In this document: one piece after another, positions 1 through 30,766 of the stretch | Numbering within the stretch: the first letter of the stretch is position 1 | Layout of the letters: the number at the start of each line of letters is the position of its first letter | IMG/VR virus record: IMGVR_UViG_2537561688_000008 | Length of the DNA stretch: 30,766 bases | Direction: 5' to 3' (one strand) | Source of the DNA: a virus | Taxonomy: Duplodnaviria > Heunggongvirae > Uroviricota > Caudoviricetes | Translations under genes and position numbers: made by a program | Notes under the pieces: generated by a model | The model's database searches: none | Seen by the model: the letters and a program-made list of their open reading frames with translations, nothing else | Told to the model about the DNA's origin: nothing

Positions 1-555
1 GAGGAAGAAGTCGAGAGAGTGGTCGGCATTTACGCGCCGCATCTCGGCGCGCGTCATATTCATATCACCAGAACGACGGACTGGCGCATTGTGCCGAAAG
101 TTCCGGTCGTTGAGCCCTTGACTTTAAAAAGCGGCATCGCCGCGCCTCGGAGTCCTGTCAATAACTGTGGAAAGCTCACCGGTGGTGATACTTCGTTACC
201 GGCTCCCACACCTTCTGAGCACGCCGCAGCAGTGCTTAATCTGGTTGATGACGGTGTTATTGAATGGAATGAACCGGAGGTCGTGAGGGCGCTCAGGGGC
301 GCATTAAAATACGACCTGAGAACGCCAAACCGTCAGCAAAGAAACGGAAGCCCGTTAAAACCGCATGAAATTGCACCATCTGCCAGACTGACCAGGTCTG
401 AACGATTGCAAATCACCCGTATCCGCGTTGACCTTGCTCAGAACGGTATCAGGCCGCAGCGATGGGAGCTTGAGGCGCTGGCGCGTAGAGCGACCGTAAA
501 TTATGACGGGAAAAAATTCACGTATCCGGTCGCTGATGGTTGGGGGGATTCATAG
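1..555 (+). CDS. C-terminal part of a phage replication initiation protein (P2 gpA-like); 5' end lies outside the window
   Basis: Open frame runs from base 1 with no stop (the track's ORF 19-555 is its in-window portion). Sits immediately upstream of the cargo island and cos site, where gene A lies in an integrated P2 genome. Identity rests on synteny and recollection, not alignment. Confidence 0.4.
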   Translation, partial: EEEVERVVGIYAPHLGARHIHITRTTDWRIVPKVPVVEPLTLKSGIAAPRSPVNNCGKLTGGDTSLPAPTPSEHAAAVLNLVDDGVIEWNEPEVVRALRGALKYDLRTPNRQQRNGSPLKPHEIAPSARLTRSERLQITRIRVDLAQNGIRPQRWELEALARRATVNYDGKKFTYPVADGWGDS

Positions 556-804
556 GGCGCTTTGATTATTTCTGTGTTTGACATAGAATAGCCCCGTTAC
601 CGCTTGGGACATCTACTTTGCATTACTCTTGGTATTAGCTTTGTACAAAGGGTATAAAGGCTGCTATTGGCAACAATAGTGCTGGCATGGAGATTGCCTC
701 ATGTTAAAGCTAGTGAATGTACGCCAGTACAACCGCTACCGCTTTGGGCGTTGGGAGACGGTGCGTAAGCACCGTCGTTCTTACCCAAAACGATAATATG
801 CGGC

Positions 805-3021
805 CTAAGCGGTAACGTTCTCCTCTTCTAGTTCGTCCATCATTTTTAAATAATGCATTTCGTCACCAGTAGCTGAAAATATTGTTCTCAATTGTTTTAG
901 GTATTTATCTGGGTCTATGTCGCCCATATCAGTAATATTTACCGCATCAGAGTGAGAACCTCTGTTAATGTATCTGTAGAATGCTTTGAAATCACTGTTG
1001 CTATCGTCGCGTGCCAACTTTGTTAATTCATCTTGTAGAGCATCTGTTCTATGAACAAATGCAAAATAATATTCTAGTATGTTTCTCATAATATTAGGTA
1101 TTATGATTTTGTTTGCTTTGCCATCTTTTGCATCTTTTAATATTTGCCACAAAGATTGATATTCATTCTGTATGCTGTTTTTTTGTATTTCAGTAATTAT
1201 ACTAAAATCATTTTTCGTTACTCTACCTAGATAATAGTTTTTCTTAAATAGTTTGTCTTCTCTGCTTTTAGGAGATAGCTTAATAAGTTCATGAAAGAAA
1301 TAAAGATTGTGAGTAAGGATTAATACCTTCTTTGTTAATTCATTTTTTATAATGTGGTGATGAATAATTGATGCGATGTCGTAGACATAGTTTTGCGATA
1401 GACTAGATATTGGATCGTCAATAACAATAAAAATATCCCTGCTATCGGTATCATTTTTATCGGTTTTACCTTTACAGCACTCTAAAAAATAAAGAAACGT
1501 TATTAGTGTTTTTTCACCTTCGCTAAGAGATCTATAAACATTTTGGTTTTTTGTATGCCCTGGTCGAGATATAATGTACATATCTTTTCTTTCTGCATGT
1601 TTTTCAATACAAAAACCAGAGATCCCTAGATTTTTTAAATGGGTGTTTATTGAGTCTATCGTAGAATCAATGTTAGATATTTTATCTCGCAATGCTTTTA
1701 TTGTGAGATTATTTTCTTTTCCTTGTTGCTCAATATTATTTAATTCATCATGAACTTTCTTTTTGATATCAAAGAATTTTTCTTTGTGTTTGGATAAATT
1801 CTCTAAATCATCGCTGCAAAAAGCATGGAGAGCCCCCCAAACTTGTTTTCCGATTTTATTCTCATACTCTTTGAGTTTTTTAACCTTATCATTTATGTCT
1901 CTTATTTTTTTGTTAACAGCGTCTATGCTTTCCTGAACATGATTTTCTAGTTCTTTATCAATTTCTAATGTAACGCATGTTGATGGATTGTTGATCTTAT
2001 CAATAATGTTTATTAAATTTTTTTCTGCAATGTTTTGCAATATTTTAATATTGGAAATAATGATCTCTTTATCTTTCTCATTGATTAGTGCACATGATGA
2101 TATATTGTTTTGTATTTCGTTAAAATGATATATGGTATTTTTCTCATAAACTGACTTTATATCTGAGAGCTGTTTTACTTTCTTTGAATAACTTTCGTCA
2201 AATATTGATTTAAGGGCATTTAAAAATTCGCGACTAATAGTTTTTTCCTGACAAAACGGACATGTAGAACCGTCTAAATAATGTTCTTTACCTTTTTTTA
2301 CCCAGTCAAGATTATGAAGTTTATTAATGGTTTCTGATAAATAGCTATTGCTTGTATCTATTATAGGTGTTGCTAATGTATTTACATCATCAATTGATGG
2401 GGTATATGGGTGTAAAGGAGTTATTAATGCGGTTTCATTGTTTCTATTTTCTAATAGTATAGAGTATTCTTTTGCTATATCATTTAAATTAATAAAGGTG
2501 ATTGGTGAGGATGATTTTATCATCTCAAAAAAAGGTCTTTTATAGCCAACTTTACCTTTCATTAAGATTTTTAGTACAGAGTTTCTGATTGGTTCTGTTT
2601 TTTTCCAGATCGATTCGATGTATTCATTTTCTTTTTTTTCCATTTCTGCTTCTAATTTCAATAACACTCCTTTTTTTTGTCTATATTGCTCTGTAAGTTG
2701 CTGTTTAATTGCTTCTTTTTTAATTAATTGTTTTTCAATATCTGCATTTTCTTTACTTAATGTAAAAACACCTTTTTGTTCCTGTGCATTGTAGAAATTA
2801 TCTTCAATAAATTTAGTGTTGTAAACAAGAGGTTTGTAATTGTCAAGAAGGGTACATTCACACTCGTTATAATCTGTGTGTGTAGAGTCGTAGAAATAAT
2901 TTGAAATGGTAGATTTGCCACAACCATTTTGGCCGTATAGTATGTTTACTCTTTTTTCAAGATTCAGTATTGTGAAGGCGTCTTTCTTATAACTGGTAAC
3001 ATTTTTTAATCTAAGTTCCAT
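805..3021 (-). CDS. ABC-type ATPase with coiled-coil insert and C-terminal putative nuclease domain; RloC/PrrC-like candidate anti-phage protein (cargo island 1)
   Basis: Intact 738-aa ORF. Walker A GQNGCGKST near the N-terminus; ABC-signature-like LSEGEK, Walker B-like IFIVIDDP and H-loop-like LILTHN about 480 aa later; K/E-rich heptad-like stretches in between; CPFC motif mid-insert; C-terminal R-x3-E (RNILE) and R-x6-H (RYINRGSH). Visibly AT-rich compared with the flanking phage genes. GAGG lies 7 nt upstream of the ATG on the minus strand. Confidence 0.6.
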   Translation of the reverse strand: MELRLKNVTSYKKDAFTILNLEKRVNILYGQNGCGKSTISNYFYDSTHTDYNECECTLLDNYKPLVYNTKFIEDNFYNAQEQKGVFTLSKENADIEKQLIKKEAIKQQLTEQYRQKKGVLLKLEAEMEKKENEYIESIWKKTEPIRNSVLKILMKGKVGYKRPFFEMIKSSSPITFINLNDIAKEYSILLENRNNETALITPLHPYTPSIDDVNTLATPIIDTSNSYLSETINKLHNLDWVKKGKEHYLDGSTCPFCQEKTISREFLNALKSIFDESYSKKVKQLSDIKSVYEKNTIYHFNEIQNNISSCALINEKDKEIIISNIKILQNIAEKNLINIIDKINNPSTCVTLEIDKELENHVQESIDAVNKKIRDINDKVKKLKEYENKIGKQVWGALHAFCSDDLENLSKHKEKFFDIKKKVHDELNNIEQQGKENNLTIKALRDKISNIDSTIDSINTHLKNLGISGFCIEKHAERKDMYIISRPGHTKNQNVYRSLSEGEKTLITFLYFLECCKGKTDKNDTDSRDIFIVIDDPISSLSQNYVYDIASIIHHHIIKNELTKKVLILTHNLYFFHELIKLSPKSREDKLFKKNYYLGRVTKNDFSIITEIQKNSIQNEYQSLWQILKDAKDGKANKIIIPNIMRNILEYYFAFVHRTDALQDELTKLARDDSNSDFKAFYRYINRGSHSDAVNITDMGDIDPDKYLKQLRTIFSATGDEMHYLKMMDELEEENVTA

Positions 3022-3336
3022 TTTTATGCCTCATACGATAAAGCTTTTATTGTATGTAAAAAAGCAGCTTAATATAGCCACTTAGTGGTAAAGATCTACC
3101 TTAAGACTTTGATATGTGCAAGAGGCATATAACGTAAGTGTTCGTTGAGCCAAATGTGTTTACGCTATGACGAGTTGGTCGTTTTTTGACAATCCTGTAG
3201 GAGCTATAGATAGGCGTATATTAAGTGCGTGTTTTTGCATGTGTCAGATACTATTCTTTTTGTCAGTTTCGGTCAGTGCTGATGTGATTTCAGTTTCATC
3301 ATGCAACTGCATTAAAACCGCCCCATGAAGCGGGCG

Positions 3337-3355
3337 GGCGAGGCGGGGAAAGCAC
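3337..3355. other. cos: P2-type cos site (19-nt cohesive end)
   Basis: The sequence GGCGAGGCGGGGAAAGCAC, which I recall as the P2 cohesive end, sits about 170 bp upstream of the portal gene Q, the expected position in a P2 genome. Confidence 0.55.
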
Positions 3356-3524
3356 TGCGCGCTGGCGGTGGTGCTGATTTTATTTTTTCAGCGTCTGAGC
3401 GCGTCGTGATGGCGTTTAGATTGTTCGCCGGGGCGTTGGTGTGTCTGCGGGATGTTTTGTGCGGTGGTGAGCGTGTGAGGGCGTGATGACAGGGTGTAAA
3501 AAAGCCGCCCGCAGGCGGCGATGT

Positions 3525-4559
3525 TCAGCCGTTGTCAGGGTCCAGTGAGTAGTTTTTAAAGCGGATGACCTCCTGACCGAGCCAGCCGTTTATCTCGCGG
3601 ATCCTGTCCTGTAACGGGATAAGTTCATTGCGGACAAAGACCTTTGCCACTTTCTCAATATCACCCAGCGACCCGACGTTCTCCGGCTTGCCACCCATCA
3701 ACTGAAAGGGGATGCGGTGCGCGTCCAGCAGGTCAGCGGCGCTGGCTTTTTTGATATTAAAAAAATCGTCCTTCGTCGCCACTTCACTGAGGGGGATAAT
3801 TTTAATGCCGTCGGCTTTCCCCTGTGGGGCATAGAGAAACAGGTTTTTAAAGTTGTTGCGGCCTTTCGACTTGACCATGTTTTCGCGAAGCATTTCGATA
3901 TCGTTGCGGTCCTGCACGGCATCGGTGACGTACATGATGTATCCGGCATGTGCGCCGTTTTCGTAATACTTGCGGCGGAACAGCGTGGCCGACTCATTCA
4001 GCCAGGCAGAGTTAAGGGCGCTGAGATATTCCGGCAGACCGTACAGCTCCTGATTAATATCCGGCTCCAGCAGGTGAAACACGGAGCCGGGCGCGAAAGG
4101 TGTCGGCTCGTTGAAGGACGGCACCCACCAGTAAACATCCTCTTCCACGCCACGGCGGGTATATTTTGCCGGTGAGGTTTCCAGTCTGATGACCTTACCG
4201 GTGGTGCTGTATCGCTTTTCCAGAAACGCATTACCGAACACCAGAAAGTCCAGCACAAAGCGGCTGAAATTCTGCTGTGAAAGCCACGGATGCGGGATAA
4301 ATGTCGAGGCCAGAATATTGCGTTTAACGTAAATCGGTGAGCTGTGATGCACGGCAGCACGCAGGCTTTTTGCCAGACCGGTAAAGCTGACCGGTGGCTC
4401 ATACCATCTGCCGTTACTGATGCACTCGACGTAATCCAGAATGTCACGGCGGTCGAGTACCGGCACCGGCTCACCAAAGGTGAATGCCTCCATTTTCGGG
4501 GCGCTGGCGGTCATTGTTTTTGCCGCAGGTTGCGGTGTTTTCCCTTTTTTCTTGCTCAT
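3525..4559 (-). CDS. Q: portal protein (P2 gpQ-like)
   Basis: 344-aa ORF starting MSKKKGKTPQPAAKTMTAS, same length as P2 gpQ; divergent from O and adjacent to P as in P2. Confidence 0.9.
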   Translation of the reverse strand: MSKKKGKTPQPAAKTMTASAPKMEAFTFGEPVPVLDRRDILDYVECISNGRWYEPPVSFTGLAKSLRAAVHHSSPIYVKRNILASTFIPHPWLSQQNFSRFVLDFLVFGNAFLEKRYSTTGKVIRLETSPAKYTRRGVEEDVYWWVPSFNEPTPFAPGSVFHLLEPDINQELYGLPEYLSALNSAWLNESATLFRRKYYENGAHAGYIMYVTDAVQDRNDIEMLRENMVKSKGRNNFKNLFLYAPQGKADGIKIIPLSEVATKDDFFNIKKASAADLLDAHRIPFQLMGGKPENVGSLGDIEKVAKVFVRNELIPLQDRIREINGWLGQEVIRFKNYSLDPDNG

Positions 4560-6331
4560 CAGTAAAACTCCAGAATGGTGGATGTCAGCGGGGTGCTGAT
4601 ACCGGCGGTGAGTGGCTCATTTAACAGGGCGTGCATGGTTGCCCAGGCGAGGTCGGCGTGGCTGGCTTCCTCGCTGCGGCTGGCCTCATAGGTGGCGCTG
4701 CGTCCGCTGCTGGTTATGGTCTTGCGGATAGCCATAAACGAGCTGGTGATGTCGGTGGCGCTGACGTCATATTCCAGACAGCCACGGCGGATGACGTCTT
4801 TTGCTTTGAGCACCATTGCGGTTTTCATTTCCGGCGTGTAGCGGATGTCGCGCGCGGCGGGATAGAACGAGCGCACGAGCTGGAACACGCCGACACCGAG
4901 GCCGGTGGCATCAATACCGATGTATTCGACGTTGTATTTTTCGGTGAGTTTGCGGATGGATTCCGCCTGAGTGGCAAAGTCCATGCCTTTCCACTGGTGA
5001 CGCTCAAGTATTCTGAATTTGCCACCGGCCACCACCGGCGGTGCCAGTACCACGCATCCGGCGCTGTCGCCACGGTGTGACGGGTCGTAACCAATCCATA
5101 CCGGACGTGAGCCGAACGGATTGGCGGCAAACGGCGCATAGTCTTCCCATTCTTCCAGCGTGTCGACCATGCAGCGTTGCAGCTCCTCAAACGGGAACAC
5201 CGATGCCTTGTCGTCAACAAATTCACACATGAACAGGTTTTTAAAATCGTCGGCGCTGTTTTCGCGTTTGAGCTGCTCAATGTCGAACAGCGTGCAGCCA
5301 CCTTTCAGGGCGTCCTCAATGGTGACAATCTGCCGCCACTGGCCGTCCGCACAGAGAAGACCACCGGCAAGGGCGTTATGACTGACGTCGATTTCCACAC
5401 GTTCGGCGGCGCTGGCGCGTCCCCGGTTGAACAGTTCACCCGACCAGAACGGGTAGGCGTCGTGCGCCAGCGTGGACGGGGTGGAGAAATAGGTCGAGCG
5501 CAGGTGACTCTGTGAGGCCATACCTGATGCCACCTTACGCAGTACCTGAAAATTCGGGATCCAGAAAATCTCATCGACGTACAGGTCGCCGTTATGGCTC
5601 TGTGCGGTGTTGGAGTTGGTGCCGAGAAAAATCAGTTTTGCGCCGTTATTGCCCAGGACAATCGGGTCACCGGTCAGGTCAACGTCAACCAGCCGGGCAA
5701 AGGCGATGATGTATTCACGGAACACATACGCCTGCGTTTTACTGGCCGACAGAAAAATCTGGTTATGACCGGTTTTCAGGGCGCGCAGCAGCGCCTCGCG
5801 GGAAAAATAAAACGTCGCGCCAATCTGGCGGGATTTCAGGATATCGCGGATGCGGTGCTCAAGCCCGGCGCGATACCAGCGCAACTGATATTCGAAAGAC
5901 TGCTCAAAGAAAATCTGCTCCAGCTTTTCGATGGCCTCGTCACTGAAAAAATTCTTTTTCGGTTTGCGACGCCCGCCTTTGTTGCGGTTAGCAACGTTCG
6001 GATTAAGGTCTGCCTCGTTGCCGGTCTGACTGTAACGGTTGACCCGTGCCAGTCGTTCAATCTGGCGTCCGAGCAGGTCAATTTCCTTGAAGTCACCGCC
6101 GGTTTTCTGCGGTTTGATGATGAGCTGGGTCAGCCGCGCTTCCAGACTCATTTCGACACGGCTGATGGGAGCAACGCTGTCCCAGCCGTCGCGCTGCTTC
6201 CAGCTCTGCACCGTCGGGCGCTTCATCTGCAACATGGCGGCAATCTGCGGCACGGAAAATCCCTGCCAGTACAGCAGCGCCGCCTGACGACGCGGGTCGT
6301 GTAAAAGAGTGGTGTCTGTGGTGATGGTCAT
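4559..6331 (-). CDS. P: terminase large (ATPase) subunit (P2 gpP-like)
   Basis: Track ORF is 600 aa; start placed at the internal Met (MTITTDTTLL) with GAGG 5 nt upstream, giving 590 aa. Walker-type terminase ATPase adjacent to Q. Confidence 0.88.
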   Translation of the reverse strand: MTITTDTTLLHDPRRQAALLYWQGFSVPQIAAMLQMKRPTVQSWKQRDGWDSVAPISRVEMSLEARLTQLIIKPQKTGGDFKEIDLLGRQIERLARVNRYSQTGNEADLNPNVANRNKGGRRKPKKNFFSDEAIEKLEQIFFEQSFEYQLRWYRAGLEHRIRDILKSRQIGATFYFSREALLRALKTGHNQIFLSASKTQAYVFREYIIAFARLVDVDLTGDPIVLGNNGAKLIFLGTNSNTAQSHNGDLYVDEIFWIPNFQVLRKVASGMASQSHLRSTYFSTPSTLAHDAYPFWSGELFNRGRASAAERVEIDVSHNALAGGLLCADGQWRQIVTIEDALKGGCTLFDIEQLKRENSADDFKNLFMCEFVDDKASVFPFEELQRCMVDTLEEWEDYAPFAANPFGSRPVWIGYDPSHRGDSAGCVVLAPPVVAGGKFRILERHQWKGMDFATQAESIRKLTEKYNVEYIGIDATGLGVGVFQLVRSFYPAARDIRYTPEMKTAMVLKAKDVIRRGCLEYDVSATDITSSFMAIRKTITSSGRSATYEASRSEEASHADLAWATMHALLNEPLTAGISTPLTSTILEFY

Positions 6332-6504
6332 GAATACCTCGCCGTGATGAATACACGGCAAGGCTACTGAGTCGCGCCCCGCGATTCGCTAAGGTGCTGT
6401 TGTGTCAGTGATAAGCCATCCGGGACTGATGGCGGAGGATGCGCATCGTCGGGAAACTGATGCCGACATGTGACTCCTCTAATCACTATTCAGGACTCCT
6501 GACA

Positions 6505-7359
6505 ATGGCAAAAAAAGTCTCAAAATTCTTTCGTATCGGCGTTGAGGGTGACACCTGTGACGGGCGTGTCATCAGTGCGCAGGATATTCAGGAAATGGCC
6601 GAAACCTTTGACCCGCGAGTCTATGGTTGCCGTATTAACCTGGAACATCTGCGCGGCATCCTGCCTGACGGTATTTTTAAGCGTTATGGCGATGTGGCCG
6701 AACTGAAGGCCGAAAAGATTGACGATGATTCGGCGCTGAAAGGCAAATGGGCGCTGTTTGCGAAAATCACCCCGACCGATGACCTTATCGCGATGAACAA
6801 GGCCGCGCAGAAGGTCTACACCTCAATGGAAATTCAGCCGAACTTTGCCAATACCGGCAAATGTTATCTGGTGGGTCTGGCCGTCACCGATGACCCGGCA
6901 AGCCTCGGCACGGAATACCTGGAATTCTGCCGCACGGCAAAACACAACCCTCTGAACCGCTTCAAATTAAGCCCTGAAAACCTGATTTCAGTGGCAACGC
7001 CCGTTGAGCTGGAATTTGAAGACCTGCCTGAAACCGTGTTCACCGCCCTGACCGAAAAGGTGAAGTCCATTTTTGGCCGCAAACAGGCCAGCGATGACGC
7101 CCGTCTGAATGACGTGCATGAAGCGGTGACCGCTGTTGCTGAACATGTGCAGGAAAAACTGAGCGCCACTGAGCAGCGCCTCGCTGAGATGGAAACCGCT
7201 TTTTCCGCACTTAAGCAGGATGTGACTGACAGGGCGGATGAAACCAGCCAGGCATTCACCCGCCTGAAAAACAGTCTCGACCACACCGAAAGTCTGACCC
7301 AGCAGCGCCGCAGCAAGGCCACCGGTGGTGGCGGTGACGCCCTGATGACGAACTGCTGA
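6505..7359 (+). CDS. O: capsid scaffolding protein (P2 gpO-like)
   Basis: Start chosen at MAKKVSKFF with AGGA 9 nt upstream; 284 aa, matching gpO length and order. Confidence 0.88.
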   Translation: MAKKVSKFFRIGVEGDTCDGRVISAQDIQEMAETFDPRVYGCRINLEHLRGILPDGIFKRYGDVAELKAEKIDDDSALKGKWALFAKITPTDDLIAMNKAAQKVYTSMEIQPNFANTGKCYLVGLAVTDDPASLGTEYLEFCRTAKHNPLNRFKLSPENLISVATPVELEFEDLPETVFTALTEKVKSIFGRKQASDDARLNDVHEAVTAVAEHVQEKLSATEQRLAEMETAFSALKQDVTDRADETSQAFTRLKNSLDHTESLTQQRRSKATGGGGDALMTNC

Positions 7360-7417
7360 CCGGCGTCAGTCAGTCCGGGAAAACCTTCACGATTAACCCT
7401 TAATTTCAGGAAAAACT

Positions 7418-8483
7418 ATGCGCCAGGAAACCCGCTTTAAATTTAATGCCTACCTGTCCCGTGTTGCCGAACTGAACGGCATCGACGCCGGTGATGTGTC
7501 GAAAAAATTCACCGTTGAACCGTCGGTCACCCAGACCCTGATGAACACCATGCAGGAGTCCTCTGACTTTCTGACCCGCATCAACATTGTGCCGGTCAGC
7601 GAAATGAAAGGGGAAAAAATTGGTATCGGTGTCACCGGCTCCATCGCCAGCACCACCGACACCGCCGGTGGCACCGAGCGTCAGCCGAAGGACTTCTCGA
7701 AGCTGGCGTCTAACAAGTACGAATGCGACCAGATTAACTTCGATTTTTATATCCGCTACAAAACGCTTGACCTGTGGGCGCGTTATCAGGATTTCCAGCT
7801 CCGTATCCGTAACGCCATTATCAAACGCCAGTCCCTTGATTTCATCATGGCCGGTTTTAACGGCGTGAAGCGTGCCGAAACCTCTGACCGCAGCAGCAAT
7901 CCGATGCTACAGGATGTGGCGGTCGGCTGGCTGCAGAAATACCGCAATGAAGCCCCGGCGCGCGTGATGAGCAAGGTACTGACGAGGAAGGCACACGACC
8001 TCTGAGGTCATCCGCGTGGGTAAGGGCGGTGATTATGCCAGCCTCGATGCACTGGTGATGGATGCGACCAACAACCTGATTGAGCCGTGGTATCAGGAAG
8101 ACCCTGACCTTGTGGTGATTGTGGGGCGTCAGCTACTGGCGGACAAGTATTTCCCCATCGTAACAAGGAGCAGGACAACAGCGAGATGCTGGCCGCTGAC
8201 GTATCATCAGCCAGAAACGCATCGGAACCTGCCGGCGTCGCGTCCCGTACTTCCCGGCGATGCGATGCTCATCACGAAGCTGGAAAACCTGTCCATCTAC
8301 TACATGGATGACAGCCATCGCCGCGTGATTGAGGAAAACCCGAAACTCGACCGCGTGGAGAACTACGAGTCAATGAATATTGATTACGTGGTGGAAGACT
8401 ACGCCGCCGGTTGCCTGGTGGAAAAAATTAAGGTCGGTGATTTCTCCACACCGGCTAAAGCGACCGCAGAGCCGGGAGCGTAA
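7418..8483 (+). pseudogene. N: major capsid protein (P2 gpN-like) with interrupted reading frame
   Basis: N-terminal 195 aa (MRQETRFKFNAYLSRVAELNG...) end at a stop at 8005; the rest resumes in another frame at 8016. Span 7418-8483 is not a multiple of 3. A short internal stretch of the second ORF also reads out of frame against my recollection of gpN. Confidence 0.7.
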
Positions 8484-8486
8484 CCG

Positions 8487-9227
8487 ATGACGAGTCCCGC
8501 ACAGCGTCACATGATGCGGGTCTCGGCAGCGATGACCGCGCAGCGGGAAGCCGCCCCGCTGCGACATGCAACTGTCTATGAGCAGATGCTGGTCAAGCTG
8601 GCCGCAGACCAGCGCACACTGAAAGCGATTTATTCAAAAGAGCTGAAGGCCGCGAAAAAACGCGAACTGCTGCCGTTCTGGTTGCCGTGGGTGAACGGCG
8701 TGCTGGAGCAGGGCAAAGGTGCACAGGATGACATTCTGATGACGGTCATGCTGTGGCGTCTGGATACCGGCGATATTGCCGGTGCGCTGGAGATTGCCCG
8801 TTATGCCCTGAAGTACGGTCTGACCATGCCGGGGAAACACCGCCGCACCCCGCCGTACATGTTCACCGAGGAGGTGGCGCTGCGGCCATGCGGCTCACGC
8901 TGCCGGTGAATCGTGGATCCCCGCCTGCTGACGGACACCCTTGAACTGACTGCCACGGCAGACATGCCTGATGAAGTGCGCGCAAAGCTGCACAAAATCA
9001 CCGGTCTGTTTCTGCGTGACACTGGTGATGCCGCAGGTGCGCTGGCGCACCTGCAACGTGCGACACAGCTCGACTGTCAGGCAGGCGTCAAAAAAGAGAT
9101 TGAACGACTGGAGCGGGAGCTGAAACCGAAGCCGGAGCCGCAACCCAAAGCGGCCACCCGTGCCACGCGTAAGACCCGGAGTGCGACACCGGCAAAACGT
9201 GGACGCCCGAAAAAGAAAACCAGTTAA
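8487..9227 (+). pseudogene. M: terminase small subunit (P2 gpM-like) interrupted by an in-frame stop
   Basis: Two ORFs in the same frame (8487-8909 and 8913-9227) separated by TGA; residues just before the stop do not read like the flanking conserved sequence, suggesting compensating single-base indels. Confidence 0.65.
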
Positions 9228-9326
9228 CAACCGAATGCGCCCCGCGCCAGGGCGGCACGCCGGTCAGTGAGGGTGAATCACCTGACACTGCACCGGCGTC
9301 CACCGCCCGACTTTTCTGAGGTAGTC

Positions 9327-9834
9327 ATGATGACGCTGATTATTCCGCGAAAGGAGGCTCCCGTGTCCGGTGAGGGTACGGTGGTCATCCCGCAACCGGC
9401 AGGCGACGAGCCGGTGATTAAAAACACGTTCTTTTTTCCCGATATCGACCCGAAGCGCGTCCGGGAACGTATGCGCCTTGAGCAGACCGTCGCCCCTGCC
9501 CGTCTGCGTGAGGCCATCAAGTCAGGCATGGCGAACGAATGCGGAGCTGTACGAGTACCGCGAACAGAAAATTGCCGCCGGTTTTACGCGTCTGGCGGAC
9601 GTCCCGGCGGACGATATCGACGGTGAAAGCATCAAGGTTTTTTACTACGAGCGCGCCGTGTGTGCGATGGCGACCGCGTCGCTTTATGAGCGTTATCGCG
9701 GCGTGGATGCCAGTGCGAAAGGCGACAAGAAGGCCGACAGCATTGACAGCACCATTGATGAACTGTGGCGGGATATGCGCTGGGCGGTGGCGCGCATCCA
9801 GGACAAGCCGCGCTGCATCGTGAGTCAAATCTGA
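9327..9834 (+). pseudogene. L: head completion protein (P2 gpL-like) with frameshift
   Basis: MMTLIIPRKEAPVSGEG... begins inside ORF 9267-9626; the recognisable C-terminal half (...YEYREQKIAAGFTRLADVP...VSQI) is in a different frame (ORF 9478-9834). Confidence 0.6.
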
Positions 9835-10037
9835 TGAAGACCTTTGCGCTACAGGGCGACACGCTCGACGCCATTTGTGTCCGGTATTACGGGCGCACTG
9901 AGGGCGTGGTTGAGACCGTGCTCGCCGCAAATCCGGGACTGGCTGAACTGGGTGCGGTGCTGCCACACGGCACCGCCGTCGAACTGCCCGACGTTCAGAC
10001 CGCGCCCGTGGCTGAAACTGTCAATCTGTGGGAGTAA
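9834..10037 (+). CDS. X: tail protein X (P2 gpX-like)
   Basis: 67-aa ORF MKTFALQGDTLDAICVRYYGRTEG... starting at an ATG inside track ORF 9765-10037; correct position between L and the lysis genes. Confidence 0.8.
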   Translation: MKTFALQGDTLDAICVRYYGRTEGVVETVLAANPGLAELGAVLPHGTAVELPDVQTAPVAETVNLWE

Positions 10038-10040
10038 CGC

Positions 10041-10322
10041 ATGACAGCAGAAGAAAAAAGCGTCCTGTCGCTTTTCATGATTGGGGTGCTGATTGTTGTC
10101 GGCAAGGTGCTTGCCGGTGGTGAACCCATCACCCCGCGTCTGTTTATCGGACGCATGTTGCTCGGTGGTTTTGTCTCGATGGTTGCCGGTGTTGTTCTGG
10201 TGCAGTTTCCTGACCTGTCACTGCCTGCGGTGTGCGGCATCGGCTCCATGCTGGGTATCGCCGGTTATCAGGTGATTGAGATTGCCATTCAGCGCCGCTT
10301 TAAGGGCAGGGGGAAACCGTAA
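10041..10322 (+). CDS. Y: holin (P2 gpY-like)
   Basis: 93-aa protein with hydrophobic membrane segments and a basic C-terminus (RRFKGRGKP); first gene of the lysis cassette. Confidence 0.85.
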   Translation: MTAEEKSVLSLFMIGVLIVVGKVLAGGEPITPRLFIGRMLLGGFVSMVAGVVLVQFPDLSLPAVCGIGSMLGIAGYQVIEIAIQRRFKGRGKP

Positions 10323-10819
10323 TGCCGGTAATTAACACGCATCAGAATATCGCCGCCTTTCTCGACATGCTGGCGGTGTCCGAAGGGACGGCGAACCATC
10401 CGCTGACGAAAAACCGGGGATATGACGTGATAGTCACCGGACTGGACGGGAAGCCGGAAATTTTCACCGACTACAGTGACCACCCGTTCGCGCATGGCCG
10501 ACCGGCGAAGGTGTTTAACCGTCGCGGTGAAAAATCCACGGCTTCCGGTCGCTATCAGCAGCTTTACCTGTTCTGGCCGCATTACCGCAAACAGCTTGCC
10601 CTGCCGGATTTCAGTCCGTTGTCACAGGACAGACTCGCCATTCAGTTGATCCGCGAACGCGGTGCACTGGATGACATCCGGGCGGGACGCATTGAGCGCG
10701 CCATTTCACGCTGTCGCAATATCTGGGCGTCCCTGCCGGGTGCCGGTTACGGTCAGCGTGAGCATTCACTGGAAAAACTGGTCACCGTCTGGCGTACCGC
10801 TGGCGGCGTACCGGCTTAA
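10322..10819 (+). CDS. K: endolysin / phage lysozyme (P2 gpK-like)
   Basis: 165-aa ORF directly after the holin; matches P2 gpK in length and sequence as recalled. Confidence 0.85.
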   Translation: MPVINTHQNIAAFLDMLAVSEGTANHPLTKNRGYDVIVTGLDGKPEIFTDYSDHPFAHGRPAKVFNRRGEKSTASGRYQQLYLFWPHYRKQLALPDFSPLSQDRLAIQLIRERGALDDIRAGRIERAISRCRNIWASLPGAGYGQREHSLEKLVTVWRTAGGVPA

Positions 10820-10833
10820 ACGGAGTAAACACC

Positions 10834-11259
10834 ATGAAGAAATTATCCCTTTCACTGATGCTGAACGTGTCGCTGGCGCTGATGCTGGCACTGTCCCTGA
10901 TTTACCCGCAGAGCGTGGCCGTCAGTTTTGTCGCCACCTGGGCGATTCTGGCGACGGTTATCTGTGTGGTTGCCGGTGGTGTCGGCGTGTATGCCACAGA
11001 GTATGTACTGGAACGCTACGGGCGGGAGCTGCCGCCGGAATCGCTGGCCGTGAAGATTGTCACGGCGCTGTTTTTGCAGCCGGTGCCGTGGCGCAGGCGG
11101 TCAGTGGCTCTGGTAGTGATGGTGGCGACGTTTATCTCGCTGGTCGCTGCCGGGTGGATTTTTACCGCGCTGATTTATCTCGTGGCATCGGTGTTCTTCC
11201 GGCTGATACGTACGGCCTGCTGTCAGCGTTTTGAGGGGCGGGAACCATGTCAAAGCTGA
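10834..11259 (+). CDS. lysA: lysis regulatory membrane protein LysA
   Basis: 141-aa strongly hydrophobic protein after K, the P2 lysA position. Confidence 0.75.
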   Translation: MKKLSLSLMLNVSLALMLALSLIYPQSVAVSFVATWAILATVICVVAGGVGVYATEYVLERYGRELPPESLAVKIVTALFLQPVPWRRRSVALVVMVATFISLVAAGWIFTALIYLVASVFFRLIRTACCQRFEGREPCQS

Positions 11260-11690
11260 TGATTGTGCTGGTTGTGTTGTTATCACTGGCGGTGGCCGGT
11301 CTGTTTCTGGTGAAACACAAAAATGCCAGCCTGCGCGCCTCGCTGGACAGGGCGAACAACGTCGCCAGCGGGCAGCAGACGACCATCACCATGCTGAAAA
11401 ATCAGCTTCATGTTGCCCTCACCAGGGCAGACAAAAACGAGCTGGCGCAGGTGGCACTGCGTCAGGAACTGGAAAACGCCGCGAAGCGTGAAGCTCAGCG
11501 CGAGAAAACCATCACGAGATTACTCAATGAAAACGAAGATTTCCGCCGCTGGTATGGTGCTGACCTGCCTGATGTTGTGCGCCGGTTGCACCAGCGCCCC
11601 GCCTGCACCGACGCCAGTGATTGTCCACAACGCCTGCCCGAAAGTGAGTCTTTGCCCGATGCCGGGCAGCGACCCAGAGACGAACGGTGA
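11247..11690 (+). CDS. lysB: LysB (i-spanin-like lysis protein)
   Basis: 147-aa ORF with an N-terminal membrane anchor (MSKLMIVLVVLLSLAVAGLFLV) and a charged helical region; overlaps lysA end. Confidence 0.75.
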   Translation: MSKLMIVLVVLLSLAVAGLFLVKHKNASLRASLDRANNVASGQQTTITMLKNQLHVALTRADKNELAQVALRQELENAAKREAQREKTITRLLNENEDFRRWYGADLPDVVRRLHQRPACTDASDCPQRLPESESLPDAGQRPRDER

Positions 11691-11817
11691 TTTAAGTGCC
11701 GATATCCGGCAGCTTGAGAACGCGCTGGCGCGCTGTGCCAGCCAGGTAAAAATGATTAAACACTGTCAGGACGAAAACGATGCTCAAACCCGACAGCCTG
11801 CGCAGGGCGCTGACTGA
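11527..11817 (+). CDS. lysC: LysC (o-spanin-like lipoprotein), embedded in the +1 frame of lysB
   Basis: ATG at 11527 inside track ORF 11410-11817 gives 96 aa starting MKTKISAAGMVLTCLMLCAGC, a signal peptide with a lipobox-like cysteine; the embedded arrangement is typical of spanin pairs. Confidence 0.6.
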   Translation: MKTKISAAGMVLTCLMLCAGCTSAPPAPTPVIVHNACPKVSLCPMPGSDPETNGDLSADIRQLENALARCASQVKMIKHCQDENDAQTRQPAQGAD

Positions 11818-12247
11818 TGCCGTCACGGTGCTGAAAACCAGTCCAGATATGCTGCGGATATTCGTGGATCACGGGAGTATTGCCTCCACGCTGGCGGCGT
11901 CGTTGTCATTCGAAAAGCGTTACACGCTCAATGTCATTGTGACCGACTTTACCGGTGATTTTGACCTGCTCATCGTGCCGGTGCTGGCGTGGCTGCGGGT
12001 AAATCAGCCCGACATCATGACCACCGACGCAGGTCAGAAAAAGGGCTTCACGTTTTATGCAGACATCAACAATGACAGCAGCTTTGATATCAGCATCAGC
12101 CTGATGCTGACCGAGCGAACGCTGGTCAGTGAGGTGGACGGCGCACTGCATGTGAAGAATATCCCGGAACCTCCGCCGCCGGAGCCGGTCACCCGCCCGG
12201 TGGAGCTTTATATCAATGGCGAACTGGTGAGCAAGTGGGATGAATGA
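11780..12247 (+). CDS. R: tail completion protein (P2 gpR-like)
   Basis: 155-aa ORF in the expected position and of the expected length. Confidence 0.85.
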   Translation: MLKPDSLRRALTDAVTVLKTSPDMLRIFVDHGSIASTLAASLSFEKRYTLNVIVTDFTGDFDLLIVPVLAWLRVNQPDIMTTDAGQKKGFTFYADINNDSSFDISISLMLTERTLVSEVDGALHVKNIPEPPPPEPVTRPVELYINGELVSKWDE

Positions 12248-12692
12248 GTTTAAGCGTTTTGAAGACCGGCTGACCGGACTGATTGAGTCGCTGTCACCGT
12301 CAGGGCGTCGGCGACTGAGTGCCGAACTGGCGAAACGTCTGCGGCAGAGTCAGCAGCGCCGGGTGATGGCACAGAAAGCCCCGGATGGCACACCCTATGC
12401 GCCACGCCAGCAGCAGAGCGCCAGAAAAAAGACCGGTCGCGTTAAGCGAAAAATGTTTGCGAAACTTATCACCAGTCGTTTTTTGCATATCCGCGCCAGC
12501 CCGGAACAGGCATCAATGGAATTTTACGGCGGGAAGTCACCGAAAATAGCCAGTGTGCATCAGTTCGGTCTGTCGGAAGAAACCCGGAAAGACGGTAAGA
12601 AAATTGATTATCCGGCGCGTCCTCTGCTCGGCTTTACCGGTGAGGATGTGCAGATGATTGAAGAGATTATCCTGGCTCACCTCGACCGTTAG
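12240..12692 (+). CDS. S: tail completion protein (P2 gpS-like)
   Basis: 150-aa ORF overlapping the R stop, as in P2. Confidence 0.85.
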   Translation: MNEFKRFEDRLTGLIESLSPSGRRRLSAELAKRLRQSQQRRVMAQKAPDGTPYAPRQQQSARKKTGRVKRKMFAKLITSRFLHIRASPEQASMEFYGGKSPKIASVHQFGLSEETRKDGKKIDYPARPLLGFTGEDVQMIEEIILAHLDR

Positions 12693-12758
12693 TTGTGCCA
12701 TTCCCGACACCTCATCGTTACATTGCCGCCGGTATGACCCGGCGGCATCCTTCCCGTT

Positions 12759-13394
12759 ATGAACACTCTCGCAAATATCCAGGAACTCGCGCGCGCACTG
12801 CGCAACATGATCCGCACCGGCCTTGTCGTCGAAACCAACCTTAAAGCCGGTCGCTGCCGTGTGCAGACCGGCGGCATGTGCACCGACTGGCTTCAGTGGC
12901 TGACACATCGTGCCGGGCGTTCGCGCACATGGTGGGCACCTTCCGTGGGGGAGCAGGTGCTGATTCTGGCCGTGGGCGGTGAACTTGACACGGCGTTCGT
13001 TCTGCCGGGGATTTATTCCGGCGATAACCCCGCGCCGTCTGCGTCGTCTGATGCCCTGCATATCCGTTTCCCTGACGGGGCGGTGATTGAATATGAACCT
13101 GAAACCAGTGCACTCACGGTAAGCGGAATTAAAACGGCCAGCGTGACGGCTTCTGATTCTGTTACTGCCACGGTGCCGGTGGTCATGGTGAAAGCATCAA
13201 CCCGCGTTACCCTGGACACACCGGAGGTGGTCTGCACCAACAGGCTGATTACCGGCACGCTGGAAGTGCAGAAGGGCGGGACGATGCGCGGCAACATTGA
13301 ACACACCGGCGGTGAACTCTCATCAAACGGTAAGGTACTGCATACCCATAAACACCCCGGCGACAGCGGCGGCACAACCGGGAGCCCTCTATGA
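12759..13394 (+). CDS. V: baseplate spike / assembly protein (P2 gpV-like)
   Basis: 211-aa ORF, correct order and length. Confidence 0.85.
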   Translation: MNTLANIQELARALRNMIRTGLVVETNLKAGRCRVQTGGMCTDWLQWLTHRAGRSRTWWAPSVGEQVLILAVGGELDTAFVLPGIYSGDNPAPSASSDALHIRFPDGAVIEYEPETSALTVSGIKTASVTASDSVTATVPVVMVKASTRVTLDTPEVVCTNRLITGTLEVQKGGTMRGNIEHTGGELSSNGKVLHTHKHPGDSGGTTGSPL

Positions 13395-13738
13395 CAGCGC
13401 GTTATCTCGGAATGAATCGCAGTGATGGCCTGACTGTCACTGACCTTGAGCATATCAGCCAGAGTATCGGCGATATCCTGCGCACACCGGTCGGCTCACG
13501 GGTGATGCGTCGTGATTACGGCTCGTTGCTGGCGTCAATGATTGACCAGCCGCAGACCCCGGCGCTTGAGTTGCAGATTAAGGTCGCCTGTTACATGGCG
13601 GTGCTGAAATGGGAACCCCGCGTCACCCTGTCATCCGTCACCACTGAGCGCAGTTTTGACGGGCGAATGACAGTTACGTTAACCGGCCAGCACAACGACA
13701 CCGGCCAGCCACTTTCGTTAACCATCCCTGTGAGTTGA
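13391..13738 (+). CDS. W: baseplate wedge protein (P2 gpW-like)
   Basis: 115-aa ORF overlapping the V stop. Confidence 0.85.
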   Translation: MTARYLGMNRSDGLTVTDLEHISQSIGDILRTPVGSRVMRRDYGSLLASMIDQPQTPALELQIKVACYMAVLKWEPRVTLSSVTTERSFDGRMTVTLTGQHNDTGQPLSLTIPVS

Positions 13739-13742
13739 AACC

Positions 13743-14646
13743 ATGCCGATTATCGACCTGAACCAGCTACCCGCACCGGATGTGGTCGAGGAGCTGGACT
13801 TTGAAACCATTCTTGCCGAACGCAAGGCGACACTGATTTCCCTTTACCCGGAAGACCAGCAGGAGGCGGTCGCCCGTACCCTGACGCTGGAATCTGAGCC
13901 TCTCGCCAAACTGCTGGAGGAAAATGCTTATCGTGAGCTTATCTGGCGTCAGCGTGTGAATGAGGCCGCACGGGCGGTGATGCTGGCCTGTGCCGCCGGT
14001 AATGACCTTGATGTGATTGGTGCCAATTACAACACCACGCGCCTGACTATCACCCCGGCAGATGATTCGACCATTCCGCCGACACCGGCAGTGATGGAAT
14101 CTGACACCGATTATCGTCTGCGTATTCAGCAGGCGTTTGAGGGCTTAAGCGTCGCCGGGTCGGTGGGTGCTTATCAGTATCATGGTCGCAGTGCCGACGG
14201 GCGTGTCGCGGATATCTCTGTCACCAGTCCGTCTCCGGCCTGCGTCACCATCTCGTGCTGTCACGTGAAAATAACGGTGTGCATCCGAAGACTGCTGGCG
14301 GGTGCGTAACGCCCTTAATGGCGAGGACGTCAGGCCGGTGGCCGACCGCGTGACCGTGCAGTCTGCCGCCATTGTTGAATACCAGATAAACGCCACGCTT
14401 TACCTTTACCCTGGTCCCGAAAGTGAACCCATCCGCGCGGCCGCCGTGAAAAAACTGGAAGCATACATCACGGCACAGCACCGGCTGGGGCGCGACATCC
14501 GTCTGTCTGCCATTTATGCCGCTTTGCATGTGGAAGGTGTGCAGCGTGTCGAACTGGCTGCACCGCTGGCCGACATCGTGCTCAACAATACGCAGGCGTC
14601 TTTCTGTACCGAATACAGCGTCGTGACCGGAGGCTCGGATGAGTGA
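13743..14646 (+). pseudogene. J: baseplate protein (P2 gpJ-like) with frameshift
   Basis: Split into ORFs 13743-14309 and 14302-14646 in different frames; the end of the first ORF (...CVTISCCHVKITVCIRRLLAGA) reads as out-of-frame sequence. Confidence 0.65.
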
Positions 14647-15169
14647 TTCGCGACTGCTGCCGACCGGCTCATCACCGCTTGAAGTCGCCGCCGCAAAAGC
14701 CTGTGCGGAAATTGAAAAAACGCCGGTCAGTATTCGTGAGCTGTGGAACCCGGATACCTGTCCGGCAAATCTGCTGCCGTGGCTGGCGTGGGCGTTTTCG
14801 GTCGACAGGTGGGATGAGAAGTGGCCGGAAGCGACAAAACGCGCCGTTATCCGCGATGCGTATTTCATCCACTGTCATAAAGGCACTATAGGTGCAATCC
14901 GGCGTGTGGTGGAGCCGCTCGGCTATCTCATCAACGTGACGGAGTGGTGGGAAAACAGTGACCCGCCCGGCACCTTCCGGCTTGATATTGGTGTACTGGA
15001 AAGTGGCATCACAGAGGCAATGTATCAGGAAATGGAACGGCTGATTGCTGATGCCAAACCTGCAAGCCGCCACCTTATTGGTCTGAACATTACCCGGGAC
15101 ATTCCCGGCTACCTGTTCGCCGGTGGTGTGGCTTACGACGGCGATGTAATTACGGTTTACCCCGGATAA
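14639..15169 (+). CDS. I: baseplate protein (P2 gpI-like)
   Basis: 176-aa ORF overlapping the J stop. Confidence 0.85.
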   Translation: MSDSRLLPTGSSPLEVAAAKACAEIEKTPVSIRELWNPDTCPANLLPWLAWAFSVDRWDEKWPEATKRAVIRDAYFIHCHKGTIGAIRRVVEPLGYLINVTEWWENSDPPGTFRLDIGVLESGITEAMYQEMERLIADAKPASRHLIGLNITRDIPGYLFAGGVAYDGDVITVYPG

Positions 15170-15179
15170 GTGAGGAATA

Positions 15180-17474
15180 ATGAGCACAAAATTCAGAACC
15201 GTTATCACCACTGCCGGTGCAGCAAAGCTGGCAGCGGCAACCGCACCGGGAGGGCGGAAGGTCAATATTACCACGATGGCCGTCGGGGATGGCGGGGGTA
15301 AATTGCCTGTCCCGGATGCCGGACAGACCGGGCTTATCCACGAAGTCTGGCGACATGCGCTGAACAAAATCAGCCAGGACAAACGAAACAGTAATTATAT
15401 TATCGCAGAGCTGGTTATTCCGCCGGAGGTGGGCGGTTTCTGGATGCGTGAACTTGGCCTGTACGATGATGCGGGAACGCTAATTGCCGTGGCGAACATG
15501 GCCGAAAGTTATAAGCCAGCCCTTGCCGAAGGCTCAGGGCGTTCGCAGACCTGCGCATGGTCATCATCGTCAGCAGTGTGGCCTCAGTGGGCTGACCATT
15601 GACACCACAACGGTGATGGCACGCAGGATTACGTTGATGACAAAATTGCAGACATGAACAGTCACGACGTCACCCGACGCCTCGCTGACCGCAAAAGGTT
15701 TTACTCAGTTAAGCATGCGACCAACAGCACGTCTGAAACACTGGCCGCAACGCCGAAAGCGGTAAAGGCCGCGTATGACTTGCTAACGGGAAATAACGCC
15801 AGGAGCCACCAAGCGCGAAAAGGCCTTGTCCAGCTCAGTAGGCCACCAACAGCACGTCTGAAACGCTGCGCAACCCAAAGCGGTAAAGGCAGCATATGAC
15901 CTGCTAACGGGAAATAACGCACAGGAGCCACCACGCGCGAAAAGGTCTTGTCCAGCTCAGTAGCGCACCAACAGCGATTCTGAAACGCTTGCGGCAACGC
16001 CAAAGGCGGTTAAGACAGCGTATGACCTTGCTAACGGGAAATACACTGCACAGGAGCCACCACGGCGCGGAAAGGTCTTGTTCAGCTCAGTAGCGCCACC
16101 AACAGCGATTCTGAAACGCTGGCTGCAACATCAAAAGCGGTGAAGTCTGCCTATGACAATGCTGAAAAACGTCTTCAGAAAGATCAGAACGGTGCGGATA
16201 TTCCGGGAAAGGATACCTTCACGAAAAATATCGGTGCCTGTCGTGCTTATAGCGGCGCTTTGAGCACTGAAGCCGGAAACTGGACAACCGCTCAGTTTAT
16301 TGAATGGCTGGATTCCCGTGGTGCATTTAATCATCCGTACTGGATGTGCAAAGGCTCCTGGTCATATGCAAATAACAAAATCATTACGGATACCGGATGT
16401 GGTGATATCCACCTGGCTGGTTGTGTCGTCGAGGTCATGGGAACTAAATCTGCAATCACTATCCGAGTGACCACGCCGACAACATCAAGTGGTGGCGGTA
16501 CAACCAGCGCGCAATTCACTTACATTAATCATGGGGACGGCTACTCCCCCGGCTGGCGTCGTGACTGGAATCGTCAGGGCGACGCAATGACCGGAACGAT
16601 TAATCAGGATGGCGGAAGCCAGAATGCCTATATGTCTACGGCCTTATGTTCAGGCACCAGAGGCGGCAAAAAATATCTCAGAAAGTTTCGTGGTGGAGAA
16701 GGAGACACTATCTGGCATGAAACAGTACAGGGCGGGGTAGTTCGCTGGGCGACTGGTAATACTGATGCTCAGGAAGAATTATCACTCAGCTCCGCTTATG
16801 GTCTCCGTTCAAGAGGTGAGATTACATCACTCAGTGCTAATGGTCTGCGCATTGCTTATGGCAATTATGGTTTCTTTATCAGGAATGATGGCAGCAGCAC
16901 TTATTTTATGTTGACTAAATCAGGTGACAGATTAGGCAGTTATAATAATTTAAGACCGCTGATTATAAATGATGCCACGGGTGCTGTATCAATGGGGCAT
17001 GGCCTGAATGTTACTGGTGATATTGTCTCAAGTACCAAAGTACGTGCCGGTAGCGGGAAAAAATTCACGGTCAGCAGCAGTAATACATCCACGAAGGAAG
17101 CCGCATTCAATTTGTGGGGAAACTCAAGTCGTCCGGTGGTGGCTGAATTAGGTGATGATGCAGGCTGGCATTTTTACAGTCAGAGAAATACAGATAACAG
17201 CATCACTTTTGCTGTTAACGGGCAGGTATCACCATCTAACTATGGCAACTTTGATTCACGCTATGTCCGGGATATCCGGCTTGGTGGTGCTGCCACATAC
17301 AAACCTGCGAACAATGGCATGACATGGACACATCAGGCACCGTCCGGGTGTGTATATTCCGGCATTATTGTTCAGGATACCGGCTCAAACTCTGCCGATA
17401 ACATTGGTGGCATATATTACAGACCGGTGCAGAAATACATTAACGGGACATGGTATAACGTGGCGCAGGTATAA
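15180..17474 (+). pseudogene. H: tail fiber protein (P2 gpH-like); conserved N-terminus, frame-disrupted repeat region, distinct C-terminal receptor-binding part
   Basis: N-terminal 140 aa (MSTKFRTVITTAGAAKLAAATAPG...) stop at 15602; repeats at 15697-16140 are in shifting frames; a long intact ORF (16140-17474) encodes the distal fiber ending ...YINGTWYNVAQV. Confidence 0.7.
15697..16140 (+). repeat. About 3.5 imperfect tandem repeats (~122-131 bp unit) inside the tail fiber gene
   Basis: The unit ...gctcagtag(c)gccaccaacagc..tctgaaac.ctg..gcaac.ccaaagcggt.aag.c.gc.tatgac.tgctaacgggaaata...caggagccaccac.gcgcgaaaagg.cttgt.cagctcag recurs from ~15697, ~15839, ~15961 and ~16092, with small indels between copies. 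Confidence 0.7.
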
Positions 17475-17477
17475 TTT

Positions 17478-18005
17478 ATGCAGCATTTGATAAATATAAC
17501 GGTGGGTAATCCAAAAACGGTTGAACAATATCAATTGACAAAGGACTTTGATGTTGTCTGGTTTTTTTCAGAAGATGGTAAGAACTGGTACGAAGAACAA
17601 AAGTATTTTGCTGATGACACGATAAAAATAGCGTACGACAAAGATAATATTATCCGCTATGTGGAAAAGGATGTGACAGCTATCAGACCAGATGGATTAA
17701 GTGTGGTTGAAGTGGCGGATATTACTGCTAACCGACGGGCGGACATTTCAGGGAACTGGATGTTTAAGGACGGCAAAGTGATTAAACGCATTTATACGGC
17801 AGATGAATTGCAGCAGCAGGCAGAAAACCGGAAAGCCAGACTTCTTGCAGATGCTGAATCCGTGATTTTGCCACTGGAGCGCGCTGTCAGGCTGAACATG
17901 GCAACAGATGAGGAGCGTAGCCGACTGGAAGCATGGGAACGCTACAGTGTTCTGGTCAGCCGTGTGGATCCTGCAAATCCTGAATGGCCGGAAATGCCGC
18001 AATAA
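17478..18005 (+). CDS. G: tail fiber assembly chaperone (P2 gpG-like)
   Basis: 175-aa ORF directly after H, as in P2. Confidence 0.85.
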
Positions 18006-18480
18006 GTTGTATAAGCTCTGGTGTGAGATTACATATCTATGGCACAGAGTAAAGCCTAATCTGACAGTCCGCTCTGTGCCAAGAGCGGACGTTACTACTA
18101 CTCGACCTAAAGTAAAGCAATTGTACTCATTAAATAGTGGTAATTGGGTCTGGTGCTTAATCGAACGAAATCTCATGTTAGGCGAAAAAAACGTCTGAAA
18201 AATCGATTAACACATACACCTGTGTACTATGGCCGTTATTCAATTTAAAAGGAACCATTTCCGATATGATTCACTGTCCATAATGTTTTGATTTATTAAA
18301 AAAGAGCCTTAGAGTGTGAAACCATTACGTTGAGTGGCGAACACCATTAATAAATTCTGCTTATACTTACAGCATATATTATGTTCACGTCATATAACCA
18401 TGGCAAATAAGATATTGCACATCAAGCATGATTATGATAGTGATTACAAAAATGAAGAATCTTAGATAAAGGATTAGTAA

Positions 18481-19416
18481 GTGGTTACATATAATTCAAT
18501 GTTGTTACCCCCCCCTAAATCTTGGGACGAATTTGAGGATATGTGCAAAAGTTCATTCCAACTGCGATGGTCCAATCCTAATCTGAACAGACATGGACGG
18601 TCAGGGCAGCGGCAGGATGGAGTTGATGTATATGGTGATGACTCTCTTGGGCGTTTCGTTGGAATTCAGTGTAAAAATACAGTATCAGGAATCAGTACGG
18701 CGACAATCGATGATGAATTACTCAAGGCTGAAAAATTTCGCCCAAAAATTACGGTTCTTTACATCGCTACGACAGCGCCCAGGGATGTTAGCATTCAGCG
18801 CTATGTAAGAACACTCAATGATGCCAGACAATTAAAAGGCCTGTTTCCTGTCGATGTGGTTTTCTGGGAGGATATTAGCTTTGATTTAAGCAAAGACCCA
18901 GCTGTACTCAAAATGTACTACCCGCAAATGTTCGAACGACACCAACCGACGAGGGAAGAATTTTTGCGCAAGAGAGATATCTCAAATTTGTCGACATTGT
19001 TGAATGTTATTGATTTTCATTCAACAATAGAACATTTGCAGTGGGGCGCAAAATACATTCATTCATTAATTATTGAAGAATACGATAATATTTTGAACAT
19101 TTTAAACTCACCTGTTTTTCAACTGAATGATACAGCTTTAAAGAATGTTACAATTGATTTTGCAACGGCCTGGCGTGATCTAATTATCTTGTTTAGAAAA
19201 GCTCCATATAATTATTCAGCACCAAATGATACTTTTAGTTTTATAAATCCCGGTGACCACTGTCGAAATCAGGAGGAAAGCGATTTATACGACGAAATCA
19301 CGCATAGCATGAGTAATCTCAAAGATAAAATTAGTACTTTTTGTGACTTTATAAATAATCACTACCATGAAATAAACTTAACCGAAACGAGCGCGCAAGC
19401 CAGGAAATATTATTAA
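18481..19416 (+). CDS. Hypothetical protein with N-terminal Mrr-like restriction endonuclease (PD-(D/E)xK, D...QxK) motif and a C-terminal domain of unknown function (cargo island 2)
   Basis: Intact 311-aa ORF with a GTG start at 18481 and AAAGGA 7 nt upstream (alternative ATG at 18499). N-terminal segment ...WDEFEDMCKSS...GQRQDGVDVYGDDSLGRFVGIQCKN... fits the Mrr catalytic pattern (acidic, DGxD, then hydrophobic-QCK). AT-rich; lies between G and FI. Confidence 0.7.
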   Translation: MVTYNSMLLPPPKSWDEFEDMCKSSFQLRWSNPNLNRHGRSGQRQDGVDVYGDDSLGRFVGIQCKNTVSGISTATIDDELLKAEKFRPKITVLYIATTAPRDVSIQRYVRTLNDARQLKGLFPVDVVFWEDISFDLSKDPAVLKMYYPQMFERHQPTREEFLRKRDISNLSTLLNVIDFHSTIEHLQWGAKYIHSLIIEEYDNILNILNSPVFQLNDTALKNVTIDFATAWRDLIILFRKAPYNYSAPNDTFSFINPGDHCRNQEESDLYDEITHSMSNLKDKISTFCDFINNHYHEINLTETSAQARKYY

Positions 19417-19693
19417 TACTTTTTTCTTAAGGGCTGCACTCATGGCCCTTAACACCGTTAGACTGTCATATTTTGCAATCGATACGCAGTTAGGTACTTT
19501 CTTGAAGTCCGTTCCTCGCTCATAGCTGACATTCAGCTCAATTAACTCGTCCACTTCGCTCCAACAGAAGGCGTAGCTAATCATACTGTGTATTAAAGAA
19601 AGGAGAAACGATCATGTTGAGTACAAAAAACACGAAAGACCATGATAAGGAAAATATGCGTAGAGTGACTTAGTTTATTGATTTAAATAATAT

Positions 19694-19870
19694 TTATGGG
19701 GGTAAGTGCTTTGAATAAAAAAACAAAAATTGAGAAGATTTAGCTAGTGCCAAAATAATTTGGACACCGCCCGTCATCAGACCCGCTACTACACTTATCA
19801 CCCCAGCCCAAAAAGTTTCAATGAAACAAGATACATATAGTAGTACTACATGGCGGAATAATTTACTCAT
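19694..19870 (-). CDS. Small hydrophobic (probable membrane) protein, 58 aa
   Basis: Minus-strand ATG at 19870 preceded by TAAGGAG with a 6-nt spacer. Product MSKLFRHVVLLYVSCFIETFWAGVISVVAGLMTGGVQIILALAKSSQFLFFYSKHLPP has a clear transmembrane-like segment. The ORF could extend upstream to 19999 (101 aa), but that start has no RBS. Confidence 0.45.
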   Translation of the reverse strand: MSKLFRHVVLLYVSCFIETFWAGVISVVAGLMTGGVQIILALAKSSQFLFFYSKHLPP

Positions 19871-20200
19871 AGGCTTCTCCTTACTGACGTAATCGTTAAG
19901 TAACACGTTGAGGTAACGGATAAATGCGACTATTGGGAGAGCTGTGATGAGAATTGTAGGCATAGGAATCGAACCTATGGATGCACTAGCTAAATTCACT
20001 CTTCACGAATTATACAGCATTGTAGTGAGTTTGTAAATACACGCCCCAAAAGTCAATCAGTCCGCTCCATGAATGTTGTGTCAGTACTACTAAAGTTAAA
20101 CATGCTAAAATAGGTTCCCAATATTCGTGGGTACAATCACTATCTGTGTAACTGGCGGAAGCGCTGGCATAACGACGATGCCTATTCGGGGGGCTTTAAT

Positions 20201-21067
20201 ATGGTCCGTTTTAACTTACTAGAAAATGCGTTGGATTCAGTGGAAACCGGGCTGGACTACTTTAACAAAGCGCTAGAAGGGCATGATCGACGTGACTACA
20301 AACAGTGCCTGCTTAACCTCTTTCAGGCCGCTGAGCTATTGTTGAAGGCCGTAGTTTCGCGCAATGGGTCTGGAGCGATTTTTAATCCAGCATCGCTTCA
20401 AGAAAAATGTGTGGATCCGGCGCATCCAACCGAGTCAGAATTACACCAGTGTAAATCTGTCAACGTCAACCAGCTTTGTAAGCTGTTAAAGACATATTAC
20501 CCAGCCGAATTTTCTGAATCTGCATTACAAATGATGAAAACGGTGGGTCAGTTGCGTAATAACCTTCAGCATTTTGCCCTTGAGGTTCGTCCGCAAGAAC
20601 TGGCAATGCAACTGAGTGAACTGTACCAACAAATTTTTCGTCCCGCATTCGTCATAATTCAGTCAGATGAGACCGAAAATTCATGGAACTCTGATTTACG
20701 TCAAGACATCATCGCTCTTGAGCAACAATTCCTTGATATAACTGTTAACCAGGAATACACCCTTGCACTTTGTCCCGTTTGTGAGAGTTTTTCACATTTT
20801 ATCCTTTACCAAAGTGAAAGCTTTCCGGCACGGACTCACTGTATCTGTTGTGGTTTCAGCCTGAATAATCTGCAAACTTGGGATTTTCAGGAATGTCCTG
20901 AATGTAGTGTCCCATCCGTAATTTATTTACCGGAACAAAGGGTCGGTGTCTGTCTCTGGTATAAATGTGAATACAGCAAGATGGATGGTTTTGTTCCTAT
21001 GGAGCCTTGTGAATGTGGTGCATTCCGGATGGAAGGTCATTGCAGTAACTGCGATCTTGAGGAATAG
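20201..21067 (+). CDS. Hypothetical protein with N-terminal HEPN-like helical domain (Rx4H motif) and C-terminal cysteine-rich (multi-CxxC) zinc-ribbon-like region (cargo island 2)
   Basis: Intact 288-aa ORF. Helical N-terminal part contains LRNNLQHF (R-x4-H). The C-terminal ~110 aa carry paired cysteines (CPVC, CICC, CPEC, C-x-C, CSNC). AT-rich. Confidence 0.65.
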   Translation: MVRFNLLENALDSVETGLDYFNKALEGHDRRDYKQCLLNLFQAAELLLKAVVSRNGSGAIFNPASLQEKCVDPAHPTESELHQCKSVNVNQLCKLLKTYYPAEFSESALQMMKTVGQLRNNLQHFALEVRPQELAMQLSELYQQIFRPAFVIIQSDETENSWNSDLRQDIIALEQQFLDITVNQEYTLALCPVCESFSHFILYQSESFPARTHCICCGFSLNNLQTWDFQECPECSVPSVIYLPEQRVGVCLWYKCEYSKMDGFVPMEPCECGAFRMEGHCSNCDLEE

Positions 21068-21430
21068 TAAAATCGTCCGATGAGAATGTACAGCAGCCTG
21101 GTCGATGATTTCTTGATGAATCGCTGAATTATCCGGTATTACTTGACAACTAAATCGCACATTTCTGTTTCTGGCAATTTGAAAGGTTTACTCTATGCCC
21201 CAGAATTCAGCACATACATAAAAACACCATTTCAGAACGCGTCTTGATCCAAAGAACGACTGTATGATAGATAGGCGTCGTCGTGAGGACAGGAATGATC
21301 TACCCCCCGTTATTCATACAGAATGCTGTTAGTAATGTCCGCAGATCGCTCAAAGCAGACTGTCAGATTTGATAGCGTTTGGGCTATGTAAGTAGCCAGT
21401 TGGAGAATGAGTGAGTGCAAATCAGGACTG

Positions 21431-21460
21431 GCGGGCGAATTGCCCGCATTTTCTTTATCT
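21431..21460 (+). terminator. Rho-independent terminator between cargo island 2 and the FI operon
   Basis: GCGGGC-gaatt-GCCCGC stem-loop followed by attttctttatct (T-rich). Confidence 0.5.
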
Positions 21461-21552
21461 GTTGTTTCATCCACTGACCAGCCAGGTCAAATAGCGTCTC
21501 ATGCACTGCCCAACAGAAAATAGTTGCACCCATTAACCACGGAGTTAAACGG

Positions 21553-22743
21553 ATGAGTGACTATCATCACGGCGTGCAGGTGCTGGAGATTAACGACGGC
21601 ACCCGCGTCATTTCCACTGTATCCACTGCCATTGTCGGCATGGTCTGCACGGCCAGCGATGCGGATGCGGAAACCTTCCCCCTCAATAAACCTGTGCTGA
21701 TTACCAATGTGCAGAGCGCAATTGCAAAGGCCGGTAAAAAAGGCACGCTGGCGGCATCGTTGCAGGCCATCGCTGACCAGTCAAAACCGGTCACCGTTGT
21801 CGTGCGCGTGGAAGACGGCACCGGCGACGACGAAGAAACGAAACTTGCGCAGACCGTTTCCAATATCATCGGCACCACCGACGAAAACGGTCAGTACACC
21901 GGACTGAAAGCCCTGCTGGCGGCGGAGTCAGTAACCGGTGTTAAACCGCGTATTCTCGGCGTGCCGGGACTGGACACCAAAGAGGTGGCTGTTGCACTGG
22001 CATCAGTCTGTCAGAAGCTGCGCGCTTTCGGGTATATCAGCGCATGGGGCTGTAAAACCATTTCCGAGGTGAAAGCCTACCGCCAGAATTTCAGCCAGCG
22101 TGAGCTGATGGTCATCTGGCCGGATTTCCTCGCATGGGATACGGTCAGCAGCACCACCGCCACCGCGTATGCCACCGCCCGTGCGCTGGGGCTGCGTGCT
22201 AAAATCGACCAGGAGCAGGGCTGGCATAAAACGTTGTCCAACGTCGGGGTAAATGGTGTTACCGGCATCAGCGCATCTGTATTCTGGGATTTGCAGGAGT
22301 TCGGCACCGATGCTGACCTGCTTAACGAGTCAGGCGTCACTACGCTGATTCGCCGCGACGGTTTCCGCTTCTGGGGTAACCGTACCTGCTCTGATGACCC
22401 GCTGTTCCTCTTTGAAAACTATACCCGCACCGCGCAGGTGCTGGCCGACACGATGGCTGAGGCGCACATGTGGGCGGTGGACAAGCCCATCACCGCAACG
22501 CTGATTCGCGACATCGTTGACGGCATCAATGCCAAATTCGTGAGCTGAAAACAAACGGCTATATCGTGGATGCGACCTGCTGGTTCAGCGAAGAATCCAA
22601 CGATGCGGAAACCCTCAAGGCCGGAAAACTGTATATCGACTACGACTATACACCGGTGCCTCCTCTTGAAAACCTGACCCTGCGCCAGCGTATTACCGAT
22701 AAATACCTGGCAAATCTGGTCACTTCGGTTAACAGCAATTAAG
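21553..22743 (+). pseudogene. FI: tail sheath protein (P2 gpFI-like) with C-terminal frameshift
   Basis: 331-aa ORF (21553-22548) is followed without a gap by a second frame encoding ...ELKTNGYIVDATCWFSEESNDAETLKAGKLYIDYDYTPVPP... up to 22743; the combined span matches a ~396-aa sheath protein. Confidence 0.7.
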
Positions 22744-22754
22744 GAGCCTGACCG

Positions 22755-23273
22755 ATGGCAATGCCGCGCAAACTCAAGTTAATGAACGTCTTTCTGAACG
22801 GCTACAGCTATCAGGGCGTTGCAAAGTCCGTCACGCTGCCAAAACTGACCCGTAAGCTCGAAAACTATCGCGGTGCGGGGATGAACGGCAGCGCACCGGT
22901 AGACCTCGGCCTTGATGACGATGCGCTGTCAATGGAGTGGTCGCTCGGTGGCTTCCCGGATTCGGTTATCTGGGAGCTTTACGCCGCAACCGGCGTGGAT
23001 GCCGTCCCGATTCGTTTTGCAGGCTCTTACCAGCGTGACGATACCGGCGAAACGGTGGCCGTCGAGGTGGTCATGCGTGGACGTCAGAAAGAAATCGACA
23101 CCGGCGAGGGTAAACAGGGAGAAGACACCGAGTCGAAAATCTCCGTGGTCTGCACCTCTTTCCGGCTGACGATGGACGGTAAGGAGCTGGTCGAAATCGA
23201 CACCATCAACATGATTGAGAAGGTGAACGGCGTCGACCGGCTGGAGCAACACCGCCGCAATATCGGCCTGTGA
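22755..23273 (+). CDS. FII: tail tube protein (P2 gpFII-like)
   Basis: 172-aa ORF directly after the sheath gene. Confidence 0.85.
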   Translation: MAMPRKLKLMNVFLNGYSYQGVAKSVTLPKLTRKLENYRGAGMNGSAPVDLGLDDDALSMEWSLGGFPDSVIWELYAATGVDAVPIRFAGSYQRDDTGETVAVEVVMRGRQKEIDTGEGKQGEDTESKISVVCTSFRLTMDGKELVEIDTINMIEKVNGVDRLEQHRRNIGL

Positions 23274-23329
23274 TTTTCATCCGGTCAGCCAGGCTGACCG
23301 GTTAACCCCGATTCAGAAGTGAGAAAACC

Positions 23330-23605
23330 ATGGACAAAGAAAATGTCATTACCCTGGAAAATCCGGTCAAACGTGGTGAGCAGGTCATCGAACAGGTCAC
23401 GCTGATGAAACCCAATGCCGGGACGCTGCGCGGTGTCAGTCTGGCAGCGGTCGCAAACTCCGAAGTCGATGCACTGATTAAGGTGCTGCCGCGCATGACT
23501 GCACCGATGCTGACCGAGCAGGAAGTCGCCGCACTGGAACTGCCTGACCTTGTGGCGCTGGCCGGTAAGGTGGTCGGTTTTTTGTCGCCGAACTCGGTGC
23601 AGTGA
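23330..23605 (+). CDS. E: tail assembly chaperone (P2 gpE-like)
   Basis: 91-aa ORF upstream of the tape measure gene. Confidence 0.8.
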   Translation: MDKENVITLENPVKRGEQVIEQVTLMKPNAGTLRGVSLAAVANSEVDALIKVLPRMTAPMLTEQEVAALELPDLVALAGKVVGFLSPNSVQ

Positions 23606-23757
23606 CGTTCCCGAAAAATCTGTCGGTCGATGACCTGATGGCGGATGTGGCAGTGATATTTCACTGGCCGCCATCAGAACTGTATCCCATGAGCCTGACC
23701 GAACTCATCACATGGCGCGAAAAGGCGCTCCGGCGAAGCGGAAACACGAATGAGTAA
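23330..23757 (+). CDS. E': E+E' frameshift-extended tail chaperone (programmed -1 frameshift)
   Basis: A run of six T followed by G (23578-23584) lies 6 codons before the E stop. The -1 frame stays open from there to TAA at 23755-23757, overlapping the start of T. This mirrors the conserved chaperone frameshift upstream of tape measure genes. Confidence 0.55.
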
Positions 23758-26197
23758 CAATGTAAAATTACAGGTATTGCTCAGGGCTGTTGACCAGGCA
23801 TCCCGCCCGTTTAAATCCATCCGCACAGCGAGCAAATCGCTGTCGGGGGATATCCGGGAAACACAAAAATCACTGCGCGAGCTGAACGGTCACGCATCCC
23901 GTATTGAGGGATTTCGCAAGACCAGTGCACAGCTCGCCGTGACTGGTCATGCACTTGAAAAGGCACGGCAGGAGGCCGAAGCCCTTGCCACACAGTTTAA
24001 AAACACCGAACGTCCGACACGTGCTCAGGCGAAAGTGCTGGAATCCGCGAAGCGTGCGGCGGAGGACTTACAGGCGAAATATAACCGCCTGACGGATTCC
24101 GTTAAACGCCAGCAGCGGGAACTGGCCGTTGTGGGAATTAATACCCGCAATCTTGCACATGATGAGCAGGGGCTGAAAAACCGTATCAGTGAAACCACCG
24201 CACAGCTTAACCGTCAGCGCGACGCACTGGCGCGTGTCAGTGCACAACAGGCAAAACTTAACGCAGTCAAACAGCGTTATCAGGCCGGAAAGGAACTGGC
24301 CGGAAATATGGCCTCAGTGGGCGCTGCCGGTGTGGGGATTGCTGCTGCGGGAACGATGGTCGGTGTTAAGCTGCTGATGCCCGGTTATGAGTTTGCGCAG
24401 AAAAACTCAGAATTGCAGGCCGTGCTCGGTGTGGCAAAAGACTCCGCCGAAATGGCCGCGCTCCGCAAGCAGGCGCGCCAGCTCGGCGACAATACCGCAG
24501 CCTCGGCAGATGATGCAGCCGGTGCTCAGATTATTATTGCGAAAGCCGGTGGGGATGTTGATGCCATTCAGGCGGCAACGCCGGTCACGTTGAACATGGC
24601 GCTGGCGAACCGTCGCACGATGGAAGAAAACGCCGCCCTGCTGATGGGGATGAAATCCGCCTTTCAGCTTTCAAACGATAAGGTCGCTCATATCGGGGAT
24701 GTTCTCTCCATGACGATGAACAAAACCGCCGCCGATTTTGACGGCATGAGCGATGCGCTGACCTATGCCGCACCTGTGGCAAAAAATGCCGGTGTCAGCA
24801 TTGAAGAAACCGCCGCAATGGTCGGGGCGCTGCATGATGCAAAAATCACAGGCTCAATGGCGGGGACGGGAAGCCGTGCCGTGTTAAGCCGCCTGCAGGC
24901 ACCGACGGGAAAAGCATGGGATGCACTCAAAGAGCTTGGAGTGAAAACCTCAGACAGCAAGGGAAACACCCGGCCAATATTTACCATTCTGAAAGAAATG
25001 CAGGCCAGTTTTGAGAAAAACCGGCTCGGTACTGCCCAGCAGGCTGAATACATGAAAACCATTTTCGGGGAGGAGGCCAGCTCAGCCGCCGCTGTGCTGA
25101 TGACTGCCGCCTCAACCGGAAAGCTGGACAAACTGACCGCTGCGTTTAAAGCCTCAGACGGGAAGACCGCAGAGCTGGTAAATATCATGCAGGACAACCT
25201 CGGCGGTGACTTTAAGGAGTTTCAGTCCGCTTATGAGGCGGTGGGGACTGACCTGTTTGACCAGCAGGAAGGCGCACTGCGTAATCTCACGCAGACGGCC
25301 ACAAAGTATGTGTTAAAACTCGACGGCTGGATCCAGAAAAACAAATCACTGGCGTCAACCATCGGCATCATTGTCGGTGGTGCACTGGCACTGATTGGTG
25401 TCATCGGTGCCATTGGCCTCGTAGCCTGGCCGGTTATCACCGGCATCAATGCCATCATCGCGGCAGCAGGCGCAATGGGGGCAGTCTTCACGACGGTTGG
25501 CAGTGCTGTTATGACCGCCATCGGGGCGATTAGCTGGCCGGTTGTGGCCGTGGTGGCCGCCATTGTCGCCGGGGCGTTGCTTATCCGTAAATACTGGGAG
25601 CCTGTCAGCGCATTCTTTGGCGGTGTGGTGGAAGGGCTGAAAGCGGCATTTGCGCCGGTGGGGGAACTATTCACGCCACTTAAGCTGGTGTTCGACTGGC
25701 TGGGCGAAAAGTTACAGGCCGCGTGGCAGTGGTTTAAAAACCTGATTGCCCCGGTCAAAGCCACCCAGGACACCCTGAACCGTTGCCGTGACACGGGCGT
25801 CATGTTCGGGCAGGCACTGGCTGACGCGCTGATGCTGCCGCTTAATGCGTTCAACAAACTGCGCAGTGGTATTGACTGGGTACTGGAAAAACTCGGCGTC
25901 ATCAACAAAGAGTCAGGCACGCTTGACCAGACCGCCGCCAGAACTCATGCCGCCACGTATGGCACCGGTGGTTATATTCCGGCGACCAGCTCTTATGCAG
26001 GTTATCAGGCTTATCAGCCGGTCACGGCACCGGCTGGCCGCTCTTATGTAGACCAGAGTAAAAACGAATATCACATCAGCCTGACGGGTGGTACTGCGCC
26101 GGGGACACAGCTCGACCGCCAGTTACAGGATGCACTCGAAAAATACGAGCGGGATAAACGTGCGCGCGCCCGTGCCAGCATGATGCATGACGGTTAA
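23750..26197 (+). CDS. T: tail tape measure protein (P2 gpT-like)
   Basis: 815-aa ORF with a coiled-coil N-terminus and Gly/Ala-rich hydrophobic segments; correct position. Confidence 0.9.
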   Translation: MSNNVKLQVLLRAVDQASRPFKSIRTASKSLSGDIRETQKSLRELNGHASRIEGFRKTSAQLAVTGHALEKARQEAEALATQFKNTERPTRAQAKVLESAKRAAEDLQAKYNRLTDSVKRQQRELAVVGINTRNLAHDEQGLKNRISETTAQLNRQRDALARVSAQQAKLNAVKQRYQAGKELAGNMASVGAAGVGIAAAGTMVGVKLLMPGYEFAQKNSELQAVLGVAKDSAEMAALRKQARQLGDNTAASADDAAGAQIIIAKAGGDVDAIQAATPVTLNMALANRRTMEENAALLMGMKSAFQLSNDKVAHIGDVLSMTMNKTAADFDGMSDALTYAAPVAKNAGVSIEETAAMVGALHDAKITGSMAGTGSRAVLSRLQAPTGKAWDALKELGVKTSDSKGNTRPIFTILKEMQASFEKNRLGTAQQAEYMKTIFGEEASSAAAVLMTAASTGKLDKLTAAFKASDGKTAELVNIMQDNLGGDFKEFQSAYEAVGTDLFDQQEGALRNLTQTATKYVLKLDGWIQKNKSLASTIGIIVGGALALIGVIGAIGLVAWPVITGINAIIAAAGAMGAVFTTVGSAVMTAIGAISWPVVAVVAAIVAGALLIRKYWEPVSAFFGGVVEGLKAAFAPVGELFTPLKLVFDWLGEKLQAAWQWFKNLIAPVKATQDTLNRCRDTGVMFGQALADALMLPLNAFNKLRSGIDWVLEKLGVINKESGTLDQTAARTHAATYGTGGYIPATSSYAGYQAYQPVTAPAGRSYVDQSKNEYHISLTGGTAPGTQLDRQLQDALEKYERDKRARARASMMHDG

Positions 26198-26211
26198 GGA
26201 GGTGACGAAAA

Positions 26212-26691
26212 ATGATGCTCGCGTTAGGTATGTTTGTTTTTATGCGCCAGACGCTGCCACACCAGACCATGCAGCGTGAATCAGATTATCGCTGGCCGTC
26301 AAATTCCCGTATCGGTAAACGGGACGCTTTTCAGTTTCTCGGTGTGGGTGAGGAAAACATCACGCTTGCCGGTGTGCTTTATCCCGAACTGACCGGCGGC
26401 AAGCTGACGATGACCACGCTCAGGCTGATGGCAGAGGAGGGGCGGGCGTGGCCGTTGCTGGATGGCACCGGCATGATTTACGGCATGTATGTCATCAGCA
26501 GGGTGAGTGAAACAGGGAGTATTTTCTTTGCAGACGGCACACCCCGGAAAATTGATTTTACGCTGTCGCTTACCCGCGTTGATGAATCACTGGCCGCGCT
26601 TTATGGCGATATCGGTAAACAGGCGGAATCGCTCATCGGTAAGGCTGGCAGTATGGCGACTAAATTCACGGGTATGACGGGGGCGGGATAA
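26212..26691 (+). CDS. U: tail protein (P2 gpU-like)
   Basis: 159-aa ORF after T. Confidence 0.85.
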   Translation: MMLALGMFVFMRQTLPHQTMQRESDYRWPSNSRIGKRDAFQFLGVGEENITLAGVLYPELTGGKLTMTTLRLMAEEGRAWPLLDGTGMIYGMYVISRVSETGSIFFADGTPRKIDFTLSLTRVDESLAALYGDIGKQAESLIGKAGSMATKFTGMTGAG

Positions 26692-27854
26692 TGCTGGATG
26701 CACTGACATTTGATGCAGGCAGTACGCTGACGCCGGATTACATGCTGATGCTCGACAGCAGGGATATTACCGGCAATATCAGCGACCGTCTGATGAGCAT
26801 GACCCTGACGGATAACCGGGGCTTTGAGGCTGACCAGCTTGATATTGAACTGAACGATGCCGACGGGCAGGTCGGGCTGCCGATTCGTGGCGCTGTCCTG
26901 ACGGTGTATATCGGCTGGAAAGGTTTTGCCCTGGTATGCAAAGGGAAATTTACCGTTGATGAGGTTGAACACCGGGGCGCGCCGGATGTGGTTACCATCC
27001 GCGCCCGGAGTGCAGATTTCCGCGGGACGCTTAATTCCCGCCGGGAAGGCTCCTGGCATGACACCACACTCGGTGCGATTGTTGAGGCGATAGCCTGTCG
27101 TAACAAGCTGGAAGCCAGTGTCGCTCCGTCACTGGCCGGAATTAAAATCCCGCACATCGACCAGTCGCAGGAGTCTGATGCGAAATTCCTGATCCGTCTT
27201 GCTGAACGCAACGGCGGTGAGGTGTCGGTAAAAATGGGAAAACTGTTGTTTCTTAAGGCGGGGCAGGGGGTGACGGCCAGTGGTAAAAAAATCCCGCAGA
27301 TTACCATCACCCGCAGCGACGGCGACCGTCATCATTTTGCGATTGCTGACCGTGGAGCCTACACCGGTGTAACGGCAAAATGGCTACACACCAAAGACCC
27401 GAAGCCTCAAAAGCAGAAGGTAAAACTGAAACGCAAAAAGAAAGAGAAACACCTGCGCGCACTGGAGCACCCGAAAGCGAAACCGGTCAGGCAGAAGAAA
27501 GCGCCTAAAGTACCGGAAGCGCGTGAAGGTGAATACATGGCCGGTGAGGCTGACAACGTTTTTGCCCTGACCACGGTATATGCCACGAAAGCACAGGCCA
27601 TGCGTGCCGCTCAGGCGAAGTGGGATAAGCTGCAACGGGGTGTAGCGGAGTTCTCCATCAGCCTGGCTACTGGTCGGGCAGATATTTACACGGAAACACC
27701 GGTTAAAGTGTCAGGCTTTAAGCGCGTCATAGACGAGCAGGACTGGACAATCACTAAGGTGACACATTTTCTGAATAACAGCGGCTTCACGACGTCCCTG
27801 GAGCTTGAGGTCAGGCTTTCTGATGTGAAGTACGAAACAGAAGATGATGAGTGA
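26691..27854 (+). CDS. D: tail protein (P2 gpD-like)
   Basis: 387-aa ORF overlapping the U stop. Confidence 0.85.
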   Translation: MLDALTFDAGSTLTPDYMLMLDSRDITGNISDRLMSMTLTDNRGFEADQLDIELNDADGQVGLPIRGAVLTVYIGWKGFALVCKGKFTVDEVEHRGAPDVVTIRARSADFRGTLNSRREGSWHDTTLGAIVEAIACRNKLEASVAPSLAGIKIPHIDQSQESDAKFLIRLAERNGGEVSVKMGKLLFLKAGQGVTASGKKIPQITITRSDGDRHHFAIADRGAYTGVTAKWLHTKDPKPQKQKVKLKRKKKEKHLRALEHPKAKPVRQKKAPKVPEAREGEYMAGEADNVFALTTVYATKAQAMRAAQAKWDKLQRGVAEFSISLATGRADIYTETPVKVSGFKRVIDEQDWTITKVTHFLNNSGFTTSLELEVRLSDVKYETEDDE

Positions 27855-27935
27855 TGTTTTTATTTTATCTGTTTGTTTTATAAGGTTAAATTAACTAAAA
27901 TGGCACCATCAACAAAACCGGAAGAGGTGCTCGCG

Positions 27936-28153
27936 ATGTTTCATTGTCCTTTATGCCAGCATGCCGCACATGCGCGTACAAGTCGCTATATCACTGACAC
28001 GACAAAAGAGCGTTATCACCAGTGCAGAACGTGAATTGCAGCGCCACGTTCATCACTTATGAGTCGGTACAGCGATACATCGTGAAGCCGGGAGAAGTCC
28101 ACGCTGTAAGACCGCACCCGTTGCCGTCAGGGCAGCAAATTATGTGGATGTGA
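27936..28153 (+). pseudogene. ogr: late transcription activator Ogr (zinc-finger), frameshifted
   Basis: ATG at 27936 with GAAGAGG upstream encodes MFHCPLCQHAAHARTSRYITDTTKERYHQC, then stops after two more codons (28032-28034). The remainder (...NVNCSATFITYESVQRYIVKPGEVHAVRPHPLPSGQQIMWM) continues in the +1 frame to 28153. Confidence 0.65.
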
Positions 28154-28163
28154 TCACAAAAAT

Positions 28164-28190
28164 AGCCCCTCAGTTAAGGGGCTTTATTTA
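28164..28190 (+). terminator. Rho-independent terminator downstream of ogr
   Basis: AGCCCCT-cagtta-AGGGGCT stem-loop followed by ttattta. Confidence 0.5.
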
Positions 28191-28281
28191 TGGTCGATGT
28201 GGACGCTATGTGGACAGTGCTTGATATAAATCCATTTATATCATCAGGTTAGGTGCTTTTTTGTGACACCATCCCTGTCTT

Positions 28282-28309
28282 CCCCCACATGATGTGGGGT
28301 TTTTTTTTA
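28282..28309 (+). terminator. Strong rho-independent terminator upstream of fieF
   Basis: Near-perfect palindrome cccccacatgatgtgggg followed by nine T. It lies in host or junction DNA and may terminate either prophage read-through or the upstream host gene. Confidence 0.6.
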
Positions 28310-28389
28310 TCCTCAATTTGCCTGCTGCTTAATGCATTGCAGATGATTTGCTTCCGTTATACTAGCGTCAGTTGATAGCGGGAGTATTT

Positions 28390-29292
28390 ATGAATCAATC
28401 TTATGGACGGCTGGTCAGTTGGGCGGCGATTGCTGCGACGGCGATGGCTTCGTTGCTATTGCTGATTAAAATTTTTGCATGGTGGTATACCGGGTCGGTG
28501 AGTATTCTCGCCGCGCTGGTGGATTCGCTGGTGGATATCGGCGCGTCGTTGACGAATTTATTGGTGGTGCGATATTCCCTGCAACCTGCCGACGATAATC
28601 ACTCGTTTGGTCACGGTAAAGCTGAGTCCCTCGCGGCGCTGGCGCAAAGTATGTTTATCTCCGGTTCGGCACTATTCCTGTTTTTGACGGGTATTCAACA
28701 TCTGATATCTCCAACACCGATGACAGATCCAGGCGTCGGGGTTATCGTGACAATTGTGGCGCTAATTTGTACGATTATCCTTGTCTCGTTTCAGCGTTGG
28801 GTGGTGAGGCGGACGCAAAGCCAGGCGGTGCGGGCTGATATGCTACATTACCAGTCTGATGTTATGATGAACGGCGCAATTCTGCTGGCGCTGGGGTTGT
28901 CCTGGTACGGCTGGCATCGCGCCGATGCTCTGTTTGCATTGGGAATCGGCATCTATATTTTATATAGCGCGTTACGCATGGGATATGAGGCGGTACAGTC
29001 ATTACTGGATCGCGCATTGCCTGATGAGGAACGGCAAGAAATTATTGATATCGTGACTTCCTGGCCGGGTGTTAGCGGCGCTCACGATCTTCGCACGCGG
29101 CAGTCAGGGCCGACCCGCTTTATTCAGATTCATTTGGAAATGGAAGACTCTCTGCCTTTGGTTCAGGCACATATGGTGGCGGATCAGGTAGAGCAGGCTA
29201 TTTTACGGCGTTTTCCGGGATCGGATGTAATTATCCATCAGGACCCCTGTTCCGTCGTACCCAGGGAGGGTAAACGGTCTATGCTTTCATAA
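28390..29292 (+). CDS. fieF: cation-efflux (CDF family) ferrous iron / zinc transporter FieF (YiiP)
   Basis: Translation from the ATG at 28390 ([49 protein letters not shown]...) matches E. coli FieF as I recall it; track ORF 28372 starts a few codons earlier at TTG. Confidence 0.9.
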
Positions 29293-29472
29293 TCAGTATA
29301 AAAGAGAGCCAGACCCGCATTTTGTGTATAAAATACCGCCATTTGGCCTGACCTGAATCAATTCAGCAGGAAGTGATTGTTATACTATTTGCACATTCGT
29401 TGGATCACTTCGATGTGCAAGAAGACTTCCGGCAACAGATTTCATTTTGCATTCCAAAGTTCAGAGGTAGTC

Positions 29473-30435
29473 ATGATTAAGAAAATCGGTGTGTTGACAA
29501 GCGGCGGTGATGCGCCAGGCATGAACGCCGCAATTCGCGGGGTTGTTCGTTCTGCGCTGACAGAAGGTCTGGAAGTAATGGGTATTTATGACGGCTATCT
29601 GGGTCTGTATGAAGACCGTATGGTACAGCTAGACCGTTACAGCGTGTCTGACATGATCAACCGTGGCGGTACGTTCCTCGGTTCTGCGCGTTTCCCGGAA
29701 TTCCGCGACGAGAACATCCGCGCCGTGGCTATCGAAAACCTGAAAAAACGTGGTATCGACGCGCTGGTGGTTATCGGCGGTGACGGTTCCTACATGGGTG
29801 CAATGCGTCTGACCGAAATGGGCTTCCCGTGCATCGGTCTGCCGGGCACTATCGACAACGACATCAAAGGCACTGACTACACTATCGGTTTCTTCACTGC
29901 GCTGAGCACCGTTGTAGAAGCGATCGACCGTCTGCGTGACACCTCTTCTTCTCACCAGCGTATTTCCGTGGTGGAAGTGATGGGCCGTTATTGTGGCGAT
30001 CTGACCCTGGCTGCGGCCATTGCCGGTGGCTGTGAATTCGTTGTGGTTCCGGAAGTTGAATTCAGCCGTGAAGATCTGGTAAACGAAATCAAAGCGGGTA
30101 TCGCGAAAGGTAAAAAACACGCGATCGTGGCGATTACCGAACATATGTGTGATGTTGACGAACTGGCGCATTTCATCGAGAAAGAAACCGGTCGTGAAAC
30201 CCGCGCAACTGTGCTGGGCCACATCCAGCGCGGTGGTTCTCCGGTGCCTTACGACCGTATTCTGGCTTCCCGTATGGGCGCTTACGCTATCGATCTGCTG
30301 CTGGCAGGTTACGGCGGTCGTTGCGTAGGTATCCAGAACGAACAGCTGGTTCACCACGACATCATCGACGCTATCGAAAACATGAAGCGTCCGTTCAAAG
30401 GCGACTGGCTGGACTGCGCGAAAAAACTGTATTAA
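29473..30435 (+). CDS. pfkA: ATP-dependent 6-phosphofructokinase I
   Basis: [32 protein letters not shown]...[11 protein letters not shown], 320 aa, recognisable as E. coli PfkA. Start at the ATG at 29473 with GAGG upstream, not the upstream in-frame ATG of the track ORF. Confidence 0.95.
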
Positions 30436-30491
30436 TGATTTCGGAAAAAGGCAGATTCCTTTAGCCTGAAACCGATGACAGAAGCAAAAAT

Positions 30492-30766
<275 letters not shown>

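Follow-up and report, generated by a model that had tools for sequence, protein, structure and literature searches.

What is encoded in the interval between P2 gene A and cos, the old/tin position of P2, is the question raised by this locus, which lies in a Caudoviricetes virus record (IMGVR_UViG_2537561688_000008) whose whole stretch of 30,766 nucleotides we refer to as the window. A first-pass annotation had placed there a single AT-rich gene for an ABC ATPase resembling the RloC/PrrC-type anticodon nucleases, with an OLD-family or a Lamassu-type ATPase as alternatives. Starting from what is directly observed, namely the domain architecture, the motif conservation, the full-length homology to an rloC-labelled clade, the near-identity to a protein of Escherichia coli APEC O1 and the position in the hotspot, we consider that the gene is very probably an RloC orthologue, whose C-terminal HEPN-type RNase would be controlled by a Rad50-like ABC ATPase interrupted by a coiled-coil insert with a CXXC, and that it makes up the sole cargo of the gpA–cos defence hotspot in a P2-like prophage.

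Setting of the cargo gene

The stretch from 805 to 3021 constitutes the sole plausible gene between P2 gene A and cos. According to the ORF list it is an intact reading frame on the minus strand, encoding 738 aa, with an ATG start and its stop codon at 805–807, and direct reading of the upstream sequence revealed a Shine-Dalgarno sequence, GAGG, separated from the start codon by 7 nt (Table 1). Its composition (29.5% GC, GC3 25%) departs from the 53% GC of the remainder of the window, and in the island flanks no second credible ORF appeared, only ORFs of 26–53 aa, one of them overlapping cos and none with supporting evidence. The flanks likewise contained no partner or antitoxin ORF for the cargo gene, no tRNA genes were detected in the window, and promoter-like sites were not enriched (14 found versus 11.6 expected in shuffled sequence). 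The single AT-rich gene announced by the first-pass annotation is thus confirmed, and so is its location at the old/tin hotspot of P2, given that it occupies the gpA–gpQ slot between the end of gene A (555) and the portal gene (3525–4559). The 19-nt cohesive-end sequence bordering the slot on the right, which we take to be the P2 cos sequence, was found at 3337–3355 as an exact match with a chance expectation of 0. Cloned sequences of P4 hotspots contain this 19-mer, too (Rousset, Table S2A). The encoded protein is identical to RefSeq WP_000423309.1, labelled ‘AAA family ATPase’.

Table 1. Features of the cargo gene, its protein and the borders of its slot, with positions in the 30,766-nt window
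Feature	Position	Strand	Basis
P2 gene A (replication endonuclease) reading frame, 3' end; left hotspot border	19–555	+	RefSeq annotation of identical locus; ORF list
CDS of the probable rloC orthologue, 738 aa	805–3021	−	ORF list; Pfam AAA_13; PADLOC PDC-S06; identical to WP_000423309.1
Predicted C-terminal anticodon-nuclease (HEPN-type) domain, residues 585–738	808–1269	−	
R683-YINRGS-H690, HEPN-like Rx6H with the His of the putative triad, Ser before His	952–975	−	Conservation; aligns with R727...S733-H734 of rloC-labelled clade
R646-N-I-L-E650, Arg and Glu of putative catalytic triad	1072–1086	−	Conservation; aligns with R689/E693 of rloC-labelled clade
ATPase head C-lobe, residues 447–584	1270–1683	−	Motif positions; invariant residues
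H-loop LTHN, residues 569–572	1306–1317	−	T570, H571 invariant
Walker B FIVIDD, residues 531–536	1414–1431	−	D535, D536 invariant
Signature LSEGE, residues 499–503	1513–1527	−	E501, G502, E503 invariant
Helical coiled-coil/zinc-hook insert (predicted), residues 89–446	1684–2757	−	AlphaFold2 helices; heptad signal
CPFC, candidate zinc-hook CXXC, residues 254–257	2251–2262	−	Conservation; alignment with CLFC of rloC-labelled clade
ATPase head N-lobe, residues 1–88	2758–3021	−	Motif positions; Foldseek matches to Rad50 and SMC heads
Walker A GQNGCGKS, residues 30–37	2911–2934	−	G30, G35, K36 invariant
GAGG Shine-Dalgarno sequence	3029–3032	−	Upstream sequence
P2-type cos, 19-nt cohesive-end sequence GGCGAGGCGGGGAAAGCAC; right hotspot border	3337–3355	+	Exact match
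Portal gene Q, directly past cos	3525–4559	−	RefSeq annotation; ORF list

Domain architecture and motif conservation

Conservation was assessed in an alignment of 45 sequences, the most distant at 18% identity, throughout which K36, C254, C257, E501, E503, D535, D536, H571 and R646 are invariant. Walker A, CPFC, signature, Walker B and H-loop appeared at the places, and in the order, in which the first-pass annotation had described them, although Walker A and the signature lie 461 aa apart instead of the ~480 aa given there. Pfam AAA_13 (PF13166) covers residues 17–716 (E 6.7e-111), PADLOC PDC-S06 (E 4.8e-254) and PHROG 2801 each matched over the full length, and the PADLOC PrrC HMM matched residues 490–730 of the full-length protein (E 1e-12). 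PDC-S06 is designated a candidate defence gene, AAA_13 an ‘AAA domain’ and PHROG 2801 ‘unknown function’, names that denote bioinformatic bins and not functional definitions.

The two lobes of the ATPase head are separated by an insert of ~360 aa, predicted to be helical, in which AlphaFold2 places helices at residues 90–141, 276–308, 315–344, 356–401 and 403–446, the long ones at 90–141 and 403–446 bordering the head. The coiled-coil-like stretches that had been noticed in this region were recovered in a crude heptad test, with signals exceeding the 99.9th percentile of shuffles at 351–395 and 403–468 and the 99th at 85–115. By the same two methods, the ~230 residues around CPFC form short helices without strong heptad signal and therefore make no case for a simple Rad50-like apical hook, while CPFC itself falls in a predicted loop (residues 249–263). 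Both cysteines are present in 45/45 sequences (P255 in 43/45 and F256 in 42/45), a CxxC occurs at a comparable position in 123/123 retrieved relatives, and hhalign placed the CPFC column on the CLFC of the rloC-labelled clade. On sequence grounds CPFC is a candidate zinc-hook CXXC, its zinc binding and apical position both being putative. The AlphaFold2 model reached a pLDDT of 83.9 with a low pTM of 0.48, and its domain arrangement is uncertain because of the latter.

In the C-terminal domain, the R-x3-E and R-x4-6-H candidates pointed out earlier were located at residues 646–650 and 683–690 (R-x6-H). The putative triad R646-x3-E650-x39-S689-H690 fits the published R-X3-E-X36–52-H pattern; R646 is found in 45/45 sequences, E650 in 42/45 (Asp in the other three), S689 and H690 in 42/45 each, and R683 in 34/45, the equivalents of R683 and H690 (R727 and H734) being invariant in the rloC-labelled clade. 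R683-x6-H690 within an all-helical domain also corresponds to the Rx4–6H motif that characterizes HEPN proteins. When the C-domain was searched in isolation, no significant match appeared in the fold database (Foldseek), nor did the PrrC HMM match it at E ≤ 1.

These results bear on the possibility that the protein is a DNA-directed ATPase and not an RNase, be it a nuclease of the OLD/TOPRIM type, an SMC sensor like LmuB of Lamassu, or a repair factor akin to Rad50/SbcC. The head is structurally like those of Rad50, SMC and LmuB, the top Foldseek matches of the model being Rad50 (7zr1, 9q9i) and SMC heads; weak matches to LmuB, AriA and SMC_N models were obtained, and in P2 the same slot is held by Old. 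However, the Pfam scan detected no TOPRIM or other DNase domain, the all-alpha C-domain carries the conserved R/E/SH triad, LmuB matched with an E of 7e-10 against 5e-254 for PDC-S06, and the island contains no LmuA, SbcD or Mre11 partner ORF. A DNA-directed function appears, in our judgement, extremely improbable. Rad50 and SbcC, the best structural neighbours of the model, share with the cargo protein the split ABC head, the long helical insert and the CXXC, but their coiled coils are much longer, they act with an Mre11 or SbcD nuclease partner and they have no C-terminal RNase domain. Searches of the PDB returned nothing meaningful with the single sequence and, with a profile, only P-loop/coiled-coil matches to Rad50, SMC and AriA, with no PrrC or RloC structure among them.

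As for the two families proposed initially as alternatives, neither found support. Where OLD proteins have a C-terminal TOPRIM, no Toprim family emerged from the Pfam scan at E ≤ 1 and the C-domain is all-alpha; and in place of the LmuB plus LmuA pair of Lamassu there is a single-gene island without a credible second ORF, in which LmuB remains at the E-value given above.

Relationship to RloC and PrrC

The closest published counterpart appears in the paper that defined the RloC family, where Davidov and Kaufmann (2008, Table S1, entry 51; PMC2610378) list as an RloC orthologue the 738-aa E. coli APEC O1 protein YP_852004, flanked by ‘Phage replication initiation, Capsid’. From strain, length and flanking genes we infer that YP_852004 and WP_000423308.1 are the same protein. 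The APEC O1 genome contains a single copy, with 99.5% nucleotide identity to the cargo gene, in the gpA–portal slot of a P2-like prophage, between the replication endonuclease and portal genes. The two proteins have the same length, 733 of their 738 residues (99.3%) and all motifs are identical, and the five substitutions (K101E, I152T, R264H, I320N and D367G) all fall inside the coiled-coil insert. Klaiman 2012 uses the name ‘E. coli APECO1 RloC’ and describes rloC as often being the single cargo in integrated phages, and it is plausible that APECO1_4465 of the HEPN paper is this same gene, given that a single copy was detected in APEC O1, in a prophage. WP_000423309 itself is listed in the P2 hotspot by Rousset et al. 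2022 (Table S5A), whose Table S5B gives the AAA_13 class the annotation ‘RloC-like’ and counts it 420 times. With a near-identical copy tabulated as RloC in 2008 and the protein itself listed in the hotspot in 2022, neither the classification of the cargo protein nor its place in the P2 hotspot is new; both have already been published.

Judged by sequence, all the features by which the founding paper recognizes RloC are present in the cargo protein: ABC-ATPase motifs with key residues invariant in 45 sequences, a helical coiled-coil insert with heptad signal in the stalk and a conserved CXXC, and a C-terminal Arg-X3-Glu-X36–52-His triad with the frequent Ser before His. By way of the APEC O1 copy in the same slot, it is also represented among the orthologues tabulated in that paper. 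The initial RloC/PrrC-type reading is supported by these features together with the near-identical APEC O1 entry. Alignment with the ~790-aa rloC-labelled clade by hhalign (probability 100%, E 3e-54, 706 columns) paired CPFC with CLFC, R646/E650 with R689/E693 and SH690 with SH734, and relatives at ~30% identity carry the label ‘wobble nucleotide-excising tRNase’. The cargo protein falls in a separate clade of ~720–745 aa, and its pairwise BLASTP similarity to the rloC-labelled clade is significant in the signature/Walker B block only (P0178, 36% identity there). No Geobacillus or A. baylyi was found among the 80 loci of a genome contig scan for relatives, a protein database profile search returned no Geobacillus entry, and a search started from P0121, a distant relative, extended to the rloC-labelled clade with no Geobacillus among the 120 matches listed.

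The biochemically characterized prototype of the family is the RloC of Geobacillus kaustophilus (GkaRloC, 804 aa), with which the cargo protein was compared through published features and not by direct alignment. Both share the order Walker A, CXXC-bearing coiled coil, signature, Walker B, H-loop and R-X3-E-Xn-(S)H, and the cargo protein has full-length profile homology to the size class of GkaRloC. It is 66 aa shorter, its CXXC lies at 254–257 while that of GkaRloC is at C291, its triad spacing is X39 as opposed to X40, and it belongs to the separate clade mentioned above. This distance leaves room for a variant in which an ABC-ATPase-controlled HEPN RNase would have another target or chemistry than GkaRloC, such as a single anticodon nick, another tRNA site, or mRNA or rRNA, wobble excision then not being applicable to the clade. 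The restriction of significant BLASTP similarity to the ATPase block, three clade-specific invariant residues outside the published triad (Y621, N643 and H723) and the diversity of targets among HEPN RNases speak in its favour, but the triad and its spacing are retained, the alignment with the rloC clade holds column for column, and the APEC O1 protein was counted as an RloC orthologue by the discoverers of RloC. We consider such a departure unlikely.

Escherichia coli PrrC, the tRNA-Lys anticodon nuclease of the prr locus, resembles the cargo protein in its ABC-ATPase N-domain and in a C-terminal nuclease domain with Arg, Glu and His that belongs to the HEPN superfamily. PrrC differs in its size of ~400 aa (372 positions in the PADLOC model) without a coiled-coil/zinc-hook insert, in its residence in a type Ic R-M locus that silences it, and in nicking 5' of the wobble base without excision, whereas the cargo gene has no R-M linkage. 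An identification with PrrC itself was discarded, the locus being neither hsd-embedded nor of the compact form, with 738 aa and an insert of ~360 aa.

The homology to PrrC nevertheless raises the question of whether the nuclease could be regulated in the same manner, with a host type I R-M complex silencing it in trans, a phage anti-restriction protein releasing it, and no internal DNA-end switch. In the 2008 table the entry for APEC O1 carries the remark ‘encodes type I EcoK like’, a possible trans interaction is discussed (PMC2610378), and an R-M partner in trans could not be excluded by Klaiman 2012. Yet no hsd genes occur within 6 kb of the cargo gene, which is flanked by the P2 genes for the replication endonuclease and the portal; the cargo protein has a conserved coiled-coil/zinc-hook insert for which PrrC has no counterpart; relatives of the cargo protein stand alone in unrelated mobile contexts; and the RloC of A. 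baylyi was activated by break inducers in an R-M-deficient host. Silencing in trans seems to us quite unlikely.

Possible mode of action and interest of the locus

For the probable RloC orthologue, a mechanism can be proposed by analogy with the RloC proteins of G. kaustophilus and Acinetobacter baylyi (PMC2610378, PMC3458546, PMC3874168). In the resting lysogen the nuclease would be silenced internally, probably via the zinc hook. DNA ends, which might be double-strand breaks, free phage DNA termini or the replication and degradation intermediates of a superinfection, would be bound by the ATPase head and trigger ATP hydrolysis, releasing the nuclease. This would then cut target tRNAs 3' and subsequently 5' of the wobble base, removing nucleotide 34, a lesion that should resist repair by phage kinase and ligase. 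Translation would halt and the infected cell would yield no phage, an abortive infection that could spare the lysogen population and the resident prophage. Of these steps, the excision of the wobble nucleotide by successive 3' and 5' cuts has been shown biochemically for GkaRloC only, while activation of the nuclease by the DNA-dependent ATPase and de-repression by zinc-hook mutation have been shown for both GkaRloC and AbaRloC. In the papers on RloC and the P2 hotspot that were consulted we found no anti-phage assay for any RloC, one survey stating ‘not tested’, and the systems that Rousset cloned, as tabulated there, do not include it.

Besides their common genomic position, P2 Old and the probable RloC orthologue are both ABC-ATPase sensors fused to a nuclease, and for Old an abortive tRNase activity in response to DNA defects has been reported (2026 preprint). 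Nevertheless, the effector of Old is a TOPRIM and not a HEPN domain, Old has no coiled coil or zinc hook, and no specific sequence relationship beyond the ABC fold was detectable with Pfam and PADLOC models. One might speculate that the ~720–745-aa clade, largely enterobacterial and prophage-borne, is a functionally distinct RloC subfamily which in P2-like phages serves as a swap-in equivalent of Old, a proposal that we hold to be doubtful. If it were true, Old and RloC would both couple a tRNase to an ABC ATPase that senses aberrant DNA ends, the gpA–cos slot would repeatedly recruit DNA-damage-sensing, tRNA-cleaving abortive modules, and the tRNA targets and phage triggers could be particular to the clade. 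The members of this clade have a shorter stalk, a distal region around the CXXC that is unlike a coiled coil, and the additional invariant tyrosine, asparagine and histidine of the C-domain.

The discovery value of the locus is small, given that published work already covers the protein, the family to which it belongs and its occurrence in the P2 hotspot. What interest it retains is practical: according to Klaiman 2012, testing the proposed biological role of RloC requires a host that expresses RloC naturally, together with cognate phages that have enzymes for tRNA repair, and an intact allele in an E. coli P2-like prophage offers a highly tractable system for such a test. With this allele, RloC and Old could also be compared directly in one and the same slot, Old too now being reported as a tRNase.

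A single-gene cargo island in the gpA-cos slot

The locus is a single-gene, AT-rich cargo island between gene A and cos, since the step in base composition, from ~560 to ~3300, is occupied by one ORF with a GC content of 29.5% (GC3 25%) against 53% in the remainder of the window, and the flanking intergenic stretches contain only ORFs of 26-53 aa, all without support, one of them overlapping cos. Gene surroundings were taken from the RefSeq annotation of the identical E. coli locus, and the 19-nt cohesive-end sequence of P2 appeared in one exact occurrence at 3337-3355, where chance predicts none. The first-pass annotation had described a lone AT-rich gene at the P2 tin/old position, and both points held: gene A ends on one side, cos and then portal gene Q lie on the other, and this is the slot that old and tin occupy in P2 itself.

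Features of the gene, its protein and the neighbouring phage genes
Feature	Position	Strand	Details
P2-type replication endonuclease (gene A)	end at window 555		RefSeq annotation
rloC-like ORF	805-3021	minus	ATG start, 738 codons
Same ORF in RefSeq			'AAA family ATPase', WP_000423309.1
GAGG	7 nt upstream of ORF start	minus	sequence reading
Portal gene Q	3525-4559		then terminase gene; RefSeq annotation
Walker A	residues 30-37		738-aa protein
CPFC	residues 254-257		738-aa protein
LSEGE signature	residues 499-503		738-aa protein
Walker B	residues 531-536		738-aa protein
LTHN	residues 569-572		738-aa protein
R-x3-E	residues 646-650		738-aa protein
R-x6-H	residues 683-690		738-aa protein
Second-island ORF	18481-19416		311 aa
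Second-island ORF	20201-21067		288 aa; PADLOC candidates PDC-S64 (E 4e-21), HEC-08; DUF3644

A second AT-rich cargo island (18000-21500, GC 36-43%) occupies what is the Z/fun position in P2, with the tail-fibre assembly gene (17478-18005) on one side and the tail sheath gene (21553-22548) on the other. Two ORFs are found in it, the 311-aa one having no Pfam or PADLOC match. E. coli strain 120899 has the same sequence as the window across the hotspot region (window 600-3500). Upstream of its prophage early region (L001:1-1133), the annotation gives the integrase as a truncated pseudogene abutting an IS21-like IS100 transposase gene, so that excision of this P2-like prophage may not be possible.

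RloC architecture of the 738-aa protein

RloC was defined by ABC-ATPase motifs like those of PrrC, a CXXC zinc hook within a coiled-coil insert, and a C-terminal Arg-X3-Glu-X36-52-His triad, often with Ser before His (Davidov and Kaufmann 2008, PMC2610378). All three features are found in the protein, with CPFC as the candidate hook and a triad that reads R646-x3-E650-x39-S689-H690, and every motif of the RloC layout initially proposed, including the H-loop, was located where it had been placed. In an alignment of 45 sequences, down to 18% identity, K36, C254, C257, E501, E503, D535, D536, H571 and R646 are invariant, and E650, S689 and H690 are each kept in 42; a CxxC occurs at a comparable position in all 123 relatives retrieved. 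Y621, N643 and H723 (window 808-1269, residues 585-738), outside the published triad, are likewise invariant in 45/45; at the position aligned with H723, Gln seems to stand in the rloC-labelled clade. In P0080, a Lachnospiraceae relative labelled 'wobble nucleotide-excising tRNase', Pro replaces the triad His ('NRESPSKG'), hence some family members may be catalytically dead.

Residues 17-716 matched Pfam AAA_13 (PF13166) on profile positions 11-713 of 713 (E 6.7e-111), the PADLOC candidate family PDC-S06 matched end to end (E 4.8e-254), and the PADLOC PrrC model covered residues 490-730 (E 1e-12). PHROG 2801, of unknown function, matched over the full length, an NCBIfam scan gave no specific family, and 'wobble nucleotide-excising tRNase' is the label that sources give to relatives with 28-32% identity. 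Pairwise BLASTP against P0178, a relative of ~795 aa labelled 'putative rloC protein', was significant over the signature/Walker B block only, whereas profile-profile comparison with its clade was much stronger (probability 100%, E 3e-54, 706 columns), placing CPFC on CLFC, R646/E650 on R689/E693 and S689-H690 on S733-H734. Because this match spans 706 columns with hook and triad aligned, the protein belongs to a shorter (~720-745 aa) RloC-family clade and is homologous from end to end to the clade that has the size of the characterised Geobacillus kaustophilus prototype, GkaRloC. Domain content argued strongly against the OLD/TOPRIM reading and, together with the absence of a partner gene, the Lamassu one; PrrC membership was dismissed on R-M linkage and architecture.

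An AlphaFold2 model built from the 45-sequence alignment had a mean pLDDT of 83.9 but a pTM of 0.48. It places the strands and helices of the ABC head at residues 1-88 and 447-584, with long helices (90-141 and 403-446) exiting and re-entering the head and CPFC about halfway along the insert sequence, in a loop (249-263). In the PDB, Foldseek gave as best matches Rad50 in Mre11-Rad50 complexes, then SMC/condensin heads, with Lamassu LmuB lower; sequence searches of the PDB detected no PrrC or RloC structure. In a crude heptad test, 351-395 and 403-468 scored above the 99.9th percentile of shuffled sequences and 85-115 above the 99th, in agreement with the coiled-coil-like stretches noted earlier, and no such excess appeared in the ~230 residues around CPFC. 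The model and this heptad signal thus support a coiled-coil stalk, while CPFC is only a candidate for a simple Rad50-like apical hook.

Proposed mode of action

GkaRloC first cuts on the 3' side of the wobble base and then on its 5' side, excising nucleotide 34; both activity and toxicity are lost when any one of the triad residues is mutated, and zinc-hook mutations render the nuclease hyperactive and ATPase-independent. That our protein differs from it in cleavage specificity seems unlikely. In A. baylyi, inducers of double-strand breaks switch on the native RloC even without R-M, and tRNA-Glu and tRNA-Gln are then cut transiently. Beyond the observed architecture and conservation, we infer from homology the most likely trigger, substrate and defence phenotype: the protein would be silent in the lysogen, DNA ends arising in superinfection or genotoxic stress would switch it on, and the nuclease would shut down translation by inflicting damage that phage tRNA repair should be unable to undo, leading to abortive infection. 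The functional analogy with the native occupant of the slot is close, since P2 Old is reported to be an ABC-ATPase-coupled tRNase responding to DNA defects (2026 preprint).

Relatives were found across Pseudomonadota, Bacteroidota, Bacillota, Campylobacterota and candidate phyla. The Serratia one is a solitary gene with housekeeping genes on either side, that of Pseudomonas lies on the margin of an element that carries an integrase and that of Neptuniibacter adjoins a transposase. No linked R-M system occurs in these three contexts, which fit a module that is self-contained and moves horizontally. That a host type I system regulates the protein in trans seems unlikely.

Earlier records and spread in E. 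coli

[quoted passage not shown] Klaiman et al. (2012) aligned 'E. coli APECO1 RloC' with PrrC, and Anantharaman et al. (2013) classed the PrrC/RloC nuclease as HEPN and set apart an ABC-HEPN group carried by prophages, with APECO1_4465, plausibly the same gene, as its type example. Rousset et al. (2022) listed WP_000423309 itself as an 'AAA_13' arrangement in the gpA-gpQ hotspot, in strains matching the window at 100%; their curated table annotates this class as 'RloC-like' and assigns it 420 of 18,150 occurrences, and the class is absent from their cloned-systems table and from the validated P2 systems. P4-like satellites, too, have AAA_13 proteins in their cos-adjacent hotspot, e.g. 'AAA_13 + AAA_13' (Rousset 2022 Table S1), so RloC-like genes may be common to helper-phage and satellite hotspots.

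Copies at least 99% identical were present in 44 of 5426 complete E. coli genomes, and a further 72 carried alleles at 60-80% nucleotide identity, all chromosomal. APEC O1, one of the 44, has a single copy (925,932-928,148; L082:4001-6217), flanked by the genes for the replication endonuclease and the portal protein, with 12 nucleotide differences from the window, 7 of them synonymous. The five substitutions (K101E, I152T, R264H, I320N, D367G) all fall in the coiled-coil insert, and none in the ATPase head or nuclease domain. In TW10722, UID2404240036, APEC E18055 and APEC 16-1068, the annotation splits an otherwise near-identical copy into two 'AAA family ATPase' CDSs, suggestive of frameshifts. 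In the type strain ATCC 11775 the match begins only at query base 312 (86% of the gene) and the record has a second matching place, so this copy looks truncated or interrupted. Together, the split copies and this partial one suggest that a potentially toxic gene has been inactivated repeatedly.

Follow-up and report, generated by a model that had tools for sequence, protein, structure and literature searches.

The DNA analysed here (30,766 nt; referred to below as the window) corresponds in full to draft contig AQBX01000080.1 from assembly GCA_000358635.2. Based on nucleotide identity and synteny, most of it represents the right-hand part of a P2-like (Peduovirus) prophage, followed by host sequence (Table 1). 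P2, fiAA91-ss, P37 and other phages are 95-96% identical to the window over 77-83% of the query, and annotated references together with Pfam calls recover the P2 late-gene order: Q-P / O-N-M-L-X-Y-K-lysABC-R-S-V-W-J-I-H-G-(island)-FI-FII-E-E'-T-U-D-ogr. The closest complete prophage, that of ETEC 602354 (NZ_CP025847), aligns as one 28.3-kb HSP covering window positions 1-28243 (98.8% identity) and shares its gene order between A and ogr. It differs in that all of its late genes are intact and in its integration at yegQ; in the window, 44 single bases are missing, many stretches have the alleles of a second haplotype, and the junction is with fieF/pfkA. The ogr end of the prophage adjoins the host attachment site, with ogr followed by fieF and pfkA, and P2-like prophages adjacent to fieF/pfkA are present in 668 complete E. 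coli genomes.

Besides the phage genes, the prophage carries cargo: an ATPase gene and, at a second location, the two genes of island 2. The ATPase matches PADLOC PDC-S06 (E = 5e-254) and is a candidate single-gene defence system. The ETEC 602354 prophage has the same PDC-S06-type ATPase (100% identical) and both island-2 genes at 100% nucleotide identity, with zero differences in island 2. As described in the first-pass annotation, the ATPase gene, both island-2 genes, T, fieF and pfkA are uninterrupted, both in the ORF list and in the annotation.

Table 1. Features of the window. Haplotypes A and B are described in the text; deletions are relative to the ETEC 602354 prophage.
Feature	Position	Strand	Details
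P2-like (Peduovirus) prophage, right-hand ~28 kb, 3' end of gene A to ogr	1..28160	+	identity, synteny
Cargo gene 1, 738-aa AAA_13 ATPase	805..3021	-	haplotype A only, error-free, GC 0.295
N, major capsid	7418..8483	+	split 7418..8005 and 8016..8483
N deletions (ETEC 602354 alignment)	after 7976, 7991, 8161, 8202, 8225, 8236, 8238, 8258	+
M, terminase small subunit	8487..9227	+	split 8487..8909 and 8913..9227; deletions 8881, 8892, 8912
L, head completion	9327..9834	+	split 9327..9626 and 9508..9834; deletions 9532, 9533
J, baseplate	13743..14646	+	split 13743..14309 and 14338..14646; five deletions 14253-14300
H, tail fibre	15180..17474	+	split 15180..15602, 15654..15899 and 16140..17474; 24 deletions 15553-16055
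Island 2 (P2 Z/fun position), two cargo genes (311 aa, 288 aa)	18481..21067	+	haplotype A only, error-free
Island-2 genes	18481..19416 and 20201..21067		ORF list
FI, tail sheath	21553..22742	+	split 21553..22548 and 22566..22742; deletion 22536
Haplotype B segment (3' end of FI, FII, E, E', T, U, D, ogr)	22537..28160	+	non-ETEC allele at every variable site
T, tape measure	23750..26197	+	uninterrupted
ogr, late-gene activator	27936..28153	+	truncated at 28034; deletion 28024 (TGC/TGT Cys codon)
Host flank, intact fieF (28390-29292) and pfkA (29473-30435)	28244..30766	+	ORF list, annotation

Split or shifted frames had been noted in N, M, L, J, H, FI and ogr, and the ORF list and the NCBI gene calls on the contig agree that these, and no other phage genes, are split or truncated. 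Aligning the window to close relatives, as the first-pass annotation had suggested, locates 44 single-base deletions relative to ETEC 602354, all of them within these seven genes (base by base against NZ_CP025847: N, 8; M, 3; L, 2; J, 5; H, 24; FI, 1; ogr, 1). The grouping of several single-base differences within tens of bp, also noted earlier, is evident in the same alignment. When the 44 bases are refilled, the seven genes are full length and stop-free, with 98.9-100% amino acid identity to intact homologues. The repaired N product has 357 aa and is stop-free; those of M and J have 247 and 302 aa, respectively. Repaired L (169 aa) is 100% identical to the ETEC protein, repaired H (772 aa) differs from its ETEC counterpart at one residue, and repaired ogr (72 aa) is 100% identical to OgrK. 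The deletions in H are densest within an intragenic tandem repeat (132-bp x 3.5), and positions 15501-16000 have 1 mismatch vs 23 deletions in the ETEC 602354 alignment. The single deletion in FI is at a TTT/TTC wobble site, and the frameshifted FI product is found in a single contig of the public collection, the present one. At the deleted wobble site of ogr, a T allele is present in at least 120 viral contigs.

The indels inside the prophage are strikingly uniform: 44 of 44 are 1-bp deletions, with zero insertions, and the deletion clusters are nearly without substitutions. Alignments of complete P2-like genomes to the ETEC 602354 reference contain 554-589 mismatches and 0-4 deleted bases per ~20 kb. 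As aligned, 32 of the 44 deletions are at codon position 3 (3/3 in M), and this position can be reached by gap placement for 37 of 44 (vs 52.6% expected, p = 1.2e-5). Polymorphic sites, defined with a panel of five complete P2-like prophages, account for 35/44 deletions against a background of 6.8% (Fisher p = 8.9e-33); this overlap was scored from pairwise alignments and blastn maps, as MAFFT gaps were ambiguous near adjacent deletions and understated it. All five J deletions can be placed at panel-polymorphic sites. Seven of the 44 deleted sites are non-polymorphic in the small panel and the sibling drafts, several of them being alternative placements of a gap.

Four sibling drafts, AQCD, AQBY, AQCA and AQBT, have 83, 65, 4 and 74 deletions, respectively, and 0 insertions; coverage of the region is short in AQCA (also L011), which has the 4 deletions, and long in the other three. 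The deleted sites differ in part among the siblings, and a site that is lost in one draft is present as one of two alleles in another. Three drafts together have 94 sites at which one or more of them lost the base; 58 of these are discordant, with another draft having the reference or the alternative allele. For example, six of the eight N deletions appear in L011 as transitions relative to haplotype A, one of the two deleted sites in L has the alternative allele G in sibling L010, and J has 12 deletions in L010 and 20 in L009, at partly different sites. The eight N deletions recur in AQCD, AQBY and AQBT, and two of the eight in AQCA.

Across the five drafts, 555 of 556 variable sites are biallelic; among independent P2-like genomes, ~4% of the sites are multi-allelic. 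The two haplotypes, A and B, are ~97-98% identical in the structural genes, and the points at which the drafts switch from one to the other differ draft by draft. In the window, the deletion at FI 22536 is exactly at the switch from A to B, and sibling contig AQBT01000079 stops 51 nt past this site. A sibling contig with haplotype B, AQCA01000231, has its own distinct cargo (methylase and HATPase). Look-ups with the ATPase and island-2 proteins for the host flank of a sibling contig returned unrelated assemblies only. Exact haplotype B was present in no complete genome searched, the best match being 98.3%.

We propose, with a probability of about 0.92, that the frameshifts in the seven genes are a consensus artefact of a short-read draft assembly, generated by the collapse of two co-resident P2-like prophages, an interpretation based on sequence comparisons. 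The disruption of these genes is not a real biological feature, and it implies no new biology. The read set would have contained two P2-like templates, most likely two prophages of the same genome. Haplotype A would be the carrier of the PDC-S06 ATPase and island 2, resembling the ETEC 602354 prophage, which elsewhere is located at yegQ; haplotype B would reside at fieF/pfkA. Both templates may have been piled into one consensus, with a base lost at each column in which they differ: a mismatch could have been represented as two half-filled gap columns, and the gap would therefore win the vote. Wobble positions would accumulate runs of -1 deletions in this way, while sequence from one prophage only (cargo, host flank) would assemble cleanly. 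The cargo and host genes would thus owe their intact frames to their single-copy, unambiguous representation in the read set rather than to selection. The contig is also probably chimeric, passing from A to B within FI, as suggested by the allele switch at that point.

Consensus errors at collapsed repeats in overlap-layout-consensus drafts provide a close parallel. Such errors are confined to positions at which two near-identical copies differ, and they spare unique sequence; contigs end or change copy at the repeat borders, and independent assemblies of the same material disagree. Here, the errors fall on sites that distinguish the copies, and the siblings show the alternative allele at those sites; the two haplotypes underlie all sibling assemblies as differing mosaics; single-copy sequence is error-free; and the A to B switch and the end of the sibling contig are both at FI. 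The window departs from the usual pattern in that conflicts were resolved neither as an arbitrary base nor as an N, but always as a -1 deletion. Our assumption is that the present drafts may come from a Celera-assembled multi-colony ETEC study, and Celera Assembler would apply only in that case. A -1 deletion at each conflict is what a vote won by gaps would be predicted to leave. Multi-colony ETEC drafts assembled with Celera are described by Sahl et al. 2015 (PMC4462620). A literature search with the WGS accessions of the present drafts retrieved no publication.

An artefact of a different origin had been suggested by the first-pass annotation, namely base-calling errors accumulating in the GC-rich DNA of the phage. 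The data do point to an artefact of sequencing or assembly, but the proposed mechanism does not hold, as GC is equal, the sites are non-homopolymeric and they differ between haplotypes. Random chemistry errors dependent on homopolymers or GC would fit an artefact-type pattern in a draft assembly and the error-free state of the AT-rich cargo. Most deletions, however, are outside homopolymers in a non-repetitive context, which rules out a homopolymer-error (454, Ion or ONT-type) origin, and the error clusters, with a GC of 0.54-0.58, match the error-free genes T, D and P in this respect, which rules out a GC-dependent error. Random errors would also include insertions and substitutions, and are not expected to favour codon position 3 and polymorphic sites (80% vs 7% background); we regard this explanation as extremely unlikely. 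Stripping of IUPAC codes by a pipeline is ruled out by the NCBI gene calls, which show the same splits; the NCBI record and the window are equally long, and therefore ambiguity codes were not stripped after deposit. The two templates could instead have come from a mixed culture or from cross-contamination (two strains with one P2-like prophage each), given that the signature needs only two templates in the read set, and a second P2-like contig was not retrieved from GCA_000358635.2. This is very unlikely: the same two haplotypes occur in five separate draft assemblies, the haplotype B sibling contig has cargo of its own, and co-resident P2-like prophages at yegQ and at fieF are both frequently encountered in E. 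coli. Contamination would, moreover, add heterogeneity in host genes, but none is seen in fieF or pfkA.

The other first-pass proposal, that the prophage is defective and has been retained for the defence genes it carries, takes the frameshifts in the late genes and ogr as real and the cargo as preserved by selection (domestication). Seven essential late genes are disrupted next to intact cargo, P2 hotspots are known to harbour defence genes, the cargo has a PDC-S06 match, and the N deletions shared by three siblings recur as expected of inherited mutations. The lesions nevertheless argue against this proposal, which we judge highly improbable. They are -1 deletions at wobble (32-37/44) and population-polymorphic (35/44), synonymous sites, and the prophage has no nonsense mutations, IS elements or larger deletions. 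Decay under relaxed constraint would leave a mixed mutational spectrum; we found only -1 deletions, few substitutions in their vicinity and, after repair with 44 bases, no stops and proteins nearly or fully identical to intact homologues. Heritable lesions would be identical in clonal relatives, but the deletion sets differ among the five drafts, and deleted sites are plain SNPs elsewhere. Degraded P2-like prophages resemble the window in having P2-type late genes without full-length products, but their lesions are insertions of IS elements, large deletions and truncations with pseudogene annotations (e.g., M interrupted by IS21 in strain AVS0051), in contrast to dozens of synonymous-site -1 deletions. 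The ogrK/yegZ remnant at yegQ in K-12 is another P2-like prophage that is genuinely degraded. It is also unlikely, if somewhat less so, that part of the pattern is real, either as A/B mosaics produced by ongoing gene conversion between yegQ and fieF co-residents in one ETEC lineage, or as true lesions at FI 22536 and ogr 28024, in which case the fieF prophage would be truly ogr-defective.

If the collapse of two prophages is the correct explanation, the value of the result is practical only. This contig and its siblings would mislead attempts to score prophage intactness, to count pseudogenes or to infer 'domesticated prophages kept for defence cargo' from draft assemblies. The combination of exclusively -1 deletions, their position at wobble and polymorphic sites, the lack of substitutions and the differences between sibling assemblies provides a simple diagnostic of collapsed-repeat consensus errors that can be reused. 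The contig also probably assigns the PDC-S06 and island-2 cargo wrongly to the fieF/pfkA site. In 10 of 10 other assemblies listed, the prophage with island 2 is at yegQ, not fieF, and its J, H, FI and ogr genes are intact.

The window consists of a P2-like (Peduovirus) prophage and a host flank, and 7418-28153 shows 95-96% identity and full late-gene synteny with P2, fiAA91-ss, Yersinia phage P37 and others. An exact-protein look-up identified it as the complete 30,766-bp draft contig AQBX01000080.1 (assembly GCA_000358635.2); since the NCBI record has the same size, no bases were stripped after deposit. The nearest complete genome is that of ETEC strain 602354 (NZ_CP025847), whose prophage is integrated at yegQ, has all late genes intact and shares both the 738-aa ATPase and the two island-2 genes with the window. 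The element itself is a typical P2-like prophage with hotspot cargo. The ATPase hits PDC-S06, a single-gene defence candidate of PADLOC (E = 5e-254), with a weaker PrrC-like match in its C-terminal part (E = 1e-12), and the N-terminal ~140 aa of the 288-aa island-2 product match PDC-S64 (E = 4e-21); nothing in PADLOC matches the 311-aa product. The index of the public collection lists the exact ATPase protein in 183 blocks and the exact 288-aa protein in 467.

The ORF list and the NCBI gene calls bear out the first-pass annotation on which frames are disrupted (N, M, L, J, H, FI and ogr, and no other gene) and which are unbroken (the ATPase, island 2, T, fieF and pfkA). Alignment to close relatives, the check it had proposed, placed 44 indels inside the prophage, all within these seven genes (N 8, M 3, L 2, J 5, H 24, FI 1, ogr 1, relative to ETEC 602354); in blastn the window and the ETEC 602354 prophage form one HSP over 1-28243 with 279 mismatches and 52 gap columns. 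In the bin 28001-28250 there are 17 mismatches and 9 gap columns, one of the latter being the ogr deletion at 28024. The sharp divergence of the attR region from the yegQ-site reference is what one would expect of a different attachment site; it lies outside the deletion artefact.

All 44 indels are single-base deletions in the window, with no longer deletions and no insertions. Their clusters are nearly substitution-free (23 deletions vs. 1 mismatch in 15501-16000; 5 vs. 0 in 8001-8250), the opposite of the ratio in three complete P2-like genomes, which differ from ETEC 602354 by 0-4 deleted bases per ~20 kb and 554-589 substitutions. The majority are not in homopolymers. As aligned, 32 of the 44 fall at codon position 3, which is reachable for 37 when equivalent placements within base runs are allowed (vs. 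52.6% of random sites, p = 1.2e-5). The densest run falls within a tandem repeat in H, and differences between the repeat copies may add to consensus conflicts.

The deleted sites coincide with polymorphic sites, an overlap visible directly in the alignments. In a panel of five complete P2-like prophages (fiAA91-ss, S1-SRB-02-B, GZ2408C, Eco_23-3511 and AVS0051), alleles vary at 35 of the 44 deletion sites, compared with 6.8% of the background (Fisher p = 8.9e-33). The deletion in FI falls in a TTT/TTC codon and that in ogr in a TGC/TGT codon, the T allele of the latter being present in at least 120 viral contigs. Panel alleles, alleles of sibling drafts and differences between the H repeat copies together explain 37 deletions; several of the other seven are alternative gap placements.

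Four more drafts, with neighbouring accession numbers, contain the frameshifted N fragment and the C-terminal fragment of H, and the set of split genes differs in each. Relative to ETEC 602354, these drafts lack 83 (AQCD01000118), 65 (AQBY01000088), 4 (AQCA01000231) and 74 (AQBT01000079) bases and have no insertions, and their deletions likewise lie at polymorphic and wobble sites. The WGS prefixes of these drafts may belong to projects of the centre behind Sahl et al. 2015. The window and two sibling drafts (L009, L010) together have 94 deleted sites. All three lack the base at 36 of these; at the 58 discordant sites another draft carries either the reference allele or a single alternative. 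In the sibling L011, six of the eight N deletions appear as plain transitions. Of 556 variable sites in the five drafts, 555 are biallelic, whereas any four independent P2-like genomes have ~4% multi-allelic sites, so the drafts combine one pair of haplotypes in different mosaics. Haplotype A resembles ETEC 602354 and bears the ATPase and island 2. In L011 haplotype B is nearly pure, and it also forms the window from ~22.5 kb to ogr. The L011 element, with its methylase and HATPase_c_3 genes, is presumably the second resident P2-like prophage. Gene A of L011 is split too (371 + 385 aa).

Exactly at the FI deletion (22536), the window turns from 100% A to B alleles throughout. Across the whole public collection the frameshifted FI product is found on AQBX01000080.1 only, and the sibling contig AQBT01000079 stops 51 nt beyond this site. 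In all ten other assemblies shown, the island-2 prophage lies at yegQ-parDE-yegP with J, H, FI and ogr intact, and in none of the ten is it at fieF/pfkA; P2-like prophages at fieF/pfkA are common (668 complete genomes). The simplest reading, to which we give a probability of about 0.7, is that the strain has two resident prophages (A at yegQ, B at fieF) and that the contig, a probable chimera, crosses from one to the other via the shared FI sequence.

Coordinates of features in the window and related sequences (haplotypes A and B, two closely related P2-like prophage templates)
Feature	Sequence	Position	Strand	Description
Cargo ATPase	window	805-3021	-	738-aa AAA_13; AT-rich (GC 0.295); P2 hotspot between gene A and Q
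H tandem repeat	window	~15720-16160		132 bp (44 aa), 3.5 copies, 89% matches
H tandem repeat	L003	13029-13484		
Island 2	window	18481-21067		two genes; P2 Z/fun position, between G and FI
Probable join region in FI	window	~22500-22590		haplotype-A cargo to the left; haplotype-B right arm and fieF/pfkA flank to the right
attR region	window	28163-28243		right of ogr
Haplotype-B cargo	L011 (AQCA01000231.1, GCA_000359055.2)	2628-5677		same hotspot; DNA methylase and 652-aa HATPase_c_3 protein, beside near-pure haplotype-B late genes
Split gpM	L007 (E. coli AVS0051, NZ_CP124429)	3388-6711		IS21-family (ISEc12) insertion; P2-like prophage at fieF/pfkA

The deletions mark sites where two P2-like templates differ. 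Single-copy sequence is clean, and at the deletion sites independent assemblies vary between allele A, allele B and a gap. In the multi-alignment behind the consensus, a two-allele mismatch was probably set as two adjacent half-gap columns; the gap would have outvoted the base in both, and the base would have been dropped. Sahl et al. 2015 sequenced many ETEC colonies per patient by HiSeq and used Celera Assembler (PMC4462620). Refilling the 44 bases restores N (357 aa), M (247), L (169), J (302), H (772), FI (396) and Ogr (72) with no internal stops and 98.9-100% identity to the intact ETEC 602354 proteins, and there is no further inactivating lesion.

Real pseudogenisation of the seven genes fails on the type of lesion, the choice of sites, the discordance between siblings and this repairability, and the proposal of a defective prophage retained for its defence cargo is not supported. 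What real inactivation looks like is illustrated by the gpM insertion in AVS0051, unlike the single-base deletions of the window. The other proposal, base-calling errors in GC-rich DNA, was right that the lesions are artefactual and wrong about their origin: the clusters match the undamaged T, D and P genes in GC (0.54-0.58), and random or GC-dependent error also fails on site specificity and on the lack of insertions or substitutions. A mixed culture supplying both templates would leave an identical artefact, but it is less likely than two resident prophages, because one pair of haplotypes recurs in all five drafts, a separate contig joins haplotype B to a cargo of its own, and the host genes are free of such errors. 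The disruption of the seven genes is no biological feature; the result is a caution, and gives a signature by which collapsed-repeat errors can be diagnosed in draft assemblies.

Follow-up and report, generated by a model that had tools for sequence, protein, structure and literature searches.

Frameshifts in the tail fibre gene H of a P2-like prophage in a draft Escherichia coli contig are very probably assembly errors

The receptor of bacteriophage P2 is the core of the lipopolysaccharide, and the mosaicism of fibres between P2, Mu and the T-even phages is long established, reportedly since the 1992 work of Haggard-Ljungquist and colleagues. The P2 fibre, gpH (NP_046775.1), is a protein of 669 aa whose gene lies upstream of that of the chaperone gpG. 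Mu possesses the fibres S (gp49, PDB 5yvq) and S' (PDB 8ju3) in an invertible system (S/U, S'/U' with Gin). The fibre of vB_YpM_115 and 117 (WOZ56008.1, 764 aa) belongs to isolated P2-like Yersinia phages plated on Y. pestis EV76. Lastly, the fibre of the P2-like coliphage P88 has a T4 gp34-like fold in the middle of the protein and two hypervariable regions near the C-terminus; a swap of the short region HR2 (aa 716-746, 31 aa), or changes of single residues in it, alter host range, and domain swapping, which the first-pass annotation of the present locus had proposed as a route to host-range change, is thereby documented in P2-like phages (PMC5285337).

The window which we analysed, 30,766 nt in length (IMG/VR record IMGVR_UViG_2537561688_000008), is the whole of contig AQBX01000080.1 from the draft assembly GCA_000358635.2 (E. 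coli p0305293 series). The locus considered here, gene H, belongs to a P2-like (Peduovirus) prophage of enterotoxigenic-lineage E. coli and encodes a trimeric tail fibre. Over its full length the gene can be aligned with a tail fibre CDS of 2,319 nt in NZ_CP025916.1 (ETEC strain 120899), the best of the matches listed. It is preceded by the gene for tail protein I (14639-15169; ORFs and Pfam) and followed by gene G, whose product has 75% identity to P2 gpG and 73% to Mu U. The late-operon order V-W-J-I-H-G, with the Caudo_TAP chaperone after the fibre gene, is evident from the ORFs and Pfam matches, and is the same in P2 and in NZ_CP025916.1. The features, with residues numbered as in the intact protein, are:

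15180-17474, + strand: gene H, P2-type tail fibre; 2,295 nt here versus 2,319 nt and 772 aa when intact
15180-15681, + strand: N-terminal tail-collar or baseplate-attachment domain, aa 1-169 (PF12571, E 4.4e-58 on the intact relative)
15553-16055, no strand: patch of 24 single-base consensus deletions, very probably an assembly artefact (deletions only, not in homopolymers, at paralog- or unit-variable sites)
15682-16190, + strand: four phage tail fibre repeat units of 44 aa (132 nt), aa 170-345 (TRF; four PF03406 matches)
16191-16625, + strand: segment related to phage Mu S' (the G(-) fibre), aa 346-490 (PDB 8ju3, E 4.6e-80)
16788-17051, + strand: Gp34_trimer-type trimerisation segment, aa 545-632 (PF21446, E 2.4e-25)
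17052-17276, + strand: P2 gpH-like distal segment, aa 633-707 (58 of 73 residues, 79%, identical to P2 gpH 540-612)
17277-17426, + strand: hypervariable tip segment, aa 708-757 (divergent from P2, Mu and vB_YpM_115)
17427-17474, + strand: conserved C-terminal 15 aa and stop codon (14 of 15 identical to P2 gpH, 12 of 13 to Mu S)
17478-18005, + strand: gene G, tail fibre assembly chaperone (PF02413 Caudo_TAP, E 7.9e-35)

In the deposited contig gene H is not a single frame. It is read as an ORF of 140 aa from the true start, one of 81 aa, other short ones and then an intact ORF of 444 aa (16140-17474), the last as had been claimed for the distal part. The NCBI proteins ENG37545.1 (140 aa) and ENG37546.1 (444 aa) reveal that the breaks were already in the record as deposited. 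The annotation had the gene region begin at 15697; gene H in fact extends over 15180-17474, and its first frame break, at 15553, lies upstream of the tandem array. An uninterrupted frame is found in the full-length matches listed from complete genomes. Matches covering at least 80% of the gene H query occur in 173 complete E. coli genomes, the 25 matches listed all cover 100% of the query and span 2,319 nt, and more than 100 contigs carry the identical 772-aa protein. With the 24 missing bases restored the gene of the window also specifies 772 aa, and differs from WP_000104742.1 (e.g. NZ_CP025916.1 4159450-4161768) by D46N only. The two loci share the gene order I-H-G and the same downstream accessory genes, and differ in 13 silent or near-silent nucleotides and in the splitting of the present gene by its single-base consensus deletions. 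The real gene H is intact and encodes a catalogued protein, and we ascribe the failure of its frame in the deposited contig to assembly error.

The N-terminal domain (PF12571 extends over aa 1-151 of the intact protein, and was matched on the 140-aa ORF of the window as well) is 96% identical to that of P2 gpH (163 of 169 residues, aa 1-169). It is broken here by five missing bases, at 15553, 15590, 15620, 15652 and 15675. The corresponding baseplate-binding part of the Mu fibres is different, although these share one repeat unit and the C-terminal motif with the present fibre.

The first reading of the sequence had described a tail fibre gene of the P2 gpH type with a tandem array, having more repeats than P2 gpH, and was correct on both counts. 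TRF finds one array in the window (15720-16157; period 122, 3.5 copies, 87% matches, 5% indels, score 598), and it encodes the motif ...LSSATNS.SETLAATPKAVK.AYDLANGK... that had been quoted, in four copies versus two in P2 gpH. In the intact gene TRF returns the true period of 132 nt (44 aa) with 0% indels. The units start at aa 170, 214, 258 and 302, and PF03406 matches the intact relative in four stretches after the collar domain (E 8.4e-77). The unit HMM which finds four units here finds two in P2 gpH.

That the distal part differs from P2 had likewise been claimed, and this holds for aa 346-632 and 708-757, which are without counterpart in gpH; aa 633-707 and the last 15 residues are P2-like. 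The segment aa 346-490 is 71% identical to Mu S' 189-333 (103 of 145 residues), and has no match in P2 gpH. The stretch aa 491-544 was without a match in the segment comparison with P2 gpH and the Mu fibres. PF21446 extends over aa 541-604 of the intact protein, and aa 545-632 correspond to Mu S 270-341 with 79% identity (57 of 72 residues); the sequence matches of the trimerisation region in the structure database are to Mu S (5yvq, E 1.4e-52) and T4 gp34 (4uxe/5nxf, E 1.8e-25). The fold of most of the distal part is settled by these matches to the solved structures of Mu S', Mu S and T4 gp34. Judged by sequence similarity, known modules are combined as a mosaic in the distal part, namely those of Mu S', of the trimerisation domain of Mu S and T4 gp34, of P2 gpH and of a peduovirus tip.

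The tip, aa 708-757, has no match to P2, Mu S, Mu S' or vB_YpM_115, while aa 690-772 are 95% identical in the isolated peduoviruses P24E6b, P24C9, P22H1, D8 and 10W-12W. The fibre of vB_YpM_115 and 117 is 97-100% identical per segment over aa 1-707, including the four repeats and the Mu-like segments, but ends in an unrelated tip. The P88 fibre has the same architecture as the present one, and aa 708-757 sit at the position of HR2. On the basis of this position and of the divergence pattern, rather than of an alignment to P88, the tip may be considered the equivalent of HR2 and the likely determinant of receptor specificity.

Unlike Mu, gene H has no invertible G segment, invertase or alternative fibre and chaperone set beside it. 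There is one fibre gene and one chaperone, the ORFs at 18481-21067 are unrelated accessory genes, and no DNA invertase is annotated in the intact relative. These accessory genes (18481-19416, + strand; 20201-21067, + strand) are two in number and lie between the chaperone gene G and the sheath gene FI, that is, in the Z/fun position of P2. The first specifies a 311-aa protein with no Pfam or PADLOC match, for which PHROGs gives phrog_8991 (unknown function). The first 139 aa of the second, a 288-aa protein, match the candidate family PDC-S64 (E 4.3e-21), with weak HEPN-type hits (DUF3644, Csm6). Both genes are possible anti-phage cargo. Over nearly its whole length a 737-aa AAA ATPase (805-3021, - strand; phrog_2801) matches PDC-S06, a candidate defence family of PADLOC (E 8.6e-254); its gene lies between the replication gene A and the portal gene Q, where P2 has old/tin.

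The copies of the repeat had been said to differ by small indels which break the frame. The breaks are indeed present in the record, but they consist of 24 one-base deletions with no insertion, and we regard them as errors of assembly. As shown by alignment of positions 1-28243 with the intact prophage of NZ_CP025916.1, which lies beside yegQ, the two are 98.8% identical over 28.2 kb, and all 43 indels inside the prophage are single-base deletions in the window (0 insertions), clustered in six patches. Gene H holds 24 of these, 19 of them missing from the array (15714-16055). By comparison there are four substitutions in 15500-16500 and about one in the deletion patch. A homopolymer or slippage origin of the indels is ruled out, 32 of the 47 deleted bases being in runs of length 1.

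Other genes of the prophage are also affected. Single-base deletions break the capsid gene (7976-8258), the small terminase gene (8881-8912), the head completion gene L (9532-9533) and the baseplate gene J (14253-14300), and those at 22536 and 28024 break the sheath gene (FI) and ogr, respectively. The deletions characterise the contig rather than the repeat, and although they give the entire prophage a defective appearance in this record, it is probably not defective in reality.

The lineage possesses a second P2-like prophage, located at cpxP/fieF. In the closed reference the annotation gives its fibre gene (NZ_CP025916.1 2065588-2067579) as two incomplete pieces of a pseudogene, and the Z/fun position is occupied by a gene for an S1 peptidase. 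At its right end the window has a flank (fieF-pfkA-IS621) with 100% identity to this other chromosomal site of the same ETEC lineage. From about 28152 the alleles switch to those of the cpxP/fieF-site prophage and run into fieF, pfkA and the IS621 transposase gene (to 30766). Since the body of the contig matches the yegQ-site prophage and its end has the flank and alleles of the cpxP/fieF site, parts of two prophage loci are joined in it, and it appears to be a chimera.

The positions of the deletions follow the sites at which the two prophages diverge. Of the 44 gap columns in a three-way alignment, 24 are at such sites, versus a background of 3.6% of all columns (binomial p = 2.6e-23), and all 44 are in the regions with a paralog, which make up 74.8% of the prophage (P = 2.9e-6). 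There are no deletions in the 7.0 kb without a paralog (555-3298, 16202-17252 and 18091-21336). Within the array 16 of the 19 deletions are on columns that vary between repeat units. At the sites which differ between the prophages the window has allele 1 at 597, allele 2 at 137 and neither at 17; between 15522 and 15745 such sites are called as neither allele, and all six deletions in this interval are on them.

Derivation of the window from both prophages of strain 120899, as a simple two-parent mosaic, was considered; it fits in part only, alleles of neither reference being present. Among the sites that differ between sibling drafts, 100 carry alleles of neither reference prophage; therefore either the paralogs of the source strain are not identical to those of strain 120899, or there is a third copy. 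Three copies of the capsid are present in one related strain. At about 45% of the deleted columns the two reference prophages agree, and these columns require a third copy, differences peculiar to the strain, or misplacement from one repeat unit to another.

The truncated 140-aa product led, besides the contig itself, to the sibling drafts AQBV and AQBT, which were compared with the window. From the strain names, which have the form E. coli p0305293.N, we infer that these drafts are several isolates of one sample. They contain 28 (AQBV) and 75 (AQBT) deletions versus 43 in the window, at positions that overlap in part, and a single insertion was counted in the siblings together. At paralog-variable sites each sibling has sometimes allele 1, sometimes allele 2 and sometimes a gap, and the gap in one is often the allele of the other prophage in another. 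Six deletions (15553-15714) are common to all three. Stripping of IUPAC ambiguity codes was also considered as a cause; no letters other than A, C, G and T were found in the assembly sequences analysed, and the breaks are already present in the protein calls of NCBI. The array of AQBV is free of deletions, reads in frame and is identical to the intact protein. The fibre is accordingly not the unusual one that had been implied: an in-frame array identical to that of a known fibre, the result which the first reading had named as its own refutation, is present in AQBV and in complete genomes of the lineage. In AQBV01000085.1 (10475-12313) there is a block of 16 amino-acid differences from the window at fibre aa 529-624 (residues 369-464 of a 612-aa ORF), which suggests that the AQBV consensus followed another paralog there.

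Because of the deletion pattern, the placement on paralog-variable sites, the disagreement between siblings and the identity of the repaired gene, we consider it very probable that the frame-breaking indels are consensus errors of a draft assembly which mixed similar prophages, rather than a feature of the phage, and that the real gene H is intact. The reads of two or three P2-like prophages resident together would have been piled into one consensus, as would those of adjacent repeat units, and a base would often have been dropped at columns where the merged reads disagreed; we infer the exact software step.

If the consensus is in error the number of units might be so too, the true array having more or fewer than four which short-read assembly collapsed or expanded. 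Short reads do not easily resolve 132-nt units that are about 90% identical, the consensus of this stretch has been shown above to be unreliable, and relatives with three, five and six units exist. Four units are nevertheless present in all three sibling drafts and in eight complete genomes of the lineage with an identical flank, and the units differ enough (at 62 of 132 columns) to be ordered, which makes an artefact of copy number very improbable.

In neutral decay substitutions far outnumber indels, and the latter are of mixed sizes, blind to paralog differences and the same in closely related isolates. It is very improbable that the deletions are real and that gene H (with N, M, L, J and FI) is a true pseudogene of a decaying prophage in this strain. 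The breaks are in the deposited record and the NCBI protein calls, the six deletions common to the three sibling assemblies could, if taken alone, look inherited, and in the reference lineage the fibre gene of the second prophage is annotated as disrupted. The spectrum is not that of a genuine pseudogene, however. The events are 1-nt deletions only (43, against 0 insertions), with nothing larger and almost no substitutions in the patch; they are outside homopolymers, enriched on paralog-variable sites and found only where a paralog exists; the missing bases differ between the sibling drafts; and the six in 15522-15745 are all on sites which differ between the prophages, where neither allele was called.

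Repeats in surface-recognition genes are classic contingency loci and the broken stretch overlaps the tandem array, but biological switching, such as phase variation driven by slippage or programmed frameshifting in the array, has a negligible probability: the unit is 132 nt and relatives differ by whole units of 44 aa (728, 772 or 816 aa), the missing bases are outside mono- or dinucleotide tracts, no simple tract able to change length reversibly was found in the sequence of gene H, 24 separate frameshifts cannot be read through, and non-repetitive genes are hit by the same defect.

With the errors of assembly set aside, the gene offers nothing new, the protein, the four-unit array and each of the distal modules being already known from complete genomes and isolated phages. 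By homology to P2, Mu, T4 and P88 the collar domain would dock the fibre trimer on the baseplate, the four 44-aa repeats would form part of the shaft, and the distal modules would trimerise, their folding helped by the downstream chaperone gpG. The hypervariable tip, as P88 indicates, would give receptor specificity. Homology and the P88 swaps together suggest that the fibre binds a host surface receptor and sets host range.

The number of units varies within this family of fibres. Of the 120 closest clusters 39 have three units, 71 have four, seven have five and three have six, such that four is the commonest copy number among close relatives; those with three, four, five or six units are otherwise 91-100% identical, P2 has two, and the lengths of the fibres step by 44 aa. 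Gain or loss of units keeps the frame because 132 nt is a multiple of 3. One might speculate that this polymorphism is an adaptive tuning of length, in which unequal recombination in the 132-nt array would govern the reach of the tip through O-antigen or capsule and thereby help to set host range, independently of the tip module; we think this rather unlikely.

For phage genes of this kind the case carries a caution, in that a series of frameshifts, when restricted to one repeat-rich gene of a draft contig, can mimic decay or switching. It also supplies a cheap and reusable test, which consists of asking whether the indels are all of one kind, whether they fall on sites that differ between paralogs, and whether they are discordant between sibling assemblies.

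Follow-up and report, generated by a model that had tools for sequence, protein, structure and literature searches.

Independently mobile units, among them a candidate Mrr-type nuclease and a HEPN–zinc-ribbon protein, make up the Z/fun island of a P2-like prophage

The window, the whole 30,766-nt stretch of viral DNA that we analysed (IMG/VR record IMGVR_UViG_2537561688_000008), carries an island between the tail-fibre assembly gene G and the tail sheath gene FI in which the GC content is 0.33–0.45 (18001–21500), versus 0.54–0.60 in both flanks. It contains three intact open reading frames (ORFs) of 311, 101 and 288 amino acids (g1, g2 and g3), all unrelated to virion structure and to the P2 protein Fun(Z). 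Homology to reference P2 ends at 18094 and starts again at 21338 in sequence comparison; the variable cassette, 18095–21337, spans about 3.24 kb and takes the place of the P2 segment with fun(Z). An earlier note on this DNA had described an AT-rich cargo island between G and FI, with three intact genes unrelated to phage structure, which it called an Mrr-like nuclease, a small membrane protein and a HEPN-like zinc-ribbon protein. The drop in GC and the gap in P2 homology show that the island is real, and the gene content and all three domain assignments were confirmed. The features of the locus are as follows.

17478–18005, + strand: gene G, for the tail-fibre assembly protein; conserved flank on the left side (Pfam Caudo_TAP, E = 7.9e-35; RefSeq, identical locus)
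18058–18097, no strand: left arm of the Z-region inverted repeat, 40 nt, cassette border
18481–19416, + strand: g1 (module A), 311 aa, candidate stand-alone Mrr/MspJI-type PD-(D/E)xK nuclease (fold and motif residues)
19378–19584, − strand: 68-aa ORF, a chimera over the junction of modules A and B (split distribution of its two ends)
19550–20037, − strand: g2 unit (module B), about 490 bp, self-contained, for a small hydrophobic protein (stretch 83% identical in Dickeya)
19694–19999, − strand: g2 ORF, 101 aa from GTG (ORF list)
20152–20190, + strand: degraded remnant of a gene X, its last ~13 codons (tblastn of residues 353–365 of X367)
20201–21067, + strand: g3 (module C), 288 aa, DUF3644-type HEPN domain and three zinc ribbons (fold, motifs and profile matches)
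21330–21369, no strand: right arm of the Z-region inverted repeat, cassette border
21431–21447, + strand: terminator-like hairpin, 7-bp stem with 6 GC pairs and a T-rich tail (consensus match only)
21553–22742, + strand: gene FI, tail sheath, right conserved flank (Phage_sheath_1, E = 6e-34; Pfam sheath domains)

The two arms of the repeat, 80% complementary over 40 nt, flank the cassette and align with the pair labelled ‘left/right inverted repeat’ in AJ512683, a record of the Z region of P2-EC58. The island occupies the variable Z/fun site of a P2-like prophage, within the Z-region inverted repeats. This site is a variable, defence-enriched hotspot (Vassallo 2022, PMC9519451; iLund4u preprint), in agreement with its earlier identification as a place where anti-phage systems are carried. 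AT-rich cargo of P2-like prophages can be silenced by H-NS (preprint). P2 Fun(Z), a lysogenic-conversion gene that blocks T5 according to its record annotation, shares the locus and the inverted repeats with the island genes, but its product is a P-loop-type protein of 528 aa, encoded on the other strand and with no similarity to anything in the window, where a tblastn search for a Fun(Z) homologue gave nothing below E = 3. Where a terminator was proposed before FI there is a terminator-like hairpin. Such matches are no commoner in the island than in shuffled sequence, and this one belongs to the conserved P2 DNA outside the cassette, a short way before the FI promoter region; in annotated P2, the pF activator site and the transcription start follow closely after it.

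We surveyed 5426 complete Escherichia coli genomes, as well as IMG/VR contigs, for the three genes. g1 occurs in 13 of the genomes and g2 with g3 in 28, of which 15 are without g1; in these 15 the g1 position before g2 and g3 is held by other genes, for example those for an S1 peptidase, DUF4236 and DUF2971. The pairing of g1 with g3 is confined to this island, being present in the 13 E. coli genomes and in six P2-like IMG/VR contigs. No g3-homologue or g1-homologue locus examined outside the island pairs the two, and the g1 homologues in Serratia, in Vibrio, at the end of a lambdoid prophage and on plasmid-like contigs are all without g3. Co-occurrence of g1, g2 and g3 across divergent homologues, as expected of one multi-gene defence system, was not found. 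The island is a patchwork of independently mobile units, not one three-gene system. The proposal that the genes form a single defence module, to be checked by asking whether they always travel together, is not supported by this survey, in which g1 and g3 each occur elsewhere without the other; the alternative given alongside it, that of separate single-gene systems, is favoured by the gene distribution. One integrated system would be suggested by the adjacency of the genes inside one inverted-repeat pair and by their joint inheritance in the 13 genomes and six contigs, one carrier phage having a different tail fibre. The restriction of the g1–g3 pairing to this island, the other occupants of the g1 slot, the chimeric ORF at the junction of modules A and B and the placement of the genes on both strands all argue against it, and such a system, largely refuted by the distribution, retains a negligible probability.

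The borders of the units can be placed closely. Module A extends from about 18098 to about 19505, and the g2–g3 segment common to other genomes begins at 19505–19508 and has its right end at 21351–21373. The 68-aa ORF was considered as a fourth gene and rejected as a junction chimera: its N-terminal ~30 aa are found with the g2–g3 cassette (loci L002, L029 and L031) and its C-terminal ~40 aa with the 3′ flank of g1 (L018 and L019). This chimeric ORF has become a PHROG family.

Exactly the stretch 19550–20037 is present in Dickeya chrysanthemi (locus L030) at the 83% identity given above, without g3 and adjoining a DUF6037 gene. The unit has a promoter-like site (20037–20009; 11 of 12 consensus positions) and no match to Rfam families. 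RefSeq calls g2 as 58 aa (19694–19870), and an AGGAGAA Shine–Dalgarno sequence can be read in the DNA before this form; a core of 58–62 aa is 79–89% identical in Serratia, Phytobacter and Dickeya. The long form has hydropathy peaks at residues 17–26 and 53–80, and its ATG-started upstream version is interrupted here by TGA, compared with P0159. It is conceivable that g2 and g3 form a two-gene system in which g2 is a membrane protein, for example a membrane effector or anchor, in place of the lost X. The two divergent genes are carried whole in a 1.85-kb block at 94–99% nucleotide identity in four genera (E. coli, Mixta, Phytobacter and Serratia), and differences are fewer in the g2 region (4.7–6.8 per 100 nt) than in the intergenic DNA that flanks it (12.9–15.3 per 100 nt). 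Such near-identity of the block, however, indicates that a single segment was transferred recently, which means that these joint occurrences do not count as independent. Moreover, Dickeya has the g2 unit alone, g3 homologues of ≤76% identity all lack g2, g2 sits on the strand opposite g3, and its dN/dS of 0.43–0.86 (from few substitutions) denotes weak constraint, with no third-position bias among the substitutions in the region. We regard a g2–g3 system as unlikely.

The candidate RNase g3 has an N-terminal HEPN fold with the motif R119-N-N-L-Q-H124 (Rx4–6H type) and 12 cysteines that form three CxxC...CxxC sets, and these cysteines and the motif are invariant in 21 homologues. One of the ribbons matches the TFIIB ribbon (E = 9e-4). 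The motif is also invariant across g3, HEC-08-like proteins and one PDC-S64 member, and 10 of the cysteines are common to HEC-08-like and PDC-S64 proteins. When the g3 family was aligned using hhalign with 11 proteins matching the HEC-08, PDC-S64 and DUF3644 models, the match reached a probability of 99.8% (E = 4e-29, 263 columns). Against the HEC-08 HMM, g3 scores 24.1 bits (E = 4.2e-6; residues 14–285 on profile positions 20–300 of 358); its best PADLOC match, the PDC-S64 HMM (73 bits, E = 4e-21), is not full length and covers profile positions 1–129 of 339 only, whereas a true member scores 467 bits over positions 2–333. On these alignments, g3 is a divergent full-length homologue in the DUF3644 HEPN–zinc-ribbon family that includes HEC-08 and PDC-S64. 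Among the PADLOC models, which we take to include PD-T7-4, g3 gave nothing up to E = 1 against PD-T7-4, and no g3 peptide was found in the DefensePredictor supplementary sequences. Given the low HEC-08 score and a PDC-S64 match limited to the N-terminal third, g3 may behave differently from HEC-08.

HEC-08 is a validated single-gene anti-phage defence that is lost in a mutant of the Rx4–6H histidine (Payne et al., ‘New antiviral defences are genetically embedded within prokaryotic immune systems’, 2024 preprint, PADLOC; bioRxiv 10.1101/2024.01.29.577857). Like g3, it combines an N-terminal DUF3644-type HEPN domain and an Rx4–6H motif with several C-terminal zinc-ribbon or zinc-finger modules, and both structures match the HEPN toxin SO_3166. 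However, g3 is only ~22% identical to HEC-08/PDC-S64-like proteins and lies in a prophage hotspot whereas HEC-08 is embedded in Hma systems, and most of the g3 subfamily has the upstream partner X, which is unreported for HEC-08. PDC-S64 is a PADLOC phage defence candidate, and its member P0196 has the R-N-x3-H motif and 10 of the zinc-ribbon cysteines of g3. The Ishtar anti-conjugation genes (bioRxiv 10.64898/2026.07.06.735840), compared by description only, also encode a single protein whose N-terminal domain is of the HEPN type (DUF3644 or DUF4145), and they are patchily distributed and found in mobile elements, but they come from Acinetobacter, act on plasmid RP4 and have a beta-rich C-terminal domain, described as beta-sheets and three helices, instead of zinc ribbons. 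PD-T7-4 and DS-38 (Vassallo 2022; DefensePredictor) are, like g3, HEPN plus zinc-finger proteins, and act as single-gene defences of E. coli.

Relatives of g3 at 62–76% identity, on plasmids and chromosomes and in several other genera, have a same-strand partner upstream, in most cases the RHH-like protein X. X is 333–367 aa long, with an RHH-like N-terminus that gives weak HicB and Arc matches; DUF6364 is matched in all six of six members (best E = 6e-4), and the gap between X and the g3 homologue is 1–2 nt. The pair is present on 262 plasmids of E. coli, Salmonella and related bacteria, 253 of which are conjugative. In the island, alignable DNA homology to X-bearing loci starts about 50 nt before the g3 ATG, and the remnant, which contains an in-frame stop, is identical to X367 at 9 of 13 residues (353–365; tblastn). 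From this match, X is deleted in the island, with ~13 degraded codons left. The loss of the usual partner was missed in the earlier note. The partner-less copies of g3 have dN/dS values of 0.13–0.31 (few substitutions); because X is deleted yet g3 is under purifying selection, g3 is tolerated, and probably functional, without X. Many relatives keep the partner upstream, and a partner-less g3 could be crippled or could be a silent toxin.

An addiction role would make X–g3 a type II-like pair that stabilizes plasmids, X being the RHH antitoxin-like member and g3 the HEPN toxin, and would cast the prophage g3 as an orphan toxin and the g2 unit as a locus for a type I-toxin-like small hydrophobic peptide. 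The N-terminus of X, the short gap to g3 and the prevalence of the pair on conjugative plasmids are consistent with this, HEPN toxins of toxin–antitoxin systems are among the solved folds closest to g3, and g2 is small and hydrophobic, has a strong promoter-like site before it and, should the 58-aa form be the one translated, would have a leader of ~130 nt. X is nevertheless far bigger than a simple antitoxin, the g2 unit matches no Rfam family, HEC-08, which is built in the same way, needs no second gene for defence, and the intact, selectively maintained g3 without X in four genera fits a constitutively toxic orphan poorly. Toxin–antitoxin and defence roles can also coexist. Taken together for both loci, selfish elements of this type seem improbable to us. 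No MNT antitoxin of the HEPN–MNT kind (type II/VII) lies next to g3 in the window, and none of the partners seen beside g3 relatives is an MNT; they are RHH-like, wHTH-like or of other kinds. A Mixta locus (L003) has an NTase-like gene ~1 kb upstream, with other ORFs in between.

g1 is the only truly uncharacterised candidate of the island. The earlier description of the genes as undescribed thus lapses for g3, with its HEC-08/PDC-S64 architecture, and stands for g1, which has no match in PADLOC-DB v2 or the DefensePredictor supplementary sequences. Its nuclease domain (residues ~1–150) has a restriction-endonuclease-like alpha-beta-beta-beta-alpha-beta core; a helical C-terminal domain specific to the family comes after it. 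The catalytic set, E19 (helix 1), D49 (just before strand 2) and Q63-C-K65 (strand 3), is invariant across 34 homologues, such that the motifs proposed earlier for both g1 and g3 (Rx4H) are conserved. g1 itself does not match Pfam Mrr_cat or Mrr_cat_2 up to E = 1, and searches of Pfam, NCBIfam and PADLOC models gave nothing significant; among its homologues, 7 of 34 weakly match Mrr_cat (best E = 4e-4) and 6 of 34 match Mrr_cat_2. The dN/dS of g1 is 0.37, estimated from few substitutions. Homologues are found beside Kiwa KwaAB (Serratia), in an AlpA/RadC island (Vibrio), after umuDC at the lambdoid prophage end and on plasmid-like contigs; the defence context amounts to a handful of loci. The systems for comparison are the Type IV or Mrr nucleases (Mrr, MspJI and AspBHI) and the effector domains of Mrr type in Avs4 and in Type ISP enzymes. 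In contrast to Mrr-family nucleases, g1 has its nuclease domain at the N terminus with the helical domain after it, no recognisable DNA-binding, SRA, NTPase or STAND module and no partner gene; no reader domain for DNA or a modified base (SRA, winged helix and so on) is joined to the nuclease. Because the C-terminal domain is replaced by other domains in distant relatives, it is most likely a sensing or regulatory part.

We consider it probable that the Z/fun site was filled by three units, each acquired and moving independently, and that g1 and g3 each act alone as effectors that protect the lysogen against incoming phages or other mobile DNA. In a HEC-08-like manner, infection would turn on the HEPN active site of g3 and RNA would be cut, with the zinc ribbons binding either the trigger or the target RNA, and g1 would act as a DNA-cutting enzyme when its C-terminal domain is released or engaged. 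Module B, a unit for a small hydrophobic protein, recombines on its own. We infer the anti-phage or anti-plasmid role, that RNA and DNA are the substrates, and that the zinc ribbons and the C-terminal domain of g1 act as sensors. More tentatively, g1 could found a new family of single-gene nuclease immunity and, separately, X–g3 could be a new two-gene HEPN system, a joint proposition that we hold to be possible but not the likelier outcome. The g1 family may then place an Mrr-type domain under a previously unseen, exchangeable C-terminal helical sensor, matching no known system and spreading via prophages, plasmids and defence islands, and the X–g3 operon may be one in which RHH-like X gates the RNase on hundreds of conjugative IncF-type plasmids. 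If so, the prophage g3 would be evidence that re-wiring allows the RNase to act without its partner.

New anti-phage genes have already been found at the P2 Z/fun site, so any occupant without an assignment makes an inexpensive candidate that can be tested. The g1 family offers an unassigned nuclease with clear catalytic residues and a modular C-terminal domain, and the plasmid X–g3 pairs, together with a natural partner-less copy in the prophage, provide a way to learn whether X is a sensor, a brake or an antitoxin. The island, with mobile units, a junction chimera and a gene remnant side by side, illustrates in detail why it is a mistake to treat the cargo of a hotspot as a single operon. 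Current views stand; nuclease effectors in prophage hotspots are expected.

FI is broken in the window near 22537 by a 1-nt deletion that results in ORFs of 331 aa and 58 aa, a single T being absent relative to the intact 396-aa gene of strain 120899. The lesion, a one-base change within a homopolymer, could stem from a sequencing error. The frameshift, the stop-containing remnant of X and the TGA in the upstream version of g2 could together mark the island as decaying, non-functional cargo of a defective prophage. This is highly improbable: g1 and g3 are full length with all catalytic and metal-binding residues intact, the dN/dS values of both are below 0.4, and the identical island is found in prophages with an intact FI.

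The DNA between tail-fibre gene G and sheath gene FI is typical hotspot cargo. GC content is 0.33–0.45 across 18001–21500, against 0.54–0.60 on either side, which bears out the AT-rich island of the earlier note, and the three intact open reading frames (ORFs) claimed between the two structural genes are all present:

17478–18005: gene G, left flank (Caudo_TAP, E 8e-35)
18481–19416, plus strand: g1, candidate Mrr-type nuclease, intact ORF
19694–19999, minus strand: g2, small hydrophobic protein, intact ORF (58 aa in its RefSeq form)
20201–21067, plus strand: g3, HEPN-like zinc-ribbon protein, intact ORF
from 21553: sheath gene FI, right flank

Homology to reference P2 ends at 18094 and restarts at 21338, so a 3.24-kb cassette stands in place of the 2.07-kb P2 segment bearing fun(Z); comparison with P2 Fun(Z) found no homologue anywhere in the window. 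A 40-nt inverted repeat (18058–18097 and 21330–21369) brackets the cassette; the P2-EC58 Z-region record annotates this element as its ‘left/right inverted repeat’. The Z/fun site is known as the second defence hotspot of P2 (PMC9519451; iLund4u preprint), and the P2 comparison, the repeats and this literature agree with the variable site named in the earlier note; the paper ‘Global genomic diversity of P2-like viruses’ does not treat hotspots. H-NS silencing was recently demonstrated for AT-rich cargo of a P2-like prophage (preprint). Scanning the island with Rfam and for tRNAs gave no match, and neither the island nor a homologue of g3 turned up in any record of isolated phage genomes. A copy of the right repeat (window 21335–21371) also lies 3′ of the g2–g3 cassette in Mixta theicola (L003, 7714–7750), past an inserted IS, and homology to the cassette stops within that repeat in Phytobacter and Serratia; in hosts other than E. 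coli too, then, the element may move along with the cargo or serve as the recombination site.

The observation made in the earlier note was thus confirmed, and its interpretation, a candidate undescribed defence module, is supported in part. Of 5,426 complete E. coli genomes, 13 have g1 and 28 have g2 with g3; in 15 of the 28, other cargo takes the g1 position (for example, DUF2971, DUF4236 or an S1 peptidase). A rival reading is a three-gene system of g1, g2 and g3, and the same island is found on six IMG/VR P2-like contigs, one with a different tail fibre. More distant homologues, however, lie apart from the other island genes in every case. In Serratia, lone g1 relatives adjoin Kiwa (KwaA/KwaB); others, also unaccompanied, occupy a Vibrio island with AlpA, RadC and DUF2787 or follow umuDC, both where a lambdoid prophage ends and on contigs resembling plasmids; g1 was never found near g3 relatives. 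The shared g2–g3 segment always starts at 19505–19508 and ends at 21351–21373. A possible fourth gene of 68 aa (19378–19584, minus strand) was rejected as a junction chimera, its halves coming from two different segments; its match to PHROG phrog_8904 is full length (E 5e-51), and that family appears to be built on the junction artefact. That g2 and g3 act as a pair is a further rival reading: they share this segment, but a copy of the g2 unit (19550–20037), 83% identical, occurs without g3 in Dickeya chrysanthemi, divergent from a DUF6037 gene. The separate distributions, the segment limits, the chimeric ORF and the g3-less g2 unit together make the island a mosaic of at least three units. 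The single-module reading is contradicted by the distributions, the separation of the genes outside the island and the junction chimera, and sequence comparison points to several systems, not one.

The reading of g3 as a HEPN-like zinc-ribbon protein holds: in an alignment of homologues, the Rx4H motif R119-N-N-L-Q-H124 and 12 cysteines, forming three CxxC...CxxC sets, are invariant. The second ribbon resembles that of TFIIB, the one useful result of single-sequence and profile searches of g3 against solved structures. The label ‘undescribed’ does not survive for this gene. Its best PADLOC match is the phage defence candidate PDC-S64, in the N-terminal third only (73 bits, versus 467 for a true member), and the model of HEC-08, a single-gene anti-phage defence, gives a weak full-length match of 24 bits. 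Searching 1.84 billion representatives with a profile recovered 643 relatives, of which many are full length; relatives from this search match the HEC-08, PDC-S64 and DUF3644 models and have R-N-x3-H and ten ribbon cysteines in common with g3, and profile–profile comparison joins them to the g3 family with 99.8% probability over 263 columns. HEC-08 consists of a DUF3644 HEPN domain and several zinc-finger-like domains and defends as a single gene; mutation of the histidine in its Rx4-6H motif abolishes defence (Payne et al., bioRxiv 10.1101/2024.01.29.577857). The shared models, motif and cysteines, the profile match and the HEC-08 paper therefore assign g3 to a divergent subfamily within a kind that is already known and validated; by sequence, we classify it as a new HEC-08-type variant that lacks a partner. 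Related in concept are Ishtar (HEPN-based anti-plasmid genes) and the HEPN and zinc-finger systems PD-T7-4 and DS-38; no sequence link from g3 to the latter two was found with PADLOC models or DefensePredictor supplementary sequences. Those supplements contain none of the g1, g2 and g3 peptides, and literature searches found no paper on PDC-S64 or on the RefSeq protein accessions of the island proteins.

Relatives of g3 at 62–76% identity, and one at 52%, have a same-strand gene upstream that mostly abuts them; no clear partner was found at the locus of another 52% relative or at one of two 36% relatives. One such partner, here called X, encodes 333–367 aa in Enterobacter-like, Superficieibacter and Dickeya genomes and on further NCBI, ENA and Logan contigs. 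Its N terminus is weakly RHH-like, with DUF6364 matches in all six members and faint matches to HicB and Arc; the X profile matched no solved structure. Other g3-relative lineages have partners unrelated to X, and a single conserved g3 partner could not be defined: the RHH-like type (333–367 aa) is unrelated to that of loci L007 and L023 (319 and 196 aa). A total of 262 plasmids, mostly of E. coli and Salmonella and 253 of them conjugative, carry g3 homologues of approximately 66% identity; WP_001586225 is one such homologue, and WP_000952231 is an X protein. At the single plasmid locus examined (L053, E. coli plasmid pMS15047A, 3911–5870), X directly precedes the g3 homologue and the pair adjoins an S-4TM effector gene and a HEC-04/OLD-like AAA ATPase. 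X likewise directly precedes the homologue at several genomic and metagenomic loci (L004, L005, L006, L020 and L021); PADLOC has no such two-gene system.

In the window, X is reduced to its last ~13 codons (20152–20190) upstream of g3, with an in-frame stop, and homology to X-bearing loci starts ~50 nt 5′ of the g3 start codon. A rival reading, that the island is decaying cargo, has this remnant to set beside the intact g3. Partner-less copies from four genera have dN/dS values of 0.13–0.31, which indicates that g3 was retained after the loss of X. Toxin–antitoxin or addiction functions have also to be weighed for the island genes; such retention speaks against an orphan toxin that is constitutively lethal. 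At a separate locus, in a Sphingobacteriaceae metagenome-assembled genome (L010), a gene (5254–5976) that lies upstream of a g3 homologue with 36% identity resembles the C-terminal region of type I methyltransferase/specificity subunits and DarG (PADLOC, E 4e-31), and a second copy lies 2.6 kb downstream (8627–9100).

For g1, no significant match was found in Pfam, NCBIfam or PADLOC, nor a useful one in single-sequence and profile searches against solved structures. In an alignment of 34 homologues, the N-terminal ~150 residues are invariant, including E19, D49 and Q63-C-K65, and the C-terminal half is swapped for other sequence in distant relatives. An AlphaFold model (pLDDT 90.7) has the α-β-β-β-α-β core of restriction endonucleases, with E19 on helix 1, D49 just before strand 2 and Q63-C-K65 on strand 3. 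Viral structure matches are ‘restriction endonuclease’ or Mrr proteins, for the N-terminal domain only, and 7 of the 34 homologues match Mrr_cat weakly. Together these make the earlier call of an Mrr-like nuclease with a D/QxK motif right at the level of fold and motif, although g1 itself falls short of the Pfam model. Type IV enzymes have similar nuclease modules, but g1 is without any reader domain. No counterpart was found in PADLOC v2 or the DefensePredictor sequences; DS-40 (WP_097419291), a validated protein of the same length (311 aa) in the DefensePredictor supplements, is unrelated in sequence. The sole g1-like match among isolated phage genomes is 31% identical, on a Salmonella contig. 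We regard g1 as an unassigned Mrr-type nuclease candidate.

Homologues of g1 with 53–84% identity (L018, L039, L040 and L041) lie repeatedly just downstream of umuD–umuC. The first is a lambdoid prophage end; the other three, from IMG/VR, look like plasmids or phage-plasmids and have a 288-aa gene between umuD–umuC and the g1 homologue and a ParA-like gene further downstream.

The most likely reading, which we hold with moderate confidence, is that g1 and g3 work separately, each as a single-gene effector guarding the lysogen against other mobile elements. Judging from family knowledge and context, infection would activate the HEPN RNase of g3, as in HEC-08, to cut RNA, and its zinc ribbons may bind the trigger or RNA; g1 would cut DNA under the control of the exchangeable domain at its C terminus. 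The island is unsurprising, but it provides a useful list of candidates and an instructive mosaic.

The small, hydrophobic g2 has a core of 58–62 aa that is 79–89% identical in Serratia, Phytobacter and Dickeya, with an AGGAGAA Shine–Dalgarno sequence 5′ of it and no significant Pfam, NCBIfam or PADLOC match; it forms a small membrane-protein unit of unclear status. Within this unit, a 19-codon ORF (MLSTKNTKDHDKENMRRVT; 19614–19673, plus strand) follows a strong AGGAGA Shine–Dalgarno sequence and is convergent with g2. The plus strand also has a promoter-like site (19730–19759), which would read antisense to g2.

Elsewhere in the prophage, FI (21553–22742) is split into ORFs of 331 and 58 aa by one missing T near ~22537, in an AAATTT run, by comparison with the intact 396-aa gene in strain 120899. 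Either the loss is genuine and inactivates the prophage, or it reflects a sequencing error in the homopolymer. A second AT-rich stretch (~700–3300, GC 0.27–0.30), between a fragment of replication gene A (19–555) and the portal gene (3525–4559), corresponds to the other P2 hotspot, the old/tin site. It encodes one 738-aa protein (805–3021, minus strand) that has an ABC/AAA ATPase motif at its N terminus, matches the PADLOC candidate PDC-S06 near-perfectly over its full length (E 5e-254) and resembles the anticodon nuclease PrrC in its C-terminal part (E 1e-12).

Follow-up and report, generated by a model that had tools for sequence, protein, structure and literature searches.

A 311-aa gene in the accessory island of a P2-like prophage

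The window, by which we mean the whole stretch of 30,766 nucleotides analysed, is a P2-like prophage carrying a low-GC accessory island (18006-21552) between its tail-fibre-assembly and tail-sheath genes. Upstream of the island lie a tail fibre gene (16140-17474) and the assembly gene itself (Caudo_TAP, 17478-18005), and downstream the genes for tail sheath (Phage_sheath, from 21553), tube, tape-measure and gpD. The GC content of the 3.5-kb island is 0.403, compared to 0.526 for the rest of the window, and that of the 311-aa gene studied here is 38%. Variable DNA between the tail-fibre/assembly and sheath genes, as found here, is what marks cargo of the P2 Z/fun hotspot, a second defence-enriched locus of P2-like prophages (Vassallo et al., PMC9519451), which was rediscovered in the iLund4u preprint (bioRxiv 10.1101/2024.10.15.618418). 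When 18000-21550 was used as the query, 13 genomes proved to contain the island and 1,085 gave matches to parts of this interval only.

The gene (18481-19416, plus strand) has a GTG start and encodes 311 aa followed by a stop codon. The sequence bears out the initial annotation on these points as well as on the peptide motifs it described, SWDEFED (residues 14-20), GQRQDGVDVYGDD (residues 42-54) and RFVGIQCKN (residues 58-66). That annotation had also argued for a real gene from the GTG codon and a good ribosome binding site, and on this it was right: a Shine-Dalgarno sequence, AAGGA, can be read 7 nt upstream of the GTG (18469-18473, plus strand), the protein has 173 homologues with identities down to 35%, and the gene is found at an identity of at least 99% (some copies being identical) in 13 of 5,426 complete E. 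coli genomes. In all 13 it is labelled in RefSeq as WP_001399106.1, "hypothetical protein", with matching coordinates in the genome compared, and its RefSeq context in E. coli consists of P2-like tail genes. Full-length relatives, with identities down to 36%, occur in Serratia, Atlantibacter, Leclercia, Vibrio, Pantoea, Pseudomonas, Chromohalobacter and Desulfonema. In favour of GTG as the start codon, M1 is invariant across an alignment of 48 full-length relatives, being aligned with a Met of 47 homologues, and T3 is nearly so, though the model of PHROG 8991 ("unknown function") starts at M7 rather than M1. The AF2 model of the protein has a mean pLDDT of 90.6. The 311-aa ORF is thus a genuine gene and not a chance reading frame.

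Promoter and terminator scans returned nothing convincing for the gene. A 9-bp GC-rich hairpin (19427-19452, plus strand; -12.3 kcal/mol, z -2.2) begins 11 nt past the stop codon; it has a T-run before it and no U-run after it, and it was not flagged by the terminator scan. It is thus not a canonical intrinsic terminator.

The island consists of two independent cassettes

The 311-aa gene forms the left part of the island. The right part (~19505-21360), comprising a small minus-strand ORF and a gene for a 288-aa protein, is found alone at 99% identity beside the lambdoid tail-fibre genes stfR/tfa in other E. coli, and in the loci examined it was never beside homologues of the 311-aa protein. 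The 288-aa protein (20201-21067, plus strand) has a HEPN/DUF3644-like N-terminus, matches the PADLOC candidate PDC-S64 (E 4.3e-21) and ends in a Cys-rich, zinc-ribbon-like C-terminus. We considered it as the second gene of a two-gene system and rejected it, as its cassette occurs without the 311-aa gene and never beside homologues of that gene. The small minus-strand ORF encodes 101 hydrophobic residues (19694-19999), of which only a 58-aa part appears in RefSeq, and travels with the 288-aa gene; it is 96% identical in another locus (L002) and may be a partner of the HEPN-like gene.

A second minus-strand ORF of 68 aa (19378-19584) is convergent with the 311-aa gene and overlaps its last 39 nt. 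Over its whole length this ORF matches phrog_8904 (E 5.5e-51); it is without RefSeq annotation, and its first 28 residues fall within the neighbouring cassette. Most likely it is an artefact of the junction and not a gene. Finally, the tail sheath ORF (21553-22760, plus strand) loses its frame and stops after 331 aa (...GINAKFVS*), compared to 396 aa for the RefSeq sheath homologue in an otherwise identical island. This reflects either a frameshift, and with it a defective prophage, or a sequencing error in the window.

The phrog_8904 match of the convergent ORF and the possibly defective state of the prophage could be taken to mean that the gene has no part in defence. The 311-aa protein would then be the toxin of a toxin-antitoxin or addiction pair, with the 68-aa product as antitoxin, or a nuclease of the prophage life cycle, or a decaying remnant. 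We regard such readings as very improbable. The 68-aa ORF, rejected here as an antitoxin or partner, is absent beside all homologues and starts within the neighbouring cassette; more generally, none of the candidates for a type II toxin-antitoxin partner (the two minus-strand ORFs, of 68 aa and 101 aa, and the gene for the 288-aa protein) was ever found beside homologues. Nor are homologues confined to prophages, for they are also found in chromosomal islands and on plasmids. The catalytic and C-terminal signature residues described below are strongly conserved, and for that reason the gene is not one in decay.

The N-terminal domain resembles Mrr-type PD-(D/E)xK nucleases

Residues 1-152 (18481-18936, plus strand) form an N-terminal domain that we assign to the Mrr-type PD-(D/E)xK nucleases. 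In the AF2 model the domain has the alpha-beta-beta-beta-alpha-beta core of this superfamily, together with its conserved catalytic E...D...(Q/E)xK residues. The predicted active site comprises E19, the helix-1 glutamate in DEFED (18535-18537, plus strand), D49, the predicted metal-binding aspartate in GQRQDGVD at the start of strand 50-53 (18625-18627, plus strand), and the QxK half-motif Q63-C64-K65 in strand 59-65 (18667-18675, plus strand). The layout in the model, with E19 on helix 1, D49 at the start of a strand and Q63 and K65 in the strand that follows, is that of PD-(D/E)xK enzymes. All four residues, E19, D49, Q63 and K65, are invariant both in the 48 full-length homologues and in 49 relatives that share only the N-terminal domain, as expected if the motif noted at first is a true one. 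The acidic patch to which the initial annotation pointed is present as SWDEFED and, beyond what was noted then, holds the helix glutamate of the motif.

The same motif order is seen in EcoKMrr (PF04471), namely a helix Glu, G-x-D, h-Q-x-K and then an h-I-(T/A)-T-(S/T) strand. The EcoKMrr segments SRFE172V, GDGGID203G, VQ219AK221 and FITTSGF were read side by side with DEFE19D, GQRQDGVD49V, IQ63CK65N and YIATTAP of the protein in the window, so that E172, D203, Q219 and K221 of EcoKMrr correspond to E19, D49, Q63 and K65; the spacing from D to Q is 13 residues here, compared to 15 in EcoKMrr. At the level of curated profiles the likeness falls short. The domain scores 11.9 bits with Mrr_cat (PF04471; E 0.26, gathering cut-off 21) and 12.1 bits with Mrr_cat_2 (PF13156; E 0.18, gathering cut-off 22). 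Among its relatives weak matches were obtained with Mrr_cat for 11 of the 48 full-length and 9 of the 49 N-domain-only proteins (best E 4e-4) and with Mrr_cat_2 for 21 of the 49 (best E 1.2e-3), and an hhalign comparison of the family profile with the single EcoKMrr sequence gave no signal (Prob 0.2). The original reading of a D...QxK site of Mrr type therefore stands as to fold, motif order and conservation but not as to the Pfam thresholds for Mrr_cat and Mrr_cat_2. Assignment to the Mrr-type PD-(D/E)xK nucleases is supported by modelled fold and motif, below curated Pfam thresholds, and from the same fold and conserved residues we infer nuclease activity.

A structural likeness to PD-(D/E)xK folds was likewise found. 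The closest characterised structural neighbours of the N-terminal domain are the Type IV enzymes MspJI and AspBHI (PDB 4f0p and 4oc8), with ~129 residues matched at 14% identity. AF1548 (PDB 1y88), an archaeal protein of unknown function, was matched at 12% identity and is uninformative on mechanism. The arrangement of the whole protein differs from that of these enzymes. MspJI has an N-terminal SRA-like reader of modified bases and a C-terminal nuclease, and in EcoKMrr the C-terminal catalytic domain follows a winged-helix domain; in the protein in the window the nuclease-like domain is N-terminal, and its partner is a four-helix bundle without a DNA-reader fold, so that the layout of N-terminal reader and C-terminal nuclease was not found.

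The C-terminal domain is shared with proteins that carry other effectors

The C-terminal part, first estimated at ~200 aa, proved to be a smaller domain of ~157 aa (residues 155-311; 18943-19413, plus strand), modelled as a four-helix bundle with a beta-hairpin insert and considered here as a candidate sensor or regulatory module. When modelled alone with AF2 it gave a pLDDT of 96.8 and a pTM of 0.90, and by this modelling residues 155-311 are an autonomous fold unit. The annotation had found no recognisable motif in this part of the protein, in keeping with our searches, in which residues 155-311 matched no Pfam, NCBIfam, PADLOC or PDB family. Searches of the PDB with the full protein and with the C-terminal domain (phmmer and profile hmmsearch) gave chance matches only. 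The fold likenesses of the domain are to four-helix bundles only, none of them specific among solved structures, and no SRA, winged-helix or other DNA-binding fold was detected in it.

With a profile built from 14 family members, 1.84 billion representative proteins were screened, and 544 clusters were matched at E<=1e-3 (247 of them at E<=1e-10). The matches span the whole domain in almost every case, and the clusters (at 50% identity) span Proteobacteria, Acidobacteria, Desulfobacterota and candidate phyla. The Mrr-like domain precedes the C-terminal domain in only about 22 of the best 146 matches; the remaining proteins are typically 330-370 aa long and have N-termini of other kinds. Among 70 proteins sampled, 59 carry a CAP12/Pycsar-type TIR N-terminus, 8 a match to nucleoside 2-deoxyribosyltransferase (Nuc_deoxyrib_tr), 2 a CHAT protease, and 1 each a PNP_UDP_1 phosphorylase, a TIR_2 domain and a protein kinase (Pkinase, residues 27-231, PD-T4-6/Stk2-like in PADLOC). 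A multi-TM N-terminus precedes the domain in a further protein (P0168). We also noted a 509-aa protein (P0203) in which the domain is itself N-terminal (residues 51-200) and is followed by ~300 aa without a Pfam match, and several proteins of ~175 aa (P0121, P0133 and P0158) with little beyond the domain, in which either the domain stands alone or the gene may have been called too short.

The closest counterparts in overall size and single-gene layout are the TIR-fused proteins, which contain the same C-terminal domain at full length (E 1e-28 to 1e-15) and are found in defence-island contexts. In place of the nuclease they carry a TIR-like effector domain of CAP12/Pycsar type, and they are likewise uncharacterised, being annotated as "nucleotide-binding protein" or "TIR domain-containing protein" with PF10137 as their sole Pfam domain. 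In PADLOC, these relatives matched by their TIR part only, and for the 311-aa protein itself no family of PADLOC-DB v2.0 was returned at E<=1.

Conservation across fusion partners is concentrated in a few residues. In 108 C-domain proteins with a non-Mrr N-terminus, the first signature, R163-K-R165-D166 (18967-18978, plus strand), retains D166 in 100%, R165 in 80% and R163 in 73%; F213 is present in 95%, W231 (19171-19173, plus strand) in 92%, and the last signature, Y295-H-E297-I-N299 (19363-19377, plus strand; Y-x-E-I-D/N), keeps Y in 90%, E in 92% and D/N in 85%. D166 and W231 are also invariant among the 48 full-length relatives. Judged from these profile matches, the C-terminal domain is a module shared across at least six effector classes, and it is the new element of the gene.

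The range of fusion partners bears on whether the protein is a Type IV modification-dependent restriction enzyme, in which the C-terminal domain would read modified phage DNA and the Mrr-type domain would cut it, without abortive infection. MspJI and AspBHI as the nearest structural neighbours, D...QxK chemistry like that of EcoKMrr, and a solitary gene with no methyltransferase nearby would all suit such an enzyme. However, the C-terminal domain is fused mostly to effectors that do not act on DNA (TIR-like domains of NADase type, CHAT, kinase, phosphorylase and TM segments), which is hard to reconcile with a dedicated reader of modified bases. The four-helix bundle, with no detectable DNA-binding fold, the domain order opposite to that of Mrr and MspJI and the hhalign result against EcoKMrr likewise argue against this possibility, which we consider unlikely.

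The N-terminal domain is also joined to other C-termini

The N-terminal domain is also found in other combinations, and it is ~50% identical between very distant taxa. Two other small C-termini, of ~145 aa and ~213 aa, follow it in some relatives; both look unrelated to the C-terminal domain studied here, which in hhalign comparisons gave E 0.013 and Prob 3% with the 145-aa type and no match with the 213-aa type, although they may be divergent copies of it. On plasmids, the N-terminal domain stands at the head of larger proteins. One, of 1,055 aa, is archaeal and combines it with an nSTAND NTPase and MalT-like TPRs; the other is a TPR protein of 1,344 aa from Cupriavidus that includes a PIN-TPR-GreABC domain and whose gene adjoins a SIR2 gene. 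The head of such STAND/TPR proteins is the usual place of the effector in immune receptors. As far as these homologues indicate, the nuclease half is a portable cassette.

An Mrr-like nuclease is N-terminal in Avs4 and other STAND/Avs receptors too (PDB 8dgf). Those proteins exceed 1,000 aa, whereas the protein in the window has 311 aa in which no NTPase or repeat family was found; such families appear only in the distant relatives of its N-terminal domain.

Homologues lie near defence systems and on mobile elements

The neighbourhoods of full-length homologues were inspected for known systems and for partner genes. The Serratia homologue directly follows KwaA/KwaB (Kiwa), the Vibrio homologue lies within an AlpA/RadC/DUF2787 mobile element and the Pantoea homologue at the edge of a P2-like prophage; the Desulfonema homologue adjoins an IS605 TnpB and HigB/HTH, the Pseudomonas homologue is in an integrase island and the Leclercia homologue on a phage-plasmid. 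One relative sharing only the N-terminal domain is encoded between a BsuBI/PstI restriction-modification system and an AAA_13 gene. TIR-fused C-domain proteins adjoin, at separate loci, an integrase, a DUF4062-STAND protein with HsdM, and a KAP NTPase, and another is part of a Tn7-like element that also carries a reverse-transcriptase system and Gabija. One Aeromonas context was unremarkable.

In the loci examined there was no conserved neighbour gene, nor was a second copy of either domain seen near the gene in any of them. Homotypic adaptor pairing with a neighbour was rejected on the latter ground. A cyclic-nucleotide-activated effector of CBASS or Pycsar type was likewise rejected, as in the window and in loci L001-L025 neither the gene nor any C-domain protein has a CD-NTase or cyclase beside it. 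In one of the loci (L017, 510-3064), a CHAT and C-domain protein (P0244) is encoded directly after a second CHAT plus KTSC gene; among the cases seen, a dedicated partner for a C-domain protein is conceivable in this one only.

Mrr-type nucleases and TIR domains generally act after self-association, as for FokI, MspJI and the TIR NADases, and the sensors of many immune receptors diversify fast, unlike the C-terminal domain. With this in mind, the domain could serve as a scaffold, mediate oligomerisation or act as an adaptor by which varied effectors are docked to a host component or to a sensor whose gene lies elsewhere. Four-helix bundles are common oligomerisation modules, the effectors joined to the domain include two kinds that generally need self-association, and the domain is strongly conserved across hosts (as for D166, F213 and W231). 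The loci examined, with neither a conserved neighbour nor a second domain copy, do not favour this explanation, and the spread of the proteins on prophages, phage-plasmids and Tn7-like elements argues against a host-specific partner. We hold a pure scaffold or adaptor to be improbable.

A proposed two-module immunity protein

The reading that we prefer, and consider reasonably probable, is that this gene is a "moron" of the Z/fun hotspot whose product acts alone, as an anti-phage immunity protein of two modules. Four observations, taken together, fit best with a sensor or regulator joined to an effector in one self-sufficient immunity protein: both halves are shuffled independently, the domains to which the C-terminal domain is fused are the standard effectors of abortive infection, the hotspot that houses the gene is documented for defence, and its relatives are found beside known defence systems and on mobile elements. 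The defence phenotype is what these features together would predict.

In this immunity protein the N-terminal Mrr-type DNase, with its intact E19...D49...Q63-x-K65 site, would be the effector, and the four-helix-bundle domain (~155 aa) would be the sensing or regulatory part. The C-terminal domain might keep the nuclease inactive in an uninfected lysogen. Upon infection a cue, possibly a phage protein or a small ligand, would bind the surface formed by the conserved R-x-R-D, F-x-L-x-D, W and Y-x-E-I-D residues, and binding would lead to a conformational change or to oligomerisation. The activated nuclease would then cut DNA and thereby halt replication of the phage, perhaps with loss of the cell. 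The sensor role of the C-terminal domain, the nature of the trigger and the oligomerisation step are likewise inferred.

A broader possibility, which we put forward tentatively and hold as slightly short of an even chance, is that the C-terminal domain represents a widespread new family of single-protein immune sensors in which a common infection signal fires whichever effector is attached. Members of such a family would have one conserved pocket and would function without an NTPase, a cyclase or a partner gene, and the attached effectors would include the Mrr nuclease, the TIR-like NADase, the CHAT protease, the kinase, the phosphorylase and a membrane segment.

The protein, its accession and its motifs were not described in the literature searched, which included Rousset 2022, Vassallo 2022 and a 2026 NAR study of P2/P4, nor was the protein described in the DefensePredictor paper and its supplement; newer DefenseFinder models or other papers may cover it. 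The DefensePredictor paper reports many validated PD-(D/E)xK-containing systems from E. coli, and a prophage nuclease fused to an uncharacterised domain is therefore unsurprising. The gene probably encodes an anti-phage system that is new, consists of one protein and has a new constant domain, and it adds a candidate system to the Z/fun hotspot of P2 as well as flagging a compact, putatively regulated nuclease cassette. If the C-terminal domain is a sensor, it would be among the smallest sensor modules known in bacterial immunity, and a single gene with a domain of ~155 aa would offer a model for a minimal receptor that switches very different effectors. Its conserved polar signature suggests a conserved trigger, either a small molecule or a core feature of phage or host. 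A profile of the domain would also annotate hundreds of proteins now called "hypothetical", "nucleotide-binding" or "TIR domain-containing".

Elsewhere in the window, a 738-aa ORF (805-3021, minus strand) matches the PADLOC candidate PDC-S06 (E 4.8e-254), with weaker matches to PrrC/LmuB/AriA-like ABC-ATPases. It adjoins ORFs taken to encode portal and terminase (3525-6361, minus strand), the position of the other P2 hotspot (old/tin), and therefore the prophage would have candidate defence genes at both of its hotspots.

What the first reader, a model, noticed from the sequence alone, without database searches (positions are those of the whole stretch)
19614..19870. Convergent pair of tiny genes with strong ribosome-binding sites between the two large cargo genes
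On the minus strand a 58-aa hydrophobic protein (19694-19870) is preceded by TAAGGAG with ideal spacing. On the plus strand a 19-codon ORF (19614-19673, MLSTKNTKDHDKENMRRVT) is preceded by AAAGGAGA. The two converge and end about 20 bp apart. Small membrane peptides are typical toxin or effector components, and the micro-ORF could be a regulatory leader.
Basis: seen in the sequence. Interest (0 to 1): 0.5.

Follow-up and report, generated by a model that had tools for sequence, protein, structure and literature searches.

The report
Small membrane-protein gene with panhandle mRNA
Only one of the two tiny genes is real: the minus-strand one belongs to an undescribed, self-contained gene family for a small membrane protein whose messenger RNA is tied shut by a conserved pairing of its 5' end with the end of its own coding region, as in known RNA-controlled toxins, while the 19-codon plus-strand ORF is a chance ORF.

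Summary

**The plus-strand 19-codon ORF (19614-19673) is not a gene.**
- Its start codon is AGG in four related lineages.
- It is frameshifted in a 97%-identical E. coli allele.
- Its AGGAG is GGGG in most relatives.
- SD+ATG pairs occur at chance frequency in this window.

**The minus-strand ORF is real and is part of a ~450-490 bp autonomous cassette (~19550/19594-20037).**
- The cassette has its own sigma-70-like promoter.
- It sits beside unrelated neighbours in prophages and islands of several Enterobacterales genera. These include a HEPN gene, DUF6037, a NERD-helicase and ATPase+HNH.
- It also sits at tRNA-Pro attachment junctions.
- The reading frame stays open, and looks coding, upstream to GUG 19999 or AUG 19963. 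This adds a first hydrophobic helix with an always-kept Arg.
- The strong internal SD+AUG (19870) is also conserved, which suggests two in-frame products of 58 and 89-101 aa.

**The mRNA has a conserved fold.**
- Its first 17 nt pair with the codons for A-L-A-K near the ORF end. The pairing holds in 13 lineages, with compensatory changes in 9 of 17 pairs among the 11 counted formally.
- A T-loop-like hairpin follows the 5' strand.

No family in Pfam, NCBIfam, PHROGs, PADLOC, Rfam or PDB matches. The best reading is a tightly RNA-controlled, probably toxic membrane protein (hok/aapA-like logic). No antisense antitoxin was found.

The parts
20009..20037 (-). Sigma-70-type promoter of the small gene: -35 TTTACA (20037-20032), 17-nt spacer, -10 TATAAT (20014-20009). 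The predicted transcription start is near 20002.
   Evidence: The consensus scan scores it 11/12. Homology with loci that have a different neighbour gene ends at or within about 25 nt upstream of the -35. A promoter-like site falls at the same distance from the internal AUG (predicted start -131 to -143) in the distant lineages L027, L028, L030, L031 and L033. No transcript data were available.
19983..19999 (-). L strand: the first 17 nt of the predicted mRNA (GUGAAUUUAGCUAGUGC). It contains the first in-frame start candidate, GUG 19999, and pairs with the R strand.
   Evidence: In the window, 13 pairs are perfect (19995-19983 with 19750-19738).
19962..19978 (-). T-loop-like hairpin AUAGG-UUCGAUU-CCUAU, 4 nt after L. 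Its 3' strand carries the second in-frame start candidate, AUG 19963.
   Evidence: The stem co-varies (AUAGG/CCUAU, AUGGG/CCCAU, AUGAG/CUCAU, GUGAG/CUCAU) and the loop stays UUCRAHU in L008, L025, L028, L030, L031 and L033. In 11 sequences 88% of cells pair and 3 of 6 pairs show double changes. The hairpin is absent in L027, L053 and L067 and degraded in L004.
19871..19999 (-). In-frame N-terminal extension: 43 codons from GUG 19999, or 31 from AUG 19963. It encodes a first hydrophobic helix (TILITALPIVAFIRYLNVLL) with a conserved Arg (R28 in 101-aa numbering).
   Evidence: The frame is open in all 19 distinct close sequences. Variable states at codon positions 1/2/3 are 19/9/24, like the core (21/8/21). 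The helix and the Arg are kept in homologues of 31-51% identity. L014-type sequences carry a 12-nt in-frame insertion.
19877..19883 (-). Shine-Dalgarno sequence UAAGGAG for the internal start AUG 19870.
   Evidence: It is invariant in the close family. AAGGAG or AAGGAGG is present in L027, L028 and L031. In L030 a G-rich SD (CAGGGGGUGCAUAUG) is kept although the K-E-x-P residues are replaced. RNAalifold places it in a local hairpin: 19892-19885 with 19869-19863.
19694..19870 (-). It comprises the core SCFIETFWAGVISVVAGLMTGGVQIILALAK and an unconserved tail.
   Evidence: PGAP annotates it as a hypothetical protein. Homologues were found. E61 and W64 (E18 and W21 of the short form) are invariant. 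The tail after ...AKSSQF changes by frameshifts in T runs.
19734..19750 (-). R strand (GCACUAGCUAAAUCUUC): the codons for A-L-A-K and what follows. It pairs with L and closes a ~266-nt panhandle.
   Evidence: All third codon positions here are invariant in the close family. Homology of the L014/L024/L025 type ends right after it.
19789..19809 (-). 3' strand of a second predicted long-range helix. Its partner is 19959-19939, just after the hairpin.
   Evidence: It appears in the RNAalifold consensus of 9 close-family sequences, mostly with one-sided (G-U compatible) changes. This support is weaker than for the L-R helix.
19550..19693 (-). 3' flank of the cassette, carried along with the gene. 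The block 19590-19639 is better conserved than the rest. No terminator or conserved fold was found.
   Evidence: Boundaries come from blastn against loci with other neighbours. RNAalifold predicts no pairs, and the terminator scan finds nothing on the minus strand.
19614..19673 (+). The 19-codon micro-ORF of the finding. It is a chance ORF inside the cassette's 3' flank, not a gene.
   Evidence: start codon lost, frameshift, RBS not kept, and SD+ATG pairs at chance frequency.

Best explanation
**Shown.**
- Window ~19550/19594-20037 (minus strand) is an autonomous, horizontally mobile cassette of about 450-490 bp. Weak similarity continues about 25 nt upstream of the -35.
- It encodes a member of an undescribed family of small inner-membrane-type proteins.
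- The family's coding frame is conserved from the mRNA's 5' end. A first hydrophobic helix carries an always-kept Arg. After a short basic loop comes a second long hydrophobic helix with invariant Glu and Trp in the motif ETxWAG. The conserved part ends at (A/V)LAK.
- A strong internal SD+AUG (19883-19868) is conserved as a nucleotide signal.
- The first 17 nt of the RNA pair with the A-L-A-K codons 216-259 nt downstream. This holds in 13 lineages, with many compensatory changes.
- In most lineages a T-loop-like hairpin holding the AUG at 19963 follows the 5' strand.
- The plus-strand micro-ORF is a chance ORF.

**Inferred (mechanism).**
- The gene is transcribed from its own sigma-70 promoter in the lysogen, against the direction of the phage late genes.
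- The finished mRNA folds into a closed panhandle. This buries the 5' end and the 5'-proximal start codons, and holds the internal SD/AUG in a local hairpin.
- Little protein is therefore made unless the fold is opened. Opening could occur co-transcriptionally, by cleavage, or by stress or infection that changes RNA decay or translation.
- Two in-frame products are expected: a long form (89-101 aa, two or three membrane helices) and a short form (58 aa, lacking helix 1).
- I think the protein is membrane-active and harmful when over-made. That would make the cassette work like the toxin half of hok/sok or aapA/IsoA type I systems, serving element maintenance or abortive infection.
- Toxicity and any antitoxin are not shown.
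For: **The gene is real.**
- PGAP annotates it.
- Close alleles differ only by in-frame indels.
- A direct search found 11 homologues. A profile search of 1.84 billion representatives found 20 clusters.
- E61 and W64 are invariant, and R28 is present in all 15 members that include helix 1.
- Variable states at codon positions 1/2/3 total 43/19/54 over 86 codons.

**The cassette is autonomous.**
- blastn homology of 74-87% covers window ~19550-20037 only, in loci whose neighbour is different. The neighbours are DUF6037 (L006, L007), a 1615-aa NERD-helicase (L008-10), ATPase+HNH (L016), an acyltransferase (L025) and a lambdoid nin region (L028).
- It is single-copy in 28 of 5426 complete E. coli genomes.

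**The promoter.**
- It scores 11/12 and falls at the same position in distant lineages.

**The panhandle.**
- The L-R helix keeps 14-17 of 17 pairs in 13 lineages.
- In the formal count on 11 of them, 92% of cells pair and 9 of 17 pairs have changes on both sides. None of 500 shuffles reached this, and slid registers pair only 23-43%.
- In the 7 distant lineages the non-Watson-Crick cells are 14 G-U, 2 A-C and 2 other. This points to the sense RNA rather than to DNA repeats.
- The helix closes the minimum-free-energy fold in 8 lineages and appears in the RNAalifold consensus.
- Third codon positions in the ORF are 86-92% identical where the flanks are 59-84%. This fits a double constraint from coding and RNA structure.

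**The T-loop hairpin co-varies**.

**The internal SD+AUG is kept even where the residues change** (L030).

**Precedent.**
- A 5'-3' long-distance interaction that keeps toxin mRNAs inert is established for hok and aapA (PMC6733600).

**Setting.**
- The cassette lies among defence-type and TA genes in mobile elements.
Against: - No transcript, translation or toxicity data exist. The promoter, the transcription start and both protein forms are predictions.
- No antisense promoter is conserved across the family. Promoter-like sites on the opposite strand (predicted starts at about +100, 0 and +216 from AUG 19870) occur only in subsets. A defining part of type I systems is therefore missing.
- The long form (89-101 aa, with specific conserved Arg/Glu/Trp) is larger and more 'designed' than typical type I toxins. 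It could have a specific non-toxic role.
- The L-R helix buries the 5'-proximal starts, not the strong internal SD. The hairpin predicted around that SD is short and shows only one-sided changes.
- The 3' partner lies inside the ORF. Translating ribosomes would open the helix, unlike the 3'-UTR partner in hok.
- I chose the L and R registers by eye around conserved codons, which biases the pair counts somewhat.
- Three of the seven distant lineages came from a DNA pattern that required AAGGAG-ATG. They cannot count as independent evidence for the SD.
Confidence: 0.5

Rival explanations
1. A harmless prophage 'moron' membrane protein. It would be expressed in the lysogen and act in superinfection exclusion or immunity, for example by blocking DNA entry at an inner-membrane component as T4 Imm or HK97 gp15 do. 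The RNA panhandle would serve mainly to stabilise or tune the mRNA.
For: - It lies at classic moron positions with its own promoter, opposite to the phage operons. These are the P2 cargo hotspot between tail-fibre assembly and sheath genes, the attR end of elements integrated at tRNA-Pro and a lambdoid nin region.
- Its size and its two or three hydrophobic helices fit such proteins.
- The specifically conserved Arg, Glu and Trp suggest a defined partner rather than generic membrane damage.
Against: - It has no sequence or fold relation to any known exclusion protein.
- To my knowledge, such genes are not known to need an elaborate closed mRNA with buried start codons.
- The cassette also occurs outside prophages, in L004 (Serratia chromosome island) and L006 (next to conjugation and ccdAB genes).
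Confidence: 0.25
2. The small protein is a subunit of the neighbouring defence system, such as a membrane anchor or effector. In this window the partner would be the divergent 288-aa HEPN-like protein (20201-21067).
For: - In all 28 E. coli genomes that carry it, the cassette and the HEPN-like gene are adjacent and divergent. They move together as window 19505-21359 into a second kind of island.
- The same pairing occurs in Serratia, Phytobacter and L012.
- The 288-aa protein matches the PADLOC defence candidate PDC-S64 at 4e-21.
Against: - The cassette occurs without that gene, next to unrelated genes, in at least seven other contexts.
- Homology breaks at the cassette's own promoter.
- A shared subunit that serves HEPN, DUF6037, NERD-helicase and ATPase-HNH neighbours alike is possible but unproven.
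Confidence: 0.1
3. The L and R repeats act in DNA rather than RNA. They could be recombinase or integrase binding sites, an invertible segment, or the ends of a miniature mobile element. This would explain why the cassette moves and why it sits next to an attachment core.
For: - L and R are inverted repeats that bound the minimal conserved unit. In L014/L024/L025 homology ends right after R, which abuts the tRNA-Pro core.
- Terminal repeats of mobile elements also co-vary.
- L016 has a serine recombinase gene next to the cassette.
Against: - Non-Watson-Crick positions are G-U on the sense strand 14 times against A-C twice in the distant lineages. That asymmetry is meaningless for DNA sites.
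- The conserved promoter lies outside the repeats but moves with them.
- Both repeats lie inside a conserved reading frame that an inversion would destroy.
- All 28 E. coli copies are collinear with their flanks.
Confidence: 0.05
4. One reading: two convergent tiny genes, a 58-aa toxin plus a translated 19-codon regulatory leader.
For: Both ORFs and both SD-like sequences exist in this window. The DNA block under the start of the micro-ORF (19590-19639) is better conserved than its surroundings.
Against: - The micro-ORF's ATG is AGG in L006 and L008-11.
- It is frameshifted in L003/L023/L038/L065.
- Its GGAG is GGGG in most relatives.
- The whole region is absent from the distant lineages.
- SD+ATG pairs are at chance frequency, and PGAP does not call it.
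Confidence: 0.03

Closest known systems
hok/sok (plasmid R1 and chromosomal hok genes) and aapA/IsoA of Helicobacter: type I toxin mRNAs locked by a 5'-3' long-distance interaction
   Same: - A small hydrophobic protein with its own constitutive-looking promoter and a long structured 5' region.
- The extreme 5' end of the mRNA pairs with a far-downstream segment, and covariation supports this, as it did for hok (Gultyaev et al. 1997, cited in PMC6733600).
- An upstream reading frame precedes the strong toxin start (mok in hok).
- It is carried by mobile elements.
   Different: - There is no sequence relation (Pfam Hok_gef, NCBIfam and Rfam give no hit).
- No conserved antisense RNA was found.
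- The 3' partner lies inside the ORF (the A-L-A-K codons), not in the 3' UTR.
- The helix covers 5'-proximal start codons rather than the main SD.
- The upstream frame is in frame and encodes a conserved membrane helix.
- The long product (89-101 aa) is about twice the size of Hok and three times that of AapA1.
Dual-start holin genes (lambda S105/S107 with the sdi stem-loop)
   Same: One reading frame for a small membrane protein has two conserved in-frame starts. An RNA structure at the upstream start could set the ratio of the two products.
   Different: - The starts are 31-43 codons apart rather than 2, so the forms differ by a whole membrane helix.
- The gene is not in the lysis cassette and also occurs outside phages.
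- It has no charged C-terminal tail and no holin family match.
- These are comparisons from general knowledge, not tests.
Prophage moron membrane proteins that exclude superinfecting phages (T4 Imm, HK97 gp15, P22 Sie)
   Same: Size, hydrophobic helices, own promoter, position in prophage cargo sites, and expression expected in the lysogen.
   Different: There is no homology or fold match. No comparable mRNA architecture is known to me for these genes.
tRNA T-arm and tRNA-like elements (tmRNA tRNA-like domain, tRNA-derived attP sequences)
   Same: - The 5-bp stem with a 7-nt loop UUCRAHU matches the T-arm consensus and co-varies.
- R (GGCAC-UAGC) resembles the 5' end of tRNA-Pro proL (GGCACGUAGC).
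- In L025 the stretch from GGCAC to the tRNA-derived GCGCACC is 28 nt, the same length as the corresponding stretch in proL.
   Different: - ARAGORN finds no tRNA, and Rfam's tRNA model scores only 18 bits in L014, below its threshold of 29.
- The order of elements (5' strand, T-arm, long insert, 3' strand) is not that of a tRNA or tmRNA.
- The hairpin is missing in three lineages.

Membership tests
Type I toxin-antitoxin system | A small hydrophobic toxin ORF (usually under ~60 aa) with a membrane helix | tested here: met
   The short form is 58 aa. Hydropathy and the AlphaFold model give long hydrophobic helices. The conserved in-frame long form of 89-101 aa is atypical.
Type I toxin-antitoxin system | An antisense (cis or trans) RNA antitoxin that pairs with the toxin mRNA | tested here: inconclusive
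   A promoter scan of the opposite strand in 15 lineages found sites only in subsets (predicted starts at about +100, 0 and +216 from the internal AUG) and none conserved family-wide. Rfam gave no sRNA hit. No RNA-seq was available. Trans-encoded antitoxins were not searched.
Type I toxin-antitoxin system | An mRNA fold that keeps the full-length transcript translationally inert (for example a 5'-3' long-distance interaction) | tested here: inconclusive
   The 5'-3' helix is strongly supported. It is shown to cover only the 5'-proximal starts. Occlusion of the main SD rests on a short predicted hairpin. Translation itself was not measured.
Type I toxin-antitoxin system | Growth arrest or killing when the toxin is expressed without the antitoxin | not testable with these tools
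   This needs inducible expression of the 58-aa and 89/101-aa forms.
Hok/Gef family (hok/sok) | Sequence membership: Pfam Hok_gef protein, Rfam hok/Sok RNAs | tested here: not met
   No Pfam, NCBIfam or Rfam match at permissive thresholds.
Phage holin | A holin family match, position in the lysis cassette next to an endolysin, and a charged C-terminal tail | tested here: not met
   No Pfam or PHROG holin hit for any of 20 members. The gene lies in the cargo hotspot between tail genes and also in non-phage islands. Its C-terminal tail is unconserved and hydrophobic.
Component of the PDC-S64-like HEPN defence candidate (or another PADLOC system) | A model match, and obligate co-occurrence with the system's other gene(s) | tested here: not met
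   The small protein has no PADLOC hit. It occurs without the 288-aa gene in L006-L011, L016, L025, L027 and L028.
Translated regulatory leader peptide (for the 19-codon plus-strand ORF) | Start codon, reading frame and RBS conserved in homologous loci | tested here: not met
   The start is AGG in four lineages, a frameshift occurs in a 97%-identical allele, and the RBS is not kept.
tRNA or tRNA-like gene | A cloverleaf detectable by ARAGORN or the Rfam tRNA model | tested here: not met
   ARAGORN found none in the window or in 13 related loci. Rfam found none in the window. Only the T-arm-like hairpin is present. L014/L025 carry a true 3' fragment of tRNA-Pro downstream.

The most novel reading that the evidence does not exclude
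This would be a new class of mobile-element toxin or effector gene. One reading frame would give two membrane proteins, with and without helix 1, the Arg-bearing partner of the buried Glu. Their ratio would be set by a tRNA-derived RNA device. That device is a panhandle whose 3' strand descends from the 5' end of the tRNA-Pro copy in an attP site, plus a T-arm mimic that holds a start codon. Expression could then be coupled to tRNA-handling enzymes (RNase P, TruB/TrmA, CCA-adding enzyme) or to RNA damage during phage infection. The cassette would be a stand-alone abortive-infection or addiction switch with no antisense antitoxin.
Probability: 0.12. Interest if true: 0.85.

Novelty: new variant of a known kind. 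Interest (0 to 1): 0.6.

Why it matters
- If the model is right, E. coli and its relatives carry an unrecognised family of RNA-locked small membrane proteins on prophages and defence islands. It is rare: 28 of 5426 complete E. coli genomes, mostly ETEC and animal isolates.
- The family offers a clean, covariation-supported example of 5'-3' mRNA circularisation outside hok and aapA. It has two unusual features: a 3' strand inside the coding region, and a conserved in-frame dual start that adds or removes a whole membrane helix.
- It is directly testable with a few constructs.
- It is a caution for hotspot and defence-island annotation. A conserved ~0.5-kb cassette next to many different defence genes can be mistaken for a system component.
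- The link to tRNA-Pro attachment sites and the T-arm mimic hints at how attP-borne tRNA sequence can be recruited into gene regulation.

Tried and rejected
**Family and structure searches, all empty.**
- Pfam, NCBIfam, PHROGs and PADLOC on the 58-aa and 101-aa forms and on 20 family members gave no family.
- Rfam at E<=1 over 18000-21600 gave nothing relevant.
- A PDB sequence profile search and a Foldseek search against viral structures gave no relatives. The AlphaFold model is just two long helices (pLDDT 71).
- The cassette is absent from GenBank phage records. Plasmid records hold only 58-nt remnants, plus two Proteus mirabilis records of about 4.1 Mb, i.e. of chromosome size.
- Literature searches for PDC-S64 and for P2 hotspot contents gave nothing specific to this gene.

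**RNA features that were sought and not found.**
- No minus-strand intrinsic terminator after the stop codon.
- No conserved fold in the 3' flank.
- No antisense promoter conserved across the family.

**Ideas considered and rejected.**
- That the T-arm hairpin marks a tRNA gene or fragment in the window: ARAGORN and Rfam are negative.
- That L and R are DNA-level repeats or an invertible segment: rejected on the G-U versus A-C asymmetry and on the collinearity of all E. coli copies.
- That the 68-aa minus ORF 19378-19584 is a gene: it straddles the recombination joint at about 19505 and has no hits.

**Technical failures.**
- A profile-based locus search with the divergent alignment failed because no stretch was conserved enough.
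- About half of the metagenome pattern hits were false positives and were discarded.
Full report
**1. Setting**

The window is a P2-like prophage of E. coli. Over 18000-21600 it is 100% identical to several ETEC chromosomes, for example NZ_CP025916.

The finding lies in the cargo hotspot between the tail-fibre assembly gene (17478-18005) and the tail sheath gene (from 21553). The cargo consists of three parts:
- A 311-aa ORF (18481-19416). Its only family match is PHROG 8991, of unknown function.
- The small-ORF region.
- A 288-aa ORF (20201-21067). It has a weak HEPN-like N-terminus and a Cys-rich C-terminus, and it matches the PADLOC defence candidate PDC-S64 at 4e-21.

**2. The observation**

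AGGAG-N5-9-ATG occurs four times in the window, against 3.1 +/- 1.7 in shuffles. Such a pair therefore proves nothing by itself.

**3. The plus-strand micro-ORF is not a gene**

- In a 97-98% identical E. coli allele (L003, and L023/L038/L065), one A is missing from the A run after codon 5. This changes the frame.
- In L006, L008-L010 and L011 the ATG is AGG.
- In L012/L013 and L016 the peptide end differs.
- The GGAG of its RBS is GGGG in nearly all relatives and is gone in L016.
- The distant family members lack the region entirely.
- PGAP does not annotate it.

**4. The minus-strand ORF is real and belongs to an autonomous cassette**

PGAP annotates the ORF as 58, 57 or 56 aa in three E. 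coli alleles. These differ by in-frame 3-bp indels.

Window 19505-21359 (small ORF plus the HEPN-like gene) also occurs at 98.9% identity, without the 311-aa gene, in a different island of at least 15 other E. coli genomes. That island lies near a P4-type psu gene and a reverse transcriptase.

Beyond E. coli, the small gene has homologues in Serratia, Phytobacter, Dickeya, Mixta and Proteus, and in metagenomes. In those loci DNA homology of 74-87% is confined to window ~19550/19594-20037. The neighbour gene differs from locus to locus:
- The same 288-aa gene (L004, L005, L012).
- A 203-aa DUF6037 protein (L006, L007).
- A 1615-aa NERD-helicase (L008-L010).
- A 101-aa ORF near an ApeA-type HEPN gene (L011).
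- An ATPase plus a putative HNH nuclease, with a serine recombinase on the other side (L016).
- An acyltransferase at a prophage end (L025).

Homology stops at, or within about 25 nt upstream of, the -35 hexamer of a strong minus-strand promoter: TTTACA-17-TATAAT at 20037-20009, scoring 11/12.

The cassette is single-copy in 28 of 5426 complete E. coli genomes. It is absent from GenBank phage records.

**5. The reading frame is longer than 58 codons**

In all 19 distinct close sequences the frame is open from GTG 19999 through the codons for LALAK.

Variable states at codon positions 1/2/3:

| Segment | Codons | Pos 1 / 2 / 3 |
|---|---|---|
| First 12 codons | 1-12 | 3 / 2 / 9 |
| Up to the internal ATG | 13-43 | 19 / 9 / 24 |
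| Core | 44-86 | 21 / 8 / 21 |

The extension therefore looks as coding as the core. The most distant close relative (the L014/L025 type) carries a 12-nt in-frame insertion there.

A profile search of 1.84 billion representative proteins found 20 clusters. Their alignment shows the family plan:
- A first hydrophobic helix ending in L-x-x-x-R-[YF]-x-S. The Arg is R28 in 101-aa numbering and is present in all 15 members that include this part.
- A short basic loop, [NS]-K-E-x-P-M-N-K.
- A second hydrophobic stretch, S-C-x-x-E-T-x-W-A-G-x-x-S-V-x-A-G, with invariant E61 and W64.
- T-G-G, then [AV]-L-A-K.
- After that, nothing is conserved. In the close family the tail changes by frameshifts in T runs.

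AlphaFold gives two long helices, residues 13-40 and 46-97, with mean pLDDT 71. No Pfam, NCBIfam, PHROG, PADLOC, PDB or viral-structure relative exists for any member.

**6. The internal start is conserved as a nucleotide signal**

AAGGAG or AAGGAGG lies 6-7 nt before ATG in the window and in L027, L028 and L031. Those three were found through protein similarity, not through the SD. In L030 the residues K-E-x-P are replaced, yet a G-rich SD plus ATG remains (CAGGGGGTGCATATG).

Upstream start candidates vary:
- GTG at the first codon in most lineages, and ATG there in L028.
- ATG at 19963 in most. It is CTA in the L014 type, which keeps the GTG.
- L008 lacks the GTG and has a stop just upstream, so it can use only the ATG at the 19963 position.

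I infer two in-frame products. A long form of 89-101 aa contains helix 1. A short form of 58 aa starts at the strong SD.

**7. The mRNA panhandle**

The 17 nt from 19999 to 19983 (GUGAAUUUAGCUAGUGC, the L strand) begin about 3 nt after the predicted transcription start. They are complementary to 19750-19734 (GCACUAGCUAAAUCUUC, the R strand, the A-L-A-K codons). Thirteen pairs are perfect in the window.

The same pairing exists in every lineage examined, 216-259 nt apart, although the sequences differ:

| Lineage | L strand | R strand | Pairs |
|---|---|---|---|
| L027 | GUGCGUUUAGCCAGUAU | GUACUGGCUAAGCGCAC | 17/17 |
| L028 | AUGUACAUAGCUGGUGC | GCACUAGCUAUGUACAU | 17/17 |
| L030 | | | 16/17 |
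| L031 | | | 16/17 |
| L033 | | | 16/17 |
| L053 (one base pair shorter on both strands) | | | 16/16 |
| L067 (marine) | | | 16/17 |

The formal count on 11 ungapped sequences gave these results:
- 92% of cells pair.
- 9 of 17 pairs have changes on both sides.
- None of 500 shuffles reached the observed values.
- Slid registers pair only 23-43%.

In the seven distant lineages the non-Watson-Crick cells are 14 G-U, 2 A-C and 2 other. This asymmetry points to the sense RNA, not to DNA repeats or the antisense strand.

The helix closes the minimum-free-energy fold of the L-to-R RNA in eight lineages. It also heads the RNAalifold consensus of the close family. That consensus adds two further elements:
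- A second long-range helix, 19959-19939 with 19809-19789.
- A local hairpin around the SD and AUG 19870.

Both of these show only one-sided changes and are weaker evidence.

Third codon positions of the ORF are 86-92% identical in relatives whose promoter and 3' flank are only 59-84% identical. This is expected if RNA structure constrains the coding sequence.

Promoter-like sites fall at the same distance upstream of L in the window and in L027, L028, L030, L031 and L033. L is therefore most likely the very 5' end of the transcript.

Caveat: I set the L and R registers by eye around the conserved L-A-S and L-A-K codons.

**8. The T-loop-like hairpin**

Four nt after L lies AUAGG-UUCGAUU-CCUAU (19978-19962). 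The AUG at 19963 sits in its 3' strand.
- The 7-nt loop keeps the T-arm consensus UUCRAHU.
- The stem co-varies in L025, L028, L030, L031 and L033. In 11 sequences 88% of cells pair and 3 of 6 pairs have double changes.
- The hairpin is absent in L027, L053 and L067 and weakened in L004, so it is frequent but not universal.
- It is not a tRNA gene.

**9. Link to tRNA-Pro**

In L014/L024/L025, L033/L041 and L042, homology to the cassette ends right after R. What follows is the 3' part of a tRNA-Pro gene plus its terminator.

The 55 nt after the junction in L025 are 100% identical to the 3' 55 nt of E. coli proL. ARAGORN finds no complete tRNA in these loci. They therefore look like attR-type junctions of elements integrated in proL, with the small gene as the terminal gene.

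R (GGCAC-UAGC) resembles the proL 5' end (GGCACGUAGC). The stretch from GGCAC to the tRNA-derived GCGCACC is 28 nt in L025, the same length as in proL. The 3' end of the ORF may therefore descend from a tRNA copy in an attP site. This is an observation, not an explanation.

**10. What was sought and not found**

- No antisense promoter is conserved across the family. Sites with predicted starts at about +100, 0 and +216 from AUG 19870 occur in subsets only.
- No terminator follows the stop codon.
- The 3' flank has no conserved fold.
- Rfam gives no hit.

**11. Interpretation**

*Shown:* a conserved gene, an autonomous cassette, an extended frame, a conserved internal SD+AUG, a covariation-supported 5'-3' helix, and a spurious micro-ORF.

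*Inferred:* the finished mRNA is a closed, stable and poorly translated molecule. The protein is membrane-active and harmful if over-made. The cassette works like the toxin half of hok/sok or aapA/IsoA, where a 5'-3' long-distance interaction keeps the full-length mRNA inert (PMC6733600).

Arguments against filing it as a type I system:
- There is no antitoxin RNA and no homology to known families.
- The long form is conserved and specific-looking.
- The helix's 3' strand lies in the ORF.
- The helix covers the 5'-proximal starts rather than the main SD.

The main rival is a harmless exclusion-type moron protein. A role as a shared subunit of neighbouring defence genes is less likely, because the neighbours vary.

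**12. Verdict**

Novelty: a new variant of a known kind. It is an RNA-locked small membrane protein on mobile elements, from an undescribed family, with an in-frame dual start and a T-arm-like element.

Interest: 0.6.

Noticed in passing
L025:3330-3420; also L014:339-455, L033, L041, L042: In several family members the cassette ends right after the R strand. It is followed by the 3' 55 nt of tRNA-Pro (100% identical to E. coli proL) plus a terminator, so these look like attR-type junctions of proL-integrating elements. R (GGCAC-TAGC) resembles the proL 5' end (GGCACGTAGC), and in L025 the stretch from GGCAC to the tRNA-derived GCGCACC is 28 nt, as in proL. Rfam's tRNA model scores 18 bits there, below its threshold.
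   Followed up: partly
window 20201-21067 (+), moving together with 19505-20200: The 288-aa protein has a weak HEPN-like N-terminus and a Cys-rich, zinc-ribbon-like C-terminus. It matches the PADLOC candidate PDC-S64 (4e-21) and more weakly HEC-08 and PDC-S19. Together with the small-gene cassette it forms a 1.85-kb unit found at 98.9% identity in a second island type of at least 15 E. coli genomes.
   Followed up: partly
window 18481-19416 (+): The 311-aa cargo ORF has no Pfam, NCBIfam or PADLOC match, only PHROG 8991 of unknown function. It is present only in the P2-hotspot version of the locus, in 13 E. coli genomes.
   Followed up: no
window ~22537 (tail sheath gene, 21553-22743): Relative to NZ_CP025916, the window lacks one T in an AAATTT run. 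The sheath ORF therefore stops at 22548 (331 aa instead of 396). This is either a defective prophage or a sequencing error.
   Followed up: partly
window 19560-19617; L026:3001-3058 and five other E. coli records, mostly plasmids of ~160-207 kb plus one chromosome (H59-H64): A 58-nt piece of the cassette's 3' flank survives at 91-93% identity in six other E. coli records. In the one I inspected (L026, plasmid A of strain M3) it lies next to a truncated IS3-family element, so the cassette appears to have been there and to have been cut away.
   Followed up: partly
window 19378-19584 (-): This 68-aa ORF straddles the recombination joint at about 19505, where homology to the second island type begins. 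It has no family match and is probably spurious.
   Followed up: partly
window 19694-19735 (-), and the same place in L003, L004, L005: The C-terminal tail of the small protein changes frame between close alleles through length changes in T runs (T5-G-T7 in the window). This gives tails such as ...FLFFYSKHLPP, ...FLFFLLKALTPINII and ...FFFIQSTYTHKYYLNQ. The window allele also carries an extra CTA (Leu) codon in helix 2.
   Followed up: no
window 20038-20060 (-): A short motif, AATTGAYTTTTGGGR, lies about 5-25 nt upstream of the -35. It is shared by cassettes with different neighbours and could be an UP element or a regulator site.
   Followed up: no
L016:3492-4043: In Proteus mirabilis ATCC 29906 a serine recombinase or invertase gene lies immediately downstream of the cassette, on the opposite strand. 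An ATPase gene and a putative HNH nuclease gene lie upstream.
   Followed up: no
NZ_CP195949.1 (H15): In E. coli strain D7 an ISVsa5 (IS4-like) element is inserted within the 1.85-kb unit that carries the cassette and the HEPN gene.
   Followed up: no

Follow-up and report, generated by a model that had tools for sequence, protein, structure and literature searches.

A prophage cargo gene of Escherichia coli encoding a predicted HEPN ribonuclease joined to three putative zinc sites, a plausible single-gene immunity factor

What can be the role of a cargo gene that sits between the tail genes of a prophage and whose product is deposited as a ‘hypothetical protein’? The window analysed here, that is, the whole stretch of 30,766 nucleotides (IMG/VR record IMGVR_UViG_2537561688_000008), is a P2-like prophage of Escherichia coli, and in it an earlier note, made from the letters alone, had singled out an ORF of 288 codons whose product was read as a HEPN-like RNase candidate with a cysteine-rich C-terminus. 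The ORF list gives this frame at exactly the reported position, with an ATG start at 20201, and our analysis indicates that it is a real gene and a plausible immunity gene, coding for a predicted RNA-cutting HEPN enzyme followed by a putative domain with three zinc sites.

20201..21067, plus strand: HEPN and tri-zinc gene, complete (ORF list, RefSeq, PHROG match, 36 homologue clusters)

The RefSeq entry for the protein is WP_000251361.1, carried by chromosomes of enterotoxigenic E. coli (ETEC) that share the stretch 18000-21550 with the window at 100% identity, and PHROGs holds an exact full-length match, phrog_20819 (E 3e-211). Pfam and NCBIfam returned sub-threshold matches alone; DUF3644 (PF12358) reached 15.7 bits (E 0.011), below its gathering threshold of 27.6 bits, the DUF3644 model of PADLOC reached E 7.7e-4, and Csm6 and CARF-HEPN models gave weak profile matches across the motif region. 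A search of PDB sequences with the single protein gave no match. Searching the literature and the DefensePredictor supplements by accession gave no match, and in the literature on PDC-S64 and related names we found no paper naming it.

The gene lies in a cargo island bounded by the end of the tail fibre assembly gene (18005) and the start of the tail sheath gene (21553), with a GC content of 0.36-0.43 against about 0.56 in the flanks. The island holds two plus-strand genes, the HEPN gene and an ORF of 311 codons, and it occupies the P2 ‘Z region’, a documented defence hotspot inside the P2 tail genes that is known for anti-phage systems. The following features lie in the island and at its edges.

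18058..18097, no strand: left arm of the 40-nt inverted repeat that encloses the cargo region in the Z-region hotspot
21330..21369, no strand: right arm of the same 40-nt inverted repeat
21431..21447, plus strand: terminator-like hairpin that separates the cargo from the tail sheath gene
18481-19416, plus strand: 311-aa ORF (WP_001399106.1, phrog_8991), in the same cargo island

The two arms correspond to the ‘left/right inverted repeat’ features of the P2-EC30 Z-region records. The repeat core, AGACTGTCAnATTT, has a third copy at 19460-19473, between the 311-aa and the 288-aa genes, and this recurrence suggests that two cassettes were inserted one after the other at a site prone to recombination.

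Other parts of the prophage deserve a brief description. A second island of low GC content (0.28-0.30) adjoins the portal gene and encodes, on the minus strand at 805-3021, a 738-aa AAA_13 ATPase; the gpA-gpQ interval is a classic hotspot of P2, and this island is that hotspot. Along its entire length the ATPase matches PADLOC PDC-S06 (E 5e-254), and its C-terminus weakly matches PrrC; it is therefore a second, PrrC-like defence candidate in the prophage. In comparison with strain 120899, the tail sheath gene (21553-22743) has lost one nucleotide at about 22536 and is thereby split into 331 aa and a remainder, and the tail fibre gene (15180-17474) is broken into three ORFs, with many 1-nt gaps at 15553-16055, whereas the cargo island is 100% identical in the two; the broken tail genes mean either that the prophage is decaying while its cargo is kept or that the sequence contains local errors. 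Finally, the prophage tail and late genes are followed at 28372-30435 by cation-efflux (FieF-like) and phosphofructokinase genes, which therefore place the right prophage junction beside the chromosomal fieF-pfkA region.

In the published definition, HEPN domains carry an Rx4-6H motif at the end of helix 3 or the start of the following loop, with a polar residue after the arginine, as well as an Ex3[KR] motif in helix 2 and an insert that separates helix 2 from helix 3 (Anantharaman et al. 2013, PMC3710099). All four parts of this definition are present in the 288-aa protein.

20201..20665, plus strand: HEPN domain, residues 1-155 (helices 1-4 and insert)
20333..20347, plus strand: E45-x3-K49 (ELLLK) in helix 2, the auxiliary acidic/basic HEPN motif, with E45 and K49 invariant
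20555..20572, plus strand: putative catalytic Rx4H motif, R119-N120-N-L-Q123-H124, where helix 3 ends, assigned from conservation and position

The N-terminal half, correctly described beforehand as helical, is predicted to fold as an up-down bundle of four helices (residues 6-27, 30-55, 106-124 and 131-155) with residues 57-105 inserted between the second and the third, and Foldseek agrees with a HEPN fold, its best structural matches including HepT/MntA toxins. The structure prediction that the earlier note had proposed as a check thus yields the four-helix bundle, with the motif where it belongs at the end of helix 3. The segment LRNNLQHF, to which the note had drawn attention, contains R119-x4-H124 with N120 as the polar residue after the arginine. 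In itself, the occurrence of such a motif is not significant, since an Rx4-6H appears in 56% of shuffles of this protein; it becomes meaningful because it is conserved in homologues and placed where the HEPN fold requires it. In fact, in an alignment of 20 full-length homologues, 32-99% identical, R119, N120, Q123, H124 and F125 are invariant, as are E45 and K49, and the first five are kept in distant relatives too, so that the conservation of the arginine and histidine, on which the earlier reading depended, holds down to 32% identity. A catalytic, metal-independent RNase with a composite site formed by dimerization is what these features would lead one to expect. Within the insert, C70 (20408-20410), C84 (20450-20452) and P76 are also invariant throughout the family, even at 32% identity, and the two cysteines are missing from PDC-S64-like relatives.

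The C-terminal part is dominated by cysteines. The protein contains 17 of them, 13 within residues 186-288, and they form six C-x(1-4)-C pairs, beginning at residues 191, 214, 232, 251, 270 and 281, one more than the minimum of five counted earlier.

20666..20755, plus strand: linker helix (residues 156-185), where conservation is lowest (mean pairwise identity 41%)
20771..20851, plus strand: putative zinc site 1, C191, C194, C214 and C217 (invariant cysteines; beta-hairpins in both AF2 models)
20894..20968, plus strand: putative zinc site 2, C232, C235, C251 and C256, a TFIIB-type zinc ribbon (invariant cysteines, profile match)
21008..21052, plus strand: putative zinc site 3, C270, C272, C281 and C284 (invariant cysteines)

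All 12 cysteines of these three Cys4 sites (191, 194, 214, 217, 232, 235, 251, 256, 270, 272, 281 and 284) are invariant in the 20 homologues, and H199 and C216 in site 1 are nearly so. At site 2 the family profile matches the zinc ribbon of TFIIB (1pft, E 8e-4), and the two CxxC knuckles on beta-hairpins typical of this ribbon are found, from which zinc binding is predicted. The suggestion of one or more zinc ribbons is thus borne out by the invariant cysteines and by the profile match, and all three sites probably bind zinc, to judge from the protein sequence.

With regard to known systems, the closest validated relative is HEC-08 (Hma-embedded candidate 8), a one-gene anti-phage defence combining HEPN and zinc finger, whose activity requires the histidine of the motif (Payne et al., bioRxiv 10.1101/2024.01.29.577857). 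The PADLOC profile of HEC-08, PDLC04162, matches the 288-aa protein weakly (E 4.2e-6, 24 bits) but along nearly its whole length, residues 14-285 against positions 20-300 of 358, while the HEC-08-like relatives P0071, P0078 and P0079 score 66-87 bits on it. The best PADLOC match is the defence candidate PDC-S64 (profile PDLC05059, E 4e-21, 73 bits), which likewise has a HEPN domain followed by multiple CxxC pairs; this match is limited to residues 1-139, whereas true members, of about 337 aa, score 315-467 bits over some 333 residues, and the 288-aa protein is therefore a sister family. Full-length membership in PDC-S64 was rejected, as the HEPN half alone matches. When the family was compared by hhalign with seven PDC-S64/HEC-08-like relatives, the alignment (probability 99.95%, E 1e-37, 266 columns) spanned the HEPN domain and all three zinc sites. 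This full-length profile-profile match means that the shared architecture is homologous and that the window protein belongs to a divergent sister family, which differs from HEC-08 in being shorter (288 aa versus a profile of 358 positions), in its family-specific insert with the invariant C70 and C84, and in its setting, namely cargo of prophages and plasmids rather than a gene embedded in Hma.

The best-documented working model for a zinc module that gates a HEPN domain is RAZR (PD-T7-4, ring-activated zinc-finger RNase), which also joins a Cys4 zinc-ribbon domain and a HEPN RNase in one polypeptide. RAZR is non-toxic until a phage protein binds its zinc domain; this domain, the most variable and indeed hypervariable region of the protein, binds rings of the phage (portal or Erf-like) and determines specificity; the DUF4145 HEPN, once activated, cleaves ssRNA nonspecifically and causes abortive infection (Nature 2026, PMC13017515). 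The differences are several: in RAZR the zinc domain is N-terminal, single-ribboned and hypervariable, and the HEPN is of the DUF4145 type with R-x7-H; in the 288-aa family it is C-terminal, has three sites and is not hypervariable, and the HEPN is DUF3644-like. A PADLOC search of the 288-aa protein gave no PD-T7-4 match at E<=1 and no DUF4145 match, and membership in RAZR/PD-T7-4 was rejected on this ground together with the reversed domain order and the different HEPN clade. HepS, a HEPN protein of the Gifsy-1 prophage, senses and acts while sparing its own prophage (Nature 2026, PMC13043305); it has no zinc module, belongs to another HEPN family and shares no sequence similarity with the 288-aa protein. 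The EC042_2821 clade, which overlaps DUF3644, was catalogued computationally in 2013 together with its ZnR fusions and restriction-modification links (PMC3710099), but its prototype has a C-terminal REase domain and the DUF3644 match of the 288-aa protein is below threshold.

On these grounds, the reading that we favour, and consider somewhat better than an even bet, is that of an invader-triggered, self-contained HEPN immunity RNase that stops translation, with the zinc module of the same polypeptide as sensor or regulator. As in other HEPN RNases, the protein would dimerize, and the R119/N120/H124 motifs of the two copies, with E45 and K49 assisting, could together form a metal-independent RNA-cleaving site. 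The C-terminal tri-zinc module would be the regulatory and recognition part, keeping the enzyme inactive in uninfected cells; binding of a phage component, or of one from another mobile element, would allow the HEPN domains to assemble productively. Translation would cease once RNA (tRNA, mRNA or rRNA) is cleaved, the invader would be kept from spreading, and the outcome would be abortive infection or growth arrest, favouring the lysogen and its resident prophage. The sensor role draws no evolutionary support from the family itself, because zinc module and HEPN domain vary to about the same degree (55% and 54% identity, respectively, cysteine columns excluded) and sensor-like diversification is not seen within the family; the module could equally bind substrate RNA rather than sense an invader.

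The distribution of the gene raises the question of which invader might be concerned. The family comprises 36 clusters at 90% identity, with 45 representatives at E <= 1e-3 among 1.8 billion searched, and a pattern-limited scan found it in 9 of 185,579 species genomes. Most members come from Enterobacterales, with divergent full-length ones in Aeromonas, Deefgea and a Sphingobacteriaceae MAG. Among complete E. coli genomes, 155 of 5,426 carry the gene: 28 copies are nearly identical, and 128 records share about 69% of their nucleotides with it; one copy, in E. coli D7 (L003 6695-8899), is interrupted after codon 39 by an IS4-like ISVsa5. In a protein-level search of deposited phage genomes the gene was not found, though PHROGs holds the exact family. 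The neighbourhoods of the homologues are rich in defence genes: CBASS (SMODS and S-4TM), DUF3800, a HEPN nuclease and TrlF at the plasmid locus, RES and UvrD in Dickeya, Cas1 nearby in Serratia, and Type I R-M, an SLFN-like helicase and Gabija on a metagenomic contig.

Since deposited phage genomes lack the gene and most copies are on conjugative plasmids, the target might be plasmids and not phages. The protein would then be a factor of competition between mobile elements, triggered by conjugative plasmids or acting on them, for example by degrading replication primer RNA so that the plasmid is lost, as proposed for Ishtar. Ishtar (ist1/ist2; XZW63086.1, MGQ1310977.1), from Acinetobacter baumannii, acts against conjugation, causes plasmid loss and clears RP4, and its C-terminal domain is described as beta-rich with three helices and without zinc (bioRxiv 10.64898/2026.07.06.735840). 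Compared by description, both are monogenic, with an N-terminal HEPN of the DUF3644/DUF4145 type and a C-terminal beta-rich domain, and Ishtar too resides in variable loci and mobile elements; it is set apart by a C-terminal domain without described zinc sites and by its plasmid-loss phenotype. That a single-gene N-terminal HEPN protein can clear a plasmid fits the abundance of the family on such elements: of the 163 places at which complete E. coli genomes carry the gene, 134 are plasmid-borne, and PLSDB holds 266 plasmids with a paralogue about 66% identical, 253 of them predicted conjugative, in E. coli, Salmonella and Klebsiella. However, plasmid residence is also typical of anti-phage systems, the copy in the window is prophage cargo in a hotspot known for such systems, and HEC-08 is anti-phage. 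We therefore regard the anti-plasmid role as unlikely, and the two roles are compatible with each other.

A toxin of an addiction module that stabilises the mobile element is a further, improbable explanation. Many HEPN proteins are toxins of this kind, including those of HepT/MntA, which appear among the best structural matches, and three antitoxins can be imagined: a small divergent ORF, an upstream antisense RNA, or a protein found in the plasmid clade. The first two would lie in DNA that travels with the gene.

19505..20200, no strand: upstream portion of the mobile cassette, also present in E. coli Ec1119, others and Mixta theicola
19694-19999, minus strand: small hydrophobic ORF, 101 aa from GTG (58 aa in RefSeq), travelling with the gene in E. 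coli and Mixta
20037-20009, minus strand: near-consensus sigma-70-like site TTTACA-17-TATAAT before the small ORF, divergent from the HEPN gene (promoter scan)

Besides this promoter, the small ORF has in its favour that its stretch is 95% conserved between E. coli and Mixta, against 86-88% in the flanking non-coding DNA. Nevertheless, the substitutions between the two show no third-codon-position bias, and the ORF was not found beside any divergent homologue, being limited to the near-identical cassette; given this absence and the ambiguous codon-position signal, it appears doubtful as a partner. In the plasmid clade (about 66% identical; L004 5911-9492, L025, L026 and L027), the HEPN-zinc gene is preceded by an abutting ORF of 362 aa with an RHH-like N-terminus (Pfam DUF6364, E 0.001) and followed by a convergent gene for a 521-aa HEC-04-like ATPase-TOPRIM, and the block is kept in an E. 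coli plasmid, Enterobacter, Superficieibacter and Dickeya oryzae, so that the 362-aa ORF abuts the gene in four genera. This ORF is, however, absent from the window, has an internal stop in L004 and is reduced to a remnant of 95 aa in Dickeya dianthicola (L010, L011), while the HEPN gene is intact in both; its loss counts against a toxin-antitoxin pair, because a constitutively toxic RNase should not tolerate it. Neither an MNT nucleotidyltransferase nor another known antitoxin is adjacent, no MNT gene being found in the cargo of the window or beside any homologue, and membership in the HepT/MntA (type VII) systems was rejected for want of an adjacent MNT gene.

A link between the HEPN gene and the upstream nuclease gene, implied by the earlier note, is not supported by the comparison of genomes. 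The 311-aa protein has no Pfam or PADLOC match; its family counts more than 170 clusters, with a conserved N-terminal half, called Mrr-type restriction endonuclease by some sources, and a variable C-terminal half. A two-gene system would agree with the adjacency of the two genes, on the same strand of the same low-GC island, in 13 E. coli genomes. Against it, the cassette formed by the 288-aa gene and about 700 bp upstream of it, from 19505, moves without the 311-aa gene: it lies in Mixta theicola at 93.9% identity with no P2 genes nearby, and in several E. coli strains beside S1 peptidase, DUF4236 and DUF2971 genes at a degraded prophage or satellite junction, and the 311-aa gene is likewise missing from all contexts of divergent homologues. 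Furthermore, the 784 bp between the two genes, which hold the opposite-strand ORF, the promoter-like site and the repeat core of the hotspot, point to two separate insertions, and a tblastn search across all homologue loci compared did not find the pair again. The 311-aa gene was therefore rejected as a partner on the distribution of both genes; since members of its family stand by themselves in Serratia and Vibrio, it probably represents a defence candidate in its own right, made up of one gene. The two-gene reading, which we consider very improbable, is thus largely refuted by distribution. Because no neighbour is common to all contexts, the 288-aa protein most likely works alone, an autonomy that appears less certain in the plasmid clade, where the 362-aa ORF abuts the HEPN gene.

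Equally remote is an inactive binder of nucleic acid or protein on a HEPN scaffold, like MtlR or the substrate-binding HEPN domains of nucleotidyltransferases: some HEPN families are indeed non-catalytic, and zinc ribbons, TFIIB-type ones being matched here, often bind DNA or RNA in transcription factors, but the inactive families have lost Rx4-6H (PMC3710099), whereas R, N, H and E-x3-K stay unchanged in this family over the whole range of 32-99% identity, and the genomic contexts are defence islands, not metabolic operons.

An additional observation concerns the zinc module of the presumed immunity RNase. In the metagenomic protein P0066 (372 aa, locus L023 560-1678), residues 273-370 form the same tri-zinc module (E 1.4e-8 to the query), but the N-terminus is different and shows a weak match to DUF4145 (E 0.023), the clade to which the HEPN domain of RAZR belongs; the protein looks like a domain swap between HEPN clades. 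This one sub-threshold case hints that the module may be a portable partner of HEPN RNases. Since the family resides mainly on conjugative plasmids and occasionally in prophages, it is also possible that it serves as a weapon of competition between elements. A broader proposal, which we regard as speculative and rather doubtful, would combine the two: a portable recognition domain, joined independently to DUF3644-like HEPN domains and to the DUF4145-like one of P0066, might sense a conserved feature of invaders, with a trigger and an activation geometry unlike those of RAZR and HepS, and make the family a general weapon against phages, plasmids or both.

The 288-aa family is a divergent relative of the validated single-gene defence HEC-08 and belongs to a kind of system that is already known; HEC-08, RAZR and HepS have established the principle, and no new category is opened. 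If active, it would be a further subfamily among the few HEPN immune RNases that consist of one protein and sense through a zinc module. A compact protein of 288 aa, with three conserved putative zinc sites and a high-confidence model, would then be tractable for the study of how zinc modules gate HEPN domains. The subfamily is found on P2-like prophages in enterotoxigenic E. coli and, in E. coli, Salmonella and Klebsiella, on hundreds of conjugative plasmids; its activity, if confirmed, would bear on host range in phage therapy and possibly on the spread of plasmids.

Follow-up and report, generated by a model that had tools for sequence, protein, structure and literature searches.

In the P2 family of phages, the integrase (Int) binds both arm and core sites of the attachment region and IHF bends the P arm, while excision is directed by Cox, whose binding sites are situated between core and P' arm. 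The attachment site of one P2-like phage, WPhi, is said to have been first described by Nilsson et al. in 2004. In MG1655, WPhi and L-413C map to a single coordinate, 4104392 of an older genome version, and the L-413C core is the same as that of WPhi (Nilsson et al. 2011, PMC3448106). Further occupants are recorded in the E. coli W genome, where the entry reads 'cpxP-fieF: Wphi1 (P2)' (PMC3032704), in a study of O157:H7, which reports a 31.4-kb prophage between cpxP and fieF (PMC7609406), and in a Salmonella Infantis preprint, in which the fieF-cpxP interval is split by 31.7 kb in the lysogen. The integration site considered here is this same published WPhi site between cpxP and fieF; it was already known.

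A second group of described systems integrates at the 3' ends of RNA genes: phage 186 at a tRNA-Ile gene, Fels-2 and SopEPhi at ssrA, and P2-like prophages at rybB and cyaR. The small RNA CpxQ, to which the present site leads, was reportedly first described by Chao and Vogel in 2016. It is an approximately 60-nt, Hfq-dependent RNA that arises by RNase E cleavage from the cpxP 3' UTR, and it is more conserved than the remainder of cpxP (PMC9438474). In the literature examined, the WPhi-type site is described as intergenic and not as an RNA gene, and no paper connecting the CpxQ sRNA with the attachment site was found in the literature searched.

The window, i.e. the whole stretch of 30,766 nucleotides that was analyzed, starts inside the prophage, approximately 3.5 kb from the portal gene, and attL, int and cox all lie outside it. 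Comparison with other genomes and phages makes it very probable that the interval 28154-28389 represents the attR junction of a prophage that is P2-like (Peduovirus) and shares its integration specificity with WPhi. In the prophage-free E. coli KL53, cpxP is located directly upstream of fieF, and the match between this allele and the window starts exactly at 28265: immediately before GACACC, KL53 reads CCTTGCCATA and the window reads GCTTTTTTGT. From the other side, similarity of the window to WPhi (AY135739) and to dozens of P2-like phages covers 27860-28311 and ends there. Past the shared TTTTATC, WPhi continues with AATCACTTACATCGG, which leads into its P' arm and int, and the window continues with CTCAATTTGCC, the region upstream of fieF. 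Since similarity to attB begins at 28265 and similarity to the WPhi attP ends at 28311, positions 28265-28311 constitute the core common to phage and host.

The same boundary is seen at the scale of the species. A query of positions 28154-28700 found matches in all 5426 complete E. coli genomes, most of which align only from query position 112, corresponding to window position 28265, and 790 of which also align across the phage side. From 28265 rightwards, the window was matched in 5426/5426 genomes, with the fieF flank collinear with that of prophage-free genomes. Furthermore, in the lysogen GPEC1222, attL lies between cpxP and the phage integrase, and consists of cpxP, CCTTGCCATA, the same core, and then AATCACTTACATCAG, which is the WPhi P' arm; a circular 32.3-kb P2-like element contributed a further attP with the same core. 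In this four-way comparison of attB (KL53), attL (the lysogen), attP (WPhi and the circular element) and attR (the window), the segment common to all is the 47-nt GACACCATCCCTGTCTTCCCCCACATGATGTGGGGGTTTTTTTTATC, which in the attR copy at 28265-28311 (plus strand) reads GACACCATCCCTGTCTTCCCCCACATGATGTGGGGTTTTTTTTTATC. The window core is identical to the WPhi attP at 46 of the 47 positions, the sole difference being a G to T change at 28300, and the KL53 attB core also differs from the window only by this change. In a survey of variants, the same base was present elsewhere in attP, attL and attR. The P arm differs from that of WPhi by one base over approximately 110 nt and the host location is the same; what sets the window apart from WPhi is that it shows attR only, carries the change at 28300, and has a frameshifted ogr. 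The WPhi site, reportedly a 47-nt core at 88.6 min, is consistent both with the core length of 47 nt found here and with the published MG1655 coordinate. Correcting 4104392 for the 1,977-bp difference in length between the two genome versions gives approximately 4106369, which falls within the core at 4106344-4106390.

To the right of the core, 28312-28389 (plus strand) is host-only sequence upstream of fieF, present as in prophage-free genomes by the KL53 alignment and divergent from the WPhi attP. The first host gene is fieF, encoding a CDF cation-efflux transporter (28390-29292, plus strand; ORF list and RefSeq annotation of matching genomes), and pfkA is next. Over 24000-30766, the best match among the E. 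coli genomes searched has 98.3% identity. For the annotation, the gain is a division into phage-only sequence up to 28264, a shared core at 28265-28311, and host-only sequence from 28312. An earlier note on this DNA had placed the right prophage boundary within 28154-28389, in the 240 bp or so upstream of fieF, and had expected the attR core in that interval. Both expectations are borne out by the junction at 28265-28311, and the ATG at 28390, given there as the start of fieF, agrees with the RefSeq annotation of an almost identical lysogen. No phage sequence extends beyond 28311, let alone past 28389, as the note had held it would if the boundary were wrong, and no junction was found elsewhere. 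The note was also right that a single junction is visible and that the site is not definable from the window alone, attL lying outside it; the comparison that it proposed, with a prophage-free allele and with attL beside the integrase, gave a clean four-way core when made on other genomes. It did not recognize the published WPhi site, the P arm as phage DNA, or the terminator as belonging to cpxP/CpxQ.

The phage half of the junction follows the layout of P2, whose record (NC_001895) has the order ogr, rho-independent terminator, Int P arm, IHF site, attP core, Cox sites and P' arm. The last phage gene in the window is ogr, the late-gene activator (27936-28153, plus strand; aligned with WPhi ogr and GPEC1222 ogrK). 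It is followed at 28164-28190 by the intrinsic terminator of ogr and the late F operon, which scores on both strands and was identified by terminator scan, folding and homology to P2. Its hairpin (28164-28183) precedes a T tract and folds at -13.2 kcal/mol (z = -3.2); across 27800-28450, the scan gave 4 terminator-like sites, compared with 0.6 expected from shuffles. The earlier note had ended the phage at this terminator, which proved too early: phage DNA continues for approximately 110 nt past the ogr stop codon before the core, and some 75 of these bases (28190-28264) beyond the terminator are the P arm.

The arm-type binding region, assigned by homology, spans 28194-28221 (plus strand), where the alignment pairs the window with the protein_bind feature that is named 'Int P arm' in P2. 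The arm contains TGTGGACGCTATGTGGAC, with direct repeats of TGTGGAC at 28198-28204 and 28209-28215, 11 bp apart, a pair that occurs only once in the 30.8-kb window and is expected 0 times by chance. These repeats fit the P2-type integrase arm consensus, tgTGGaCa (PMC3448106). Adjacent to them, at about 28225-28256 (plus strand), is an A/T-rich segment that aligns with the 'IHF' protein_bind feature of NC_001895. The terminator, the tgTGGaCa-type arm repeats and the IHF site of P2 thus all have homologues in the window, in the same order, but the 27-nt P2 core faces a gap in the alignment. The core in the window is therefore not that of P2, as the earlier note had stated for the locI core, and with a core that is entirely different the chromosomal target differs as well. 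The architecture of the P arm is established by homology, with the Int and IHF sites themselves remaining putative, and the attR arm suggests that the prophage of the window encodes a WPhi-type integrase. A promoter scan of 27800-28450 found no plus-strand site; it thus lends no support to a promoter in the P arm, nor did it locate the promoter of fieF.

Whether this half-site still belongs to a working prophage is a separate question, and one raised by ogr itself. A deletion of one nucleotide between 28024 and 28025 (GTGCCAG in WPhi, GTGTCAG in GPEC1222, GTGCAG in the window) splits the 72-codon gene into two ORFs, 27873-28034 and 28022-28153. An exact 30-mer containing the deletion had 0 matches in IMG/VR, and the deletion may be specific to the strain or may be a sequencing error. 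Given the frameshift, the prophage may be defective; were the deletion real, late-gene activation should fail upon the loss of Ogr, whereas excision is independent of it. The interval could accordingly be read as the mere scar of a decayed prophage, with no working attR, no excision, and a boundary that has no present function. In addition to the ogr frameshift, the occurrence of 2-kb remnants (int, truncated C and ogr) at the same site in other E. coli is in keeping with decay, as is the position of this prophage's int and cox outside the window. On the other hand, the TGTGGAC repeats are exact, the P arm is one base from WPhi and the core one polymorphic base from the WPhi attP, and approximately 27 kb of upstream late genes are present with long ORFs, while excision in this family needs Int, Cox and IHF and not Ogr. 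We therefore regard a mere scar as unlikely, and retain the interpretation of the interval as the attR of a WPhi-type prophage.

Several other observations concern the content of prophages at this site. The remnant in E. coli P276M (NZ_CP044293.1 2483300-2488409) is 2 kb in length, lies between cpxP and fieF, and comprises attL, int, a truncated C repressor gene, ogrK and attR; its replication and morphogenesis genes are all deleted, and both att sites are intact. Eight hits (H101-H108), among them P276M (H102) and ECCWS199 (H101), have the same extent of match (query 2-111). ECCWS199 also resembles P276M in having ordinary host genes at the expected attL position of a full-length prophage, and this group may share the same 2-kb remnant; IAL7250 has more phage genes at that position. 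In the window, a 738-aa ORF (805-3021, minus strand) is situated beside the portal gene (3525-4559) in a region of variable cargo. It has a full-length match to Pfam AAA_13 (E = 7e-111), a match to the PADLOC candidate-defence family PDC-S06 (E = 5e-254), and a weaker C-terminal PrrC-like match, and from these similarities it is probably an anti-phage defence gene.

The host sequence captured by the core is not simply intergenic. In the RefSeq annotation of MG1655, the ncRNA gene cpxQ (b4716) occupies 4106330-4106387, a length of 58 nt that starts 10 nt past the cpxP stop codon and ends at the T run. It starts with TTTTCCTTGCCATA, to which the first 44 core nucleotides are joined, and the core is therefore equivalent to CpxQ nucleotides 15-58 plus ATC. 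The annotated 5' end is consistent both with the numbering of the CpxQ mutants C5G, C6G and U7A (10.1101/271551) and with the report that CpxQ begins with U and pairs with nhaB at U7 (PMC10250213). Window positions 28265-28308 match nucleotides 15-58 except for the hairpin loop base, which is A and in K-12 is C, and for G50U. The site that the phage literature calls intergenic is thus most of the regulatory RNA gene cpxQ.

Within this segment lies the intrinsic terminator of cpxP/CpxQ, a hairpin with T9 at 28283-28308 (plus strand), which was found by terminator scan and folding and has the same position in MG1655 cpxQ; the attR copy folds into the same shape with one base pair fewer. A second strong terminator had been noted here before, and it is indeed present (28283-28299 plus T9). 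It is not, however, a separate feature beyond the phage, since it is the host cpxP/CpxQ terminator and lies within the core that phage and host share.

The two ends of the prophage are consequently unequal with respect to cpxQ. At attR, the full 58-nt gene directly downstream of cpxP is not found, and only nucleotides 15-58 are present. Upstream of this fragment are the P arm and ogr, with no cpxP; phage P-arm sequence takes the place of CpxQ nucleotides 1-14, the verified 5' seed included, and the terminator is kept. In each attL examined, by contrast, TTTTCCTTGCCATA is followed by the core. As in GPEC1222, an attL with cpxP, core, P' arm and int was seen in the lysogens H9Ecoli, G6/7 and BS74R-D. 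As the phage carries nucleotides 15-58, attL regenerates the full cpxQ and attR retains the 3' fragment only; the core overlaps the 3' part of an RNA gene, and the complete gene is restored at attL. The intact cpxQ of this prophage's host should accordingly be at attL, outside the window. In this respect the site resembles those of the tRNA, tmRNA and sRNA integrators, which likewise bring along the 3' portion of a short and strongly conserved RNA gene and restore that gene at attL. [quoted passage not shown]

An Rfam search of the interval and of the empty allele returned no family at the gathering score and none on the cpxQ strand at a meaningful score. RF02628 (Hrs1), which matches the minus strand with 44.5 bits at the intact cpxQ locus and 28.8 bits at the attR fragment (gathering score 56.4), was rejected as a feature of the locus and treated instead as an antisense-oriented relative of CpxQ. 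Its matches are at 28242-28307 of the window and at 1472-1544 of the empty-allele locus L001, both on the minus strand. The reverse complement of the consensus of this family, named 'Hfq-regulated sRNA 1', is CpxQ-like (UUACCUUGCCA, then CCCUGUC, then the terminator), and RF02628 may represent a homologue of CpxQ whose model was built from the wrong strand.

The polymorphic loop of the terminator hairpin allows the strand exchange to be placed within the core. At 28292, K-12 has C (CACATGCTGTGGG), and the window, WPhi and most genomes have A; by a rough estimate from identity bins, C is carried by fewer than about 18% of E. coli genomes, K-12 included. In IMG/VR, the C allele occurs in four contigs, all of the attR type (4/4) and from two different P-arm families, and an attR(C) with identity over 111 nt was found in at least 25 E. 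coli genomes. In the four attR(C) genomes whose attL was read (H9Ecoli, G6/7, BS74R-D and the P276M remnant), the attL allele is A in 4/4, with three different P' arm sequences among them. A synthetic attL(C) query found no perfect match among the 802 genomes covering at least 80% of the attL query, while perfect matches exist for attL(A) in the same comparison. Similarly, a synthetic attP(C) query had no perfect match in phage records, the WPhi-like phages differing by exactly one mismatch, and attP(C) is absent from the core-bearing contigs of IMG/VR.

With A at attL and C at attR, C is the host allele and A the phage allele. As the C in attR is host-derived, position 28292 and everything to its right is derived from the host, and the exchange falls within the 27 nt from 28265 to 28291 (plus strand). 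The crossover thus probably took place before the hairpin loop, within the first 27 nt of the core and not in the terminator palindrome, a placement that rests on four verified attL/attR pairs together with the absence of perfect matches, and that assumes the C allele to have pre-existed in the hosts. The palindrome is disfavored as the center of the crossover because a marker within the overlap would be expected to segregate both ways.

From the window alone, a junction at 28311/28312 would be as good as any other in the core, with exchange at the right end of the core and the whole attR core copy, second terminator included, derived from the phage; up to 28311, a single base separates the WPhi attP from the window. 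This alternative is rather improbable in light of the segregation described above, in which attR of lysogens of C-allele hosts keeps C, attL carries the phage A, and neither attL(C) nor attP(C) is found, which assigns the attR sequence from the loop rightwards to the host. For the preferred exchange in the left 27 nt, one could speculate that the two arms of the inverted repeat GACA-CCATCCC-TGTC (28265-28279) are candidates for the core-type sites, with the 7 bp between them as the overlap. The same sequence is, by folding, the first hairpin of CpxQ. The variant at 28300 (GGGG+T9) was also considered as a crossover marker, but proved uninformative, as it occurs in attP, attL, attR and empty sites.

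Integration at this site could then proceed as follows. The phage attP would have the order ogr, terminator, P arm (with two Int arm sites and the IHF site), 47-nt core, P' arm and int, and would supply its own copy of the 3' part of cpxQ. A tyrosine integrase, with the help of IHF, would carry out the strand exchange within the core; the functions of Int, IHF and Cox are assigned here from knowledge of the family. This would yield an attL composed of cpxP, CpxQ nucleotides 1-14, core, P' arm and int, in which a complete cpxQ is rebuilt, and an attR composed of ogr, P arm, core and fieF, in which a terminator is retained ahead of fieF. The strategy would be the same gene-rebuilding one as is employed by phages in the 3' ends of tRNA and tmRNA genes, and cpxQ would stay intact at attL after integration. 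With the native region upstream of fieF and the terminator at 28283-28308 both kept, read-through from the late operon should be stopped twice before reaching fieF. In the unintegrated phage genome, the terminator in the core would provide a second stop behind that of ogr and the F operon, ahead of the convergent int.

It could instead be proposed that the copy of CpxQ nucleotides 15-58 in attR or attP is transcribed as well. Transcripts reading through from ogr and the late F operon would then stop at the CpxQ terminator, as a chimeric RNA that binds Hfq and either imitates CpxQ or competes with it. The copy does keep the terminator hairpin and U tail and is found 100 nt past a late operon with strong transcription; in addition, CpxQ is reported to have two conserved seed regions, of which one, at about nucleotides 5-7, is outside the core and the other could lie inside it. 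However, the upstream ogr terminator looks efficient, no plus-strand promoter-like site was found in the P arm, and the verified 5' seed (nucleotides 5-7) is missing from attR, and we consider such an RNA very improbable. Finally, the idea that the junction uses canonical P2 attachment specificity (locI, locH or another secondary site of P2) can be dismissed as virtually excluded, for although the tape measure, U, D, ogr, terminator, P-arm repeats and IHF site are all close to those of P2, the 27-nt core of NC_001895 is absent from the window and the core that is present matches the WPhi attP, with cpxP and fieF as host flanks.

The established view of P2-family integration is unchanged by these results. 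They refine it for this site with regard to the junction coordinates, the P arm, the identity of the cpxP/CpxQ terminator, the overlap with cpxQ, the 27-nt crossover interval, and the occupancy and host range of the site. A WPhi-type P arm is found beside fieF in 790 E. coli genomes, and a different P arm with TGTAGAC repeats is joined to the same core in a further 94, so that at least 884 of the 5426 complete genomes (16%) contain a P2-like prophage at the cpxP-fieF core. With about one in six genomes occupied, studies of CpxQ or the cpxP 3' UTR in natural isolates should check for a prophage.

Among species-representative genomes, an exact 35-nt core pattern was present at no fewer than 120 loci in at least 26 genera, which include Escherichia, Salmonella, Citrobacter, Klebsiella, Enterobacter and Kosakonia as well as Kluyvera, Erwinia, Pantoea, Serratia and Edwardsiella. 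Among the matches listed, the CpxQ 5' part is upstream of the core in 119 of 120, the exception (L110) being an attR; a full-length P2-type integrase, with 66-99% identity to WPhi Int, directly follows the core in at least 8 genera, and three more loci have integrase remnants after it. IMG/VR contains 94 viral contigs with the core (approximately 54 of the attR, 25 of the attL and 8 of the attP type), with at least six distinct P-arm families. Outside Escherichia and Salmonella, empty sites and attR read T8 then GCC, and attL reads T8 then ATCA, and the shared identity there thus stops exactly at the end of cpxQ. At the left, the shared core begins with CACC, or with GACACC in WPhi-type phages. 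By these alignments the universal core is the 42-nt CACCATCCCTGTCTTCCCCCACATGATGTGGGGGTTTTTTTT. That a core of 42-47 nt is invariant across at least 26 genera and used by at least six P-arm lineages is explained by the site being most of cpxQ. A far broader proposal would be that many P2-like lineages have converged on the hyper-conserved CpxQ 3' part as a pan-Enterobacterales landing pad, with lysogeny or induction modulating the Cpx envelope-stress response; this could operate through a chimeric Hfq-binding RNA or through convergent int transcription at attL, antisense into cpxQ. As a whole, we hold this proposal to be highly doubtful.

Some individual loci deserve mention. One P-arm family in IMG/VR (L130, L148, L168, L205 and L214) ends in GGTGTTTTCTGA before CACC, at which point the host has CCTGTTTTCCTTGCCATAGA; GGTGTTTTCTGA resembles the host sequence with the CpxQ 5' seed deleted, and may be a relic of an ancestral homology between attP and cpxQ that extended further. 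In Citrobacter portucalensis (L029, ~3000-4306), a 1.2-kb insert separates the CpxQ terminator from fieF, diverging from the empty Citrobacter site only after T8-GCCCAAAATT, and similar right flanks are seen at L047, L129 and L186. It has two opposite-strand ORFs, one of 187 aa with an HEMMH motif and the other encoding a 119-aa putative lipoprotein, and may be a different small element that is inserted at the same spot with a longer core. Lastly, two GTDB representatives labelled Enterobacter hormaechei (L061 and L062; CP169086.1 and CP170191.1) are identical to E. coli at cpxP-fieF, with 100% identity in FieF, and a record labelled Escherichia coli (L079; CP178308.1, ECDA1023) has Kluyvera-type sequence at this locus; all three records are likely to be mislabelled.
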